Below, one piece after another: positions 1-54,968 of a stretch of DNA of 54,968 nucleotides; within the stretch, counting starts at the first letter, position 1, and each line of letters starts with the position of its first letter. The notes under the pieces are model-generated. The model was not told where the DNA came from and ran no database searches. It saw only the letters and a program-made list of their open reading frames with translations. The DNA lies in contig JBDRWI010000006.1 of assembly GCA_039802265.1 (NCBI GenBank), positions 1-54,968 of the forward strand, in the 5' to 3' direction. The translations under genes were made by a program, and so were the position numbers. Source of the DNA: a candidate division WOR-3 bacterium (GTDB lineage Bacteria > Hydrothermota > Tepidihabitantia > SM23-42 > JAOAFX01).

Positions 1-1
1 G

Positions 2-259
2 ATTAAAGGAAAAGGAACTGTAGTATTTGATGTACCGAGGTTGACATCGGTGAGCAAAGAGACCGAGATTGAACTGGCGGTTTATGATGTCCTGGGCAAG
101 AAGATCAAGACACTTGCCGCTGGCAAATTTACCCCGGGCTTCCATACCTGTTCTTTTGATGGTAAGGATGAAAATGGAAATACCCTTTCTCAAGGTACAT
201 ATTTCATTATAATGAAGACACCGAAATATACTGAACGGACCAAGTTCGTGAAATTGTGA
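2..259 (+). CDS. 3' end of a secreted protein with a FlgD-Ig/T9SS-type C-terminal domain (partial, runs off the window start)
   Basis: Frame is open from base 2. Motif 'LAVYDVLGKKIKTL...FDGKDENGNTLSQGTYFI...KFVKL' is typical of FlgD_ig/Por-secretion CTDs. Confidence 0.8.
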   Translation: MKGKGTVVFDVPRLTSVSKETEIELAVYDVLGKKIKTLAAGKFTPGFHTCSFDGKDENGNTLSQGTYFIIMKTPKYTERTKFVKL

Positions 260-320
260 AAAGGGTATTAATAGTCTTGCGGTTGCGATATGCGAAACGG
301 GTTTTGTTAAAGGAGGCTTT

Positions 321-1457
321 ATGAAAAAACTCCGCTTCTCCGCTTCCCCGATGCTCCGATGCCCCGTTTCTTTATTCCAAAGTCTCCTTGTCTTTGTGTC
401 TCTTTTTCTCCTTGTTTCACAATCCTCTGCTGCCCTGTATGTCTTCACTGACCAGGGCAGGCTTGCCCGCTCTACAGATGATGGCATTACCTGGTCCTGG
501 GTCTCCACCCCCTTACCCGGCAATGACTGTGTGGATATGACCTCTGACCCTTATAGATTTATCTATATCCTCACCCGCACCGGCGAAATCCATCGCAGTA
601 TAAACTATGGCAGCTCCTGGACCAGCCGGGGTAATATTGCGGTTTCTGATGCCAAGGCAATCTGGGTGATAACCGGACTCACCTTTGTCTTAACTCAAAC
701 CGGTGATTTATACGAACGCAACAATGCCACAGGCAACTGGTCATTGCTGGGCAATATCGGTGCCTCAGATTTTGTTGATTTTGTTCCCCGTCCTGATGGC
801 AATAGTTATTTAGCATTCACAAGGAGTGGTGATGTCTGGCAGGTCTTACCCACACCCTTTACCAAATCCCTTATCAGTAATATTGGCAGTTCAACGATTG
901 TGGGTGCGACGACCTTGACCAATGCGGTGCTTGTGGTGACTGAGGAAGGTGATATTGCCCGTTCTACAAATGGTGGTGTGAGTTGGTCCTGGGTGGGTGC
1001 GATTTCCCAGATGCCGGTTGCCGGGATTGGTAATAAAGGCAGTAATATCTATGTGACAACCCAGGCGGGTGAGGTCTTACGCTCTACGAATCAGGGTAGT
1101 AACTGGAGCCATCGGGGTAACATTTCGCAGATTGGGATAAGGGGAATTACTTCTGATACAATGATTGTCATTGGTGCGGAAGAGACAAAAGAGCAGCAGG
1201 TGCTTCAGATCTTTGGGGTGTATCCGAATCCTTCTTCAGGCAGGTTTACGATTAAATTTTTTGCTGCTAAGATTGGTGCGGGCAGATTGCGGTTATTTGA
1301 TATTTCCGGTAGCGAGGTTGGGGAGTTATGGAGTGGTGCGATAAGTCTGGGTGATAATGTCTTAGAGATAAAGGTGAACAGGTCAGGGTTGTATTTTTTG
1401 GTGATGGAATCAGAACAGGCACGCTCAACTGCGAAGATAATCTTAACAACGGAGTGA
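321..1457 (+). CDS. Secreted BNR/Asp-box beta-propeller protein with T9SS-type CTD
   Basis: SD AAGGAGG; signal peptide; repeated 'RSTDDGITW/RSINYGSSW/RSTNGGVSW/RSTNQGSNW'; CTD 'YPNPSSG...LFDISG...SGLYFL'. Confidence 0.8.
   Translation: MKKLRFSASPMLRCPVSLFQSLLVFVSLFLLVSQSSAALYVFTDQGRLARSTDDGITWSWVSTPLPGNDCVDMTSDPYRFIYILTRTGEIHRSINYGSSWTSRGNIAVSDAKAIWVITGLTFVLTQTGDLYERNNATGNWSLLGNIGASDFVDFVPRPDGNSYLAFTRSGDVWQVLPTPFTKSLISNIGSSTIVGATTLTNAVLVVTEEGDIARSTNGGVSWSWVGAISQMPVAGIGNKGSNIYVTTQAGEVLRSTNQGSNWSHRGNISQIGIRGITSDTMIVIGAEETKEQQVLQIFGVYPNPSSGRFTIKFFAAKIGAGRLRLFDISGSEVGELWSGAISLGDNVLEIKVNRSGLYFLVMESEQARSTAKIILTTE
330..369 (+). repeat. Five degenerate 8-bp tandem units inside the signal-peptide coding region
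   Basis: ctccgctt ctccgctt ccccgatg ctccgatg ccccgttt. Confidence 0.7.
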
Positions 1458-1572
1458 AAAAAGTAATCAGCAGTCGGTAGCAGGTTGGTTGCGAAAAGCG
1501 TTTAGCCATTCCAGGCCAAAGGCTTTGAATGACTGTGTCTGGCAGTTGTATTTAATCGAAAATTTTTATTTA

Positions 1573-1600
1573 TTGACAGATTTGTGAAACTCGTTATAAT
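1573..1600 (+). promoter_or_regulatory. sigma70-type promoter TTGACA-N16-TATAAT
   Basis: Perfect hexamers at 1573-1578 and 1595-1600. Confidence 0.75.
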
Positions 1601-1718
1601 TGACTATGAAGAGAAAGCAAAAGATAGTTCCTTAAAGAAAATAATGGCATCCCTTGAGCAATATGCTGAATTGATGCGTTTCAAAAGTAGGAATTACAAG
1701 TAAGACGAAAGGGACAAA

Positions 1719-2453
1719 ATGGGTATAGAGAAAGTTCAATCAAAAGGTACAGATTTCACGAAATGGCAACCCAATGAAGGTAAAAGGCTTATTATAGATG
1801 TGGATGGCGTTGATTATGCGAGGCTACCGATAAAGACCCATGTTATCACTGGCTCTGACGATATTTTTAAAGTCATTGCCCAGTATGTAATACCCCATAT
1901 TAAAAAGGATGATATAATCTTTTTGAGCGAAAGGGTGGTCGCCATAACCCAGGGTCGGGCATTTCCCATAAAGGATATAAAGCCTTCCTGGCTTGCCCGG
2001 TTTCTTGTAAGATTTGTCCACAAATCTCCCTATGGAATCGGTCTGGGTAGTCCCTGGACGATGGAACTGGCAATCCGGGAGGCTGGTGTAGCACGTATAC
2101 TCATTGCCGCATTTGTCTCGGCGATCACAAAACCATTCGGTATCAAAGGTCTATTCTATATTATTGCCGGAAAATCCGTCGCGGCGATTGATGGTCCCTG
2201 CCATTATACACTGCCTCCATATAATGAATATGCAAAATTGGGACCGAAGAATCCAGACAGGGTTGCCCGGGAATTGAAAAATAAATTTGGTTATGATTTT
2301 GTGATCATTGATGCGAATGACCTTGGTGTTTCTGTCTTAGGTAAATCAAGTAATATTATAACCGAAGATTTTTGTAAAAAGGTTTTTCGGGATAATCCAT
2401 TAGGTCAATCAAAACAGCAGACACCAATTGCAATTGTGAGGAAGGTATCTTAA
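1719..2453 (+). CDS. F420-0:gamma-glutamyl ligase (CofE-like) family protein
   Basis: 'LPIKTHVI...D.IFLSERVVAITQGR...AAIDG...P.NPD.VA...IIDANDLG...DNPLGQSKQQTPIAIVR' matches the F420_ligase family pattern. Confidence 0.75.
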   Translation: MGIEKVQSKGTDFTKWQPNEGKRLIIDVDGVDYARLPIKTHVITGSDDIFKVIAQYVIPHIKKDDIIFLSERVVAITQGRAFPIKDIKPSWLARFLVRFVHKSPYGIGLGSPWTMELAIREAGVARILIAAFVSAITKPFGIKGLFYIIAGKSVAAIDGPCHYTLPPYNEYAKLGPKNPDRVARELKNKFGYDFVIIDANDLGVSVLGKSSNIITEDFCKKVFRDNPLGQSKQQTPIAIVRKVS

Positions 2454-2456
2454 GAA

Positions 2457-4544
2457 TCAATACCCCTGCAATGCCGAGCGGTCAAGTTTTTCGAAGTCCT
2501 CTTCACCTTCTAACTTCGTCTCAAAGGTATGGACATCACAGGAGTCTTGAGGTTCGGTTCCCGCAACAAATGCCATCTCTTTTGGTGTGGGACAGAATTC
2601 GTTGGCTAAAAGACCGCTCTTGGGACATATCCTTCGCCAGACAATCCCTGAAGGCACCGGAAAGTCTTCATCCTTAAGTGTATCAATTTTTGAGATGATC
2701 TCTCCCCAGATTGGTGCGGAGACCACACCACCAGTTGCCCCCCTGAAGATTCTTTGATTATCATCAAAACCTACCCACACCCCGGCAGTAAAGTGGGGTG
2801 TAAATCCAATAAACCAGGCATCAGAATGGTTATCGGTTGTTCCGGTCTTGCCCGCTGCCGGACCACTGTAGTATTTTCTAATCTCATAACCGGTTCCACC
2901 ATCAACTACTGCCCGCATTATATCAATAAGGACATAGCTTGTCTGGGGAGATAACCTCTGTTCGGAAAAGGGTTTTGCCATCTCAATTATTGTGCCGTCT
3001 TTATCCGTAATTTTTCTTATCATCACCACTGGATGTTGTTCACCTAAATTGGCAATTGTACTGAAGGCATGTGTCAATTCCAGAAGGCTTGTCTCACAGG
3101 AACCCAACGCCAGTGATACAACGGGTAAGAGGGTTGATTTTATTCCTAAATTATGGGCATATTTCATGACCAGGTCGGGTCCGAGGATGCGAATTAATCT
3201 TACTGCCACGAGATTCCTGGATAGGGCCAATGCCTTTTTTAAGGTGATCGGACCCATAAAGCGGTGGTCATAATTTGATGGTCGGTAGATACTATCCCAA
3301 CCCGGTACCTCAAGGACAATGGGTAAATCAAGGACTATATCGGCAGGGGTAAATCCATTATCAAGGGCGGCAGCAAAGACAAAGACCTTAAAGGAACTTC
3401 CAGTCTGTCTCCTTGCCTGGGTTGCCCGGTTGAACTTACTCTGATTAAAATCCCGGCCGCCGACCATTGCCTTTATCTCACCGGTTTTTTGTTCAATTAT
3501 TACAATTGCACCCTGAAGATAAGGTGTCATATTCAGGGTATCAGGGATTCCCACAGAATCAACCTTTGATTTTGGATTTTTAAACTTGTAGTCCTTCTCA
3601 ATCTTTACCAGATGACTTTCCAATACATCCTCCGCAATCTTCTGGATATCCTGATTCAATGTAGTATAAATGCTTGCACCACTTCGATAGAGGAATTCCG
3701 GACCGTACTTTAACTCAAGGTATCTTCTAATTTCCTCAATAAAATACTCGCCCACTGTCCGCCTTGGCTGGCGCGCCGTAACATTGAGTGGTTCATTTAT
3801 CGCCTGATTGAACTGGTCTTCAGTTATGAGATGGTCCTTGAACATCTCCTTTAATACAAGATTACGCCGGGAAATAGCCCGTTCGGGATATCTAAATGGC
3901 GAAAGATTTTCCGGACTCTTGGGCAGGGCAATGAGCAGTGCCGATTCACTCAGGGTCAAGTCAGCAACCTCTTTATTGAAGTAATATCGGGCCGCAGTTG
4001 CTACACCATACCTTCCCTGTCCGAAGTTGACCTGATTCAGATATTTTTCAAGGATTTCATCCTTGGTATATGCCCGCTCAATTCTTATTGCCAAAATGAT
4101 CTCTTTGAGCTTCCGAAGGACAGTCTTTTCCTGGGTCAAAAACATATTCCGGGCAAGTTGCATCGTGATTGTGCTTCCACCCCGGACAACTCGCAGATGA
4201 ATTATATTTTCAATTACCGACCTTAGCAGGGACATAATGTTTACTCCCCAGTGTTTATAAAAGAGTTTGTCCTCAATACAGATAAAGCCCTGTTTTAAAT
4301 ATTCGGGCACCTCCTTTATACTGGCCAGGTCTCTTCTTTCAATAAAAAACTCGGTTAGGAGGCGGTTCTGGTCGTCATAAACCCGGGTTGAAATTGGCGG
4401 GGTATAGAATGAAATTGACTCCGCGGGTGGTAAATCCCTGAGCACTGAGATATATATTCCAAATCCAAGTCCACAAAGGAGTGATATAAAAAAGATTATA
4501 GACCAGCGTAGCCGGTGCCTTCTTATTCTCTTATTCAATGGCAT
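2457..4544 (-). CDS. mrcA: Class A penicillin-binding protein 1A (transglycosylase/transpeptidase)
   Basis: N-terminal TM helix; GT51 motifs EDKLFYKHWG, GGSTITMQLARN, RKLKE; transpeptidase motifs SSFK, SRN, KTGT. Start placed at ATG 4544. Confidence 0.92.
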   Translation of the reverse strand: MPLNKRIRRHRLRWSIIFFISLLCGLGFGIYISVLRDLPPAESISFYTPPISTRVYDDQNRLLTEFFIERRDLASIKEVPEYLKQGFICIEDKLFYKHWGVNIMSLLRSVIENIIHLRVVRGGSTITMQLARNMFLTQEKTVLRKLKEIILAIRIERAYTKDEILEKYLNQVNFGQGRYGVATAARYYFNKEVADLTLSESALLIALPKSPENLSPFRYPERAISRRNLVLKEMFKDHLITEDQFNQAINEPLNVTARQPRRTVGEYFIEEIRRYLELKYGPEFLYRSGASIYTTLNQDIQKIAEDVLESHLVKIEKDYKFKNPKSKVDSVGIPDTLNMTPYLQGAIVIIEQKTGEIKAMVGGRDFNQSKFNRATQARRQTGSSFKVFVFAAALDNGFTPADIVLDLPIVLEVPGWDSIYRPSNYDHRFMGPITLKKALALSRNLVAVRLIRILGPDLVMKYAHNLGIKSTLLPVVSLALGSCETSLLELTHAFSTIANLGEQHPVVMIRKITDKDGTIIEMAKPFSEQRLSPQTSYVLIDIMRAVVDGGTGYEIRKYYSGPAAGKTGTTDNHSDAWFIGFTPHFTAGVWVGFDDNQRIFRGATGGVVSAPIWGEIISKIDTLKDEDFPVPSGIVWRRICPKSGLLANEFCPTPKEMAFVAGTEPQDSCDVHTFETKLEGEEDFEKLDRSALQGY

Positions 4545-5598
4545 CTTCAGTCTTTGCATCAAACAGGTAAATCTTTTCGGGCGGAACCCACAGGCTCAAT
4601 AATTTACCCATTTCAAATTGTAAACCTTCAGGGACCAGCGCCTGGATGGTGGTATCACCGCATTTTCCATAAATATATGTCTCATATCCAATCGGTTCAA
4701 TCACCTCAACCAGAATCTTTAATTCTATTCCACCGGACAGCGAAAAATCCGCGGGCCTTATTCCCATCACGACTTCACGGTTCAAAAATCGATAAAATTC
4801 ATTTGATAACTTCAATGAAACTCCTGATCCTTTAAAGACTATCTCCTTATCTTTTTCAATCACTCCCTTTAAAAAATTCATCGGTGGACTGCCGATGAAA
4901 CCGGCAACAAACTTATTTTTTGGCTTCTTATAAAGGGTCATCGGGTCTGAGATTTGCTGGATTACACCATCCTTCAATACTACAATCTTTTCACCCAGGG
5001 TCATCGCCTCAATCTGGTCATGGGTCACATAGACAATGGTTGCGCCAAGTCTTTTATGGAGACGCGAGAGTTCTGCCCGCATCTGAACCCGCAATTTGGC
5101 ATCAAGATTGGAAAGGGGCTCGTCAAATAAGAAGAGCTTGGGCTGACGCACAATTGCCCTTCCCAATGCTACCCGCTGGCGCTGACCACCGGAAAGTTGG
5201 CGGGGCTTTCGCTGTAAAAGTTCTTTAATCCCTAAAATTTCAGATGCCTCTGCCACCCGCTTTTTAATCTCCTCTTTGGGTAGATTCTGCATCTTTAAGC
5301 CGAATGAAATATTTTCATAGACACTCATATGGGGATAAAGGGCATAGTTCTGAAAGACCATTGCGATATTCCTCTGGGCCGGGCCAAGGTCATTGACACA
5401 GGTCTTATCAATAAATATCTTACCTTCGGTTGGTGTCTCAAGTCCGGCAACAAGTCTCAGGATTGTGGTCTTGCCACAACCCGAGGGTCCGAGAAGAACC
5501 AGAAACTGTCGGTCGCTAACCGTAAAACTGATATTTTTTACTGCATAAACATTTTTATCATATATCTTTGTTACATTTTCTAAAATCAATTCAGCCAT
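4531..5598 (-). CDS. MalK/UgpC-type sugar ABC transporter ATP-binding protein
   Basis: Walker A GPSGCGKTT; VFQNYALYPHM; LSGGQRQRVALGRA; DEPLSNLDAKLR; FVAGFIGSPPMN. Confidence 0.93.
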   Translation of the reverse strand: MAELILENVTKIYDKNVYAVKNISFTVSDRQFLVLLGPSGCGKTTILRLVAGLETPTEGKIFIDKTCVNDLGPAQRNIAMVFQNYALYPHMSVYENISFGLKMQNLPKEEIKKRVAEASEILGIKELLQRKPRQLSGGQRQRVALGRAIVRQPKLFLFDEPLSNLDAKLRVQMRAELSRLHKRLGATIVYVTHDQIEAMTLGEKIVVLKDGVIQQISDPMTLYKKPKNKFVAGFIGSPPMNFLKGVIEKDKEIVFKGSGVSLKLSNEFYRFLNREVVMGIRPADFSLSGGIELKILVEVIEPIGYETYIYGKCGDTTIQALVPEGLQFEMGKLLSLWVPPEKIYLFDAKTEDAIE

Positions 5599-5605
5599 TC
5601 AAATC

Positions 5606-6436
5606 TTAATCAATCTTCTGGATTATCTTCAGGATTCTTATCAAGGTATTCCTTAAATCCTTTCTTGATACAAGCAGGTCAATCATACCGTGCTCTAACA
5701 TAAATTCGGCACGCTGAAATCCCGGGGGTAATTTTTCACCGATCGTCTGCTCAATAACCCGCGGACCGGTAAATCCAATCAATGCCCCGGGTTCGGCAAT
5801 AATGATATCGCCCAGTGAGGCATAGGAAGCCATTACCCCGGCCATTGTGGGATGGGTGAGGATTGATATATATGGAATTTTTGCCTTTGATAGAAGTGCC
5901 AATTCGGCAGCGGTCTTTGCCATCTGCATCAATGAGAAGATACCCTCCTGCATCCGGGCACCCCCGGAGGTAGAAAGGATTATCAGAGGGGTACGCTCCT
6001 GCCGGGCAAGTCTTATTGCCCGGGCGACCTTCTCTCCCACGACCGAGCCCATACTTCCACCCATAAACGAAAAATCCATTGCCCCGAAGACCACCGCAAC
6101 ATTACCAATCTTTGCCCGACCATACACTATCCCTTCGGTCAATTGGGTTTTTTGCTGGGCAAGTTTCAACTTTTTCTTATATTCCGGGAAGTCAAGGGGG
6201 TCGGTGGGTTCAAGGTCCTTATCTATTTCCTCTAAGTTACCCTCATCAAGTAAGAGGCGGATATATGCCCGACAACTGATTTGAAAATGGAAGTTGCACT
6301 TCGGACAGATATAAAGATTCTTTTCCAATTCCGTCCGGTAGAGTATCTCACCACAACTCTCACACTTTACCCATAAACCCTCAGGAAGGACGAGTTTTTC
6401 TTCGGGTTTTGCCTGGACCTTCTTCTTAAACCACAT
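5606..6436 (-). CDS. accD: Acetyl-CoA carboxylase carboxyltransferase beta subunit
   Basis: Zn ribbon WVKCESC...CPKC; DFSFMGGSMGSVVGEK; SGGARMQEG; GPRVIEQT. Confidence 0.96.
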   Translation of the reverse strand: MWFKKKVQAKPEEKLVLPEGLWVKCESCGEILYRTELEKNLYICPKCNFHFQISCRAYIRLLLDEGNLEEIDKDLEPTDPLDFPEYKKKLKLAQQKTQLTEGIVYGRAKIGNVAVVFGAMDFSFMGGSMGSVVGEKVARAIRLARQERTPLIILSTSGGARMQEGIFSLMQMAKTAAELALLSKAKIPYISILTHPTMAGVMASYASLGDIIIAEPGALIGFTGPRVIEQTIGEKLPPGFQRAEFMLEHGMIDLLVSRKDLRNTLIRILKIIQKID

Positions 6437-6457
6437 AGCTACCTCCAGATAATATCC

Positions 6458-7450
6458 TCATAACAATTCCGCAATCTGGACCGCATTCAGCGCTGCCCCC
6501 TTTCTCAGGTTGTCTGCAACAATCCACATCGTAAGGCCATTTTCTAAGGCAAGACACTTTCTTATGCGCCCAACGAATACCTCATCTTGACCCGCAACAT
6601 AAACCGGCATTGGATACTTGTCTTCATCTTCAATCAACTTTACACCCGGGGCACCTTTTAGAATCTCTTTTGCTTCCTCCAAAGGGATGGGCCTTTCAAA
6701 TTCCACCGATACTGCCTCACTGTGGCAATAAAAAACTGGAATTCGCACACAGGTCGCACTCACCATAATTGACTGGTCATCAAGAATCTTTCTCGTTTCA
6801 TTGAGCATCTTTGTCTCTTCAGTGGTATATCCTGATTCACAAAATCTACCAATCTGGGGAATTATATTGTTGGCGATGGGATGAACAAAGACACTATTTG
6901 GGGATTTTACAATTTTCTCCTGGGCAGCAAGACATTCAATCTCATAATTCAACTCTTCAATCGCCTCTTTGCCGTAGCCTGAGACCGACTGATAGGTGGC
7001 AACAATGATTCGTTTTATCCTTGCAACCTTATGGAGTGGAAAGAGCGGAACAAGGAGTTGAATCGTTGAGCAATTGGGATTGGCAATAATTCCCTTATGC
7101 CTTTTTATTTCTTCAGGGTTGATTTCAGGGATAACCAGCGGGACATCCGGTTCCAGACGAAATGCAGGTGAGTTGTCTATTATCACGGAATTATTTCTAA
7201 GATCGGGGACGATTTCTTTGGTGAGTTCCTCGTCAAGACAGCCAAAGACGAGGTCAACCTTATTGACAAGTTCTTTGTAATCTGAAAGCACATCAATCTC
7301 TCTATCCTTGAAGATAAATCTCAGTCCCTCGCTCTTTTCCGAGGCAAATAGAAATAGTTCCTGGACAGGAAAGTTTCTTTCTTCAAGAATCTTTATCACC
7401 TCCTGCCCCACCAAGCCAGTCGCGCCTAAAATCAAGATATTCTTCTTCAT
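6458..7450 (-). CDS. asd: Aspartate-semialdehyde dehydrogenase
   Basis: GATGLVG; IANPNCSTIQ; TYQSVSG; DNLRKGAALNAVQIAE. Confidence 0.96.
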   Translation of the reverse strand: MKKNILILGATGLVGQEVIKILEERNFPVQELFLFASEKSEGLRFIFKDREIDVLSDYKELVNKVDLVFGCLDEELTKEIVPDLRNNSVIIDNSPAFRLEPDVPLVIPEINPEEIKRHKGIIANPNCSTIQLLVPLFPLHKVARIKRIIVATYQSVSGYGKEAIEELNYEIECLAAQEKIVKSPNSVFVHPIANNIIPQIGRFCESGYTTEETKMLNETRKILDDQSIMVSATCVRIPVFYCHSEAVSVEFERPIPLEEAKEILKGAPGVKLIEDEDKYPMPVYVAGQDEVFVGRIRKCLALENGLTMWIVADNLRKGAALNAVQIAELL

Positions 7451-7458
7451 AATTAAAT

Positions 7459-7487
7459 ATTATATATAACTAATAAGCGATAGTCAA
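7459..7487 (-). promoter_or_regulatory. asd promoter TTGACT-N17-TATAAT, 8 nt before the ATG
   Basis: Reverse complement of 7459-7487; no SD before the ATG. Confidence 0.65.
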
Positions 7488-7692
7488 GCCCAATAGGGAG
7501 TTCAATTTCCCAGGATTAAGTGAGGGTAATAAAAGATCCCTGAATAATCAACCTTGCCGTAGGGTCGGGATATATTCATTATTTCGGTTATTTAGGGCTT
7601 AGTAAATTTTTTAAAATACCCGAATTTCTGATTCTTTCCAATATTGCTAATTTAATTTTCACAAAGTGAGATGACCAATTTTTTTCAGATTA

Positions 7693-7720
7693 TTGACATT
7701 GACTCCATTATAGATATAAT
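7693..7720 (+). promoter_or_regulatory. tRNA promoter TTGACA-N16-TATAAT
   Basis: Perfect hexamers, ending 11 nt upstream of the tRNA 5' end. Confidence 0.8.
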
Positions 7721-7731
7721 TAACAATAAAT

Positions 7732-7806
7732 CGGGGCGTGGCGCAGTTGGTTTAGCGCACCAGCTTGGGGTGCTGGGGGTCACCAGTTCAAATCTGGTCG
7801 CCCCGA
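7732..7806 (+). tRNA. tRNA-Pro(GGG); CCA not encoded
   Basis: Acceptor stem CGGGGCG/CGCCCCG; D arm GCGC-AGTTGGTTTA-GCGC; anticodon arm CCAGC-TTGGGGT-GCTGG; T loop GTTCAAAT. Confidence 0.96.
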
Positions 7807-7987
7807 ACTTTTTCTCCAAATTCTAAATCCGAAGCACCGGAGATCTGCCCGTCGTATTAATGGCTTGTTGTTCCTATTTTACGAGCAACGGCAAGCGATT
7901 GACGATTTGCTTTTCTAAAAAGACAAACAATGACAATTCTATCCAATTCATTGGATTTATCCAGGCAATAGTGAGGGTTATGTTCAT

Positions 7988-9247
7988 ATGCCATTATTTT
8001 TGATCTTTGCCCAGATTGTTGTCAATAGTGAAAGGGTTATTAAAATTGATTATGAAAATCTATTTTATGAAGAATTGCAATTAAAAGATGAGATTATCGA
8101 TTATTGTCTTTATGACAATTTATATGTCTTGACCGGACGCTACATTCGGTGCATAGATACCACAGATCTAAAAATTATTGACCGAACTCCGCTCCCCCAA
8201 AAGTTTAATTACCTAACAGTAAGCAGCGACGAAATCTTCCTTATATCTTCCAATGAAATCGTCAAACTCAACAGAAATAACCTTTCATTTAGAGGAGGTA
8301 TTGGCATTGAACCCGGCGATTATCGACCGATGCTTTCTCCCTTCCTTTTGCCTGATGATAACCGAATATATCTCATCACCCATAGTGAAAAAAAGAGTGT
8401 CATAAAGGTTTTTGACACCAGTAATGGAAAAAAGATTGGCTCCGCAACCTTCGCCCGCATCCTTGATCTCAAATACCTCCCTGAAAAAAAGATCTTTGCT
8501 ACAATGGATAATTCTGGAATCAATCTGATTGATTTGAAATTGAAGAATAGAAAAAAGATAAAACTTCCATTTGTGGGCGATAATCTTTTTATTGATAGAT
8601 GTGGATATATAATAACAAATCAACAGGGAATATTTTATCTGAATAATGGCGGCAGGATGATCGATTTTCAACCCCTCTGTCTTAAGGGAGAAATCCAAAA
8701 TGATAATTTAGTCTTTTTAAATAGTGATATTATTGGCTTCATTGACCCCTTTACCTTAAGGATTAAAAAAGCAGTAGAAAACAAAGAAGGAATAAAGAAT
8801 ATCCAGGGTATTGATAAGTATTATTATCTGTCAGTAAATGAAAGCGGCGAACTATTCTTAGTTGATGCTATAAAATCCGAGGTCAGACGTTTAATGAAAA
8901 AAGAAAAGGTCAGTGCCCTTATTATAAAGGGCAATAGACCTGAATTAGATTCACTCTTTTATATCCAACTGAGCGCCTTTTCCGATGAAAAAAGAGCCAA
9001 GATTTTCTGCGAGAGTATAATAATGACCGGTTTACCAGTATTTATTGATTCGAGTACGGACAATCTCTATCGTGTAAAAATTGGAGGTTTTTACAGTAAA
9101 GAGGAGGCACTGGAGATATCTGAAGGGATTGATATCCCCAACTGGATTATTTATCATCATAAAATTGATTATGAGATTGATTCAGTATTTAAGTTTAAGG
9201 ATAAAAGTTTTTATATCCATAAAGGAATAATCAAAAAAAAGGAGTGA
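7988..9247 (+). CDS. Exported protein with a C-terminal SPOR (peptidoglycan-binding) domain
   Basis: '[14 protein letters not shown]...[15 protein letters not shown]' is a SPOR signature; the N-terminal region is beta-rich. Confidence 0.7.
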
Positions 9248-9249
9248 AG

Positions 9250-9630
9250 ATGAAAAAAATTATCAATACCGAGAACGCCCCAAAGGCAATTGGACCATAT
9301 TCCCAGGCGGTGGTAGAAGAAAACTTTATATTCACAGCCGGGCAGATCGGAATCAGCCCAGATACCGGAAATATAATAGAAGGCGGGATAACCGAACAGA
9401 CCGAGCAGGTATTGAAGAATCTCCGGGCTATTCTGAATGCGGCAGGTGCTGATTTAAAGAATGTAGTAAAGACAACCGTTTATCTAACAAGGTCTGATGA
9501 CTTCCCCCTGATGAATGAAATCTACGCCCATTATTTCTCTGACCAACCACCTGCCCGGACAACCGTCTTTGTAAGCGGTTTACCAAAAGGAGCACTCGTT
9601 GAGATTGAGGCAATCGCAAAGGTTGGTTGA
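9250..9630 (+). CDS. ridA: RidA/YjgF/UK114 enamine deaminase
   Basis: [47 protein letters not shown] precedes ATG 9250. Confidence 0.93.
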
Positions 9631-10279
9631 ATTTGAAAAAAAGGTCGGGGTTAAGTTCAAAAAGAAGGGGTTATTAAAACTTGCCCTAACCCACTCTTCT
9701 CTTGCCCACCGAGCAGGCGGGAAGTCAAATGAAAACTTGGAATTTTTAGGAGATGCGGTACTGGAGCTGGCAGTGCGCGAATACCTCTACAAGAAGTACC
9801 CCCAGAAAGACGAAGGAGAATTGAATCAGTTGAAAAAGAAATATACCAGTGAGGAATCATTGTACCGGATTGGCAAAAGAATCAAGATTGGCGATTTTCT
9901 CTTTATGGACCACGGTGAGGAACTAACCGGGGGAAGGAAAAGACCATCCAACATAAGTTCCGCAATTGAGGCATTGATCGGGGCAATCTTTCTTGACCGC
10001 GGCTGGAAGTATACCCGAAGGTTTATTAATCATTTGATACTACAAAGAAGATTGATAATGCCCGAGGACTACAAATCTATTTTGAACCAATGGGCAATGA
10101 GCGAAAAAAAGATAATAGTCTATAAAATAATTGAAGAGAAAGGATTGCCCCATAGTAAAATCTTCCAGATTGGTCTTTGGGTAGATAATAAGCTGGTTGC
10201 CACCGGAATGGGCACTACTAAGAAAAAAGCCGAGCAGGAGGCAGCGCGTGTCTTCTTAACGCAGATGGGTGTACTATAA
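9623..10279 (+). CDS. rnc: Ribonuclease III
   Basis: [29 protein letters not shown]-terminal dsRBD '[11 protein letters not shown]'. Start is uncertain (TTG 9623). Confidence 0.93.
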
Positions 10280-10282
10280 AAA

Positions 10283-12139
10283 TTATTCTATTATTACAAA
10301 TTTTTTCGTCCGGTCTTGATATCTTAAAAAATAGACCCCGGCCGCGGATGGTCTATAATTCAGATAATCGGCCTTCCATTCATCCAGTAAACGGCCCGTA
10401 ACATCAAAGACTTTTATAATTTGTTTATCTTTTAACCTCAAGATTATTCTTCGCGCAACACTCGTTGTCAAATCGGTTTGGGTATGTGCGCTGGACAGCT
10501 CAAATACCGGTGTAACGATATTCTTCTGGATTATCCAGTTCTGGGGGTCAACTACAACCTGCATGGGTTCTTGAGTTAATAGAAATTCAAAGTGCTGGGG
10601 TGAGGAATCAATTGCGAGGGTCAGGATTGTATCACCCGCCGAAAAATTAATACCCAGAGGTAAAGGCATATGGAAGACCGCCGGTCCTATCGTCTGAATC
10701 TGGGTAATGTCTAAAATCAGGCGCCAGTTGGGTGACTCATAAATTTTATTCCACAGGATACTGTAATAGGGATAGCCCATCTGATAGACCCACTCATCAA
10801 AGAACCAGGTATAATCTCCATTCAAAACCTGATTGGTTATTCTCTTTAAATCATCGGTTGAGGCATTCTTATAGGCAAATGAATCACGGTAAGTTGATAA
10901 GAGATTCAACCATACACTATCATTACTACAGAGATATCTAATCATATGCAGGACCCAACTGCCCTTACAATAACTGTGCCCCCAGGAAAAGATTTGATTA
11001 GGTGGTGGGTCGTAGATTGGATGCGGATTTGATGCCTCGGCTGAGAAATAGGCATTTCTGCGCCCAAGCATGGTATTTATGAATACCTGATGTCCCTCCC
11101 GCTTTTCAAGATATAATGCATCACAATATGTGGCAAATCCTTCATTCAGCCAGACATTTGCCCAGCCAAAACAGGTAATCATATCGCCCCACCACTGATG
11201 GGAAAGTTCATGCGCCATTCCATAAAAATTACCCTGAATTATCCACTGCCGTAAAATTGTACTCGTTGTCTGGTGTTCCATACCTCCGTAATAAAACGGT
11301 GAAACCACATCCATCCCGTATCTTTCAAAGGGATACGCACCAAATAGTGAATCATAGAATTCAAGCATATCCGTGGTCAGGGAGAAGGCATTTGTGGTAT
11401 AGACAGAGTCTTCGGGCCAGAAATAGTATTTTATCTCTAAGCTTTCATCTGGTGCTGAATGATACCAATCCGAATATGTGGTAAAGATACTTGATGCAAA
11501 GTGAATCAAGTAAGGGGAAATTGGATAGTTATGGCGCCAGTGATATGTTGCATAACCCTGCTGGACGGTCTTTCCTAAAAATTCACCCGTGGCGCAGACA
11601 GTAAAAGATTCGGGAACAGTAATATAAAATTCCACACCGTAATCTGCCTTATCCCACAATGCATCATAACAGGGCAACCAGTTCTTTTCGGCAAATGGAC
11701 AGCCTAAGGTGTAAGAAATTGGATGGAGGCTCTGATACCACAGATACCCCATGCTGCCGGTTGCGGTGCCGCTATAACCGACCATTACATTGAATGAATC
11801 CCCTTGATTATAGACCTGGGGAAGGTTTATCCAGAGGGTCTCACCAATATGATTGTAAGTTGCCATAATTCCATCTACCCTCACCGAGTCAACACCAAGT
11901 CCCAAAAGATATAAATCAATCCGATTTAAATTATTGATATTGCTTCGCATTGCAATAGTTACTGCACCGGAAAGATACCGAGAATTCATCGGCAGGTCAA
12001 GGTCAATAAGATAATGAAGGACATTATAGGAATGGGTTGACTCGGCACGCACCGGTTTCGGATAAAAAACCTGCTTATTTTCAAATTCCACTGGAATTTG
12101 AAAGAATAACGCTAACTGAAAGTAAATTATAAAATTCAT
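10283..12139 (-). CDS. Secreted M1 family aminopeptidase with short CTD
   Basis: GGMEH; HELSH-x18-E (WLNEGFATY); tail 'KVFDVTGRL...AGVYFL...KKFVII'. Confidence 0.9.
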   Translation of the reverse strand: MNFIIYFQLALFFQIPVEFENKQVFYPKPVRAESTHSYNVLHYLIDLDLPMNSRYLSGAVTIAMRSNINNLNRIDLYLLGLGVDSVRVDGIMATYNHIGETLWINLPQVYNQGDSFNVMVGYSGTATGSMGYLWYQSLHPISYTLGCPFAEKNWLPCYDALWDKADYGVEFYITVPESFTVCATGEFLGKTVQQGYATYHWRHNYPISPYLIHFASSIFTTYSDWYHSAPDESLEIKYYFWPEDSVYTTNAFSLTTDMLEFYDSLFGAYPFERYGMDVVSPFYYGGMEHQTTSTILRQWIIQGNFYGMAHELSHQWWGDMITCFGWANVWLNEGFATYCDALYLEKREGHQVFINTMLGRRNAYFSAEASNPHPIYDPPPNQIFSWGHSYCKGSWVLHMIRYLCSNDSVWLNLLSTYRDSFAYKNASTDDLKRITNQVLNGDYTWFFDEWVYQMGYPYYSILWNKIYESPNWRLILDITQIQTIGPAVFHMPLPLGINFSAGDTILTLAIDSSPQHFEFLLTQEPMQVVVDPQNWIIQKNIVTPVFELSSAHTQTDLTTSVARRIILRLKDKQIIKVFDVTGRLLDEWKADYLNYRPSAAGVYFLRYQDRTKKFVIIE

Positions 12140-12147
12140 AACTACCT

Positions 12148-12975
12148 CTATTTACTACACATTACTAAAATCAGCTCCCGGAGTATATCAGCGACAGTTG
12201 AACCCGATGCCCATGGCGATGTGGCAAGCGGGTTAAATTCAACAATATCCGCACCGATTATCTTTTTGACCCTGAAAAGTAAGAGGGCTTCAATGAGCTC
12301 CCGGAAGGAAATTCCGCCGGGTTCGGGTGTAGCAACTGCTGGGCATTGACTGGGGTCAAGGACATCAACATCAATTGTTAGATAGAACGGCTCCGGTATT
12401 TGATCCAGAATTTTCTTTAAGGGTCTATAGACTTCAAATGGATAGAGATTTTTATTCAATTTGAACTCCTCTTCAGTACCCGAGCGTATTCCAAATTGAT
12501 AAATGTGCTTCAAATCAATTATATCGGCAACTCTACGGATTGCGGTGGCGTGGCAGACTCTTTCACCGTGTAGTTCATCACGCAAATCTGCATGGGCATC
12601 AAAATGGATAATCGAAAATTTTTTCACCAGACTTTTTATCCCCTTTATGACCGGGAAGGTGATGGTGTGTTCACCACCGAGGAAGACTGCGGTCTTTTTC
12701 TTCTGGTAGATTTTAAAGACCTCTCTTTCTATTTCTTTCTGGTAATCTTCGGTAGTGAATTCATAATCGCCAAGGTCACAGATTCTGTTTGAATCGAGCG
12801 AACGATTTTGATATGGTGAGAACCATTCAATATTCTCCGTGCAGATTCTGATATAGCGCGGGCCCAATCTTGAACCAGGGATAAAAGACGATGTCCGGTC
12901 ATAGGGTATCCCCATAATTACAATCTGGGCATTTTTAAAGGATGCATTTGCATATTCTATTTTTCCCAGGGTCAT
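12148..12975 (-). CDS. speB: Agmatinase
   Basis: GSRLGP; GGEHT; HFDAHADLR; DVDVLDP; TPEPGG. Confidence 0.9.
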   Translation of the reverse strand: MTLGKIEYANASFKNAQIVIMGIPYDRTSSFIPGSRLGPRYIRICTENIEWFSPYQNRSLDSNRICDLGDYEFTTEDYQKEIEREVFKIYQKKKTAVFLGGEHTITFPVIKGIKSLVKKFSIIHFDAHADLRDELHGERVCHATAIRRVADIIDLKHIYQFGIRSGTEEEFKLNKNLYPFEVYRPLKKILDQIPEPFYLTIDVDVLDPSQCPAVATPEPGGISFRELIEALLLFRVKKIIGADIVEFNPLATSPWASGSTVADILRELILVMCSK

Positions 12976-12980
12976 TTTAT

Positions 12981-13727
12981 CTACGCTGCCTCTGCATAAC
13001 CAAGTGCGCCAGCCATGGTGATTGCTTCATCCGGGCAGACTTCAAAGCATCGACCGCACCCAATACACCTATTTTTTTGAACAATATGCCGTTTATTTGG
13101 TGTGCCTTCTATAGCGCCAAACTGGCAGACCTTAATACACTCTCCGCACCCGGTGCATTTGGATGAGATGATCGCATAAGGCCTCGCCTTGACCCGGTCA
13201 ATGAATACACCCTGTGGGCACTTATGGACGCAGATACCGCAGGAATTACATCTTTCAATATCAATCTGTATGAGATTATCCGCTATTCTTATTGCCCCAT
13301 AGGGACAGGACTCAATACATATCCCACAGCCAGTGCATGCCTTATCGCACAGAGTTATGTTTTCTTCTTTGTCATTTAGCAGTAGACTGCAGGCAAAGAA
13401 GACAAATTGTGAATTCGGGAGTAATTTCAAAATTCCCTTTGGACATTCTTTTACACAATTACCACAGCCATTACACTTCTTGGGGTCAATCACCGGTATT
13501 TTCTCTTTCATCTCTATTGCCCCGCTGGGACAGACCCTTACACAACTTCCATAACCGAGGCAGCCATAAGGACATTCCTTGTCGCCCCCGAAGAGGAGAA
13601 AATTGAACCAGCAATCGGTTGGCCCCCAATATTCAAACTTCTCTTTCGCCACACCATGCTTCCCCTGGCAGGCTAATATGCAGAGCGGTTCGCTATCCTG
13701 ATGGGAAATCTTTACGGAATTCTTCAC
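12981..13727 (-). CDS. RnfB-like polyferredoxin (multiple 4Fe-4S clusters)
   Basis: GGDKECPYGCLGYGSCVRVCP (RnfB core) followed by five more CxxCxxCxxxC(P) motifs; no N-terminal TM. Confidence 0.8.
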   Translation of the reverse strand: MKNSVKISHQDSEPLCILACQGKHGVAKEKFEYWGPTDCWFNFLLFGGDKECPYGCLGYGSCVRVCPSGAIEMKEKIPVIDPKKCNGCGNCVKECPKGILKLLPNSQFVFFACSLLLNDKEENITLCDKACTGCGICIESCPYGAIRIADNLIQIDIERCNSCGICVHKCPQGVFIDRVKARPYAIISSKCTGCGECIKVCQFGAIEGTPNKRHIVQKNRCIGCGRCFEVCPDEAITMAGALGYAEAA

Positions 13728-14020
13728 AGGTCCTTGATCAATTCCAGAAATCGCTTATATGGTATTGCGGTCCAGGATTCAGCGGCAACTGCACCGCCGG
13801 AAAGGCTTATCATTGAGACCTTGGCCGCGGTCTCTTCATTAGGTGCCTCATAGATATCTAAAAAATCATAGGGACCGAGCAAGGCATAATGGGCAAGGAA
13901 TTTTACCTCCGGGCAGTCCCTTTTCACTCGCTCCATCCATTGGCGACCGATTTCCGCCCTTTTTTTGAGGTCCTTGGTCAATTCTGGAGATAGTTTTGTA
14001 ACCAGGATATATGTTGCCAT
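13724..14020 (-). CDS. GYD domain protein
   Basis: MATYILVTKL...YALLGPYDFLDIYEAPNEETA; SD GGAGG before ATG 14020 (alternative ATG at 14032). Confidence 0.85.
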   Translation of the reverse strand: MATYILVTKLSPELTKDLKKRAEIGRQWMERVKRDCPEVKFLAHYALLGPYDFLDIYEAPNEETAAKVSMISLSGGAVAAESWTAIPYKRFLELIKDL

Positions 14021-14039
14021 TTTTGCCTCCATTAAAATA

Positions 14040-14067
14040 ATTATAGTCTAAAATTTGTGAAAGTCAA
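14040..14067 (-). promoter_or_regulatory. Promoter TTGACT-N16-TATAAT
   Basis: Reverse-complement hexamers at 14062-14067 and 14040-14045. Confidence 0.7.
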
Positions 14068-14072
14068 CAATA

Positions 14073-16148
14073 TCACAAATTCGTTATTCGTGCTCCGAGT
14101 TCTTTAAACAATTCCATTGTGTGATTATCCGATGTAAAATACAATACCTGATTTCCTTCACTGACAAACTTCTTCAATAGTTCTACTAAACGCTCTCGGC
14201 GGATCCAGTCGGCAAAGATAAAGGCATCGTCAAGGATAATAAAGGTGCCTTCGGGATATAATCTCTTCAGGGCAGCCAGTCTGAAACACAACATTAACTG
14301 ATCTTTGGCACCGCTTGAGAGCTCGCCACTAAAAAATTCTTTGCCGTCTTCATCAATGGCAACAAAATCTCTGTTAACTATCTTTACTGCGTTATACCTC
14401 TGGGTGACAAATTTGAAATAATCACTCAGACTTTCATTGCCCTGTAATACATCATCTATAAATATATCAAGTTCATTACTCATTGAATTTAATATCTCTT
14501 CAGCCTTTAGCGCTGCATTCTTTTCCAGTTCATAATTCTTCAGGCGCTTTTCCACCTCAGCAAGCTCATGGAATGCAAAACCCGGATTTGCAATATCAAA
14601 ACTTTTTTTATTCAACTCCTCAAACAGTCTGATTTCATTTGAAATTCCCCTTATTGATTCCTCAATATCCCTGACTTTTTTCTCCACCTCATCAATTCTT
14701 GATATATCATATTCTCTTTCCGGTGGCTCTACCCTTCTTTCCTCAATGAGTCCAGCCCATTTTGTTACATCCTTTTCTGCGAGAATATTAAAAATTCGGG
14801 CATAAATACCTTCAATCCTCTTCTTCACCTCTTCTTTTTCTATTAACTTTTGTTTCAACTGTTCAATCGTGGCACAACCGGTCTTCTGGCGCAAAGATTC
14901 TATCTCCGCATCAATCTCTTCAATGTTTTTCATTTTCTGAGATTTTTCCAGTTGCTCCTTCTTTGCATCAATCAGGGTCTGCAGTTTAATCTTATTGTCT
15001 GATAAGTCATCAACTGCTTTTCTCAATTGGTCAATTGTCTCAACCTCCGGGAACTGAATTTGTGCCTTGGCAATCCACTCCTGTTTTTTAAGCTCTATCT
15101 TTCTTATTGACATCTTTCTGTAGTAGACTATAAAAAGAGCAACAACACTCGCCAGAAAAAGGGCAAATGGAGCAGAGAGGGTAAATCCGATTTTAAAGGA
15201 AAGGATAAGTACAATAAATCCAAGTAAAAAAAACAAAAAGGGGTAAAATAGAGTTGGCTCTGCTTGCGGCTCTTTTAAATTTGTGAGGTATTCGTAAAAT
15301 CCTTGATTCTGAATGAATCTTTGTTTTGTTTCTATCTCTTTCATCTGGTTTTCTAATTCACTGATTTCAGCCTGTAATTCTTTTTGATTCTGTGTAATGA
15401 AGATAAGCCCTTTCTTCTCCGCTTCGAGGTGTTGCCATCTTTTATAAAATTCATCCTCATAACGGTCATACAGCGATAGGCGACTCTTACAGTCAAGGTA
15501 TTCACCATGGAGTGCCTTCAATTCCTGATAGACTGAATATTTCTTGGCAATTTGCATATTGTTCAACTCTTCTTTCAAGTTTTTATATTCTTCATTCAAT
15601 CTTACCAGATTTTGATATTTTCGCTCTATTTCATTCTGCTCTTTTATATACCTCTGCAGTTCTTCTCTGTTTTGTATATCTTTCTCAATTATTTGTCTCT
15701 TCTCCGGCTTCCAGTCGTCGCGTTTGGGAAAATAACCAATCTTTTCTCTGATCTTCTGTGCCAGTTCAGCAAAGGAAAATTTACCTTCGGTCTGGCTGAG
15801 CAGGAGTTTAATGGCATCCCAGAATTGAACCTGCTTATTTTTATCATAAATTGCTGAATCACTCGCAACGACATACATCAGGCGACTGACCTCAGGTGAG
15901 GTAAAAATATTACAGGGTTTCTTCGCGAAAATGGTGTGAACCTTACCATCCTTTTCAAGTTCAATTACTAACCCTTCTGGTTTTCCATAGCGGGGGGAAG
16001 ACATTCGGAAAAGATAATAGCCAAGCGCCTCAACCAGCGCGGTCTTACCCCGTTCGTTCAAGCCAAATATCAGTTCAAACTTTTCACAGGATAAAGAAAA
16101 TTTTTTTATTGGACCATAATTTTCTAAGTTGAACGACTTTATCTTCAC
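14073..16148 (-). CDS. SbcC/Rad50-like (YhaN-type) SMC ATPase with central TM pair
   Basis: Walker A GLNERGKT; coiled coils; signature LSSGAKDQL; Walker B ILDDAF. Confidence 0.82.
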   Translation of the reverse strand: MKIKSFNLENYGPIKKFSLSCEKFELIFGLNERGKTALVEALGYYLFRMSSPRYGKPEGLVIELEKDGKVHTIFAKKPCNIFTSPEVSRLMYVVASDSAIYDKNKQVQFWDAIKLLLSQTEGKFSFAELAQKIREKIGYFPKRDDWKPEKRQIIEKDIQNREELQRYIKEQNEIERKYQNLVRLNEEYKNLKEELNNMQIAKKYSVYQELKALHGEYLDCKSRLSLYDRYEDEFYKRWQHLEAEKKGLIFITQNQKELQAEISELENQMKEIETKQRFIQNQGFYEYLTNLKEPQAEPTLFYPFLFFLLGFIVLILSFKIGFTLSAPFALFLASVVALFIVYYRKMSIRKIELKKQEWIAKAQIQFPEVETIDQLRKAVDDLSDNKIKLQTLIDAKKEQLEKSQKMKNIEEIDAEIESLRQKTGCATIEQLKQKLIEKEEVKKRIEGIYARIFNILAEKDVTKWAGLIEERRVEPPEREYDISRIDEVEKKVRDIEESIRGISNEIRLFEELNKKSFDIANPGFAFHELAEVEKRLKNYELEKNAALKAEEILNSMSNELDIFIDDVLQGNESLSDYFKFVTQRYNAVKIVNRDFVAIDEDGKEFFSGELSSGAKDQLMLCFRLAALKRLYPEGTFIILDDAFIFADWIRRERLVELLKKFVSEGNQVLYFTSDNHTMELFKELGARITNL

Positions 16149-17185
16149 TCTCTTAAATCGTTGAAGACCGGTAAGGCAATCTCAAATATCTTCATTCTCA
16201 ACTCATCCGGGAGTCCCTGCGTTCTTTCTACAAATCTCTTAACGAGAGTATGCCTTAAAATCTTATCCCAGGCAGTGATCTCATCGGAGACGATATTAAA
16301 ATCAGAAAAAATACCAGCAAATTTATCCTTGATCTTTAGCAGTCTATGAAGAAATTCCTTCTCGCCGGTGGATATAAATCCTTTTACAATAATAAAGGGC
16401 ATTACCCTTTTATCTAATCTTTGAATATCCTCCTCTATGGTGGAGAAGATACTTGCCTCAATCTCAGGGAAGACAAAATATTCCATCACCTGCCAGTATG
16501 GTGCAATCTCCACTTCCAGCGGCTGGACTTTAATTTTGTCTTTATCTAACTCAATATACACTACAACCCTTTGACTTGCGCATTTTGTGCTCAAGGCAAT
16601 GGGCGAACCAGGATAAACAATTTTGGTCCGAGCATAGTTTTTTTCTAAATACTGTGTATGGAAATGCCCGAACGCCACATAACGGGCCAAGTTCTCAAGA
16701 CTTGATGGATAGATGGGAAGATATTCAATCCTTTCTGCAGTTAAGATTTGGCTGAATGAATCGTCCAGCAGTGTACCGTGGACAATGGCAAGGTCAAGGC
16801 CCCCGGATAAGTCTTTTATACACTCGGTAAATTTCATATTTTGATACGGGATACCACAGATTTTCAAAGGACCGATATCTAATATTTGATATGGCTTCTC
16901 AATCAATTGCCGGACATTCTTACCGTAATCATATTTTAAGTCGTAAGATTTTTCATCGTGGTTGCCGGGAATGATTAAGACCTCAGCATTTATCTTTTCT
17001 AAGAGATTTTTCACCTTCGGCCGTAAAACTGTAGCATCAGTATCGGACTCAAAGAGGTCGCCGGCGATGATTAGGTAATCAATATCAAGTTCATTTGCCT
17101 TTTCAATAATCCAGTTCAGGACATTAAGTCTTGTAGCGTCGTCCCGGGTTAGATGTAAGTCTGATGTATGTAAAAATCTTGTCAT
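16145..17185 (-). CDS. SbcD/Mre11-like metallophosphoesterase nuclease
   Basis: HTSDLH; AGDLF; PGNHD; VHG; FGHFH; YPGSP; 4-bp overlap with the ATPase gene. Confidence 0.87.
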   Translation of the reverse strand: MTRFLHTSDLHLTRDDATRLNVLNWIIEKANELDIDYLIIAGDLFESDTDATVLRPKVKNLLEKINAEVLIIPGNHDEKSYDLKYDYGKNVRQLIEKPYQILDIGPLKICGIPYQNMKFTECIKDLSGGLDLAIVHGTLLDDSFSQILTAERIEYLPIYPSSLENLARYVAFGHFHTQYLEKNYARTKIVYPGSPIALSTKCASQRVVVYIELDKDKIKVQPLEVEIAPYWQVMEYFVFPEIEASIFSTIEEDIQRLDKRVMPFIIVKGFISTGEKEFLHRLLKIKDKFAGIFSDFNIVSDEITAWDKILRHTLVKRFVERTQGLPDELRMKIFEIALPVFNDLRE

Positions 17186-17202
17186 ATATTTTGAGGAGAG
17201 GT

Positions 17203-18177
17203 CTATTCCAATTTTACCCCGAAATCTCCTTTTACTACTTCGCCGATAACCAGGGGTTTCAATGACTTGAAGTATCTTAAATTATGGGGAGGAATTATTA
17301 CAACCATTCCAATACCCATATTGAATACCCGATACATCTCCTCTTCAGGAACCCGACCGAGTTTCTGGATTAATCTGAAGATCGCCGGAACCCGCCAGGA
17401 TTTTTTCCGGACAACGGCTGAAACGCCTGGAGGTAAAATCCGGGCGATATTATCATAAAATCCACCACCCGTGATGTGGGCAAGGCCGTGAATGTATCTA
17501 AATCTTGGTTCCAGTACTCGGCGATAGCAGAGGTGAACCTTCAATAACTCTTCACCGATAGTGCACTTGAGTTCCGGGATATAAGAAGAGAAACTGTATT
17601 TCATCAATAACACCTTCCGCGCCAGGGAATAGCCATTGGTATGAAGACCCGATGATTTTAAGCCAAGAAGAATATCGCCCGGAGTAATCACCTCTGGGTT
17701 GATATACTCTTTTTTATTCACCACCCCAACAATAAAACCCGCCAGGTCATATACCCCTTTTGGATAAAATCTTGCAAGTTGCGCCGTCTCTCCCCCGACC
17801 AGAACAACCCTTTCTTTCTTACAGGCAACAACCAATCCCTTTACAATATCCATTAAAATATTTCTGTTGATCTCGGAGAACGCAATATAATCCATAAAGA
17901 ATAGCGGCCGGGCACCGGTTGTAAGGATATCATTTATACAGTGATTCACAATATCCATTCCAATCGTCTCGTGCCTGCCCATACCACAGGCAACAAGTAT
18001 CTTTGTACCTACTCCATCAACACTACTAACCAGGTATTCATCACGATAAGGATAAATCCCTCCGAAGAGACCAAATGCCGAATCACGCTTTTGGAAAGTC
18101 TTTACCACCTGACTGCCGATTCCTTTTTTTATCAGGTTCAGTTTATCAATATTTACGCCGGCATCTTTGTAAAGCAT
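17203..18177 (-). CDS. purM: Phosphoribosylformylglycinamidine cyclo-ligase (AIR synthase)
   Basis: YKDAGVNI; DGVGTK; GGETA; SSGLHTNGYSL; HITGGG; FNMGIGM. Confidence 0.96.
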   Translation of the reverse strand: MLYKDAGVNIDKLNLIKKGIGSQVVKTFQKRDSAFGLFGGIYPYRDEYLVSSVDGVGTKILVACGMGRHETIGMDIVNHCINDILTTGARPLFFMDYIAFSEINRNILMDIVKGLVVACKKERVVLVGGETAQLARFYPKGVYDLAGFIVGVVNKKEYINPEVITPGDILLGLKSSGLHTNGYSLARKVLLMKYSFSSYIPELKCTIGEELLKVHLCYRRVLEPRFRYIHGLAHITGGGFYDNIARILPPGVSAVVRKKSWRVPAIFRLIQKLGRVPEEEMYRVFNMGIGMVVIIPPHNLRYFKSLKPLVIGEVVKGDFGVKLE

Positions 18178-18187
18178 AGTTCATTGG

Positions 18188-19156
18188 TTATTTTTCAAAG
18201 ATATTTTTTGTTTCTTGCACTGAGGGAAGACGATTGTAGCGGTAGAAGAAGATTTTCTGAAAGTCTTCATAATTTTCCAAATTTTCTTCATCTATCTTCC
18301 AGATTGTGAATTTAAACTTGCCCGAAAAGAGATTACCCATATAAAATTCAGCAATTAGAATGCCCACAACTATCAGAATCATTAGCGGAACCTTCAGAAA
18401 TTTTAGGGAGACTTCTTTTTTAGGTTTGACCTGTTTTAAGACCGGTTTCGCATAACAGAGTTCAATCTGACCGGTGGTCAATAGGTGATAGAGAGCGGAA
18501 TAGGTATGGAACCTACCCAGACCCGAGATCTCAATCAGGTCATCAACACTCCGATGGCCATCCAGTAATGACAGAACGCGTAATTCATCATCTGGGAGTT
18601 TCAATTTCAACTCCGGCCGATCAACCTTTTTATAGACCAGATCACCGGAAGGTATATTCTTGACGATTCTCGGCCATTCATCCATTCTCCTTGCTGCTTC
18701 AAAAACCAAACCCGTGGTATCCATTCTTATTTTAATCATACTTTTAGGATAGATGATAGAACCCTGTTCAAATTTGAATTCGCCTTCCTGCCAGGTGAAT
18801 ACCTCATCCACAACTTCCTGGATCTTGAATTTTATAATCCTTTCAATTTCCTCAACGGTTAGATACTTATCTTCAATTATGATATTCATTATCGGTCTTT
18901 TAGTCTCCTGATGAATTTCCTGAATCATATCAAAGAGATTCTTCTTTATGATGCCGGATTTAACCAGATAGTTTTCTAAGCGCTCGGTCTTTTCACCCCG
19001 TTCATAAAAGGCACCGGTAACAAGACCATCAATAAAGCCAATGTCAACAATTTCGTTTTTCTTCTTTATCTTCAAAACCCCGGTCAGTTTCTCCTGCGCA
19101 ATGAGTTGCAGGATGCTTGCCAGATTGATACTTTTTAAATCTCCCTCAATCGGCAT
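18188..19156 (-). CDS. DUF4388 (PatA-N) domain protein with C-terminal TM
   Basis: IEGDLKSINLASILQLIAQEKLTGVL; F.WQEGEFKF; EAARRMDEW; LDGHRSV. Confidence 0.85.
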   Translation of the reverse strand: MPIEGDLKSINLASILQLIAQEKLTGVLKIKKKNEIVDIGFIDGLVTGAFYERGEKTERLENYLVKSGIIKKNLFDMIQEIHQETKRPIMNIIIEDKYLTVEEIERIIKFKIQEVVDEVFTWQEGEFKFEQGSIIYPKSMIKIRMDTTGLVFEAARRMDEWPRIVKNIPSGDLVYKKVDRPELKLKLPDDELRVLSLLDGHRSVDDLIEISGLGRFHTYSALYHLLTTGQIELCYAKPVLKQVKPKKEVSLKFLKVPLMILIVVGILIAEFYMGNLFSGKFKFTIWKIDEENLENYEDFQKIFFYRYNRLPSVQETKNIFEK

Positions 19157-20867
19157 AATCACCCCTTAAGAGTAGAAAAGAGAAGAGGTAGCAGAAGAAG
19201 AGAATTGTAGCGCTGATGCTCAAAAGAATTGGTGTCAGGGGCAAGGCGAGCCAGCCCGCGGGTTTTATAAAATAACTTTTAAATAGGAAGGGCAGATAGG
19301 CGGTAACGGTGAAAAAGGCGATAAAAAGCCCCAATAGATTTTTGCCTTTATAGATCAGTCCGGCACCGGGTAGAATGAAGTTAAATATTATTGTCAAAAG
19401 TTTGCGCAATAAGATTCGGGTTCGGCTTAATGAATCTCTCAATTCTTCTTCAATATCCTTGCTTTTTGTTGACTTCAACCTGCCAAAGCATTCTTTACAG
19501 AACCATTCTTCACCCAGTCCTTCTAAGCAAGTTGGACAAACTGGTTTACCACAGATGGGACAGTAATAGGGACGGGCAAACTTCCAAGGTAGGAAAGACA
19601 AAAGAAAAATTGCTGAAAATAAAAGCAGATAGGGCAGTTTAATCGGTCCATTAAGATTAAATTTTTTATCCAGAAGGAGATTATAAAATTCTTTATTAGA
19701 AGGTTTAATATCTATCGGTTCTTTACCGGTACTGGTAAACCCTCGTTTCCTTGCCTCTTCCATATATTCTCCGGCCAGAAAATACTCAAGTTTTTTAAGT
19801 TTGGCAAGCCCCAGGTTAAAATATGGTTCTCCCCTTGTTCCGCACAATGCCTGTTGATAAAGTTCTTCTGCCTTCTCAAGTTCATCGTATAAAAAGTATA
19901 AATTGGCAAGATTGTTTATTATTGCTTCACTACGGATTTTTTGGTTGTAGTAAATGTCTTCGTATAAAGAAAGTGCCTGGTCAAAATTACGCTGTTTCTT
20001 CAAGGCATAGGCAATGATTTCCGCTTCTTCTTTTGTTTTAGGATTGGTTATCCTGACTTCGCTATCATAGGAAGCCATCCGGTATAACTGATATACTCTA
20101 TCTTCGCCCTTTAGGAATTTAAAGAAACTATTGGTGGGAATAAAGATGGAAAATAAAATTATTAGTAAAAGGAGTACCCTATACCAATTTTTTTCAGCTT
20201 TATTAAAGAAAAGATTCAAGATAATACCATATATAATAAAGGCTAAAAAGATGTTTCGGAAAATAAGAACCGGTGCCAGAAGGCATGCCATTATGATTAT
20301 TCCCTTCAAACTATTATGGGGTAATGGGTCAAGGCGATGGCTTATAACCGGTAGATAGTGAATGAATTTAACAATTAAGAATACAAATCCCAAAACAAAC
20401 AAGCCGAGCACAAGGATAATGGTGAAATTTCCGATAAAAAATATCTGATTGCGGAAATCGGAAAAAACTGGTAAGGCGAAGGCATCTTTAAAATGGTTCA
20501 AATCGCGCTGCAAAAATCCCACCGAAATAAGAGAAAGGAAGTTCTCTACTGAGACTGAATCAAAATGAATTGCCAATCTGAGTTTTGCCGATTTTTCTCT
20601 CGTATCTTTCGTCTCTTTTGCCTCCCATCTCAACACCCCGGAGAGATGGAAATTTCTGGGGATTGAGATATTCTTCAATAGAGAATCAGCCTTTGAATCA
20701 TCGCTCTTGCTGCGCCAGAACCAAAGGATAATCGGATTTCCACTGAATTCATCAATTTTAATATTACCCCGCGCAAGATTCACAAAGATTGATTCACTCT
20801 TTGGAGAATTTATGAATTCCCGGTATTCCGTCGTGAAATTAATATAAAGGAATAGTACAAGCAGCAT
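19146..20867 (-). CDS. Multi-pass membrane protein with TPR repeats and a Cys-rich zinc finger
   Basis: Several TM helices; TPR 'NNLANLYF...YFNLGLA'; CPICGKPVCPTC...CKEC. Confidence 0.7.
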   Translation of the reverse strand: MLLVLFLYINFTTEYREFINSPKSESIFVNLARGNIKIDEFSGNPIILWFWRSKSDDSKADSLLKNISIPRNFHLSGVLRWEAKETKDTREKSAKLRLAIHFDSVSVENFLSLISVGFLQRDLNHFKDAFALPVFSDFRNQIFFIGNFTIILVLGLFVLGFVFLIVKFIHYLPVISHRLDPLPHNSLKGIIIMACLLAPVLIFRNIFLAFIIYGIILNLFFNKAEKNWYRVLLLLIILFSIFIPTNSFFKFLKGEDRVYQLYRMASYDSEVRITNPKTKEEAEIIAYALKKQRNFDQALSLYEDIYYNQKIRSEAIINNLANLYFLYDELEKAEELYQQALCGTRGEPYFNLGLAKLKKLEYFLAGEYMEEARKRGFTSTGKEPIDIKPSNKEFYNLLLDKKFNLNGPIKLPYLLLFSAIFLLSFLPWKFARPYYCPICGKPVCPTCLEGLGEEWFCKECFGRLKSTKSKDIEEELRDSLSRTRILLRKLLTIIFNFILPGAGLIYKGKNLLGLFIAFFTVTAYLPFLFKSYFIKPAGWLALPLTPILLSISATILFFCYLFSFLLLRGDYAD

Positions 20868-20873
20868 AAGTCT

Positions 20874-20901
20874 ATTATATAATAATCCGTTGAGTTGTCA
20901 A
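20874..20901 (-). promoter_or_regulatory. Promoter TTGACA-N16-TATAAT, 6 nt before the ATG (leaderless)
   Basis: Reverse complement reads ttgaca-actcaacggattatta-tataat-agactt-ATG. Confidence 0.8.
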
Positions 20902-21674
20902 TTAGAGTCTTTTTTGGTCTCAATAAAATCAACAAACATCTGGGTTGTCTTCCCCCTTACCGTAGGGGGGGCAAGTTGTTTCCCCTGAAGGTGTTTTTCA
21001 AGGGTGGTGTCTTTTTCGGGTATGATGGAGACCCCAGTAGCAACCTTGAGTACCCGACCAGTGGAATCAACGATTGCCCGTACTATTTTCTCTTTACTCA
21101 ATTCCGATCTTAGTGTCAACCCTTCGGTTTTATCCGGTGATCCAACAACCATAGTTGGCGCCTCGGGCGGTTTAGATTTCTCACTTTTTTTAATTTTTTC
21201 TTCAGACCGGGCATAGGCAAACCTTTCGGCAACAGGGGTGGGAATTTCCAGTTCTATCGCGGCCTTTCCTGATGATTCAGTCTTTATCTCGGTAAATACT
21301 AACCGGTGTTCCATACCTACTTTATCCGGTGGTTTTGGATAATTTAAAAGTATCACAATTAAGACCACCGCTATACCCGGGACCATTACAGGCAACCAGA
21401 ATGGTATATTGAGCCGTTTTGGACTTTCAATCCGTGCCATTATCTTTTTATTCAAATTATAGACAAAGTCCGTTGATGGTTCTTCAATCACCTGCCCCTT
21501 TAAGATTTCATCAACACCTCTTAATCTCTCAATTTCTTTTTTGCATTCGGTGCATACCTGCAGGTGTGCTTCTAACATCCTTCGGTCTTTTCCTTCAAGT
21601 TCATTATCTAAATAGGCACTCAAGAGTTCTATTGAAAGGCCGCAAATCAACTTATTTGGTTCCTCTTTTTTCAT
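20898..21674 (-). CDS. Zinc-binding anti-sigma factor (zf-HC2) with TM
   Basis: LLSAYLDNEL...HLQVCTEC; TM; directly follows the ECF sigma gene. Confidence 0.88.
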   Translation of the reverse strand: MKKEEPNKLICGLSIELLSAYLDNELEGKDRRMLEAHLQVCTECKKEIERLRGVDEILKGQVIEEPSTDFVYNLNKKIMARIESPKRLNIPFWLPVMVPGIAVVLIVILLNYPKPPDKVGMEHRLVFTEIKTESSGKAAIELEIPTPVAERFAYARSEEKIKKSEKSKPPEAPTMVVGSPDKTEGLTLRSELSKEKIVRAIVDSTGRVLKVATGVSIIPEKDTTLEKHLQGKQLAPPTVRGKTTQMFVDFIETKKDSN

Positions 21675-21675
21675 A

Positions 21676-22239
21676 TCAACTTCCTATTCCCATTTCTTCA
21701 AATGTCTCTTTAAGACACTGCCTTGCCCGTGCCAGCCTTGACATAACCGTCCCCTTCGGGATATTCAAGATCTTGCCAATTTCTTCATACGATAGTTCCT
21801 CTTCTATCCGCAGGACAAGAACTGCCCGATAAATTTCAGGCAGTCTTGACATTGCTTCTTGAATCTTTTCTTTCAATAATTTGCTCCTTGTCATTTCTAC
21901 GGGGTCATCCTTATTGCTTGAAATCTGATTCTGAACCCTATCCAGCGATTCCAAATGTCCCCTTTTTTCTTTTTTTATAAAATTTATAGTCAAGTTCACT
22001 GCAATCTTTGAGAGCCATGGTGAAAAGGAAGAGCCACTCTTGAAACTCTTTATTGAATTATAGGCCTTAATAAATACCTCCTGTACCAAGTCTTCAGTAT
22101 CATCACGGTTTCCCAACATCCGGTAGACCAGTCTATAAACGAGCATCTTATAACGCTCAATAAGCGGTGAAAATGCCTCACAGTCTCCTTTCTTCACCCT
22201 TTCAATCAATGCCTCATCGCTCTCATTATTATAATACAC
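21676..22239 (-). CDS. ECF RNA polymerase sigma factor
   Basis: Region 2 'EDLVQEVFIKAY...FSPWLSKIAVN'; region 4 'LSYEEIG.IL.IPKGTVMSRLARAR'. Confidence 0.93.
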   Translation of the reverse strand: MYYNNESDEALIERVKKGDCEAFSPLIERYKMLVYRLVYRMLGNRDDTEDLVQEVFIKAYNSIKSFKSGSSFSPWLSKIAVNLTINFIKKEKRGHLESLDRVQNQISSNKDDPVEMTRSKLLKEKIQEAMSRLPEIYRAVLVLRIEEELSYEEIGKILNIPKGTVMSRLARARQCLKETFEEMGIGS

Positions 22240-22283
22240 AGGATACCCTCATTTTATTCCCGGATTTATCCCGGCTTGTTCCA

Positions 22284-23030
22284 TTAATCTTGCCTTCTTT
22301 TGTAGCCGGTTGGTATCTCAAATACCCTATCGCTTATAGGGATATTATCTATCTTCGTCACCGCACTTTTGGTTTTAAAGGAAAAGGGCTCTTCCTCCTG
22401 CGTCATGATAAAATTCAGTTCGGTTTCGAGTGGGAATCCTTCTATCTCGGAAATTTTCTTCCTGAATCTACTGAATGATTTCTGGTCAATCCCCATCAAT
22501 TCGCCAAGTTTCATATCCTGGGCCAAGGTGGTCAATCGCTTGCTGAAAGTTGTAATTTCTTCATAACCGGGAATTCCCTGGCTTACCCACATCGTCTGCA
22601 CAATGGTGATTGTATCTTCTTTTGATTTTACCTTCATGTTTACAATATACTTTTCACACTCCAATTTCAGGATGGTCTTTTTCTCTCCACACTTCTGGAT
22701 ATTTACCTCGGGTATGATTCCAGCGGTATCTATGGGTTCAATCTTTTCCTCCGACTCCAGAGATATCTCGGAATACTCCTTTTTATCTTCATCCAGCAGC
22801 CAGATTAAATTCTTGTCCATCCGGACGATTGAAATGCTGCTTACCTCTCCCAGTACCGGATTCTTCGTTATTACCTCGGTGCGCATGCGTTCTCCTTTTA
22901 TAAAGTTACGGGTGACTGTCTCACTACCCATTCCCATCATGCCTTCTGTTGTAGTTATCATCTCGTACATAACATCTCCGTTGAGAAAGCAGGCAAAGAG
23001 GATTAATGACAAGAATATCTTGCTTTTCAT
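22284..23030 (-). CDS. Exported DUF4412-like protein
   Basis: Signal peptide; 'GE.MRTE'; 'GEKKTI...CEKY'; 'GFPLET'; C-terminal 'FEIPTGYK'. Confidence 0.7.
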   Translation of the reverse strand: MKSKIFLSLILFACFLNGDVMYEMITTTEGMMGMGSETVTRNFIKGERMRTEVITKNPVLGEVSSISIVRMDKNLIWLLDEDKKEYSEISLESEEKIEPIDTAGIIPEVNIQKCGEKKTILKLECEKYIVNMKVKSKEDTITIVQTMWVSQGIPGYEEITTFSKRLTTLAQDMKLGELMGIDQKSFSRFRKKISEIEGFPLETELNFIMTQEEEPFSFKTKSAVTKIDNIPISDRVFEIPTGYKRRQD

Positions 23031-23047
23031 ATCATCTCCTTTGTTAA

Positions 23048-23147
23048 ATTATATTTTAAAATTTTTAAAAATCAAGCCTTCAATCAGTTAAAATCAAGAT
23101 ATTCCTAATTAGAAATTTATTGACTTATCTTCAGTAATTGATATAAT
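23048..23147. promoter_or_regulatory. Divergent promoters: TTGATT-N16-TATAAT (-, 23075-23048) and TTGACT-N16-TATAAT (+, 23120-23147, 5 nt before the galE ATG)
   Basis: Hexamers read directly on each strand. Confidence 0.75.
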
Positions 23148-23152
23148 CTAAT

Positions 23153-24085
23153 ATGAGGATATTGGTCACCGGTGGTGCAGGTTTTATCGCCTCCCATATT
23201 GTTGATGCCTATATTCAAACCGGGCATCAAGTTGTAGTTATTGATGACTTATCAACAGGTGATATTGGTAATCTCAATCCCGGGGCGATTTTCTTTAAAA
23301 AAGATATCTGCTTGCCAGATATTGAAGATATATTTAGCAAATATAATTTTGATGTAGTAAATCACCATGCAGCCCAAATAAATGTAAGAACTTCACTCCG
23401 GGATCCATTATTTGACGCTCGCGTTAACATCATTGGCTCGCTGAATATTCTGCATCTCTGTGCAAAATATAAAGTCAAAAGATTCATCTTTGCCTCAAGT
23501 GGCGGTGCAGTTTATGGTGAACCCGAAAATTTCCCCATTACTGAAGAATTTCCCCTGGTACCCCTTTCACCCTATGGTGTGGGTAAAATTGCTGTGGAAC
23601 ATTATATAAAAGTCTTTGCCCGCCTTTATAATTTTGACTATGTGATTCTCCGCTACAGCAATGTCTATGGGCCAAGGCAGATTCCTAAGGGGGAGGCCGG
23701 GGTGATTTCAATCTTTATCAACCAGATTCTTAGTAACCAAAAGTGCTACATCAATGGCGACGGTAGTCAACTGCGGGATTATGTCTTTGTTGATGATGTG
23801 GTCAGGGCAAATATTTTGGCGCTTGAAGGAGTTTCCGACACCTTCAATATCGGAACTGGCATTGGCACAAGTGTCAACGAATTACTGGATTTACTTAAAA
23901 GTGTCGCAAAGAGAGAGATTCCCTTTGAACACCGTCCCCCCATTCCCGGCGAGGTCTTCAAGAATGTTCTGGACTGTAAAAAGGCTGGGAGAGTCTTGAA
24001 CTGGAAACCGCAAATTCTTCTGCCTGAGGGATTAAAGAAAACATATCAGTTTTTCTTAAATGCTACAAAAAAGAACCTATCTTGA
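23153..24085 (+). CDS. galE: NAD-dependent epimerase/dehydratase (UDP-glucose 4-epimerase-like)
   Basis: TGGAGFIASH; SSGGAVYG; YGVGK (YxxxK); RYSNVYGPRQ; RDYVFVDDV. Confidence 0.85.
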   Translation: MRILVTGGAGFIASHIVDAYIQTGHQVVVIDDLSTGDIGNLNPGAIFFKKDICLPDIEDIFSKYNFDVVNHHAAQINVRTSLRDPLFDARVNIIGSLNILHLCAKYKVKRFIFASSGGAVYGEPENFPITEEFPLVPLSPYGVGKIAVEHYIKVFARLYNFDYVILRYSNVYGPRQIPKGEAGVISIFINQILSNQKCYINGDGSQLRDYVFVDDVVRANILALEGVSDTFNIGTGIGTSVNELLDLLKSVAKREIPFEHRPPIPGEVFKNVLDCKKAGRVLNWKPQILLPEGLKKTYQFFLNATKKNLS

Positions 24086-24950
24086 CCCTGAGGTCCTTGC
24101 CCGTATTTCAAGGTTTGCATTGAAGGCAAGGCTGGTTGTTGAAGGATTTTTGACCGGGCTTCACCACAGTCCTTTCAAGGGATTCTCACAGGAGTTTGCT
24201 GATTACCGTCCATACATCCCTGGTGATGAGACAAAAAGGATTGACTGGAAGGTCTATGCCCGGCGTGACCGATTTTATGTGAAGGAATATCAAGAAGAGA
24301 CAAACCTCCGTGGTTATATTCTATTAGACAAAAGCGGCTCCATGGGTTATGGAGATAAGATTACAAAACTTGATTACGGAAAGTTTTTGGGGGCATGCCT
24401 TGCCTATCTCCTCTTTAAGCAGAAGGATGGGGTTGGTATCATCACCTTTGATACAAAGATAAATGAATTTATTCCTCCTTCTTCCAGGAAGATGAACTTC
24501 ACCCGCATCATTGAAGCAATTGAAAATACAAAACCCGGTAGTGAAACATCCTTATCTGATGTATTGTTTGAACTGGCACAAAGGATAAAAAGAAGAGGGC
24601 TGGTCATTATAATCTCTGACCTTTTTGATAACCCAGAACTGGTCTTAAGGTCATTGCGCTCCTTCCGCTATCGCAAGCATGAAATAATCGTTTTTCAGGT
24701 GCTTGACCGCAAAGAATATAGATTCCCTTTTTATGAAACTGCGATTTTTCAGGATCTGGAAACCAATGAAGAAATCGTTATTCAACCCGATTCAATTCGT
24801 GAATCGTATAAAAAGAAGTTCGATAATTTTTTAGATAACTATAAGAAGAAGATGCTGGAGGCACACATTGACTACCAGTTGCTGTATATAGATACACCTT
24901 ATGACCAGGCACTTTATACCTTTCTCCAGAAGCGGGCTAAACTTTTATGA
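24060..24950 (+). CDS. DUF58 (vWA-like, MoxR-associated) protein
   Basis: G.H.S...GFSQEFADYRPYIPGDE..RIDWKVYAR; LDKSGSM; ISDL. Confidence 0.92.
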   Translation: MLQKRTYLDPEVLARISRFALKARLVVEGFLTGLHHSPFKGFSQEFADYRPYIPGDETKRIDWKVYARRDRFYVKEYQEETNLRGYILLDKSGSMGYGDKITKLDYGKFLGACLAYLLFKQKDGVGIITFDTKINEFIPPSSRKMNFTRIIEAIENTKPGSETSLSDVLFELAQRIKRRGLVIIISDLFDNPELVLRSLRSFRYRKHEIIVFQVLDRKEYRFPFYETAIFQDLETNEEIVIQPDSIRESYKKKFDNFLDNYKKKMLEAHIDYQLLYIDTPYDQALYTFLQKRAKLL

Positions 24951-26770
24951 CCTTTTTGAATCCCTACTCGCTTTTTGGACTTCTTCTCGTTTCGGTGCCC
25001 ATAATCATCCATCTGTGGTTTCGCAAACGCCTGAAGAAGATTCTTTTCTCTTCACTATTATTTTTAAAGAACGCTGAGGAGAGAAGACTCAAATGGCTGA
25101 AACTAAGAGAAATCCTGATATTAATCTGCAGATGTGGTTTCGTTGCCACCCTCTTTTTGGCCCTTGCCCGTCCCCAGTTAAAGTCAACTTTTTTAAAAAA
25201 CCGGCTCGCCTCGGTCTATCTGATTATTGATAATTCCTGGAGTATGGCGTACGGCAATAATTTCAGTCGTATGATCGAAATTGCCCAAAATATTATTATG
25301 CGCTATTCGGCAAACTCTGAATTCTTTGTTGTTCCACTCTGCCCTCAGGAAGAATTGGACGAACCATTCTGGACCAACCGAAATGGTGCCTTGCAAATTT
25401 TAAAAAAAATAAGACTCACCTATTATTCCGGTCAACTCAAAGATGTCCTTATGAAATACCCAATCAAGGACCACCGGTTTCCGGCTGAATATCTTTATCT
25501 CGGTGATGGGCAGGAGTTGGTATTTAAGAATCTCAATCCCGGGGATTTAAGAAATTTTTTCTGGATTAAATTCCCCTCTGGTAGCAATATCTGTATCACC
25601 CAGGTTTCATTACCGGATCCGATAACCATACCCGTTGATAAATATCAATTACTTGTTAACATAGAAAATTTTTCGCATCATAATTGGCGCGGCACAGTTG
25701 AAATCACCGCAAACGACTTTGATATAAAACAGGAATGCAAAATACCAGCAAATGAAGATTTGAATTTATTATTTACCCTTCCCATAAAGATTCAAAGGGG
25801 TATAGTTATAATCTCCGAAGACAGTTTGACACCCGATAATCGCTTTTTCTTTTCAAAGTCAATACCCCATAAGATAAATCTCCTACTGGTAGGTGTAGAT
25901 AGCTATCTCACTTATGCCCTCAGACCTGCCGACCGGATAAACAGCGCCTTCAATATTGATGGAGTAAATAATTTAGGCGGAATTGACCTCAGGAAGTATG
26001 ATGTAGTAATCTTAAATGGAATAAAAGAGATTTCGGAGGGTGAGGCGGTAAGACTGGAAACTTTTCTTGGTCAGAGGAATACCGGAATTATAATCTTTCT
26101 CGGCGATGAACTGGGTGAAAATTTAAAGAGGTTCATCACCCGCAACTTGCCCATAGATATACTGGAAAGGGTCAAACTAAGGGGTTATGCAACCATTGAT
26201 TTTTTGGATTTTGATTATCAGCCCTTCAGTATATTTAAGGAAACATCCGGATTCAGGAATATAAAATTTTTTGAATTTTTTAGAACCATAGCCAATAACG
26301 GCATCAGGGCTAAACTGTCGGGCAATAATCCACTGGTGATATGCAATAAAAACTTTTCGGTCGTGACAACAAAGTTCAGTGAAAAGAATACTGACATTAT
26401 GTTCCATCCGTTCTACATTCCATTTTTACATCGCATGATTTATGGGGCAATAAATAGAAACCCCGATAATGAATACCGAATCGGAGATAAGATTGATACA
26501 ACAAAAATCTTAAAGGGACCGGATGGTGAATATATTAGAAATGGCGGATTTGTAATCCCAGGATTCTATATCCTTTCCGGAGAGACAATCGGCGTGAATG
26601 TAATTCCTGAGGAAGGAAACCTAAAATCCCTGGGCGAGGCTGGGGCAAAGAGTCTGGACATAAGACTAATAGATTTAGAAAAAATATCAGACCGCAGTGA
26701 CTTCAGCCCTTTTTTCCTCTTTTGCGCACTGGTGCTGATTCTTTTGGAAATGATTTTACTGGTTGTATGA
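24947..26770 (+). CDS. BatA N-terminal domain/vWA membrane protein
   Basis: MTFLNP...PIIIHL...FSSL.FL...LALARP; IDNSWSM; TPDNRFF; C-terminal TM ending LLE. Confidence 0.85.
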   Translation: MTFLNPYSLFGLLLVSVPIIIHLWFRKRLKKILFSSLLFLKNAEERRLKWLKLREILILICRCGFVATLFLALARPQLKSTFLKNRLASVYLIIDNSWSMAYGNNFSRMIEIAQNIIMRYSANSEFFVVPLCPQEELDEPFWTNRNGALQILKKIRLTYYSGQLKDVLMKYPIKDHRFPAEYLYLGDGQELVFKNLNPGDLRNFFWIKFPSGSNICITQVSLPDPITIPVDKYQLLVNIENFSHHNWRGTVEITANDFDIKQECKIPANEDLNLLFTLPIKIQRGIVIISEDSLTPDNRFFFSKSIPHKINLLLVGVDSYLTYALRPADRINSAFNIDGVNNLGGIDLRKYDVVILNGIKEISEGEAVRLETFLGQRNTGIIIFLGDELGENLKRFITRNLPIDILERVKLRGYATIDFLDFDYQPFSIFKETSGFRNIKFFEFFRTIANNGIRAKLSGNNPLVICNKNFSVVTTKFSEKNTDIMFHPFYIPFLHRMIYGAINRNPDNEYRIGDKIDTTKILKGPDGEYIRNGGFVIPGFYILSGETIGVNVIPEEGNLKSLGEAGAKSLDIRLIDLEKISDRSDFSPFFLFCALVLILLEMILLVV

Positions 26771-26820
26771 AGTATGGATCAGGAGAAAAGGACGACCAAA
26801 GGTATTCTGTAAATCGGAGG

Positions 26821-26848
26821 TTGACAGATTAAATATTCAGACTATAAT
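26821..26848 (+). promoter_or_regulatory. Promoter TTGACA-N16-TATAAT
   Basis: Perfect hexamers followed by SD AGGAGG and ATG 26874. Confidence 0.8.
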
Positions 26849-26873
26849 TTTAAATCCTAAATTAGGAGGCAGA

Positions 26874-27713
26874 ATGAAGAGATTAATTTTATGCCTTGCC
26901 TTCACTTTGAAAATTGGCCTTTGCACCACCATTACCATCTACAGCGATTGGGGATGGGGTTATTACTTCTGGCTATTTGGCTGGGTCGGTCCAAATCAAT
27001 CCGAAGGTGTTACTGCCGCCGGCTACAGCGGGAGTATTGAATATCGGGGTTATACCCAGTTTTCAATGCCTGGCTATCCTGGACCCGGTACTACAATAAA
27101 CGGAATCACCCTCAGACTCTGCAATAACACCGGTGGCACTGGACTTTCAATCAATATAAATCGGGTTACCTCTGATGTGCCGGGTGGGAATGAATGTGGG
27201 GTACCGCCGTTCTATCTATCAAATCAGCCGGTAAATAGTGGGGTTGAAGAATATACCTATTTTGACCTGACTTCGACACAGGCAAAGGATGACTTCCTGA
27301 ATGCCTGGCAGAGTGGTGCAGATTGGTTTGGCTTTGGCTACAGTGGAACCGGTCCGATGCATTTTTTTTATGCCTGCTGGTTTGACCCTTATCTTGATGC
27401 AGCATTGATTATCAATTATACAATCGGGGTTGATGAGAATGAAGATACCTCAGCCGCAAAGGGAATCGTCCTTTATCCGAATCCTTTTAACAACTATTTG
27501 GTAATTCGCCTTACCAATTACAAGAATGACTCCGGTAAGGAGCCAGTAATTATTAAGGTCTATGATATCCGGGGTAGGGAAGTAGCATCCTTTAAAAAAG
27601 AGCCGAAGAAGGAGTTAATTATAGATACAGGAAACCTTCCCAAAGGGGTCTATTTTGTCCAGGTGAAGGCAGATAATTATAATGAAATAAAAAAAATCAT
27701 TAAGATTGAATGA
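26874..27713 (+). CDS. Secreted protein with T9SS-type CTD
   Basis: Start reassigned from 26763 on the basis of promoter and SD; signal peptide; CTD 'YPNPFN...VYDIRGREV...LPKGVYFV...KKIIK'. Confidence 0.8.
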   Translation: MKRLILCLAFTLKIGLCTTITIYSDWGWGYYFWLFGWVGPNQSEGVTAAGYSGSIEYRGYTQFSMPGYPGPGTTINGITLRLCNNTGGTGLSININRVTSDVPGGNECGVPPFYLSNQPVNSGVEEYTYFDLTSTQAKDDFLNAWQSGADWFGFGYSGTGPMHFFYACWFDPYLDAALIINYTIGVDENEDTSAAKGIVLYPNPFNNYLVIRLTNYKNDSGKEPVIIKVYDIRGREVASFKKEPKKELIIDTGNLPKGVYFVQVKADNYNEIKKIIKIE

Positions 27714-27842
27714 GAGAATTATTGACGGCCGGTGATTGACTTTAAATTGATTAAGGATAAAATATAGGTTGTGTAAAATCAATCCGCTCCAGTGAAAGAC
27801 TTGAGTATGAATAAATATAAAACTGATAGACAAGGGGGAAAT

Positions 27843-28607
27843 ATGGTGAGTAAGTTATATTTGAATTTGCTGTCACTCGTAATTGGTGTAGCACTTGCAT
27901 TTTCAATAGTCGGAGCAGGGATGGTATCTGGAGAAGAGTCAACAAATCTATATTACCGAATAGAAAAATTGGAACAGGAGAACAAAGAACTCAAAGAGAA
28001 GATAAATAAAATTGAGAATCTTTTGGCAGAAAAAAGGACATCTGCTATAGCAAGTGGTCTTAATGATTCAAGGGCATGGCTTGAGCCCAAGATGGGCTGG
28101 GTTAATGATTACACCAATAACCGAATATATGCAATGGATAACAACGGTAACGGTTATACAATGAATGTAGGAATTGGGACAAATACTCCCCAATCAAGAT
28201 TCCATATTGTAGGTGATTTCTACAATCAGGGCTTTGCGGGTACGAAGATTAACTATAATCCAGGGGTTCCCGGATGGGTTAACATAAACACCCAGACTAT
28301 AACCACCCATGGAACCGGGGAAGATAATTCGGTGGTGCTTGTCTTTGCCCATGTCCAACAGTCCTGCCAGGGAGGTCTTGTTGATATGTTCATAAGGGTA
28401 GTCCGCGATGGCTCAACAGTTGTTGGTATTGCCGATGGCGGTGGGTTTTATGATATGTATTACGGGATGTATTATGGTTTTATGGGCGCAACACTGGTCT
28501 CCTATGATGAGCCGCCAGCAGGAACCCATACCTATACCTTACAGATAGAGAATGCCTTCAGTGGTGCCCTGGGATATAACTTCTTTGTCATTGAATTGAA
28601 GCGTTAA
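27843..28607 (+). CDS. Exported coiled-coil protein with fibre/adhesin-like C-terminal region
   Basis: Promoter TTGACT-N16-TAAAAT (27736-27763); SD GGGGG; signal peptide; coiled coil 'IEKLEQENKELKEKI'; 'NVGIGTNTPQ.R.HI.G' repeat motif. Confidence 0.6.
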   Translation: MVSKLYLNLLSLVIGVALAFSIVGAGMVSGEESTNLYYRIEKLEQENKELKEKINKIENLLAEKRTSAIASGLNDSRAWLEPKMGWVNDYTNNRIYAMDNNGNGYTMNVGIGTNTPQSRFHIVGDFYNQGFAGTKINYNPGVPGWVNINTQTITTHGTGEDNSVVLVFAHVQQSCQGGLVDMFIRVVRDGSTVVGIADGGGFYDMYYGMYYGFMGATLVSYDEPPAGTHTYTLQIENAFSGALGYNFFVIELKR

Positions 28608-28639
28608 AAAAACTTATGGTAAAGCAAAAAGGGACAGCA

Positions 28640-28878
28640 GGTTAAACAGGGCTCAACATGGCAAGATATGATAAACGGTTTAGGTTTTGGTTTGGAAACG
28701 AGATTAGTCTATTGAGTGTCGTTTGTTGGTTACTAAGTCCAATAACTAAACCCTATTGTATTTCTAAACCGAAACCGATAACCATTTTCTTTTTTACTGA
28801 TGTTAGTGATGGCCATTTGTGCCTACTTGCCATTTATGCCGTCCCTCACTTCTTGAGATTTTTTGAGCCATCTTACCC
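28640..28878 (+). other. Nested inverted-repeat structure (candidate structured RNA/leader)
   Basis: GGCTCAA/TTGAGCC (28650/28863); ATGGCAAG/CTTGCCAT (28658/28826); imperfect arms at 28673-28698 and 28761-28787. Confidence 0.55.
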
Positions 28879-28906
28879 TTTTATTTGATATATTCGAGGA
28901 GGTCCT

Positions 28907-30892
28907 ATGAAGGGATTCTTTTTGTTGATAGTTATTACCGCAGCAGCATTTGCGGTAAATGTCACGATCCACTGGAATGAATGGCCCTATGGACCAGAGT
29001 GTATCGGCAACTACTTTAAATGGTGGTATAATGGTGAGAATGCCGTCTCCTGTCCTGCATTCAATCCAGGGGATACCATCTGGGACTTCAAGAATGGTCC
29101 CACTAATGCCACCGCTGAGAGTTACATAAGGCCTAAGTCTGAGGCTGCGGGAAGTCCGCCAGCCCAGTGTTCCTATGCGGAAAAACAGGTTCTCTCCGGT
29201 TCTACATCCTGGGGTTATGAGCATAAGGATACAACCGGAGCAAATCAATGGATGTGGTTATATGGATTTTATGCTTCAGGAACTCAGGTTAACTATGACC
29301 CACCATACTACAAGGTCTATCAGTTTCCAATGCAACTGGGCACAACCTGGAGTTCACAGTGGGGCTGGGATTATATGGGTTTTGATTATATCTATGAATA
29401 CCGGAATACAACCGTGGTTGCCCAGGGCTGGGTAAGGGTTCCCCTTGATACAACCCAGTATTTTCCCTGTCTGGTTATGGAGACATATATGCATACCTGG
29501 GATGACTGGGGCTATATTGATGAAGAATATCTTGTCCACGAATGGGTTTCGCCAATCTATGGCTCTTTAGTAACCCTTCAGAGCACCGAGGGGAATACCA
29601 ATCCCGGATTCACCACTGCCCAGTATTTCTTCAGGATGAAGGAATACTATTCGGTAAATGACATAATTCCACCAACATTCACCAATACTACAATCATTCC
29701 ATCGGGTTATAACTTCGGACCGTATCATATCTCCTCAATAATCACGGACCCGGCAGGAATATCTACTGACTCCATATATTACAAGATTGGAAATGGCTCC
29801 TGGCAGAATCTTGGGCACGACTCAGTTGTTGGCGATACCTATCATTTTCATATCCCCCAAATTTCCAGCCCTGATACGGTTAGATATTACCTGATTGCCA
29901 AAGACAACTCTAACAATCACAATCGGGGAACCGACCCGCAGAATGCCCCTGCTGTTCACTACAAATTCTATGCCAATGATCCGGCAAATGACCATACTCC
30001 ACCGGTTATCGTCAATACCACGGTCTGGACTGATACAACATTTCTCGGACCATATCCAGTTTCAGCAGGTATCACCGATTCCTGCGGTATAGATTCCGCC
30101 GTGTTGTATTATCGCTTCAATGCCAATCCCTATCAGATTATGATGCCAGATAGTATCCGCAATTCTGTATATTATTTCCATATTCCCGAGGCAACACCCA
30201 ATACCTTCATCAGATATTATATAAGGGCGGTTGACTCGTCACCCAATCATAATGCCGCGCAGGACCCACCGAGTGGTTATTATGCCTTCAATGTTGAGGA
30301 TGGCGAGCCCCCGCAATTCTCCAATACCACGGTCTGGCCTGATACAAACTTCGGTGGGCCATTTCCGGTTAATTCAACAATTACCGACTATTCCGGAATC
30401 TCCCAGGCTCTCATCTTCTTTAAACTCGGCACGGCACCGTGGGATTCCCTCCCATTTGATTCAGTCTCCGGTAATGTCTATTACTTCCATATTCCCCAGG
30501 TTTATAGTTCAATGGCAATCAGGTATTATCTCAAGGCCTACGATGCCTCACCACGGCACAATGTGGCAACTGACCCCCCGAATGCGCCGACCGTTACCTA
30601 TATCTTCTATGTAGATTTAGGGATTGAGGAGAAGGCCGATATCAATCTTCCACTTGAGAAGGTCTTCTGCAAGACAATCAATCCCAAATCAATCGGCTTT
30701 TACACCATCGGGAGATACAGCCTTGAAGTTTATAATGCACTCGGGCAAATTGTTGATGTTATCTCTCAGGCGACAGGAACTGGCGAGAACTGGTTAAACT
30801 ATAATTCCACAGATCTTCCAAGTGGAACCTACTTTCTTGCCCTAAAGGCTGATGGCAGGGTAAATATCCGGCAATTTATAGTCATAAAGTGA
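28907..30892 (+). CDS. Secreted protein with three ~100-aa Ig-like repeats and CTD
   Basis: SD GAGGAGG; signal peptide; three copies of 'D..PP...NTT....T..GP...ITD..GI...YY....FHIP....RYY..A.D...HN...DP'; CTD 'VYNALGQ...LPSGTYFL'. Confidence 0.8.
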   Translation: MKGFFLLIVITAAAFAVNVTIHWNEWPYGPECIGNYFKWWYNGENAVSCPAFNPGDTIWDFKNGPTNATAESYIRPKSEAAGSPPAQCSYAEKQVLSGSTSWGYEHKDTTGANQWMWLYGFYASGTQVNYDPPYYKVYQFPMQLGTTWSSQWGWDYMGFDYIYEYRNTTVVAQGWVRVPLDTTQYFPCLVMETYMHTWDDWGYIDEEYLVHEWVSPIYGSLVTLQSTEGNTNPGFTTAQYFFRMKEYYSVNDIIPPTFTNTTIIPSGYNFGPYHISSIITDPAGISTDSIYYKIGNGSWQNLGHDSVVGDTYHFHIPQISSPDTVRYYLIAKDNSNNHNRGTDPQNAPAVHYKFYANDPANDHTPPVIVNTTVWTDTTFLGPYPVSAGITDSCGIDSAVLYYRFNANPYQIMMPDSIRNSVYYFHIPEATPNTFIRYYIRAVDSSPNHNAAQDPPSGYYAFNVEDGEPPQFSNTTVWPDTNFGGPFPVNSTITDYSGISQALIFFKLGTAPWDSLPFDSVSGNVYYFHIPQVYSSMAIRYYLKAYDASPRHNVATDPPNAPTVTYIFYVDLGIEEKADINLPLEKVFCKTINPKSIGFYTIGRYSLEVYNALGQIVDVISQATGTGENWLNYNSTDLPSGTYFLALKADGRVNIRQFIVIK

Positions 30893-30899
30893 GGATTCA

Positions 30900-32789
30900 A
30901 TGCCCCTCTTTTTTCTTTTTATGCTGATTCCCCTGACCGAGTACGACAATAATTCTATAGAAAATTTTACGCCACCTTATTATGAGATTCTGTTAAGATT
31001 TAAAAGCCCGACTCGCGAAGATAGAAGAAAAGAGATTATAGAAAGTATCAAGGGGGCTGAGGTAAAGATAAAACCTTATGCCCCCTTTGTCTCAATCCGG
31101 TTGAAGAAAAAGGACGAAGCAGTCTATAATTATCTTCAATCAATACCGGAGATCGAATATCTAAAATGGGGAAAATGGTTCAAAATTGACTTCACGCCGA
31201 CATTACCCATTTCCCTTCGTTTTATTCCCAATGACCCATACTACATTTGGTACCAATGGCATCTGACAAGAATCGGGATGGAAGGTTCCTGGGATGTAGA
31301 AACGGGAGATTCCACTGTAATCATTGGCATAATAGATACCGGCGTTGCTTATGAAGACCGGCAAATTCCGGATTATGAACTGAATGGAGTTGACCCGGGT
31401 TGTTCAACCTATGTGAAGGCGACCGATTTGGTAAACACGCGCTTCATCCCCGGGTGGGATTTTGTCCATGAGGACTCCTTTGCCAATGATGACCACGGCC
31501 ATGGCACCCATATATGTGGCACAATTGCCCAGACAACAAATAATAACTTTGGCTGTGCCGGAATTGCCTTTGACTGCACGATAATGCCGATAAAGGCATT
31601 CAACTTCTTGGGCTTTGGAAGCGAAGGTGATTGTGCTTTTGCCATCTATTATGCTACAACTCATGGGGCAAAGATTATTAATATGAGTTTTGCCCAACCT
31701 GAAGAACCGAGTCAGATATTTCATGATGCTATACTTTATGCCGCACAGAATAATGTGCTTATGGTTGCCGGCTCGGGCAATTCAGGTGCCTCCTATGTCT
31801 ATTATCCCGCGGCATATCCGGAGGTGATTGCGGTTGGTGCCAGCACCTCCTCAACACCTGATTCACTGGCATATTACTCCAATTATGGGGCAAATCTGGA
31901 ACTTGTAGCACCCGGCGGTGATTTGGTAAATAGAATACCGGACCCGGGTAATATCTGGGATGGCATTGCCCAGCAGACCATTCTTTTTGGACAGTTTACC
32001 CAATCGGGCAAGGCAAAACCCGATAGTTTAATCTTTGCGGTAATGCTCGGTACCTCCTGTGCTACCCCCCATACAACTGGTGTCTGTGGATTGATGCTCT
32101 CTTATGGTATTCGTCCCAACCGTGTCCGCGAAATTCTTGATTCAACCTGCCTTGACCTTGGTCCGGCGGGTTGGGATTCTACTTATGGCTTTGGCCGTCT
32201 TGATGCCTATGCTTCGCTTGGTGGATTGGATAGCATACCTCCATTACTTACCAACACCACCATCATCAATGATACTACATTTATTGGACCATATTACATC
32301 TATTCAAATATCAAAGACCTCTTTGGAATATCCAGTGCCTATCTCTTCTACAAAATCGGTAATAACCCTTATGACTCTACTCCGGGTGAAGATTTGGGTG
32401 GAGACTGGTATCGCTTTGTTATTCCCCAGGTGGCACCCCCCACTATTGTCCGCTATTACATAAAGGCAATTGATGCCTCAGTCAATCATAATTTTTCATT
32501 TGATCCCTCCACTGCACCGGCAATTCCCTATGCCTTTGTTGTCTCTCTTGATATTTATGAAGAGATAAAAGAGAGAACGCGTATTTTGCAGCTTCCAAGT
32601 GTTGTAAAGGCAAATTTTAGGATACCCATCAATCCCGCATTTAAGATTGAGGTCTTTGATGTGGCAGGGAGAAGATATTCTCTGCCCAATCAGACAGGAG
32701 ATTTGCTCCTGACTGCGCCGGGTTTATACTTTATTCTTTTTAAAAAGGAAAAAGGTTTAGCGATAAAAAAGATTGTTTGTATAAAATAG
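30900..32789 (+). CDS. S8 subtilisin-like serine peptidase with Ig-like module and short CTD
   Basis: Catalytic triad IIDTG, HGHGTHICG, GTSCATPH; oxyanion SGN. Confidence 0.92.
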   Translation: MPLFFLFMLIPLTEYDNNSIENFTPPYYEILLRFKSPTREDRRKEIIESIKGAEVKIKPYAPFVSIRLKKKDEAVYNYLQSIPEIEYLKWGKWFKIDFTPTLPISLRFIPNDPYYIWYQWHLTRIGMEGSWDVETGDSTVIIGIIDTGVAYEDRQIPDYELNGVDPGCSTYVKATDLVNTRFIPGWDFVHEDSFANDDHGHGTHICGTIAQTTNNNFGCAGIAFDCTIMPIKAFNFLGFGSEGDCAFAIYYATTHGAKIINMSFAQPEEPSQIFHDAILYAAQNNVLMVAGSGNSGASYVYYPAAYPEVIAVGASTSSTPDSLAYYSNYGANLELVAPGGDLVNRIPDPGNIWDGIAQQTILFGQFTQSGKAKPDSLIFAVMLGTSCATPHTTGVCGLMLSYGIRPNRVREILDSTCLDLGPAGWDSTYGFGRLDAYASLGGLDSIPPLLTNTTIINDTTFIGPYYIYSNIKDLFGISSAYLFYKIGNNPYDSTPGEDLGGDWYRFVIPQVAPPTIVRYYIKAIDASVNHNFSFDPSTAPAIPYAFVVSLDIYEEIKERTRILQLPSVVKANFRIPINPAFKIEVFDVAGRRYSLPNQTGDLLLTAPGLYFILFKKEKGLAIKKIVCIK

Positions 32790-32923
32790 GTCTTTATGAG
32801 TCAATTGGTGGACTGTCCTGTAATAAATCTCTTCACATTCGGTGTAATTCGTAAAAGGAGTGAAGAGTAATTATTTTGTAATGCTTTTCCTAAATATAAA
32901 GAGTTAGAAAAAAGACTATTAAA

Positions 32924-34480
32924 ATGACAAATCTTAAGAGTTTTATTGAAGATATTGAATCCCACTCCCTAAAAAGGGCATTTCTTACCCTTTTTGCATG
33001 GATTATTTTGCGGATATTTTTTGAATCGGTATTTGAAAGTTCCCACTATCTTGGTTATATTCCATTCTCCTACAAGGCATTGGTCATCTATTTCCTGCAC
33101 TATCCCTCTTTTTATCTCAGTCTATTTTTGGCTATTGTGATAGTTACTTCCCTTATTACCGGAGCGGAAATTAAAAAGACCACCAGTGTCTTTGCGTTCG
33201 GTTTTGGCATTGTGGTATTTGTCCCATTCATTGACTGGGTTATCGGCGGTGGATTTCGGATTACCTACCCCCTGCGGATGGGACCTTATCTTTTTAGTAG
33301 TCTCAACCCATTTGTATCAATAATGGAATACGGCGGTTCACCGGGCCAGCGGATTGTCTTCTTTCTTGTCTGCCTTCTTGTTGCCCTTTACGGCTATTTA
33401 AAAACAAAAAAGATAATTTTGGGGGTGACTCTCTTTATTATACTCTATCTTTTGATTATCCTTCTGGGTGGAATGCCAACCTTGCTTGCCGGTGATAGAC
33501 CTGAAGATGTCTATATCACCGGCGGCATACTATACTCTGATACCCAGAAATATACATCAATATTTATCTTACTTTTAATCTCCTTCGTAGTTCTTTATTT
33601 TTATCTTATTGATAAAAGAAGTTTTAGATTACTTATCCTATCAATTCGTCTTGAACGTTCCACCTTTTATGGAGCAGTGGGTCTGGCAGGCTTTTTTTTA
33701 GCGTTGCAACAGTCCTCATACGCCCCAAGGGTCTCTTTCATATTTGACTGGATGGGTTTGGTAATTCTTTATCTGGCAATTTTTTTCGGGTTTACCGGGA
33801 CATCTGTAGTAAATGACTTCTTTGATAAAAATGGCGACTCAATTACCCGTTTGCGCAATCCCTTAACAAGGGACATTGAGCCTCAATACTATCTTTTCTG
33901 GGGGATTGTTTTAAAAATCTTTACCCTAACGCTATCTCTTCTTTTGGGTTATGTTCCGTTTTTGATTATGATAACCCTATTAATTCTTGGTCTATTATAT
34001 TCAATGCCACCGGTCAGACTGAAGCGTATCCCGCTGGTTTCAAGTTTTACGCTTGCAGTCAGTGTGGTTTTAGTACTGGCAATGGGTTATTCAATTATTG
34101 CGGGGGGAGAGGTGTTTAATCGGATTCCAGGTTCAATCTTGAAGGCAACCCTTTTGGCTGGAACATTTGGTTTCACTGCCAAGGATATCAATGATATTGA
34201 GGGAGACAGAAGGATGGGCATTCGGACATTGCCGGTAATATTTTCCACCAGCGACGGGAGATTACTCCGTCTGCCAATGGGGATAATAATCAGCTCCTCC
34301 TTTCTATTCTTTCCGGTTTTTATTAAAGGAGTGCTCCCAGGTTCAGCGGTTTTTGCAGTGAGTACGTTATTATATACAATCCTCGTAAAGAGGCTGAATG
34401 AATGGTTCTATTTCTTACTTTTATATCTATATGGTGGATATTTGTTTATTATCCTGAGTAGTTTACCCCAATTAATCTGA
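32924..34480 (+). CDS. UbiA-family prenyltransferase fused to an N-terminal membrane domain
   Basis: NDFFDKNGD; LYSMPPVRLKR; KDINDIEGDRRMGIRTLPV; about 240 aa of extra TM region at the N-terminus. Confidence 0.8.
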   Translation: MTNLKSFIEDIESHSLKRAFLTLFAWIILRIFFESVFESSHYLGYIPFSYKALVIYFLHYPSFYLSLFLAIVIVTSLITGAEIKKTTSVFAFGFGIVVFVPFIDWVIGGGFRITYPLRMGPYLFSSLNPFVSIMEYGGSPGQRIVFFLVCLLVALYGYLKTKKIILGVTLFIILYLLIILLGGMPTLLAGDRPEDVYITGGILYSDTQKYTSIFILLLISFVVLYFYLIDKRSFRLLILSIRLERSTFYGAVGLAGFFLALQQSSYAPRVSFIFDWMGLVILYLAIFFGFTGTSVVNDFFDKNGDSITRLRNPLTRDIEPQYYLFWGIVLKIFTLTLSLLLGYVPFLIMITLLILGLLYSMPPVRLKRIPLVSSFTLAVSVVLVLAMGYSIIAGGEVFNRIPGSILKATLLAGTFGFTAKDINDIEGDRRMGIRTLPVIFSTSDGRLLRLPMGIIISSSFLFFPVFIKGVLPGSAVFAVSTLLYTILVKRLNEWFYFLLLYLYGGYLFIILSSLPQLI

Positions 34481-34484
34481 AATT

Positions 34485-35996
34485 TTAATCTATTAAGACA
34501 ATCTTTCTCTGGACTATATCTTTCCCAGCCCGGCTGAAATTCAAGAAGTATAACCCTGAATTTAAGTCTCTTTTATCAATTTCAAGATTATGCCGTCCCG
34601 CTGGATATTCACATGCTTCTTTCCAGACAAGTCTTCCACTCACATCGTATAATCTTAATTCAATATCTGCCTTCTCTTTTAAGGTGAATTCAAGATTTAT
34701 TCTGCCCACAGCTGGATTTTGGGCAATTATAAAATCAGAATTATTGAATTGGGTTTGAACTTCTTTAATTCCCACAATCGCTGCCCGATAACAGAGGTAT
34801 ATATTCATTGGCCTTGTCTCATTGCACTGGGCAATGATAACATTTGTATCATTTGCCCCTTGCCAGAATGATGAGCCAACCTCGGAGGAGAAGGCAAAGA
34901 ATTTCGGTTTTTCAATTGTATCACCATACATCCAGTCAAAGGTCCCGCCATTGGCGACATAGCCAACGGTCTGATAAGGATTCCCATATGCATAATTGTT
35001 GGGCACACCGATGATTGTCGTCATCGTCTCGGCCATTGCAATGTAAATTGAACGGTCGGGTTCCGGGGGCAGGGCATTTATATATCCCCAGGGATAAATC
35101 AGATAATCGCCGTAGGAATGGTAGTCAAGGTTATACATAAAACTATCGGCGTTGCAGAGTGCCCTTATTGCCTGGGTCTCAGGTTCGGAGAATGCAGATG
35201 GTCCACGGTAGTCTTCATCCGGTGGATTGGGGCTTGAGCCGATGTTGTCATACCCCCACATATATCCATAGTTACGATTCAGGTCAACACCATCATAGTC
35301 GGTGTCCATCTGGCCGTTGTTGTTGTTATCCCGGCAGTTCTTTCTCCAGCCATTTCCCCAGGGGTCATTATAAGTCTCATTAAAGACATAGCCATCCGGA
35401 TTTACAACCGGTACAACCCACACCTCATCATTATTTACAATGGTCGTGGCAGTATCATTAGTCCCATAATTCTGTGTTAGGTATTTTATGAAGTCCATAC
35501 AGATTGAGCAACCGATCGGTTCGCGAGCATGATGAACCGCCGAGATCAGGACCCTCGGTTCAGGTTCCTTCTGACTGGGATTGTCAGAGATCTTCATCGC
35601 CCAGATGTTCCTCCCCTGCCAGGATTGACCAATGCTTACCAGATGGGTTATGTTGGGATAAGAACCGGCAATCTGATTTAACTCCTGAACCATTTCATTA
35701 TAAGTGTAGTATTTACCAAAGGTCATACGCAGATGCCCATAGTTTGTTTCCAAGTAGTTTACTATATCGGGATGCAGAATTTCAATCTGATATCCTGCAT
35801 CAGACAGTTCTGTCACTATTTCTTCATCAAGAAAATACTCAAAATAACCTGCCCGAGCATTTCCGGTGAGGATGTCATAATTTTTTCTTAAAAGTTCCTG
35901 CCTTGCTGATTCACTGTAGTAATACACCCTCACCCACATCGTGGTTGAGAATAGGACAATGGGTAGACAAACAACAAAAATAGATATCCTCTTCAT
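34485..35996 (-). CDS. Secreted M14 zinc carboxypeptidase (carboxypeptidase T-like) with CTD
   Basis: HAREP; WRKN; DLNRNY; FSEPET; HSY; CTD 'LYDVSGRLV...SGLYFL'; promoter TTGACA-N16-TATAAT at 36047-36020. Confidence 0.92.
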   Translation of the reverse strand: MKRISIFVVCLPIVLFSTTMWVRVYYYSESARQELLRKNYDILTGNARAGYFEYFLDEEIVTELSDAGYQIEILHPDIVNYLETNYGHLRMTFGKYYTYNEMVQELNQIAGSYPNITHLVSIGQSWQGRNIWAMKISDNPSQKEPEPRVLISAVHHAREPIGCSICMDFIKYLTQNYGTNDTATTIVNNDEVWVVPVVNPDGYVFNETYNDPWGNGWRKNCRDNNNNGQMDTDYDGVDLNRNYGYMWGYDNIGSSPNPPDEDYRGPSAFSEPETQAIRALCNADSFMYNLDYHSYGDYLIYPWGYINALPPEPDRSIYIAMAETMTTIIGVPNNYAYGNPYQTVGYVANGGTFDWMYGDTIEKPKFFAFSSEVGSSFWQGANDTNVIIAQCNETRPMNIYLCYRAAIVGIKEVQTQFNNSDFIIAQNPAVGRINLEFTLKEKADIELRLYDVSGRLVWKEACEYPAGRHNLEIDKRDLNSGLYFLNFSRAGKDIVQRKIVLID

Positions 35997-36050
35997 AGAT
36001 ACCTCCGTGCTTATGATAAATTATATTTAATAGATAGCACCTGTCAATAC

Positions 36051-37130
36051 CTAAAATTTATTAATCACCAGTGAATCAAATACCATGCCGTCGGGTTTTA
36101 TTGCCTTTAACTCTAATCTATTTCTCTTAATCTCTACCAGACAGAAGTGGTGGGTCTTTTCTGAATAAGCAGTCCATTCGCTTTTCCTCACATCGTAGAG
36201 TGGTGCACCGCCGCCTCCACAAATAATATAGATAACTCCGTCAATCGGTCTGGTTCTTTCATAGGAATGGTCATGACCACAAAACACGATATCTACACCA
36301 TATCGGGAAAAGATTGAACACCAGGCATTACGCACATCCATCTGGCTACCGTGGCTGCCCGAAGAATATGGCGGCCGGTGGAGAGTAACAAAAATCCAGT
36401 CTATTAATGGATTTTGCCTTGTCTCAATCAAATCATTTATCAACCAGTTTCTCTGGGGACCTGTCAATTGCATTTCAGTATTGAGACATATAATATGACA
36501 ATTCCCATAATTCACCGAATAGTAATACTCTGCGCCGGGTAATGCAAGGAGTGTATCATATTGCCAGTACGGTCTTTCATGGTTGCCAATTGTAGGGATG
36601 AATAATACTTTACTTATTATGGGACACTCTATATTAAAGAATTTCCTCCAGGCATCGGTATCATCCCCATATACTACCAAATCTCCAGCGTGAATGAGAA
36701 AATCAAAATCATACTGAACAATTCTATCAATCACTGCCTGATGTTTTATTGAATCACTTCGGGTGTCGCCCAATACGATAAAAGAGACTGAATCGGTAAA
36801 TTCGGGTGCGGTCCTAAATCGATAGACTTCTTTATACGGAACGATTTTATAATAATAATCGGTGCCGGGCAGGAGATTGGTGAGCATAATATGATGGTGA
36901 GAGGCAAGGCCACTTATGCGCACGGTTTCTTCAAGTGCGGGTATGATATCATAGGCAATGACTGTTGATTCTAATCTTGCCGTGTTCCAGTTGATATTGA
37001 CAGAACTTGATGGTAAGAAAGTTGGGGTCAGATAGGGTGGGCTGTCAAAACCGCCAAATTTCTTTATACTTGGCATCTGGGCTGAGATCGTGCAAATCCA
37101 GAGTAGTAGCAATGCGGTCAGGAATTTCAT
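36051..37130 (-). CDS. Secreted purple acid phosphatase-family metallophosphoesterase
   Basis: N-terminal FN3-like domain; GDTR; GDLV; GNHE; H..PY; GHDHSYER. Confidence 0.88.
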   Translation of the reverse strand: MKFLTALLLLWICTISAQMPSIKKFGGFDSPPYLTPTFLPSSSVNINWNTARLESTVIAYDIIPALEETVRISGLASHHHIMLTNLLPGTDYYYKIVPYKEVYRFRTAPEFTDSVSFIVLGDTRSDSIKHQAVIDRIVQYDFDFLIHAGDLVVYGDDTDAWRKFFNIECPIISKVLFIPTIGNHERPYWQYDTLLALPGAEYYYSVNYGNCHIICLNTEMQLTGPQRNWLINDLIETRQNPLIDWIFVTLHRPPYSSGSHGSQMDVRNAWCSIFSRYGVDIVFCGHDHSYERTRPIDGVIYIICGGGGAPLYDVRKSEWTAYSEKTHHFCLVEIKRNRLELKAIKPDGMVFDSLVINKF

Positions 37131-37136
37131 AACACT

Positions 37137-37234
37137 ATTATATCTGAACCTATTAACAAATCAAGTAGTAAGCAAAATTATTGCGAATAATTCAGGTTAA
37201 AAGGTATTGACTCTAAAGGCATCCTGTTTATAAT
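37137..37234. promoter_or_regulatory. Divergent promoters: TTGATT-N16-TATAAT (-, 37164-37137, 6 nt before the ATG) and TTGACT-N16-TATAAT (+, 37207-37234)
   Basis: Hexamers read directly on each strand. Confidence 0.75.
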
Positions 37235-37252
37235 AATAAAGTAAGAACTTCA

Positions 37253-38248
37253 ATGAAACAGAAATTCTTTGGATTTCAGTGGCATATAACAAATTACTGC
37301 AATCTGCGATGTCGACATTGCTATCAGAGTGACTTTACAAGAAAAGATGACCTGCCCCTTAAAGTCATCATCGATATAATAGACAAACTTTCTGATTCTT
37401 TAAAGGATTCAAAAATCCTGGTCAATCTTACTGGCGGTGAACCATTGCTGTTTAAAGGTCTGTATAATATCCTTGATTCCTTTGAAAAAAAAGAAAATAT
37501 TGAAACCGTAAATGTCATCACCAATGGTCTATTTTTAGACCACAAGACAATTGAAAGGCTCAATTCATATAAAAAAATTAAGGAGTTAAAAGTATCTCTT
37601 GAGGCAGGGGAATCCCGATTAAATGATTCAATCCGTGGGACAGGAATATTTGAAAGGGTTTTAAAGAATATCAACTGCGCTCTCGAAAAATTCAAAAAAG
37701 AAATCATTTTGATGTTTACGCTGGGGAGTTACAACTATCGGGGGTTAAAGGAGATGTTAAAATTAGGCGCGAAACTTAAAGTTAATGGGGTAATAATAGA
37801 AAGATTTGTACCCTGGGGAAGGGGACTGGAAATAAAAAATGAATTTTTGAAACCAGAGGAATGGCGGCGGGTTATTAAAATAATCATAGAATTTACCGAC
37901 CTCGGTCTTTCACCTGAAGAACTATTGCCATATAAGGCATTCCATATCTACTTTAATAGTGAACGAGAGGTTAAGGGTGCACTCTGTAATCTTGGTGATG
38001 AATCTATGGCACTTATGCCCAATGGTGATGTATATCCCTGCCGCAGATTACCGACAAAAATCGGTAATATCTTAAAAGATGATTTTGGTGAAATCCTTTT
38101 GCGACTGCAGATATTTAAAGAAATTCTGGATCGAAATTTAAAAGGAAAGTGTAAAGAATGTAGGATGAAGATTTGTCTGGGCTGTCGCGCCCTTGCCTAT
38201 GCATTGACCGGCGATTTCTATGCCGAAGACCCACAATGTTTTTTATAA
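37253..38248 (+). CDS. Radical SAM protein with SPASM domain
   Basis: CNLRCRHC; TGGEP; ITNG; SPASM 'C..G...NGDVYPCR...C..C....C.GCRA.A...GD...EDPQC'. Confidence 0.9.
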   Translation: MKQKFFGFQWHITNYCNLRCRHCYQSDFTRKDDLPLKVIIDIIDKLSDSLKDSKILVNLTGGEPLLFKGLYNILDSFEKKENIETVNVITNGLFLDHKTIERLNSYKKIKELKVSLEAGESRLNDSIRGTGIFERVLKNINCALEKFKKEIILMFTLGSYNYRGLKEMLKLGAKLKVNGVIIERFVPWGRGLEIKNEFLKPEEWRRVIKIIIEFTDLGLSPEELLPYKAFHIYFNSEREVKGALCNLGDESMALMPNGDVYPCRRLPTKIGNILKDDFGEILLRLQIFKEILDRNLKGKCKECRMKICLGCRALAYALTGDFYAEDPQCFL

Positions 38249-38377
38249 GACTTATGGTAACGAGAAAAAGAAAAATATTTTTAATAGGGTAAGGCTTAAT
38301 AGCTTCCTGATTAAATCAAGGGTATGTAGTTGCACTACTTATGGTGCATAAAAAATGCTATGAAATGTAATAAGATT

Positions 38378-38490
38378 ATCCTCTCCCTTGACGGGAGAAG
38401 ATTAAGAGCCTGCCCCGAATTCATTTCAGGGTGAGGGTGATAAAATTGGTTACCCCTCACCCTTGCCCTCTCCCACAGGGGGAGAGGGAT
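38378..38490. repeat. REP-like bipartite palindromic element (empty form)
   Basis: Left arm CCTCTCCCTTGACGGGAGAAG...GTGAGGGTGA; right arm CCCCTCACCCTTGCCCTCTCCCACAGGGGGAGAGGG. Same family as 49900-50202. Confidence 0.8.
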
Positions 38491-38512
38491 TTGATATATC
38501 CGAGGAGGTCTG

Positions 38513-38989
38513 ATGCGCATCGGAGTCATTTACTATTCAGTTACGGGCACAACCGAAGAATTTGCCCGTAGGATTTATAATGGTTTAATTAAAGAGAAAC
38601 ACCAGGTTGAACTTATCAAGATAAAAACAGATAAACCGATTACTGTACCGAGACAGGATTTTAAGATAACGAATGAACTCGATTTTGCCGGATTTGATCT
38701 GATATTATTTGGCGGACCCGTATGGGCTTTTTCTGCCTGCCCGGTTATTATGGAGGCAATAAAAAAATCAAAAAATCTCTCGGGTAAAAAGGTCGTGCCA
38801 TTTGTAACAATGGGTTTTCCGCTAAAATTTTTGGGTGGTACTCAAGCAATAAGAAAAATTACAAGGGCAGTAGCCGAGATGGGCGGAGATGTCTTGCCTG
38901 GCATTATCATCCCCAAGTTGTTCCATGACTTTAAAGCCCTTATGGATAAATCGGTCCGAGAATTGATTTCTTCTATTGAAACTCCTTGA
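38513..38989 (+). CDS. Flavodoxin-family protein
   Basis: YYSVTGTTEEFA; FDLILFGGPVWAF; GKKV..FVT.G. Confidence 0.85.
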   Translation: MRIGVIYYSVTGTTEEFARRIYNGLIKEKHQVELIKIKTDKPITVPRQDFKITNELDFAGFDLILFGGPVWAFSACPVIMEAIKKSKNLSGKKVVPFVTMGFPLKFLGGTQAIRKITRAVAEMGGDVLPGIIIPKLFHDFKALMDKSVRELISSIETP

Positions 38990-39019
38990 CCGCGATAAGA
39001 TTTTATTTATAATAAACCG

Positions 39020-39469
39020 ATGAATAATACACCATCCGAGGAAAGGAGAAAAAAGAAGCCCTATGTGGTGATTGAATGTCCGGAGCGGATTCCCTGCAAT
39101 CCCTGTGTTGATGCCTGTCCCCAGGGCGCGATTACTATAAATGGTAGTATTATTGAATTACCCGAGGTTGATTATGAAAGATGCACCGGATGTCTGCTCT
39201 GCATACCAAAATGCCCGGGGCTGGCAATATTTGTAATTGATGAAAGACCAGAAGAATATTCCATAGTTTATATACCTTATGAATTCCTGCCCATCCCTAA
39301 AAAGGGTAATAAAGCGGTGGGACTTGATAGAGAAGGTAAAGAGCGCTGCGATGTAGAGGTTGTGAAGGTGTTAGATTCACCGAAATTTGACCACTGTGCG
39401 GTGATTGGTATCTCGGTGCCTAAAGGGATGGAGCAGGAAATAAGATTCTTCAAATTGAAATCTAAATAA
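39020..39469 (+). CDS. 4Fe-4S dicluster protein (type found in sarcosine/proline dehydrogenase-like operons)
   Basis: IECPERIPCNPCVDACP; CTGCLLCIPKCPGLAIF; PYEFLP.P; promoter TTGACC-N16-TATAAT (38986-39013) 6 nt before the ATG. Confidence 0.8.
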   Translation: MNNTPSEERRKKKPYVVIECPERIPCNPCVDACPQGAITINGSIIELPEVDYERCTGCLLCIPKCPGLAIFVIDERPEEYSIVYIPYEFLPIPKKGNKAVGLDREGKERCDVEVVKVLDSPKFDHCAVIGISVPKGMEQEIRFFKLKSK

Positions 39470-39492
39470 AAATTTTATCATCAGAACCTTTT

Positions 39493-40263
39493 ATGAAATC
39501 TATTCCCCGTGACTGGAACTGGTGGGCATATTTCTGGCGGGTAATTCATCGTCAGAAATTAAAGGGAATTGATAAATGGGATGAGATGGTCGTTAGGTTT
39601 ATAATTGAAATATTAGGATGTAAAAAGGGCGATAGACTTATGGATTTGGGTTGCGGCAGTGGTGAACATACAAGATTGCTTGCAAAATATGGAATTGAAT
39701 GTACTGGTATTGATATTGCACCTTCTCTAATAAGTTATGCCAAAATGAAGGCAAGAAATGAAAATGTAAAAGTGGAATATATCGTAAATGATATGAGAAA
39801 AATTGATTATGAAAATGAATTTGATTACTGCATAATGATTAGTGGTACATTTGGATTTTTTAATGATAAAGAAAATCAAAGACTTTTACAGAGGATTAAA
39901 AAGGCATTAAGGCCCGAAGGCAAATTATTATTTGATATCAGAAATCCTATAAGAAAACCCCAATATGGAAAATCCTGGACGGCAATAGATGATGGCTATC
40001 TGCTTATGGATATTAAATTTAATAATAAAACAAAAAGAGAGACCTGCGAATATTATTTTATTGATAAAACCGGCAAAATAAATGTAATGTCAAAAGATAT
40101 AAGTAGGAAAGGGAATCGTCTATATACCTTAAATGAAATCAAATCAATGCTTAATAAATCTGGTTTACAGTTTCTCAATGCCTATGGAGGATTTCAACTG
40201 CCACCTCAAGAATTTCCAGAATTTTCTAAATCATTCAACATCGTAATAATCGCAACCAAGTAA
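39493..40263 (+). CDS. Class I SAM-dependent methyltransferase
   Basis: MDLGCGSGEH; GIDI; DMR; FGFF; LRPEGKLLFD. Confidence 0.9.
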   Translation: MKSIPRDWNWWAYFWRVIHRQKLKGIDKWDEMVVRFIIEILGCKKGDRLMDLGCGSGEHTRLLAKYGIECTGIDIAPSLISYAKMKARNENVKVEYIVNDMRKIDYENEFDYCIMISGTFGFFNDKENQRLLQRIKKALRPEGKLLFDIRNPIRKPQYGKSWTAIDDGYLLMDIKFNNKTKRETCEYYFIDKTGKINVMSKDISRKGNRLYTLNEIKSMLNKSGLQFLNAYGGFQLPPQEFPEFSKSFNIVIIATK

Positions 40264-40482
40264 AATGCGCAAAATTCTTTCCAGATTTCTCTCCTGTATT
40301 TATAATATATTCCAAATCGGTAATAAAATCCTTTTCTTCAGATAACCTGATACTACATATTAGTTGCAATCTTACTTCCTTTCAAATATTTCAACATGTT
40401 AGAACGGCAAAAAGCGCTTGATTTTATTACAGGTATTTATATAATATACCAGAAAATATTACATTCAAATAAAGGAGCAGGT

Positions 40483-40824
40483 ATGGGGAATAAATTCATT
40501 AGGAAAAGGCCAATGTTAGAGGTTCTATATAGGGAGTCACGGGTAGCCAAGGCATTGGGTGAACCACCCAAAATGGCAATCGTGAATTTGTTGCTGAGAA
40601 GGGGTCCTTTGACTCTCTCTGAAATTGCCAATTCAATTCACCGTTCAAAGACGACGACCTGTTATCATTTATCAAAACTAAAAGGGTTGGAAATCGTTAG
40701 ATATGAGACAAAAGAAAATGGTGTTCATTACTGGATAAAATATGAAAGGGAAATAAGGGAAATCTTAAATACCCTTTCTAAATTCGTAAACCGTTCGCTA
40801 AAAGGTATTTACTGGGAGACATGA
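40483..40824 (+). CDS. ArsR-family winged-helix regulator
   Basis: KALGEP...IV.LL...TLSEIA...SKTT.CYHL.KLK...IV; promoter TTGATT-N16-TATAAT (40418-40445) and SD AAGGAG support a start at 40483. Confidence 0.82.
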   Translation: MGNKFIRKRPMLEVLYRESRVAKALGEPPKMAIVNLLLRRGPLTLSEIANSIHRSKTTTCYHLSKLKGLEIVRYETKENGVHYWIKYEREIREILNTLSKFVNRSLKGIYWET

Positions 40825-40835
40825 TACATTCTAAT

Positions 40836-40861
40836 ATTCTAACATGTTAACATGTTAGAAT
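40836..40861. promoter_or_regulatory. Perfect 26-bp palindrome ATTCTAACATGTTAACATGTTAGAAT (possible operator)
   Basis: Self-complementary; the half-site AACATGTTAGAA also occurs at 40393-40404. Confidence 0.55.
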
Positions 40862-40988
40862 GGTTGAATGGAGAAGTGTTGCAATGGGAAAGACGGCTTA
40901 GGATAACGAGAAAATTGAATTTGTAAGAGGGCAGTATAAGTAAAAAATAATTTGAGGGAAGGTAATTAAAAATTCAAGGAGGCATTGA

Positions 40989-41753
40989 ATGGGTGAAGCA
41001 TCTTTTGACCGGATAGCACGGTTTTACGATTATGAGAATGAGGGGTATGTCAAAGATATCCCATTTTATCTGGAATATGCAAAGAATTGTGGGGGAGAGG
41101 TCTTGGAACTTGGTTGTGGCACGGGTAGAATCTTAATCCCAATGGCAAAGGCAGGTATTACAATTACCGGCTTAGACATCTCTGGGGAGATGTTGAAAAT
41201 TGCCCGAGATAAGGTTATGCACTTAGATAGAGAAAGCGAAACAAAGATTTAGTTGGTTCAAGGCGATATGAGAAATTTTGAGCTGGGCAAAAAATTTGCG
41301 ATGATTTTTATCGCCTCCCGTTCTTTTCAATCCCTATTGACGAAAAAAGACCAGAGTTCTTGCCTTGAGTGTGTGCATAAACATCTAAAAGAAAATGGAA
41401 TTTTTCTCCTTGACCTCTTTGCACCAAGGCACGATATCCTTGCTCAGGTGCAAATATATATGGACAATTTTTACGATAAGGAGAACGATGCCTATGTCTT
41501 CCGCTGGGCAGAGGACAAATATGATTTGGCAAAACAGACATTAAAAGAAGACCGATTTTATGAATGGACAGATAAGAAAGGACAGTTCCACCGAATTGTC
41601 TGGTCTTTTGATTTAGCCTATTTATTTCGTTATGAAACAGAATTATTGCTTGAGAAACACCATTTTAAAATTGAGAACATCTTTGGAGATTTTGATAAAT
41701 CACCCTACAATTACTATTCTGGTGAACAAATTTTTGTAGCCGTAAAGGTATGA
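40989..41753 (+). pseudogene. Class I SAM methyltransferase interrupted by a single in-frame TAG (41250-41252)
   Basis: ORFs 40989-41252 and 41253-41753 are contiguous in one frame: LELGCGTGR...ETKI*LVQGDMRNF...LKENG. Confidence 0.85.
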
Positions 41754-41807
41754 GGTCTTCAGAAATGAAGGTTTTTTCTTATTTAATTTAATTTGAAAGA
41801 ATTGGCA

Positions 41808-42338
41808 ATGAAGACTGGCAAAATATTTTACACAATTTTAAATACCCGAATTGGACGGCTGGGAATTATTTGGCGTAAGGAAAGGAGCGTGATAAAAATT
41901 CTTGAGATCATCTTGCCCCGATTATTAATATATTCAATCAGGAAGGACTATTCAGGTATTTTGCCGGGCAAAAATAAGATTGTTGAAAAGATTGCGAAAA
42001 AAATTAAAACATATATTGGAGGCAAAGAGTTGAGATTTAATCTAAAGTACCTTGACTTAAGCAGACTGGGTAGATTTCAGAGAAAGGTCTTGATGCTTGT
42101 CTATAAGATTCCAAAAGGAAAAGTGAAGACCTACGGTGAAATCGCAAGGCAACTAAGAATTCCTAAGGGTGCCCGGGCTGTGGGTCAGGCACTGGCAAAA
42201 AACCCATTTCCGATTATTATTCCCTGCCATCGGGTTATAAAGAGTGATGGCTCATTGGGTGGTTTTAAGGGCAATCCTGAATTGAAAAAGAAACTTTTAG
42301 AATCGGAAATGCTGGATATCTCTGTAATTTTCCAATAA
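41808..42338 (+). CDS. ogt: Methylated-DNA-protein-cysteine methyltransferase
   Basis: IP.G...TYGEIA; ARAVGQAL..NP; IPCHRVI; start at ATG 41808 or TTG 41793. Confidence 0.92.
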   Translation: MKTGKIFYTILNTRIGRLGIIWRKERSVIKILEIILPRLLIYSIRKDYSGILPGKNKIVEKIAKKIKTYIGGKELRFNLKYLDLSRLGRFQRKVLMLVYKIPKGKVKTYGEIARQLRIPKGARAVGQALAKNPFPIIIPCHRVIKSDGSLGGFKGNPELKKKLLESEMLDISVIFQ

Positions 42339-42496
42339 AGATATTATCGGTCCACCCTGAAAAGTAAAACACCATAAGCATCCATTACAACTAAGCAGTC
42401 AATAAAAGAAGACAGAAAAAATTAAAAAGTATACTCTCTAATTTAGACCCTGACCATCAAATGAATAGGAGAAGTGAGGTTTGGATTTATCAGCCC

Positions 42497-42524
42497 TTGA
42501 CTTTCAAAAATTTTTTTATATAAT
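42497..42524 (+). promoter_or_regulatory. Promoter TTGACT-N16-TATAAT for the Gld-like ABC operon
   Basis: Hexamers at 42497-42502 and 42519-42524. Confidence 0.75.
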
Positions 42525-42590
42525 GTAATTAAACATTTATTTCCAAAAAATATACTGATACCAGACTTACGATAATGTAATGAGGAAGAG

Positions 42591-42680
42591 GGGTTAAAGC
42601 AGGCTCAAAGGGCAGAAGGACCAAAAAACGGACAAAATTAACATTAAATGGAGGATTTGCCATTTGAGCCAATTTAACCC
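42591..42680 (+). other. Long leader hairpin directly upstream of the ABC ATPase SD
   Basis: GGGTTAAA/TTTAACCC; GGCTCAAA/TTTGAGCC; GGCAGA/TTTGCC. Confidence 0.6.
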
Positions 42681-42702
42681 GCATCAGCAATGAGGAGGTA
42701 AT

Positions 42703-43626
42703 ATGATTGAGGTACAGGGACTAACCAAGGAATTTGGCGCGATAAAGGCAGTTGATGATATCTCTTTTCATATCGGCAGGGGAGAGATCGTCGCCTTTTT
42801 AGGACCGAATGGTGCTGGTAAGACGACCACAATGCGGATGCTAACGGGTTATCTTCTACCGACAAAAGGAAAATGCACTATAAATGGGCTTGATGTAACA
42901 GAAGAACCACTCCGGACAAAGAAATTGATTGGTTACCTTCCTGAGGATAATCCGTTATATCCAGATATGAAGATCTATGAATACCTTAATTTCGTAGGTG
43001 AGGTCAGGGACATTAAAAATCTAAAAGAGCGCGTGGACGAGGTGGCAGAAATCTGCGGTATTAAAGATGTCTTAAATAAAGAGATTGGAACCCTATCAAG
43101 GGGGTATCGGCAGAGGGTCGGTGTTGCCCAGGCGATAATCCATAATCCCGATATCTTAATCCTTGATGAACCAACCGAAGGGCTGGACCCGAATCAGGTG
43201 ATGGAGTTGCGCAATCTGATTAAGGAACTGGGTAAAGAAAAGACAGTTATGCTTTCAACCCATATACTATCAGAGGCCGAAGCGACCTGTGAACGGGTAT
43301 TGATTATCAATAAAGGGAAACTAATCGCTGATGGTAGCAAGAGCGAAATAAGAACAATGGCAAAGGGTGGAGAGACAATCATCCTGGAATTGCATGCCAA
43401 ATCAAATCCCATTGATGAAATTAAAAAGATAAATGGAGTTAAGGAAGTTATAGAGAAGAAGACCGAACAGAAAGGACATTTCCAGTACGAAATTATCAGT
43501 GAAGGGGATGTAAGGGAGTTATTATTTGATACTGCGGTTAAACAGAATTGCAAAATTATTGAACTTCATCGCAAATCAACATCACTTGAGGACATTTTCC
43601 GGGAATTAACAAAGGAGCAAGAATGA
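42703..43626 (+). CDS. GldA-like ABC transporter ATP-binding protein
   Basis: GPNGAGKTT; GYLPE.NPLY; LSRGYRQRVG.AQA..HNP.ILILDEPT.GLDPNQ. Confidence 0.9.
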   Translation: MIEVQGLTKEFGAIKAVDDISFHIGRGEIVAFLGPNGAGKTTTMRMLTGYLLPTKGKCTINGLDVTEEPLRTKKLIGYLPEDNPLYPDMKIYEYLNFVGEVRDIKNLKERVDEVAEICGIKDVLNKEIGTLSRGYRQRVGVAQAIIHNPDILILDEPTEGLDPNQVMELRNLIKELGKEKTVMLSTHILSEAEATCERVLIINKGKLIADGSKSEIRTMAKGGETIILELHAKSNPIDEIKKINGVKEVIEKKTEQKGHFQYEIISEGDVRELLFDTAVKQNCKIIELHRKSTSLEDIFRELTKEQE

Positions 43627-45749
43627 CCGGTAAGATAATTAAAAAAGAATTAAATGGTTATTTTAATTCACCAATCGCCTATATAATACTAATTCTCTTT
43701 GTCGGAATTTCAGGCTGGTTCTTTGTTCAGGATTTATTCCTCGGTGGACAGGCGGATATAATTGGTTTTGTTAATATCGTGCCAATCTTGTTTCTATTAT
43801 TAATACCTGGAATATGCATGCGATTAATTGCTGAAGAACGAAGCAGGGGGACGATTGAGATTCTTGCTACATTGCCCCTGACGGACCAGAATGTAATATT
43901 AGGGAAATGGCTTTCTGCATTCATTTTGATTGCCATAGGAATTTTAGTAACCCTCATCTTCCCCTTAATTGCCTCATTCTTAGGAAATCTTGACTGGGGT
44001 GTGGTCGTTACCAGTTTCATTGGACTACTGCTTTTTGCCCTCTTTTTTGCCAGTATTGGTACATTTGCCTCTTCAATAGCCCAGACTCAAATTGTTGCCT
44101 TTATCCTCGGCATCTTTATCTCTTTCTTCTTTTTCATTATCGGCAAGGTTCTTTTTATCATCCCAACAGGACTTGTGCCATTATTTAATTATTTAGGAAT
44201 TGATTCCCATCTGACCAACATTACTCGCGGAATTCTTGATTCAAGGGATATTATTTATTTCCTTTCCCTCTCTCTTTTGTTTATTTACGGTGCATTCTAT
44301 TTTTACACCCGAATAAAGGAACGTCTACTCAAAACGACCCAGTGGATTTTAATACTGGTCATTGTGATTTTAGGCAACATCATCCTGAACCGTCTCTTCT
44401 TCCGGCTTGACCTTACCCAGGGCAATATATATTCTCTTACTAAGGCATCTTCAAAGATACTCAGGGAACTTCCGGATAATGTAGTAATCAAGGCATATAT
44501 CACAAGCAAACTCCCCTTTCCCTATAATACCCGTGCCCAGTATGTTACCGATTTACTCAATGAATATCGTCAGAAATCCCATGGTAAGATTCGGTTTGAA
44601 CATATTGACCCTGTAAGCCGGGAACAGATGATGGATGCCCAGCGCGCGGGAATTATACCTTTACAATTTACTGAGGTAAAACAGGGTGAATTGGGTGTAA
44701 AGCAGGGCTTTATGGGACTTCTCTTTTTGTTTGAAGATAAAAGGGAAGTGATTCCGGTTATTGAAGACTTAGCTAATCTGGAATATGATATTACATCACG
44801 GATTAAGAAACTCACTGAAGAGAAGTCTAAGACTATTGGATTTACTACAAATCACAGTGAAATTGAACTGGCGGAAAACTTAAGGACAAAAATTAGTGAA
44901 CGATATACAATAAAAGAAATCAATCTAAAAGATACACTGCCGATTATTTGTGATGCAATGATAATTGCGGGACCAAAGAACGACTTTGATACAACAGAAA
45001 CGAAGAAACTTTTGGAATATATAAATAATAAAGGACCGATCGGTATATTCCTTGATCGCTTCAACATAAACCTGGAGTTTTTCTTGTCTTTTCCTTTAAA
45101 ACTTCCCAATCTTGATGCACTGCTGAGTAAAATCGGGTTAAACATTGAGCAGGGTATGGTAATGGATAGAAATAATGAAGTACTGGTGATGCGCAGTCAG
45201 CATGGGATGTTCGTGATGCAGAATTATATTCCATATCCATATTTCCCCAAAATCACGGACCTCTCAAAGACCCACCCCATTACCAAGGATTTTGAGGCGA
45301 TTGTTCTACCATTTGCAAGTCCGGTATCTGGTGGTGAAGAACTTGCGCGCACCTCAAAGGCATCCTGGTTGAGAAGTTCGCCCCAGTCCTTGAATCCGCT
45401 TGACCAGCAGAGATTCCTTCCTTTCCAGTTGCCGTTTGACAAGCAGGGACCATTCAATATGATGAGTTTTCTTGCCAGTGATAAGAGATTGGTAGTTGTG
45501 GGTACGTCAAGGTTTGTTGACAGTCAGTTTTTAAGCGGTGGGGGTATTGCCCTTTTTATGAATATCTTAGATTGGCTCACCCAGGATGAGGCATTGATTT
45601 CCATTCGTTCCAAGGTTGTAACAGATCGACCAATAAAAGAGATTAGTAAGGGGACAAAGACATTCATTACCTGGCTTTCCCCAATTTTACCTTCTATCAT
45701 ATTTGTTGTATTCGGAATAATCAGATGGCAAATTAGAAAGAGGAGGTAA
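43623..45749 (+). CDS. GldF-GldG-like fused ABC permease/auxiliary protein
   Basis: KEL..YFNSPIAY; MR..AEE...GT.E.L.TLP; RG.LDSRD..YF; RLDLT....YSL; LEY..T..I; N..DWL. Confidence 0.85.
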   Translation: MTGKIIKKELNGYFNSPIAYIILILFVGISGWFFVQDLFLGGQADIIGFVNIVPILFLLLIPGICMRLIAEERSRGTIEILATLPLTDQNVILGKWLSAFILIAIGILVTLIFPLIASFLGNLDWGVVVTSFIGLLLFALFFASIGTFASSIAQTQIVAFILGIFISFFFFIIGKVLFIIPTGLVPLFNYLGIDSHLTNITRGILDSRDIIYFLSLSLLFIYGAFYFYTRIKERLLKTTQWILILVIVILGNIILNRLFFRLDLTQGNIYSLTKASSKILRELPDNVVIKAYITSKLPFPYNTRAQYVTDLLNEYRQKSHGKIRFEHIDPVSREQMMDAQRAGIIPLQFTEVKQGELGVKQGFMGLLFLFEDKREVIPVIEDLANLEYDITSRIKKLTEEKSKTIGFTTNHSEIELAENLRTKISERYTIKEINLKDTLPIICDAMIIAGPKNDFDTTETKKLLEYINNKGPIGIFLDRFNINLEFFLSFPLKLPNLDALLSKIGLNIEQGMVMDRNNEVLVMRSQHGMFVMQNYIPYPYFPKITDLSKTHPITKDFEAIVLPFASPVSGGEELARTSKASWLRSSPQSLNPLDQQRFLPFQLPFDKQGPFNMMSFLASDKRLVVVGTSRFVDSQFLSGGGIALFMNILDWLTQDEALISIRSKVVTDRPIKEISKGTKTFITWLSPILPSIIFVVFGIIRWQIRKRR

Positions 45750-45755
45750 TTAACT

Positions 45756-46613
45756 ATGAAATATAGAACGCTTATATTGATGGCGATAATTGTAGTAATA
45801 CTTTTGGCTGTTGTTCTGTTAACTGGACGGAAACCAGAGGCAAAATCTATCGTTTCGGTTGAAGAAATAAAGAAATTGAGGATAGAAAGGCAGACCGATA
45901 CTACCGAGATTGAAATCTCAAACGGCGGATATCGTATTGTAAAACCGATAAACTATCCTGCAGATAGTAGTTTGGTTGCCAATTTAATAAATAGTCTAAA
46001 GGGACTTCAACTTGGTGAAGTTATTTCCCAGCGCGAAGAGAAGTACGACGATTTTGAAGTGGGCGAAAAGGGGATTAGGTTAATCATCAAGAATAAAAAG
46101 GATATTGCCTTTATCCTTGGTAAATATGCCGGTGATTATCAACATTCATATCTGCGGTTTGTAGATGATCGGAAGGTTTACCTGGTAAAGGGGATAAATA
46201 AATTCCTTATTGACCGAAGACCCGATGACTGGCGGGATAAGACAATCTTGAGAATTGATAGGAATTTGATTGAAAGAATAGTTATTGATGGGGAAGAAAT
46301 TATCAAAAAGGATACGCTGTGGTTCTACGGTGAACAGTTCCTTGAAAAACAAAAGATTGATAATATCCTAAACCTTGTAAGTAATCTCAGGGCATCCGGA
46401 TTTTGTGATACAGCAACCTTTATTGCCAAAAGGCAAATAAAAATCTTTGCTGGTGGAGAATACACCCTGGAGATTGGCGATAAAAGGGATTACAATTATC
46501 TTGTGAAATTGCCAGACAAACCAGCAATTTTTCTTATAAGTGAATATATAGTTAATAATTTCTTAAATCTTATATCTGTGGAGGAAAAAGAGAAGATAAA
46601 ACACAAAACCTGA
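45756..46613 (+). CDS. DUF4340 domain protein
   Basis: N-terminal TM; 'YPAD...V..L'; 'Y.R......VY.V'; 'DWRDK'; typical position after GldG. Confidence 0.8.
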   Translation: MKYRTLILMAIIVVILLAVVLLTGRKPEAKSIVSVEEIKKLRIERQTDTTEIEISNGGYRIVKPINYPADSSLVANLINSLKGLQLGEVISQREEKYDDFEVGEKGIRLIIKNKKDIAFILGKYAGDYQHSYLRFVDDRKVYLVKGINKFLIDRRPDDWRDKTILRIDRNLIERIVIDGEEIIKKDTLWFYGEQFLEKQKIDNILNLVSNLRASGFCDTATFIAKRQIKIFAGGEYTLEIGDKRDYNYLVKLPDKPAIFLISEYIVNNFLNLISVEEKEKIKHKT

Positions 46614-46701
46614 ATCCAGCGATGAATGAATAAGACAGCAGTAAGGGGGCAAGTGGAGAGAAACAGAAATTTTTAAATCTTCTTTCTCAAAGGGTAAGAG
46701 A

Positions 46702-47739
46702 ATGGCTACAATATTTTTACAGATATTGATGACTACAATTAAGCTGAATGAACTGTTTATTGGATTCCTTTGTTCACCAAACCCATATCTGATAAATAAT
46801 TTTGATGATGAATTTTATAAGAAAATGCCCCGGGACTATGTTTATATCTGGGTAAAGAGCCAGGTTCCTAAGGGGTCGCTTGATACTATCGCAGGCGAAT
46901 TGATCTGGCAAAATGGATATGAATTAGGGAATGAGAAATACTATAAAATGAATTTTAAAAGGATTAAAGCAGACGATAGAGAGATAGGCATCGGTGACAC
47001 TTTGCTTATCCAGAAGTATCCATCCCTCTGCGAATGGTTAGTCATTTCGGAAAAGGTTGAAATTATCGGTTTTATACTGGGGATTACATCAGATCAAATT
47101 ATCAGTAGTAATACAGATTCCTCCGGAGATGGGGATAATAAATATTATATAAATATTTATGCCTATGGGAAGATTAAAAATTGGATGATTGAAGAGTACC
47201 AGAATGCTTTTTTTAATATATATAAATTGACGGTTATTGCAAGATTAGGACCTCTGTTACCGTCTTATCATCAAAACGCATTCCAATTCAATATCAAAAG
47301 TTCAGAGATTATAAATTTCTGTTTTAACCAGTATTGCCACAAACTACTTCCGGAATTCCTGAAAGGGCATTCCTTTTATGAAAATTTAACTCCCGATGCC
47401 TTTGAACCCCGTTATTTAGAAATCTTAAAATTCCCCATGGTCATTGATTCGCTCAATTATATGGGAGTATTATTCAGGAACAGGACCAATATCTATGACA
47501 CCAAATGGGACCAGTATGTGATGATATGTGATTTTATAATCTATCAAGAAGATAACACTATCTTTTATGACCGGCTTTTGAATGATAATTATATTTATGC
47601 TGAAGTTTATGATTTCAATCAGGATGGTAATACCGATGTGGTTCTCATTGAGAAAGAATGGAACTGGACATTTTCTATCATACAATTTAAAAGAGGGAAT
47701 GTATTCATAAAGAGATATGTGTTAACAAGTAGATGTTAG
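46702..47739 (+). CDS. Hypothetical protein (AT-rich)
   Basis: 345-aa ORF; only recognisable motif is 'DFNQDGNTDV' (FG-GAP/Ca-loop-like). Confidence 0.6.
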   Translation: MATIFLQILMTTIKLNELFIGFLCSPNPYLINNFDDEFYKKMPRDYVYIWVKSQVPKGSLDTIAGELIWQNGYELGNEKYYKMNFKRIKADDREIGIGDTLLIQKYPSLCEWLVISEKVEIIGFILGITSDQIISSNTDSSGDGDNKYYINIYAYGKIKNWMIEEYQNAFFNIYKLTVIARLGPLLPSYHQNAFQFNIKSSEIINFCFNQYCHKLLPEFLKGHSFYENLTPDAFEPRYLEILKFPMVIDSLNYMGVLFRNRTNIYDTKWDQYVMICDFIIYQEDNTIFYDRLLNDNYIYAEVYDFNQDGNTDVVLIEKEWNWTFSIIQFKRGNVFIKRYVLTSRC

Positions 47740-47928
47740 GTAATTGACTGTTACAATCCCGTGGTTCCGTGTTCTGTTTGAAGAAGCGTCAATAGGGTTT
47801 ACCCGACGCCAAAGGTCACTTATCTTCAAAGCTTGTCTCCACAGCAGTGTTGCTACAGAAAATGAAACTCTCGCGACAGAGCGCTATTGTCCAGGTGGTA
47901 TGGGGTTAAATCTTCACAATCCAAAATC

Positions 47929-47956
47929 TTGAAAAAGGGCAAATTTTGATTATACT
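47929..47956 (+). promoter_or_regulatory. Promoter TTGAAA-N16-TATACT upstream of the intron
   Basis: Followed by SD AAGGAG and ATG immediately before the intron 5' end. Confidence 0.55.
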
Positions 47957-47996
47957 AGTTATGGCAGTTTTTTGACAGGATAAGGAGATGGTATGA

Positions 47997-48879
47997 GTGC
48001 GCCGAGCAAAGTTCAATCTAATGAAGGAGCCTGTCCTGATGAAAATCAGGATTAGCAACCGCATTAGTAGCAAACTCTGCATAGTGGGAGGCAACGAATA
48101 CTATGAAGCCAGTGAGAACAAGATACCGAGCCACAATCCGCAAGTTCATCCTGTTAGATACAAGTTATCGGATAGGGTGAACCCTGAAGGATATTTATTA
48201 TCTAACAGGGTGAAGGGATTGAGCCCAGCACTTTCATATGGTTTGATAGTGATTTATAACAATTTATTTTTTACATTTTGCGATGCATTGAACTCATCGG
48301 CGATGCGCGAGTCAGAAAGTGCTGGGTCTGAGACCGTGGCGAGTTATCAAATGGAGAGGCTGGGAACCTGGGAGAGCCATAATGTTCCTGAAAAGGTATG
48401 GGTTGCAGGACAGGCGAGTATCGCCTACAAGCCTGAAGAAGGCGAGGCAATCCAGATGACATTATGGCAGTCGGATAAGCCCATAGTAGCGAGGAAGCAG
48501 AGTAATGTCTGTGGCGCGAAGGGGCTTACGGGAAGACCGTTTGGAAGGGGACACAACCGCCAGGCTCAGAACTGGAGAACGGTTGTCAACAAAACCTATC
48601 CAATAACTTGTTGTATAGGAATTTGAAAAATTCCTATACAATGGTAATGAAATTTTTCATTAAAGTTAAAAAAACCACAAGATATTCAGGGGAGGATGAT
48701 ATGAAAATGGTCTCCGCACAAAGAGACGGTTTGCTATATAGCGGGGGTTTTCAGGGGGTATCCCCCTGAATATCTTGCTATAGTGAGCAAGGAGGTCTTT
48801 CTGAAGAGCCGTGTGGGGGAAACCTACAAGCACGGTTCTGTGAGGGGGTAGGGGAGTAATCCCCTACCCCTACCTCAAC
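47997..48879 (+). mobile_element. ORF-less group II intron (or two intron fragments); no reverse transcriptase
   Basis: 5' GTGCG at 47997; DIII-like 'CAGTCGGATAAGCCCATAGTAGCGAGGAAG...GCGAAGGGGCTT'; DV GAGCCGTGT...GCACGGTTC (48806-48838) with AGC triad; DVI 11-bp stem, bulged A at 48872, terminal AC; candidate EBS1 TCATAT (48234) pairs with exon GTATGA. Confidence 0.88.
48145..48214. repeat. REP-like inverted repeat inserted in intron domain I
   Basis: TTCATCCTGTTAGATA (48145-48160) and TATCTAACAGGGTGAA (48199-48214), 15/16 complementary. Confidence 0.7.
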
Positions 48880-48901
48880 GGGTATCCCCCTGAATATCTT
48901 G
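48756..48901 (+). repeat. 22-bp direct repeat GGGTATCCCCCTGAATATCTTG bracketing intron DV-DVI
   Basis: Identical at 48756-48777 and 48880-48901; 15-bp inverted copy at 48678-48692. Confidence 0.9.
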
Positions 48902-49002
48902 GTTTGATTAAACAACCCCTTTTCGGTAAGATTATTTTTGATTTAAATCGTGCGCTTGACTTATTTGAAAAAGTTTATATAATTGTATTGTAATGAATTA
49001 CT

Positions 49003-49263
49003 ATGAAAAAATTATCCGTTAAGGAGTATCAAAGAGAATATCGAAGAGGGAAACTTTACAAGCAACAACGAGAAGCGTGGTTAATTAAAAATCCAAATTA
49101 TTACAAAGACTGGAAAGTCGCACACCTTGATTATTTTAAAAAATGGGCAGTAGAGCATCCTGATTATTTCAAAATTTATCGCCACAAACATAGAAAAAAA
49201 CTTAATGAATACTGGCGTAAATATCGCCGGAAAGAACGAGCAAAGAGAAAATTATGTTCATAA
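49003..49263 (+). CDS. Small basic protein with W-x3-(N/H)-(P/L)-x-Y repeats
   Basis: Promoter TTGACT-N16-TATAAT (48956-48983); 'WLIKNPNYYK, WKVAHLDYFK, WAVEHPDYFK'. Confidence 0.6.
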   Translation: MKKLSVKEYQREYRRGKLYKQQREAWLIKNPNYYKDWKVAHLDYFKKWAVEHPDYFKIYRHKHRKKLNEYWRKYRRKERAKRKLCS

Positions 49264-49324
49264 AAAAAATGACTATTGAGTTTTGGAAAAAAATAAATAA
49301 CATATTATCATTGTGGAAAGGCAT

Positions 49325-49807
49325 ATGACCAAAATGGCTGTCGCTTACTGGAAAATGTTTTTCTATTTTCTCTGTTCGTTATTTCTTCTCACTAACACAA
49401 ACTGCCGCGGCGGATTTATCGACGAACCCCCTCCTGAAATAATAGATGTAACACCTATGGATGAGTCAATCAAAATCGCCTGGACACCGAGAACTTATCA
49501 TAAAATTGAAAAATCATTCATTTTATGGTCAGAAAAGATTGTGGAAGCCCCTGATTTTCTTGGCTACAATATTTATTGCTACACTGACTCTCTTGTCTAT
49601 TATTATCAAGACCAAGACTCATTATCATCTTACCTTGTAAATTCAGAACCCTATAAACAAGATACAATCTATACAATCTCCAATTTAACTAACGGCACTA
49701 AATATTTTATCCACCTTGCCGGTATCCGTAAAGATGTTGGTATCTCAGTGCTTTCGAATCAGGTCAGTGCTGTCCCACAAAGCGGTTTTGTGGGTGTTCG
49801 GGAATAG
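49325..49807 (+). CDS. Putative lipoprotein with a fibronectin type III domain
   Basis: Hydrophobic N-terminus followed by Cys; 'IAW...GYNIY...YTISNLTNGTKY...SNQVSAVP'; the last codons overlap an IS inverted-repeat copy. Confidence 0.7.
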   Translation: MTKMAVAYWKMFFYFLCSLFLLTNTNCRGGFIDEPPPEIIDVTPMDESIKIAWTPRTYHKIEKSFILWSEKIVEAPDFLGYNIYCYTDSLVYYYQDQDSLSSYLVNSEPYKQDTIYTISNLTNGTKYFIHLAGIRKDVGISVLSNQVSAVPQSGFVGVRE

Positions 49808-49899
49808 GTGGCTTTAATGGTAATCTTTTGGGGTGAATTTCTTATGGATTGGCTAACTACAATTGAGACAACGATAACAAAAAGAGGTTTATTTTAATC

Positions 49900-50202
49900 T
49901 TCCTCCCCTTTGATGGGAGTTTTAATTCCCCCGGATAAAGGTGGGGGTGAAAATTAGGCTGGCGGCCAGGGATAAAATAATAATAGGGCGATTAAGAATG
50001 AAGATGACTGAGGCTGAGAAAAAAATATGGAATAGGGTGCGAGATAAACAATTAGGAGTAAAATTTAGGAAACAGCAGCTGAGAGGAGATTAGGTGGTTG
50101 ATTTTGTCTGTTTTGAAAAGAAAATTAGTTATTGGGATTGATGGTGGTGAACATTTTGAATTATCACCCTCCCCTTTATCCCCTTCCCTCAAGGGCGGGG
50201 AA
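49900..50202. repeat. REP-like inverted-repeat pair enclosing a DUF559 pseudogene
   Basis: Left arm TTCCTCCCCTTTGATGGGAG...GGATAAAGGTGGGGGTGA; right arm TCACCCTCCCCTTTATCCCCTTCCCTCAAGGGCGGGGAA. Confidence 0.8.
49947..50160 (+). pseudogene. DUF559 (Vsr-like PD-(D/E)xK endonuclease) pseudogene, absent from the ORF track
   Basis: RLRMKMTEAEKKIWNRVRDKQLGVKFRKQQLRGD*VVDFVCFEKK, then a 1-nt frameshift, then LVIGIDGGEHFE; TAG at 50091; 3' end truncated. Confidence 0.88.
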
Positions 50203-50261
50203 TAAAACGATGGAGGTAATTAAAAGAATGAGCGCCTCGCAAATGACGGAAAATGCGGTGT

Positions 50262-51500
50262 TTCGGAAATTGAGTAATTTTTAGTTTATCTCCCCTTTGG
50301 GGAATTGGTCTTTGACAACTTAATTTGATTACATCGCCCGCTTCCTGCCGAACTCAAACGAAAACATACTTAAATGGCTACATATACCCTCATTCTATAA
50401 ATACCACTTCTCGTTAAAGTAAATGCTCCATTAAAAAGCTCAAATGCCCCTACTCATCTTAATATCAAAACCTGATAAAGATGATAATCCCTTAAGCCGC
50501 CGAATACGGACTCAAGCGGACTTCCTCAATCGCCGCAAATCTCTTACCACCTTCACCTGGGCAATCCGCCGACCGACCTCACCAAGACAACACAAAAGCA
50601 CAAACAAACGAACCTTCACCAAACGCCGAAAATAAAAATTCTTCATCCCCCGATTGTTCTTCAAAATGCCATTCTCCGCCTCAATCCGCGCACGCTTTTT
50701 AGCATACTCCTCCTTCCACGATTTCCTGCTACTCACCACAATCCCCTGCAACCGATAATTGCTATCATCACCAATATAAAAACTACGACCATATTTACCA
50801 CGATTACACAATGGGGCAAAAAGACAATCACCACCACTAACCGCAATCGGACAACGATACTTCACACGCCTACGCCTCCTCTCCTCTCCCCAATAAACCA
50901 ATCTCCGACCACTTAAACAACACAAATATCCTTCTTTATCAAGATAGAGATTCTGATTAAGAGAAGGATTCTCTTTGCCGCGGGTATTAATAGCGATATA
51001 TGGCTTTGCCTCTAAATCTTTTAAGACCTTCTCAAAATTTTCATTAGCATCAAAGCCCGCATCACCAAAGACTTTCGTCACCTTAATTGTGGGATGATGC
51101 GCTTGAAGTTGGTCAATTACCTTATGGAATTGAGGCGATTCACTCTGGTTGCCCGGGACGACTGCTACCGCAATCGGGAAGATCGGTTCTTTAACACTGA
51201 CCAGAAGAATCACCTTATAGCCGAAGAATGAGAAGGTCTGGCGTTTGAATCCCCATTGGGCTTCTGGGTCGTGGGGTTGGGCGCAGAGGTGTGTGCCATC
51301 TATGGCGATTTCAATCTGTTTAATTCGGGCAAGGGTGAAGAGTTGTGCCACAAGATTATGGAAGATTTTAAGGATTCGTTCATCCGGGATTAGTTTTTGA
51401 TTGATGAAATCGGAGATGGTTTTGACATTTGTCTCCTTTGTGTAGTATTATACATAAAATGACGGAAAATGCGGTGTTTTGGAATTTCCGAACACCCACT
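50262..51500 (-). mobile_element. Insertion sequence copy 1 (DDE, IS5/IS1182-like), internally deleted
   Basis: Terminal IR AGTGGGTGTTCGGAAATT (reverse complement of 51483-51500); 50262-50667 is near-identical to 54563-54968. Confidence 0.85.
50512..51428 (-). pseudogene. DDE transposase lacking its N-terminal domain
   Basis: IDGT; DPEAQWG; FFGYK; PGN..E; GDAGFD; R.RIE..NG.LK. The SD-led ATG at 51428 is out of frame with the body (77 nt from GTG 51351). Confidence 0.8.
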
Positions 51501-51772
51501 AGAACTGAAAGGGGGTGATAAATATGACTTAGAAACTTGATTGAAAAAGGAATTGGAGATTATAGAACAAGTGAAACTGTGGAATAATCCAGCAGTATGT
51601 AGATGAAGTGCAGGTCCTGTCTCTCTTGAGTACTAAAATAGTTAAGAGCAAATAAAAACACTGCTGGAGACAGATCGTATCAACAAAATATCTATGTGAA
51701 TTGCTTTCCGCGTAAATTTGTGTTATTATCGCGGAAATCAGCATGGAGCCGAAGGCTCCAAAGGAGGAAAAA

Positions 51773-53539
51773 ATGAAGAAACTATGGGCTTTATCAATGA
51801 TAACCTGCATCCTTGTCTTATCCTTGGCTGCAGAAACTCTTAATGCGAAAAAAGTAGAAAATCCAGGCTTTGTAAGACGACAGAATGAACCACACTACCT
51901 AAATCAAACAGAACTTATCCAGCGATTAACTCAGGCACGCAAAAATAACGATTTGGCGGAAGTCCAAAAAATCCAAAAAATGATTCAAGAAATGACAAAT
52001 CCAAAAAGTCTTAAAATTCAATCGGTTCCTTCAAAACCACCCGCTCATTTTCGCATCATACCCAGTAACAAACCAGATAACAAATCATCAATCCGCTGGG
52101 GCGGTGATATGGGTATTGGCGCAATGATCAGTCACGAGCGGGCGGGACATTTGACTTCTACTTATGATGGTGCGTATTTGTATGCCGCATACGAACTTTG
52201 GAATGGCAATACCAATCCTGATATGATCAGAGTGCGCTACTCCCAAAGTAGTTATCTTGATGATTGGTATAATGTAACAGTGGATATTGATGAAGCAGTT
52301 AATCTTCAATTACCTGCCATCTGTGCGACAACCGATAATGCTTATGTAGCATTTAACTATGAATTTAACACTTCAGATCATGATATTTATGGGGCGGCTA
52401 TTCCCTTGGGTGGTTCAAGTGCAACTACTTTCGTAATTGAAGCGACCGGTAACAATGTTTGGCGTCCTTACATTACTTCTGATGTTGCGGATTTCGGCAG
52501 CGGTTATTATTTATATGTTGTCGCCTCTGACATTACTAATGGCCAATTGATGTTTTATGTCTCCTACAATTATGGTACAACTTGGTATTCATCAGCCATT
52601 GGTACTATTTCTACGAGCGGACCCGAATTCGCCAGCATATCGTATGCACCAGGAGCTTACCGTCTTGATGTCTGTTATGTTGGAACAGATGGAAACATAT
52701 GGTATACATCAAGCCCGGATTATGGTTCCTCTTGGTCAACACCTATTCCAATAAGTGGTGGTTCTAACTTAGATAACTTCCCTGAGGTGGCGTCAAAAGG
52801 TAATTTAGTTATGGTAGTATACGAATACCTTTACGGTGGCTCAGATTGGGACATTAGATATTCTTATAGCATTGATGGTGGCATATCTTGGTCAACTGAT
52901 AATTGGCTTGCTGGCTCACTAAATTGGGAGAGATTTCCGTCAGTTTCAATAGATATCGGCTATGGAGATGCAATTTATGCAAGTTATGTTAATACTGACG
53001 AAGGGAATATGTATGTCTTTCGTGCCACACTATCAAACCCCACCGGTTGGAATGCTTATCCAGGCGTCGTAAATGATGGAGCAAGCCCGGTCAGTTACGA
53101 TGACCGTACTTTAGTTGCAGCAAGTTATGATGAAATACCGGTTCCTAATTATGGTGTTTGCGCAGCATGGATATATCAATATTCATCTACCGACTGGGAC
53201 TTTTATTGCGATGCTGATTGGATTGGAATTGAGGAGCAAACCACATCTCTGGTAGCGAAGCCGTCAGACGTAGTTCTGAAAAATTCTCCTAATCCATTTA
53301 CAGGTGAGACAAAAATACAATTTGTACTTCCTCAGGCAGAAAAAGTCTCGCTCAAAGTATATGACACACAAGGGAAATTGGTTAAAACCATAGTTGACGG
53401 ACATAAAGAAACAGGTATTCACATTTATAATTGGGATGGTAAAGATGACATGGGGAATATTGTGCCCAGGGGTCTTTATTTCTGTGTGCTCCAAACAAGT
53501 GCGGAAGTGAAAGAAGCAAAAATGGTATTAACCAAATGA
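51773..53539 (+). CDS. Secreted BNR/sialidase-like propeller protein with FlgD-Ig CTD
   Basis: SD AAGGAGG; signal peptide; Asp-boxes SYNYGTTW, SPDYGSSW, SIDGGISW; CTD 'SPNPF...VYDTQGKLV...WDGKD..G..V..GLYF'. Confidence 0.85.
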   Translation: MKKLWALSMITCILVLSLAAETLNAKKVENPGFVRRQNEPHYLNQTELIQRLTQARKNNDLAEVQKIQKMIQEMTNPKSLKIQSVPSKPPAHFRIIPSNKPDNKSSIRWGGDMGIGAMISHERAGHLTSTYDGAYLYAAYELWNGNTNPDMIRVRYSQSSYLDDWYNVTVDIDEAVNLQLPAICATTDNAYVAFNYEFNTSDHDIYGAAIPLGGSSATTFVIEATGNNVWRPYITSDVADFGSGYYLYVVASDITNGQLMFYVSYNYGTTWYSSAIGTISTSGPEFASISYAPGAYRLDVCYVGTDGNIWYTSSPDYGSSWSTPIPISGGSNLDNFPEVASKGNLVMVVYEYLYGGSDWDIRYSYSIDGGISWSTDNWLAGSLNWERFPSVSIDIGYGDAIYASYVNTDEGNMYVFRATLSNPTGWNAYPGVVNDGASPVSYDDRTLVAASYDEIPVPNYGVCAAWIYQYSSTDWDFYCDADWIGIEEQTTSLVAKPSDVVLKNSPNPFTGETKIQFVLPQAEKVSLKVYDTQGKLVKTIVDGHKETGIHIYNWDGKDDMGNIVPRGLYFCVLQTSAEVKEAKMVLTK

Positions 53540-53549
53540 AATAAACCAG

Positions 53550-53582
53550 GGATTGAGGTAGGTTAAATACCTACCTCAATCC
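53550..53582 (+). terminator. 14-bp perfect hairpin after the stop codon
   Basis: GGATTGAGGTAGGT-TAAAT-ACCTACCTCAATCC; no U tract. Confidence 0.6.
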
Positions 53583-53593
53583 TCAGGAAATTT

Positions 53594-54042
53594 ATAGTAA
53601 CTACCAAGATTGCAACAATTAGATTATTATACTTTTTTAGCCTTCCGTTAATATGTTTTAAGTTCTTAATTTCGCAACCACGAACAATTGATTTTGCCGG
53701 TCGGCAGTGGTTTGTGAAATCTGGGTATGATGGGTCCGGCTCGAGTTATTGGTCGGATAGTGAACAAAATGTCTGGTTGGCTCTCAATGGCTGGCTACAG
53801 TTGTCTCACGCACAGTAATAAAATACTCCATCGCAAAACCTTGCAAGGTAGAACTGAAATTATACGATGTCGCTGGCAGAAAGGTTGCTACACTGGTCAA
53901 CGAGAATCAAAAACCAGGTTATTATCAGGTAAATTGGAATATTCGCAATGTCTCGGAAAAGCAACTACCCAATGGAGTCTATTTCTATCGACTGACGGCG
54001 GGGGAGTATACGAACACCAAGAAACTTGTGATTGTGAGATGA
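53594..54042 (+). pseudogene. Deletion pseudogene: signal peptide plus GH16-like N-terminus joined out of frame to an intact CTD
   Basis: Frame 2: ...SQPRTIDFAGRQWFVKSGYDGSGSSYWSDSEQNVWLALNGWLQL. Frame 1 (53803-54042): ...KLYDVAGRKVATLVNENQKPGYYQVNWN...LPNGVYFYRLTAGEYTNTKKLVIVR*. ATA sits at the presumed start. Confidence 0.78.
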
Positions 54043-54082
54043 AAAGAGCAGAGACAAGATGCAAGAAATAGGAAACAAGAAA

Positions 54083-54102
54083 GGGCGGGCTTGGTCCCGC
54101 CC
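54083..54102. terminator. GC-rich hairpin between convergent genes
   Basis: GGGCGGG-CTTGGT-CCCGCCC; T-rich tail on the minus strand. Confidence 0.55.
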
Positions 54103-54177
54103 GATAATAGAAAAGGTCTTAATCTATTCTGTGGAGCAGGATATTTAACGATTTATTTATAAATGGATAGCCCTTAA

Positions 54178-54504
54178 TCAGCGGCTTGTGCGAATCAATT
54201 CTCTGGTCTTTTCACCATCAGCCGCAATAAGGCTGCAAATATAACTAATCAATTCTCTCGTTTCCCGCCTTCCTTCTTCAATCATTTCTTTTGTTTCACG
54301 CCTTCCTTCCTGAATCATCCTTTCTACCCGCTCAGCATCTTTATCAAGGGAGTCATGCATTTCTTTAATCAATTCTTTTGCCCGTGCATCCTCTTTCTCA
54401 ATTAATCGGTCAGTCCTTTTGCTTAAACTAATTGCAAAGATTATTCCTAACGCTGCAATAACAACACTCAAAAATCCCAATATTATTCCAAATATCATTT
54501 CCAT
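54178..54504 (-). CDS. Small N-terminally anchored coiled-coil protein
   Basis: TM; tandem MIQEGRRETKE/MIEEGRRETRE; promoter TTGACT-N16-TAAAAT (54537-54510) 5 nt before the ATG. Confidence 0.7.
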   Translation of the reverse strand: MEMIFGIILGFLSVVIAALGIIFAISLSKRTDRLIEKEDARAKELIKEMHDSLDKDAERVERMIQEGRRETKEMIEEGRRETRELISYICSLIAADGEKTRELIRTSR

Positions 54505-54554
54505 ATCCTATTTTATCCAGAATTCATTAAAAGTCAAATGTTTTGTTAAAGCAA

Positions 54555-54968
54555 AGTGGGGGTTCGGGAATTGAGTAATTTTTAGTTTATCTCCCCTTTG
54601 GGGAATTGGTCTTTGACAACTTAATTTGATTACATCGCCCGCTTCCTGCCGAACTCAAACGAAAAAGTACTTAAATGGCTACATATACCCTCATTCTATA
54701 AATACCACTTCTCGTTAAAGTAAATGCTCCATTAAAAAGCCCAAATGCCCCTACTCATCTTAATATCAAAACCTGATAAAGATGATAATCCCTTAAGCCG
54801 CCGAATACGGACTCAAGCGGACTTCCTCAATCGCCGCAAATCTCTTGCCACCTTCACCTGGGCAATCCGCCGACCGACCTCACCAAGACAACACAAAAGC
54901 ACAAACAAACGAACCTTCACCAAACGCCGAAAATAAAAATTCTTCATCCCCCGATTGTTCTTCAAAAT
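54555..54968 (-). mobile_element. Insertion sequence copy 2 (right end and transposase 3' end; runs off the window)
   Basis: IR AGTGGGGGTTCGGGAATT at 54555-54572; about 400 bp matching copy 1 with a handful of substitutions (offset 4301). Confidence 0.9.

Follow-up and report, generated by a model that had tools for sequence, protein, structure and literature searches.

A genome-wide 16-bp promoter spacer mode in a candidate division WOR-3 lineage

A spacer of 17 bp separating the -35 hexamer from the -10 hexamer is treated as the nearly universal optimum of bacterial promoters. The window analysed here, a stretch of 54,968 nt from an uncultured bacterium of candidate division WOR-3, raises the question of whether a lineage can depart from this optimum by a single base pair, how widely such a departure extends and which part of the transcription machinery would set it. 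Below, Nx denotes x bp between the hexamers, sites are scored over the 12 positions of the consensus TTGACA/TATAAT, and a perfect site is a 12/12 match (TTGACA-Nx-TATAAT). The genome under study (2.30 Mb) is called G000; f- and G-numbers are our labels for families and genomes within this analysis, and all sampled genomes come from one phylum.

Spacer lengths in the window and in the genome

A sequence-only reading of the window had listed 17 promoters with a 16-bp spacer. Every one of these coordinates carries TTGAnn-N16-TAnAnT as given, and the only 17-bp case listed, asd, is the sole strong N17 promoter in the window (7487, minus strand). The putative promoters are summarized in Table 1. 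The pattern TTGAnn-N16-TAnAnT gave 21 matches in the window, compared with 4.3 ± 2.0 (maximum 10) in 200 dinucleotide shuffles. Sites matching at ≥11/12 positions numbered 12 for N16, one each for N17, N18 and N19, and zero for N15; at the looser 10/12 threshold, the counts for N15 to N19 were 4, 19, 5, 3 and 3. The extra N16 site at 45436 lies within ORF 43623-45749, approximately 290 nt 5' of ORF 45756.

Table 1. Putative promoters in the window. Distances are counted from the end of the -10 box.
Positions	Strand	Promoter	Downstream gene and context
1573..1600	+	TTGACA-N16-TATAAT (perfect)	5' of ORF 1719-2453
7459..7487	-	TTGACT-N17-TATAAT (minority)	asd; ATG at 8 nt
7693..7720	+	N16 (perfect)	tRNA-Pro(GGG); tRNA begins at 10 nt
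14040..14067	-	N16	ORF 13724-14032
20874..20901	-	N16 (perfect)	ORF 19146-20867; ATG at 6 nt, mRNA likely leaderless
23048..23075	-	N16	ORF 22284-23030; paired back to back with the promoter at 23120
23120..23147	+	N16	NAD-dependent epimerase-like gene; ATG at 5 nt, likely leaderless
26821..26848	+	N16 (perfect)	T9SS type A sorting domain gene; followed by GGAGG and ATG
27736..27763	+	N16, TTGACT/TAAAAT	5' of ORF 27792-28607
36020..36047	-	N16 (perfect)	ORF 34485-35996
37137..37164	-	N16	ORF 36051-37130; ATG at 6 nt, likely leaderless; divergent with the 37207 promoter
37207..37234	+	N16	radical SAM/SPASM gene
38986..39013	+	N16	ORF 39020-39469; ATG at 6 nt, likely leaderless
40418..40445	+	N16	ArsR/SmtB-like regulator; true start probably a later ATG behind AAGGAG
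42497..42524	+	N16	5' of GldA/GldF/GldG-like ABC transporter operon
45436..45463	+	N16, TTGACA/TATGAT (11/12)	extra site, absent from the earlier list
47929..47956	+	N16, TTGAAA/TATACT	5' of ORF 47997-48626
48956..48983	+	N16	directly 3' of a group II intron domain V/VI match
54510..54537	-	N16	ORF 54178-54504; ATG at 5 nt, likely leaderless

A genome-wide scan from N10 to N25 found 180 perfect sites at N16, 18 at N17 and 0–5 at each other length (2 at N18), so that the mode in G000 is 16 and not 17. The spacer had been described as almost invariant; the strong preference stands, and its true level is about nine in ten (180/205 perfect sites, N14–N20). Relaxed patterns gave the same result, with 304 N16 and 31 N17 sites for TTGAC.-TATAAT, and 576 N16 and 120 N17 sites for TTGA..-TA.AAT, where the background at other lengths was 78–128. 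The N16 excess was observed with TTGA.. as the -35 box and was absent with TTGC, TTGT and TTGG; among -10 boxes, the peak was highest for TATAAT, followed by TAAAAT, TAGAAT and TATACT. The density of perfect sites was unusually high (78 per Mb), and reversed-pattern controls gave 0–3 sites per strand. The spacers between N16 hexamers are diverse in sequence and carry an A/T-tract in their 3' half. Directly 5' of the -35 box, C is over-represented and T under-represented, and the 6 nt after the -10 box are AT-rich (mean G+C 0.27, 382 sites).

The perfect N16 sites of G000 are placed as promoters would be: 144/180 lie within 300 nt 5' of a same-strand ORF and just 2/180 deep inside genes. Sites matching at ≥10/12 positions precede 26 of the 40 tRNA genes (21 N16, 2 N17, one tie between 16 and 18, one N19 and one N20), and the rRNA operon promoter is a perfect N16 site. 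The designation as housekeeping promoters in the sequence-only reading rests on promoters of tRNA and rRNA genes outside the window; in the window itself, most genes behind the sites are not housekeeping. When the first ATG with an open frame of at least 80 codons is taken, it lies 5–8 nt past the -10 box at 116/370 N16 sites and 0–4 nt past it at 9, and the 5' ends of tRNAs, a proxy for start distance, lie at least 8 nt downstream of N16 sites. By these proxies, the -10 box would keep a normal distance to both RNA and ATG starts. One raw RNA run (X3) gave 0 reads on positions 6001-26000 of the window; its reads at the rRNA locus lay inside the 16S gene only, with none on the leader.

Spacer preference among relatives

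The same count in relatives, which had been proposed as a check, favoured 16 across the lineage: N16 exceeded N17 in 25/25 sampled genomes of the order (4.7–19-fold) and in 78/81 genomes of the class. The 16-bp mode is real, both genome-wide and lineage-wide. Family f25, also of this phylum, shows the reverse, with 24 N16 and 1,466 N17 sites in 8 genomes; at N17 its hexamers are equally perfect and are accompanied by TRTG, and their density is similar to that in G000. Families f26 and f28, together the probable sister of f25 (support 95/75), lean to 16. One phylum thus holds a strict-16 order, a strict-17 family and graded intermediates, all with identical hexamers. Two strict spacer states among relatives that share their hexamers argue for a property of the transcription machinery.

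The N16 sites share with the canonical sigma70/sigmaA promoters of E. coli and B. subtilis the hexamers, the -35 flank bias and the spacer A/T-tract; judged by proxy, their start may likewise lie 5–8 nt past the -10 box. The RpoD of G000, a group 1 sigma that aligns colinearly with solved SigA/RpoD, presumably reads them, and the sites are likely to be ordinary RpoD promoters whose -35 and -10 boxes are canonical. The difference lies in the spacer, 17 bp there compared with a mode of 16 bp (approximately 90%) in G000. Early promoter collections held 50% at 17 and 20% at 16 (Hook-Barnard and Hinton); Kuo et al. 2025 (PMC12641261) report 17 as predominant over 49 TSS-mapped species, with a model that carries the E. 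coli 17-bp energy. A literature search, with most subscription papers beyond its reach, found no lineage with a 16-bp mode and no WOR-3 promoters. From the comparison of genomes, we consider it probable that the holoenzyme of this lineage intrinsically prefers 16 bp, 1 bp shorter than the E. coli optimum.

RpoD region 3.0 and the -16 region

The sequence-only reading had offered sigma region 4 and the beta flap as one possible site of the change. Alignment did not bear this out: no indel in RpoD regions 2–4 tracks spacer type (67 proteins of 69 loci, among the rows listed, and 74 proteins in further alignments), no tracking residue was found in sigma region 4, and no indel or residue of the RpoB flap tracks it either (39 genomes). 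The signals point instead to RpoD region 3.0 and the -16 region. In the primary sigma of G000 (RpoD, G000:C90; E. coli numbering by equal-length alignment to solved sigmas), regions 2.4 and 4.2 are canonical, there is no gap relative to solved SigA, and the equivalents of H455, R441 and R451 are retained. The residues V454 and E458, readers of -15T/-14, are 100% conserved in 1,002 primary sigmas (Bae 2015, PMC4593229). G000 has A359 and D363 at these positions. All 30 aligned members of the class have A/S at V454 and D at E458 within the motif P-[A/S]-H-[I/V]-x-D, a class-wide change that counts as one event among non-independent kin.

The canonical V/I454 and E458 are retained in 26/26 17-type genomes, and V454/E458 are changed in 26/32 16-type genomes. 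The other six 16-type genomes (f16, f19, f26 and f28) keep the canonical pair, so the region 3.0 change is not the sole cause. Six class members with A/S and D show mixed spacer use (N16 fraction 0.48–0.63); outside the class, f20, f21 and G075 have a non-canonical region 3.0 and likewise lean to 16. By these alignments, the change is neither necessary for a 16-lean nor sufficient for a strict shift.

The extended -10 element, TRTGn-TATAAT, is read by V454, H455 and E458 of region 3.0 and by R441/R451 (Bae 2015, PMC4593229; Singh 2011, PMC3130263). Family f25 has the full canonical element, and its T-purine (TR) step lies at -17/-16; in G000 the step is found at -16/-15 and so is closer to the -10 box by one base. 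Counted from the -35 box, the step occupies spacer positions 13–14 in both: T at position 13 occurs in 75% of f25 sites (N17, n = 64), 79% of G228 sites (N16, n = 38) and 78% of G000 sites (n = 418); the corresponding purine frequencies at position 14 are 95%, 87% and 69%. TG at -16/-15 compared with -15/-14 numbered 138 versus 23 in G000 (382 sites, no enrichment at -15/-14), 81 versus 5 in G228, and 4–7 versus 185–198 in three f25 genomes. At the N17 minority of the order, the step remains at -16/-15 in 4/5 genomes (19:4, 13:6, 15:10 and 10:6), and G016 has the opposite register (6:19). Clear enrichment of the -16/-15 step is confined to this order, f12 and f13 (27–73%); the values in f4–f11 and other classes are 6–32%, mostly near a chance level that we roughly estimate at 17%. 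G228 and G000 differ at -14/-13 though both have A/D in region 3.0. The position of TG before TATAAT, tested without requiring a -35 box, gave no clear peak.

With about nine in ten strong sites at 16 bp and RpoD altered at two otherwise invariant residues that contact DNA beside the -10 box, the polymerase of this lineage likely gauges promoters as one base shorter than usual. Sigma4 would still read TTGACA and sigma2 TATAAT, with the start site at its normal distance, and the base would likely be missing from the stretch that separates the -10 box from the contact with the -16 region (sigma2-3 linker, region 3.0 and beta-prime zipper). The promoter would then correspond to the canonical TTGACA-...-TRTGn-TATAAT spacer minus its last base. 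The shorter A/D side chains would likely allow region 3.0 to move a step closer to the -10 box, with the classical TG readout lost. A location of the shift at the sigma2-sigma3 side is plausible, at somewhat less than an even chance. The fuller proposal is more tentative, namely that the class may have reset the ruler of its housekeeping holoenzyme to 16 bp by changing the two "invariant" region 3.0 residues, sliding the -16-region contact one base towards the -10 box. In Bacteroides thetaiotaomicron (Kuo 2025), the primary sigma likewise diverged along with the promoter plan; the hexamers changed there, whereas in G000 they are canonical and only the spacing and the -16 region have moved.

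If the proposal is true, then together with the strict-17 family of the phylum it would show that the sigma2-sigma3 junction helps to set spacer length in addition to sigma4 on the beta flap, and that few residues suffice for an orthogonal 16-bp promoter system. A strict-16 order, a strict-17 family and intermediates in one phylum make the promoter-ruler question testable by a few sigma swaps, with E. coli residues 454, 458, 444 and 533 as candidates. Predictors of promoters and start sites will misjudge such genomes if they penalise 16 bp, and the candidate signature of N16 with T-16/G-15 could help to match phages and plasmids with hosts of this kind.

Other explanations of the 16-bp spacer

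The strongest alternative, which we consider unlikely, is a canonical enzyme with an optimum of 17, where a slightly suboptimal 16-bp spacer is selected on near-perfect hexamers and keeps open complexes unstable for escape or regulation, as at E. coli rRNA and tRNA promoters. The stable-RNA promoters of E. coli have 16-nt spacers (Forquet 2022, PMC9303308), as do the rRNA and most tRNA promoters of G000, and the high density of perfect sites in G000 is in keeping with such detuning. In one E. coli library, consensus promoters with 16-bp spacers matched those with 17-bp spacers in average strength, so a canonical enzyme can use 16-bp promoters, and binding that is too tight can act as a brake on transcription (Klein 2021). 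However, the equally perfect and similarly dense N17 hexamers of f25, with TRTG, indicate that a perfect consensus needs no detuning, and N18, which would detune equally, is hardly used (2 perfect sites). The discriminator of the E. coli stringent promoters is G/C-rich, unlike the 27% G+C in G000, where N16 is the genome-wide norm, protein genes included. Detuning also leaves the region 3.0 changes and the shifted TR step unexplained.

Somewhat less probable is a spacing set by an accessory factor, by an alternative sigma or by another core change (beta-prime zinc domain or sigma 4.1 anchor), with region 3.0 as a bystander. The 16-leaning families with a canonical region 3.0 fit this explanation. 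RpoD position 438 (E. coli 533) also fits, being non-acidic in 32/32 16-type genomes and acidic in 18/26 17-type genomes and in 5/5 solved sigmas compared; it was picked from a scan of approximately 240 columns over few independent clades and has 8 exceptions among 17-type genomes. G000 encodes a second sigma-70-family protein (284 aa) and five shorter, ECF-sized ones, but a second sigma of similar size occurs in 16-type and 17-type genomes alike. The hexamers match the RpoD consensus exactly, RpoD regions 2.4 and 4.2 are canonical, and tRNA and rRNA genes use N16 promoters, which argues against another factor. A CarD search with an RID query in 5 genomes matched only Mfd-sized ORFs (4/5). The core-polymerase version of this alternative overlaps with the preferred explanation by the holoenzyme itself.

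Other candidates within the polymerase were set aside. The RpoC zipper is conserved in 30 genomes, and one zinc-domain/zipper K/G column mostly follows class; it was dropped because the basic residue seen in the 16-type is presumably also that of E. coli and B. subtilis. In the sigma finger, RpoD position 418 (E. coli 513) is acidic in 31/32 16-type and 0/26 17-type genomes and was ruled out as a general cause because the five solved 17-type sigmas compared are acidic. A single-sequence AlphaFold model of RpoD regions 2–4 (pLDDT 51) was too poor for use.

Altered DNA topology, also suggested by the sequence-only reading, is very improbable as a cause. In more tightly wound DNA (relaxed or positively supercoiled), 16 bp would give the same angle between the -35 and -10 boxes; near-identical DNA occurs in a hot-spring metagenome that may be the sample of origin, and the twist model (Forquet 2022, PMC9303308) predicts that short spacers gain upon relaxation, with 16-nt spacers as its stated exception. 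The spacer split is tracked by neither gyrase nor reverse gyrase. G000 has both gyrA and gyrB; gyrB was found in 77/80 genomes of both spacer types, 8/8 of f25 included, and an apparent loss of gyrA in f25 was not upheld (found in 3/5 genomes), gene presence being no measure of supercoiling. Reverse gyrase was above the cut-off in 13/67 genomes searched, 9 of them 17-type and none in this order or f25, the opposite of the prediction.

Although the sites were first spotted by eye and intergenic DNA is AT-rich, an artefact (chance matches, a repeat family or assembly error) is refuted by the shuffles, the flat background at other lengths, the reversed-pattern controls and the diverse spacer sequences, and independent assemblies of 39 relatives agree on the spacer preference.

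Spacer length and identity of the promoter sites

All 17 promoters listed for the window by the sequence-only reading matched TTGAnn-N16-TAnAnT (N16 and N17, spacers of 16 and 17 bp separating the −35 hexamer from the −10). The window contained 21 such matches, against 4.3 ± 2.0 in 200 shuffles. Its sites agreeing with the consensus at 11 or more of the 12 bases comprised 12 N16 sites and one each of N17, N18, and N19, the sole N17 site being the asd promoter. In the whole genome (G000; 2.30 Mb, 89% complete; the window is contig C6), perfect TTGACA-Nk-TATAAT sites peaked at k = 16 with 180; k = 17 gave 18, and any other k from 10 to 25 gave 0–5. The peak at 16 was also obtained genome-wide with looser hexamer patterns and with a single anchor (TATAAT, 446 sites at 16 vs 119 at 17; TTGAC, 477 vs 74). 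The genome-wide mode is 16 and not 17; the spacer, described earlier as almost invariant, is 16 bp in about nine of ten sites.

The sites appear to behave like sigma70 promoters. By a crude ORF call, 2 of the 180 perfect N16 sites lay deep inside genes and 144 had a same-strand ORF start at most 300 nt downstream. A good site was found in the 90 nt upstream of 26 of the 40 tRNA genes and none at the other 14; the 26 spacers were N16 (21), N17 (2), a 16/18 tie (1), N19 (1), and N20 (1). The rRNA operon also carried a perfect N16 promoter site. The first long-frame ATG lay 5–8 nt past the −10 box at 116 of 370 sites and at 0–4 nt at only 9, a proxy that is consistent with a normal start distance and many leaderless mRNAs.

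About a third of the strong promoters (the same 116) likely produce leaderless mRNA. A −10-to-ATG distance of 5–7 nt occurred at 15 of 38 sites in G228, a genome of family f13, and was rare (3 of 64) in G107, of family f25. The genome contains 27 back-to-back N16 pairs with −35 boxes 4–122 nt apart. At the rRNA locus, a second TTGACA...TATAAT pair downstream of the perfect promoter has a gap of only 11 nt, mostly an A-run; this could be a second promoter that has degenerated or a homopolymer that has collapsed. Several tRNA genes lacking a consensus promoter within 90 nt have, 30–60 nt upstream, a short dispersed repeat rich in C and A. Its core, ACCATACCAGC, matches 9 times in the genome and is followed by ATCCAAACC-like letters; the repeat may be REP-like or may act as a leader or in processing.

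Spacer types across the phylum

The RpoD relatives of the genome carry the names candidate division TA06 bacterium DG_78 and Candidatus Stahlbacteria, which we take to be placed in the GTDB phylum WOR-3. Perfect N16 sites numbered 105–271 per genome in all 40 genomes searched as relatives, G000 included, every one of them from its order. We counted N16 and N17 in the same 221 phylum genomes (totals summed by hand). N16 outnumbered N17 in all 25 genomes from the order (4,666 vs 550) and in 78 of 81 from the class; in the other classes N16 prevailed in 56 of 140 and N17 in 75, with 9 ties. This count in related genomes, which the earlier reading had proposed, indicates that the 16-bp mode is common to all sampled genomes of the order. 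The strictest 16-type family was f13 (G228; N16 139 vs N17 4), and f25 was the mirror image of the order (24 vs 1,466, 8 genomes); low-density 17-type families were f18, f27, f29, f32, f36, f40, f41, and f42. In an RpoD tree, drawn like the counts from genomes inside the phylum, the class formed one clade (support 100/99) and f25 joined the 16-leaning f26 and f28 (95/75, not firm), so that spacer preference must have switched at least twice within the phylum.

Families f14, f23, f31, f34, f37, and f39 had near-zero perfect promoters at 16 or 17; their promoters may be spaced differently or have a degenerate −35. An N17 promoter that recurs in eight f19 genomes (G046, G053, G059, G077, G082, G111, G121, and G131) has its −35 box within a palindrome, TTGACAG-n4-CTGTCAA, of which it forms one arm; this is likely an autoregulated repressor site. 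Poly-C tracts of 7–9 nt in several N17 spacers of G105 (f32) are a candidate phase-variation switch.

The N16 promoters of G000 differ from the canonical sigma70 class in its 17-bp mode and from the extended −10 class in its TG at −15/−14. In the literature searched, we found no lineage described as having a mode of 16 bp and no work on WOR-3 promoters. We conclude that the N16-dominant plan is a real, new variation on sigma70 promoters, which runs counter to the near-universal 17-bp rule. In the cited part of Kuo et al. (2025, PMC12641261), 17 bp predominates across 49 species; their model was trained on E. coli, and individual species could have a mode of 16.

Spacer motif, RpoD, and the possible basis of the shift

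In G000 spacers, T occupied −16 in 78% and G −15 in 47%, and a T-purine (TR) step fell at −16/−15 in 204 of 382 sites, vs 29–68 at each other position. Three f25 genomes showed the textbook TRTGn (extended −10 / −16 region) element, with TR at −17/−16 in 258 of 375, 241 of 342, and 217 of 308 sites, and TG at −15/−14 in 185–198 sites vs 4–7 at −16/−15. Counted from the −35, the profiles of G107 (400 kb sampled, n = 64), G228 (296 kb, n = 38), and G000 coincided, with T at spacer position 13 and purine at 14; G228 additionally had T at 15 (74%) and, immediately before TATAAT, a purine at 16 (79%). On the simplest reading, the N16 spacer would be the canonical spacer minus its last base, which would put the change after the contacts in the −16 region and before the −10 box. 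The N17 minority of the order kept TR at −16/−15 in 4 of 5 genomes (exception, G016). This step was clearly enriched only in the order, f12, and f13 (27–73%), stood at 6–32% in the remaining 35 of 45 genomes tested, and was absent from the samples of G113 and G093; it therefore goes with the strictest lineages and not with all 16-leaning ones. Since the cited part of Hook-Barnard and Hinton (2007, PMC2613000) reports no evidence for direct contact at −17/−16 in E. coli, and that of Singh (2011, PMC3130263) relates R451 to the shape of the DNA near −18, recognition of the step may be by shape.

RpoD regions 2–4 aligned without gaps to solved SigA/RpoD (residues 343–517 correspond to E. coli 438–612, on which the numbering given is based). 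Among the aligned phylum genomes, no indel in RpoD, the RpoB flap, or the RpoC N-terminus tracked spacer type, which lends no support to the sigma region 4/beta-flap origin suggested earlier. The evident difference lies in region 3.0, which in G000 has A359 and D363 at E. coli V454 and E458, and A/S and D occupy these positions in 30 of 30 class members aligned. According to the cited part of Bae et al. (2015, PMC4593229), V454 and E458 show 100% identity across 1,002 primary sigmas and contact −15T and the −14 pair. V/I and E were retained in 26 of 26 17-type genomes and not retained in 26 of 32 16-type genomes; f20, f21, and G075, also 16-leaning, depart from the canonical residues in other ways. 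The other six 16-type genomes (V/E), with six class members combining A/S and D with mixed spacers, argue against region 3.0 as a simple cause. A second candidate is position 438 (E. coli 533), where region 4.1 starts; it was non-acidic in all 32 16-type genomes but acidic in only 18 of 26 17-type genomes. It came out of a scan of alignment columns spanning few clades and is to be taken as a lead. In G047 (f20), G063, and G085 (both f21), region 2.4–3.0 is strongly divergent on long branches and R441, R451, or E458 equivalents are altered; TTGACA/TATAAT promoters are nonetheless kept.

The spacer mode, its lineage spread, the residue changes, and the motif register are direct observations. The 16-bp optimum is probably intrinsic to the holoenzyme. 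RpoD would read the N16 sites, and the change would perhaps sit, as a tentative placement, where sigma2 joins sigma3 and not at sigma4/flap; the named residues make a direct test of spacer preference possible. The main rival, a normal enzyme with selection for a detuned consensus, is improbable: it can draw on the equal average strength of 16- and 17-bp consensus promoters in E. coli (Klein 2021, PMC8695583, cited part), and perfect N17 sites with TRTG at similar density in f25 argue against a general need to detune. DNA topology, also proposed earlier, is an unlikely cause, as far as gene presence, which is not a measure of supercoiling, can tell: gyrB occurs in both types (77 of 80 genomes, 8 of 8 in f25), gyrA in G000, G015, G228, and 3 of 5 f25 genomes. 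Of 67 genomes, 13 had reverse gyrase above the cut-off; nine of the 13 were 17-type, and none came from the order or f25. Spacers of 16 nt are the named exception to the twist model (Forquet 2022, PMC9303308, cited part).

Coordinates and other window features

Positions of features in the window and, where a contig (C) is named, elsewhere in G000
Feature	Position	Remark
asd promoter	7487 (−)	N17
Likely leaderless ATGs	23153, 20867, 37130, 39020, 54504	
Back-to-back promoter pairs	23075/23120, 37164/37207	
Group II intron domain V/VI match	48804–48873	RF00029, 49.3 bits; just upstream of 48956 promoter
IS1182-like transposase fragment	50512–51351 (−)	C-terminal half
TTGACA-N18-TATTAT site	51422	just outside IS1182-like fragment
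T9SS-domain proteins / Gld-like transporter	321–1457, 26763–27713, 34485–35996, 42703–45749	
rRNA locus	C98:6309 onward	
C/A-rich repeat loci (among others)	C18:25405, C20:20259, C31:9058, C37:18243	

C-terminal domains of the T9SS type A sorting-like kind occur in several proteins encoded in the window, as does an ABC transporter resembling GldA/GldF/GldG among its genes.
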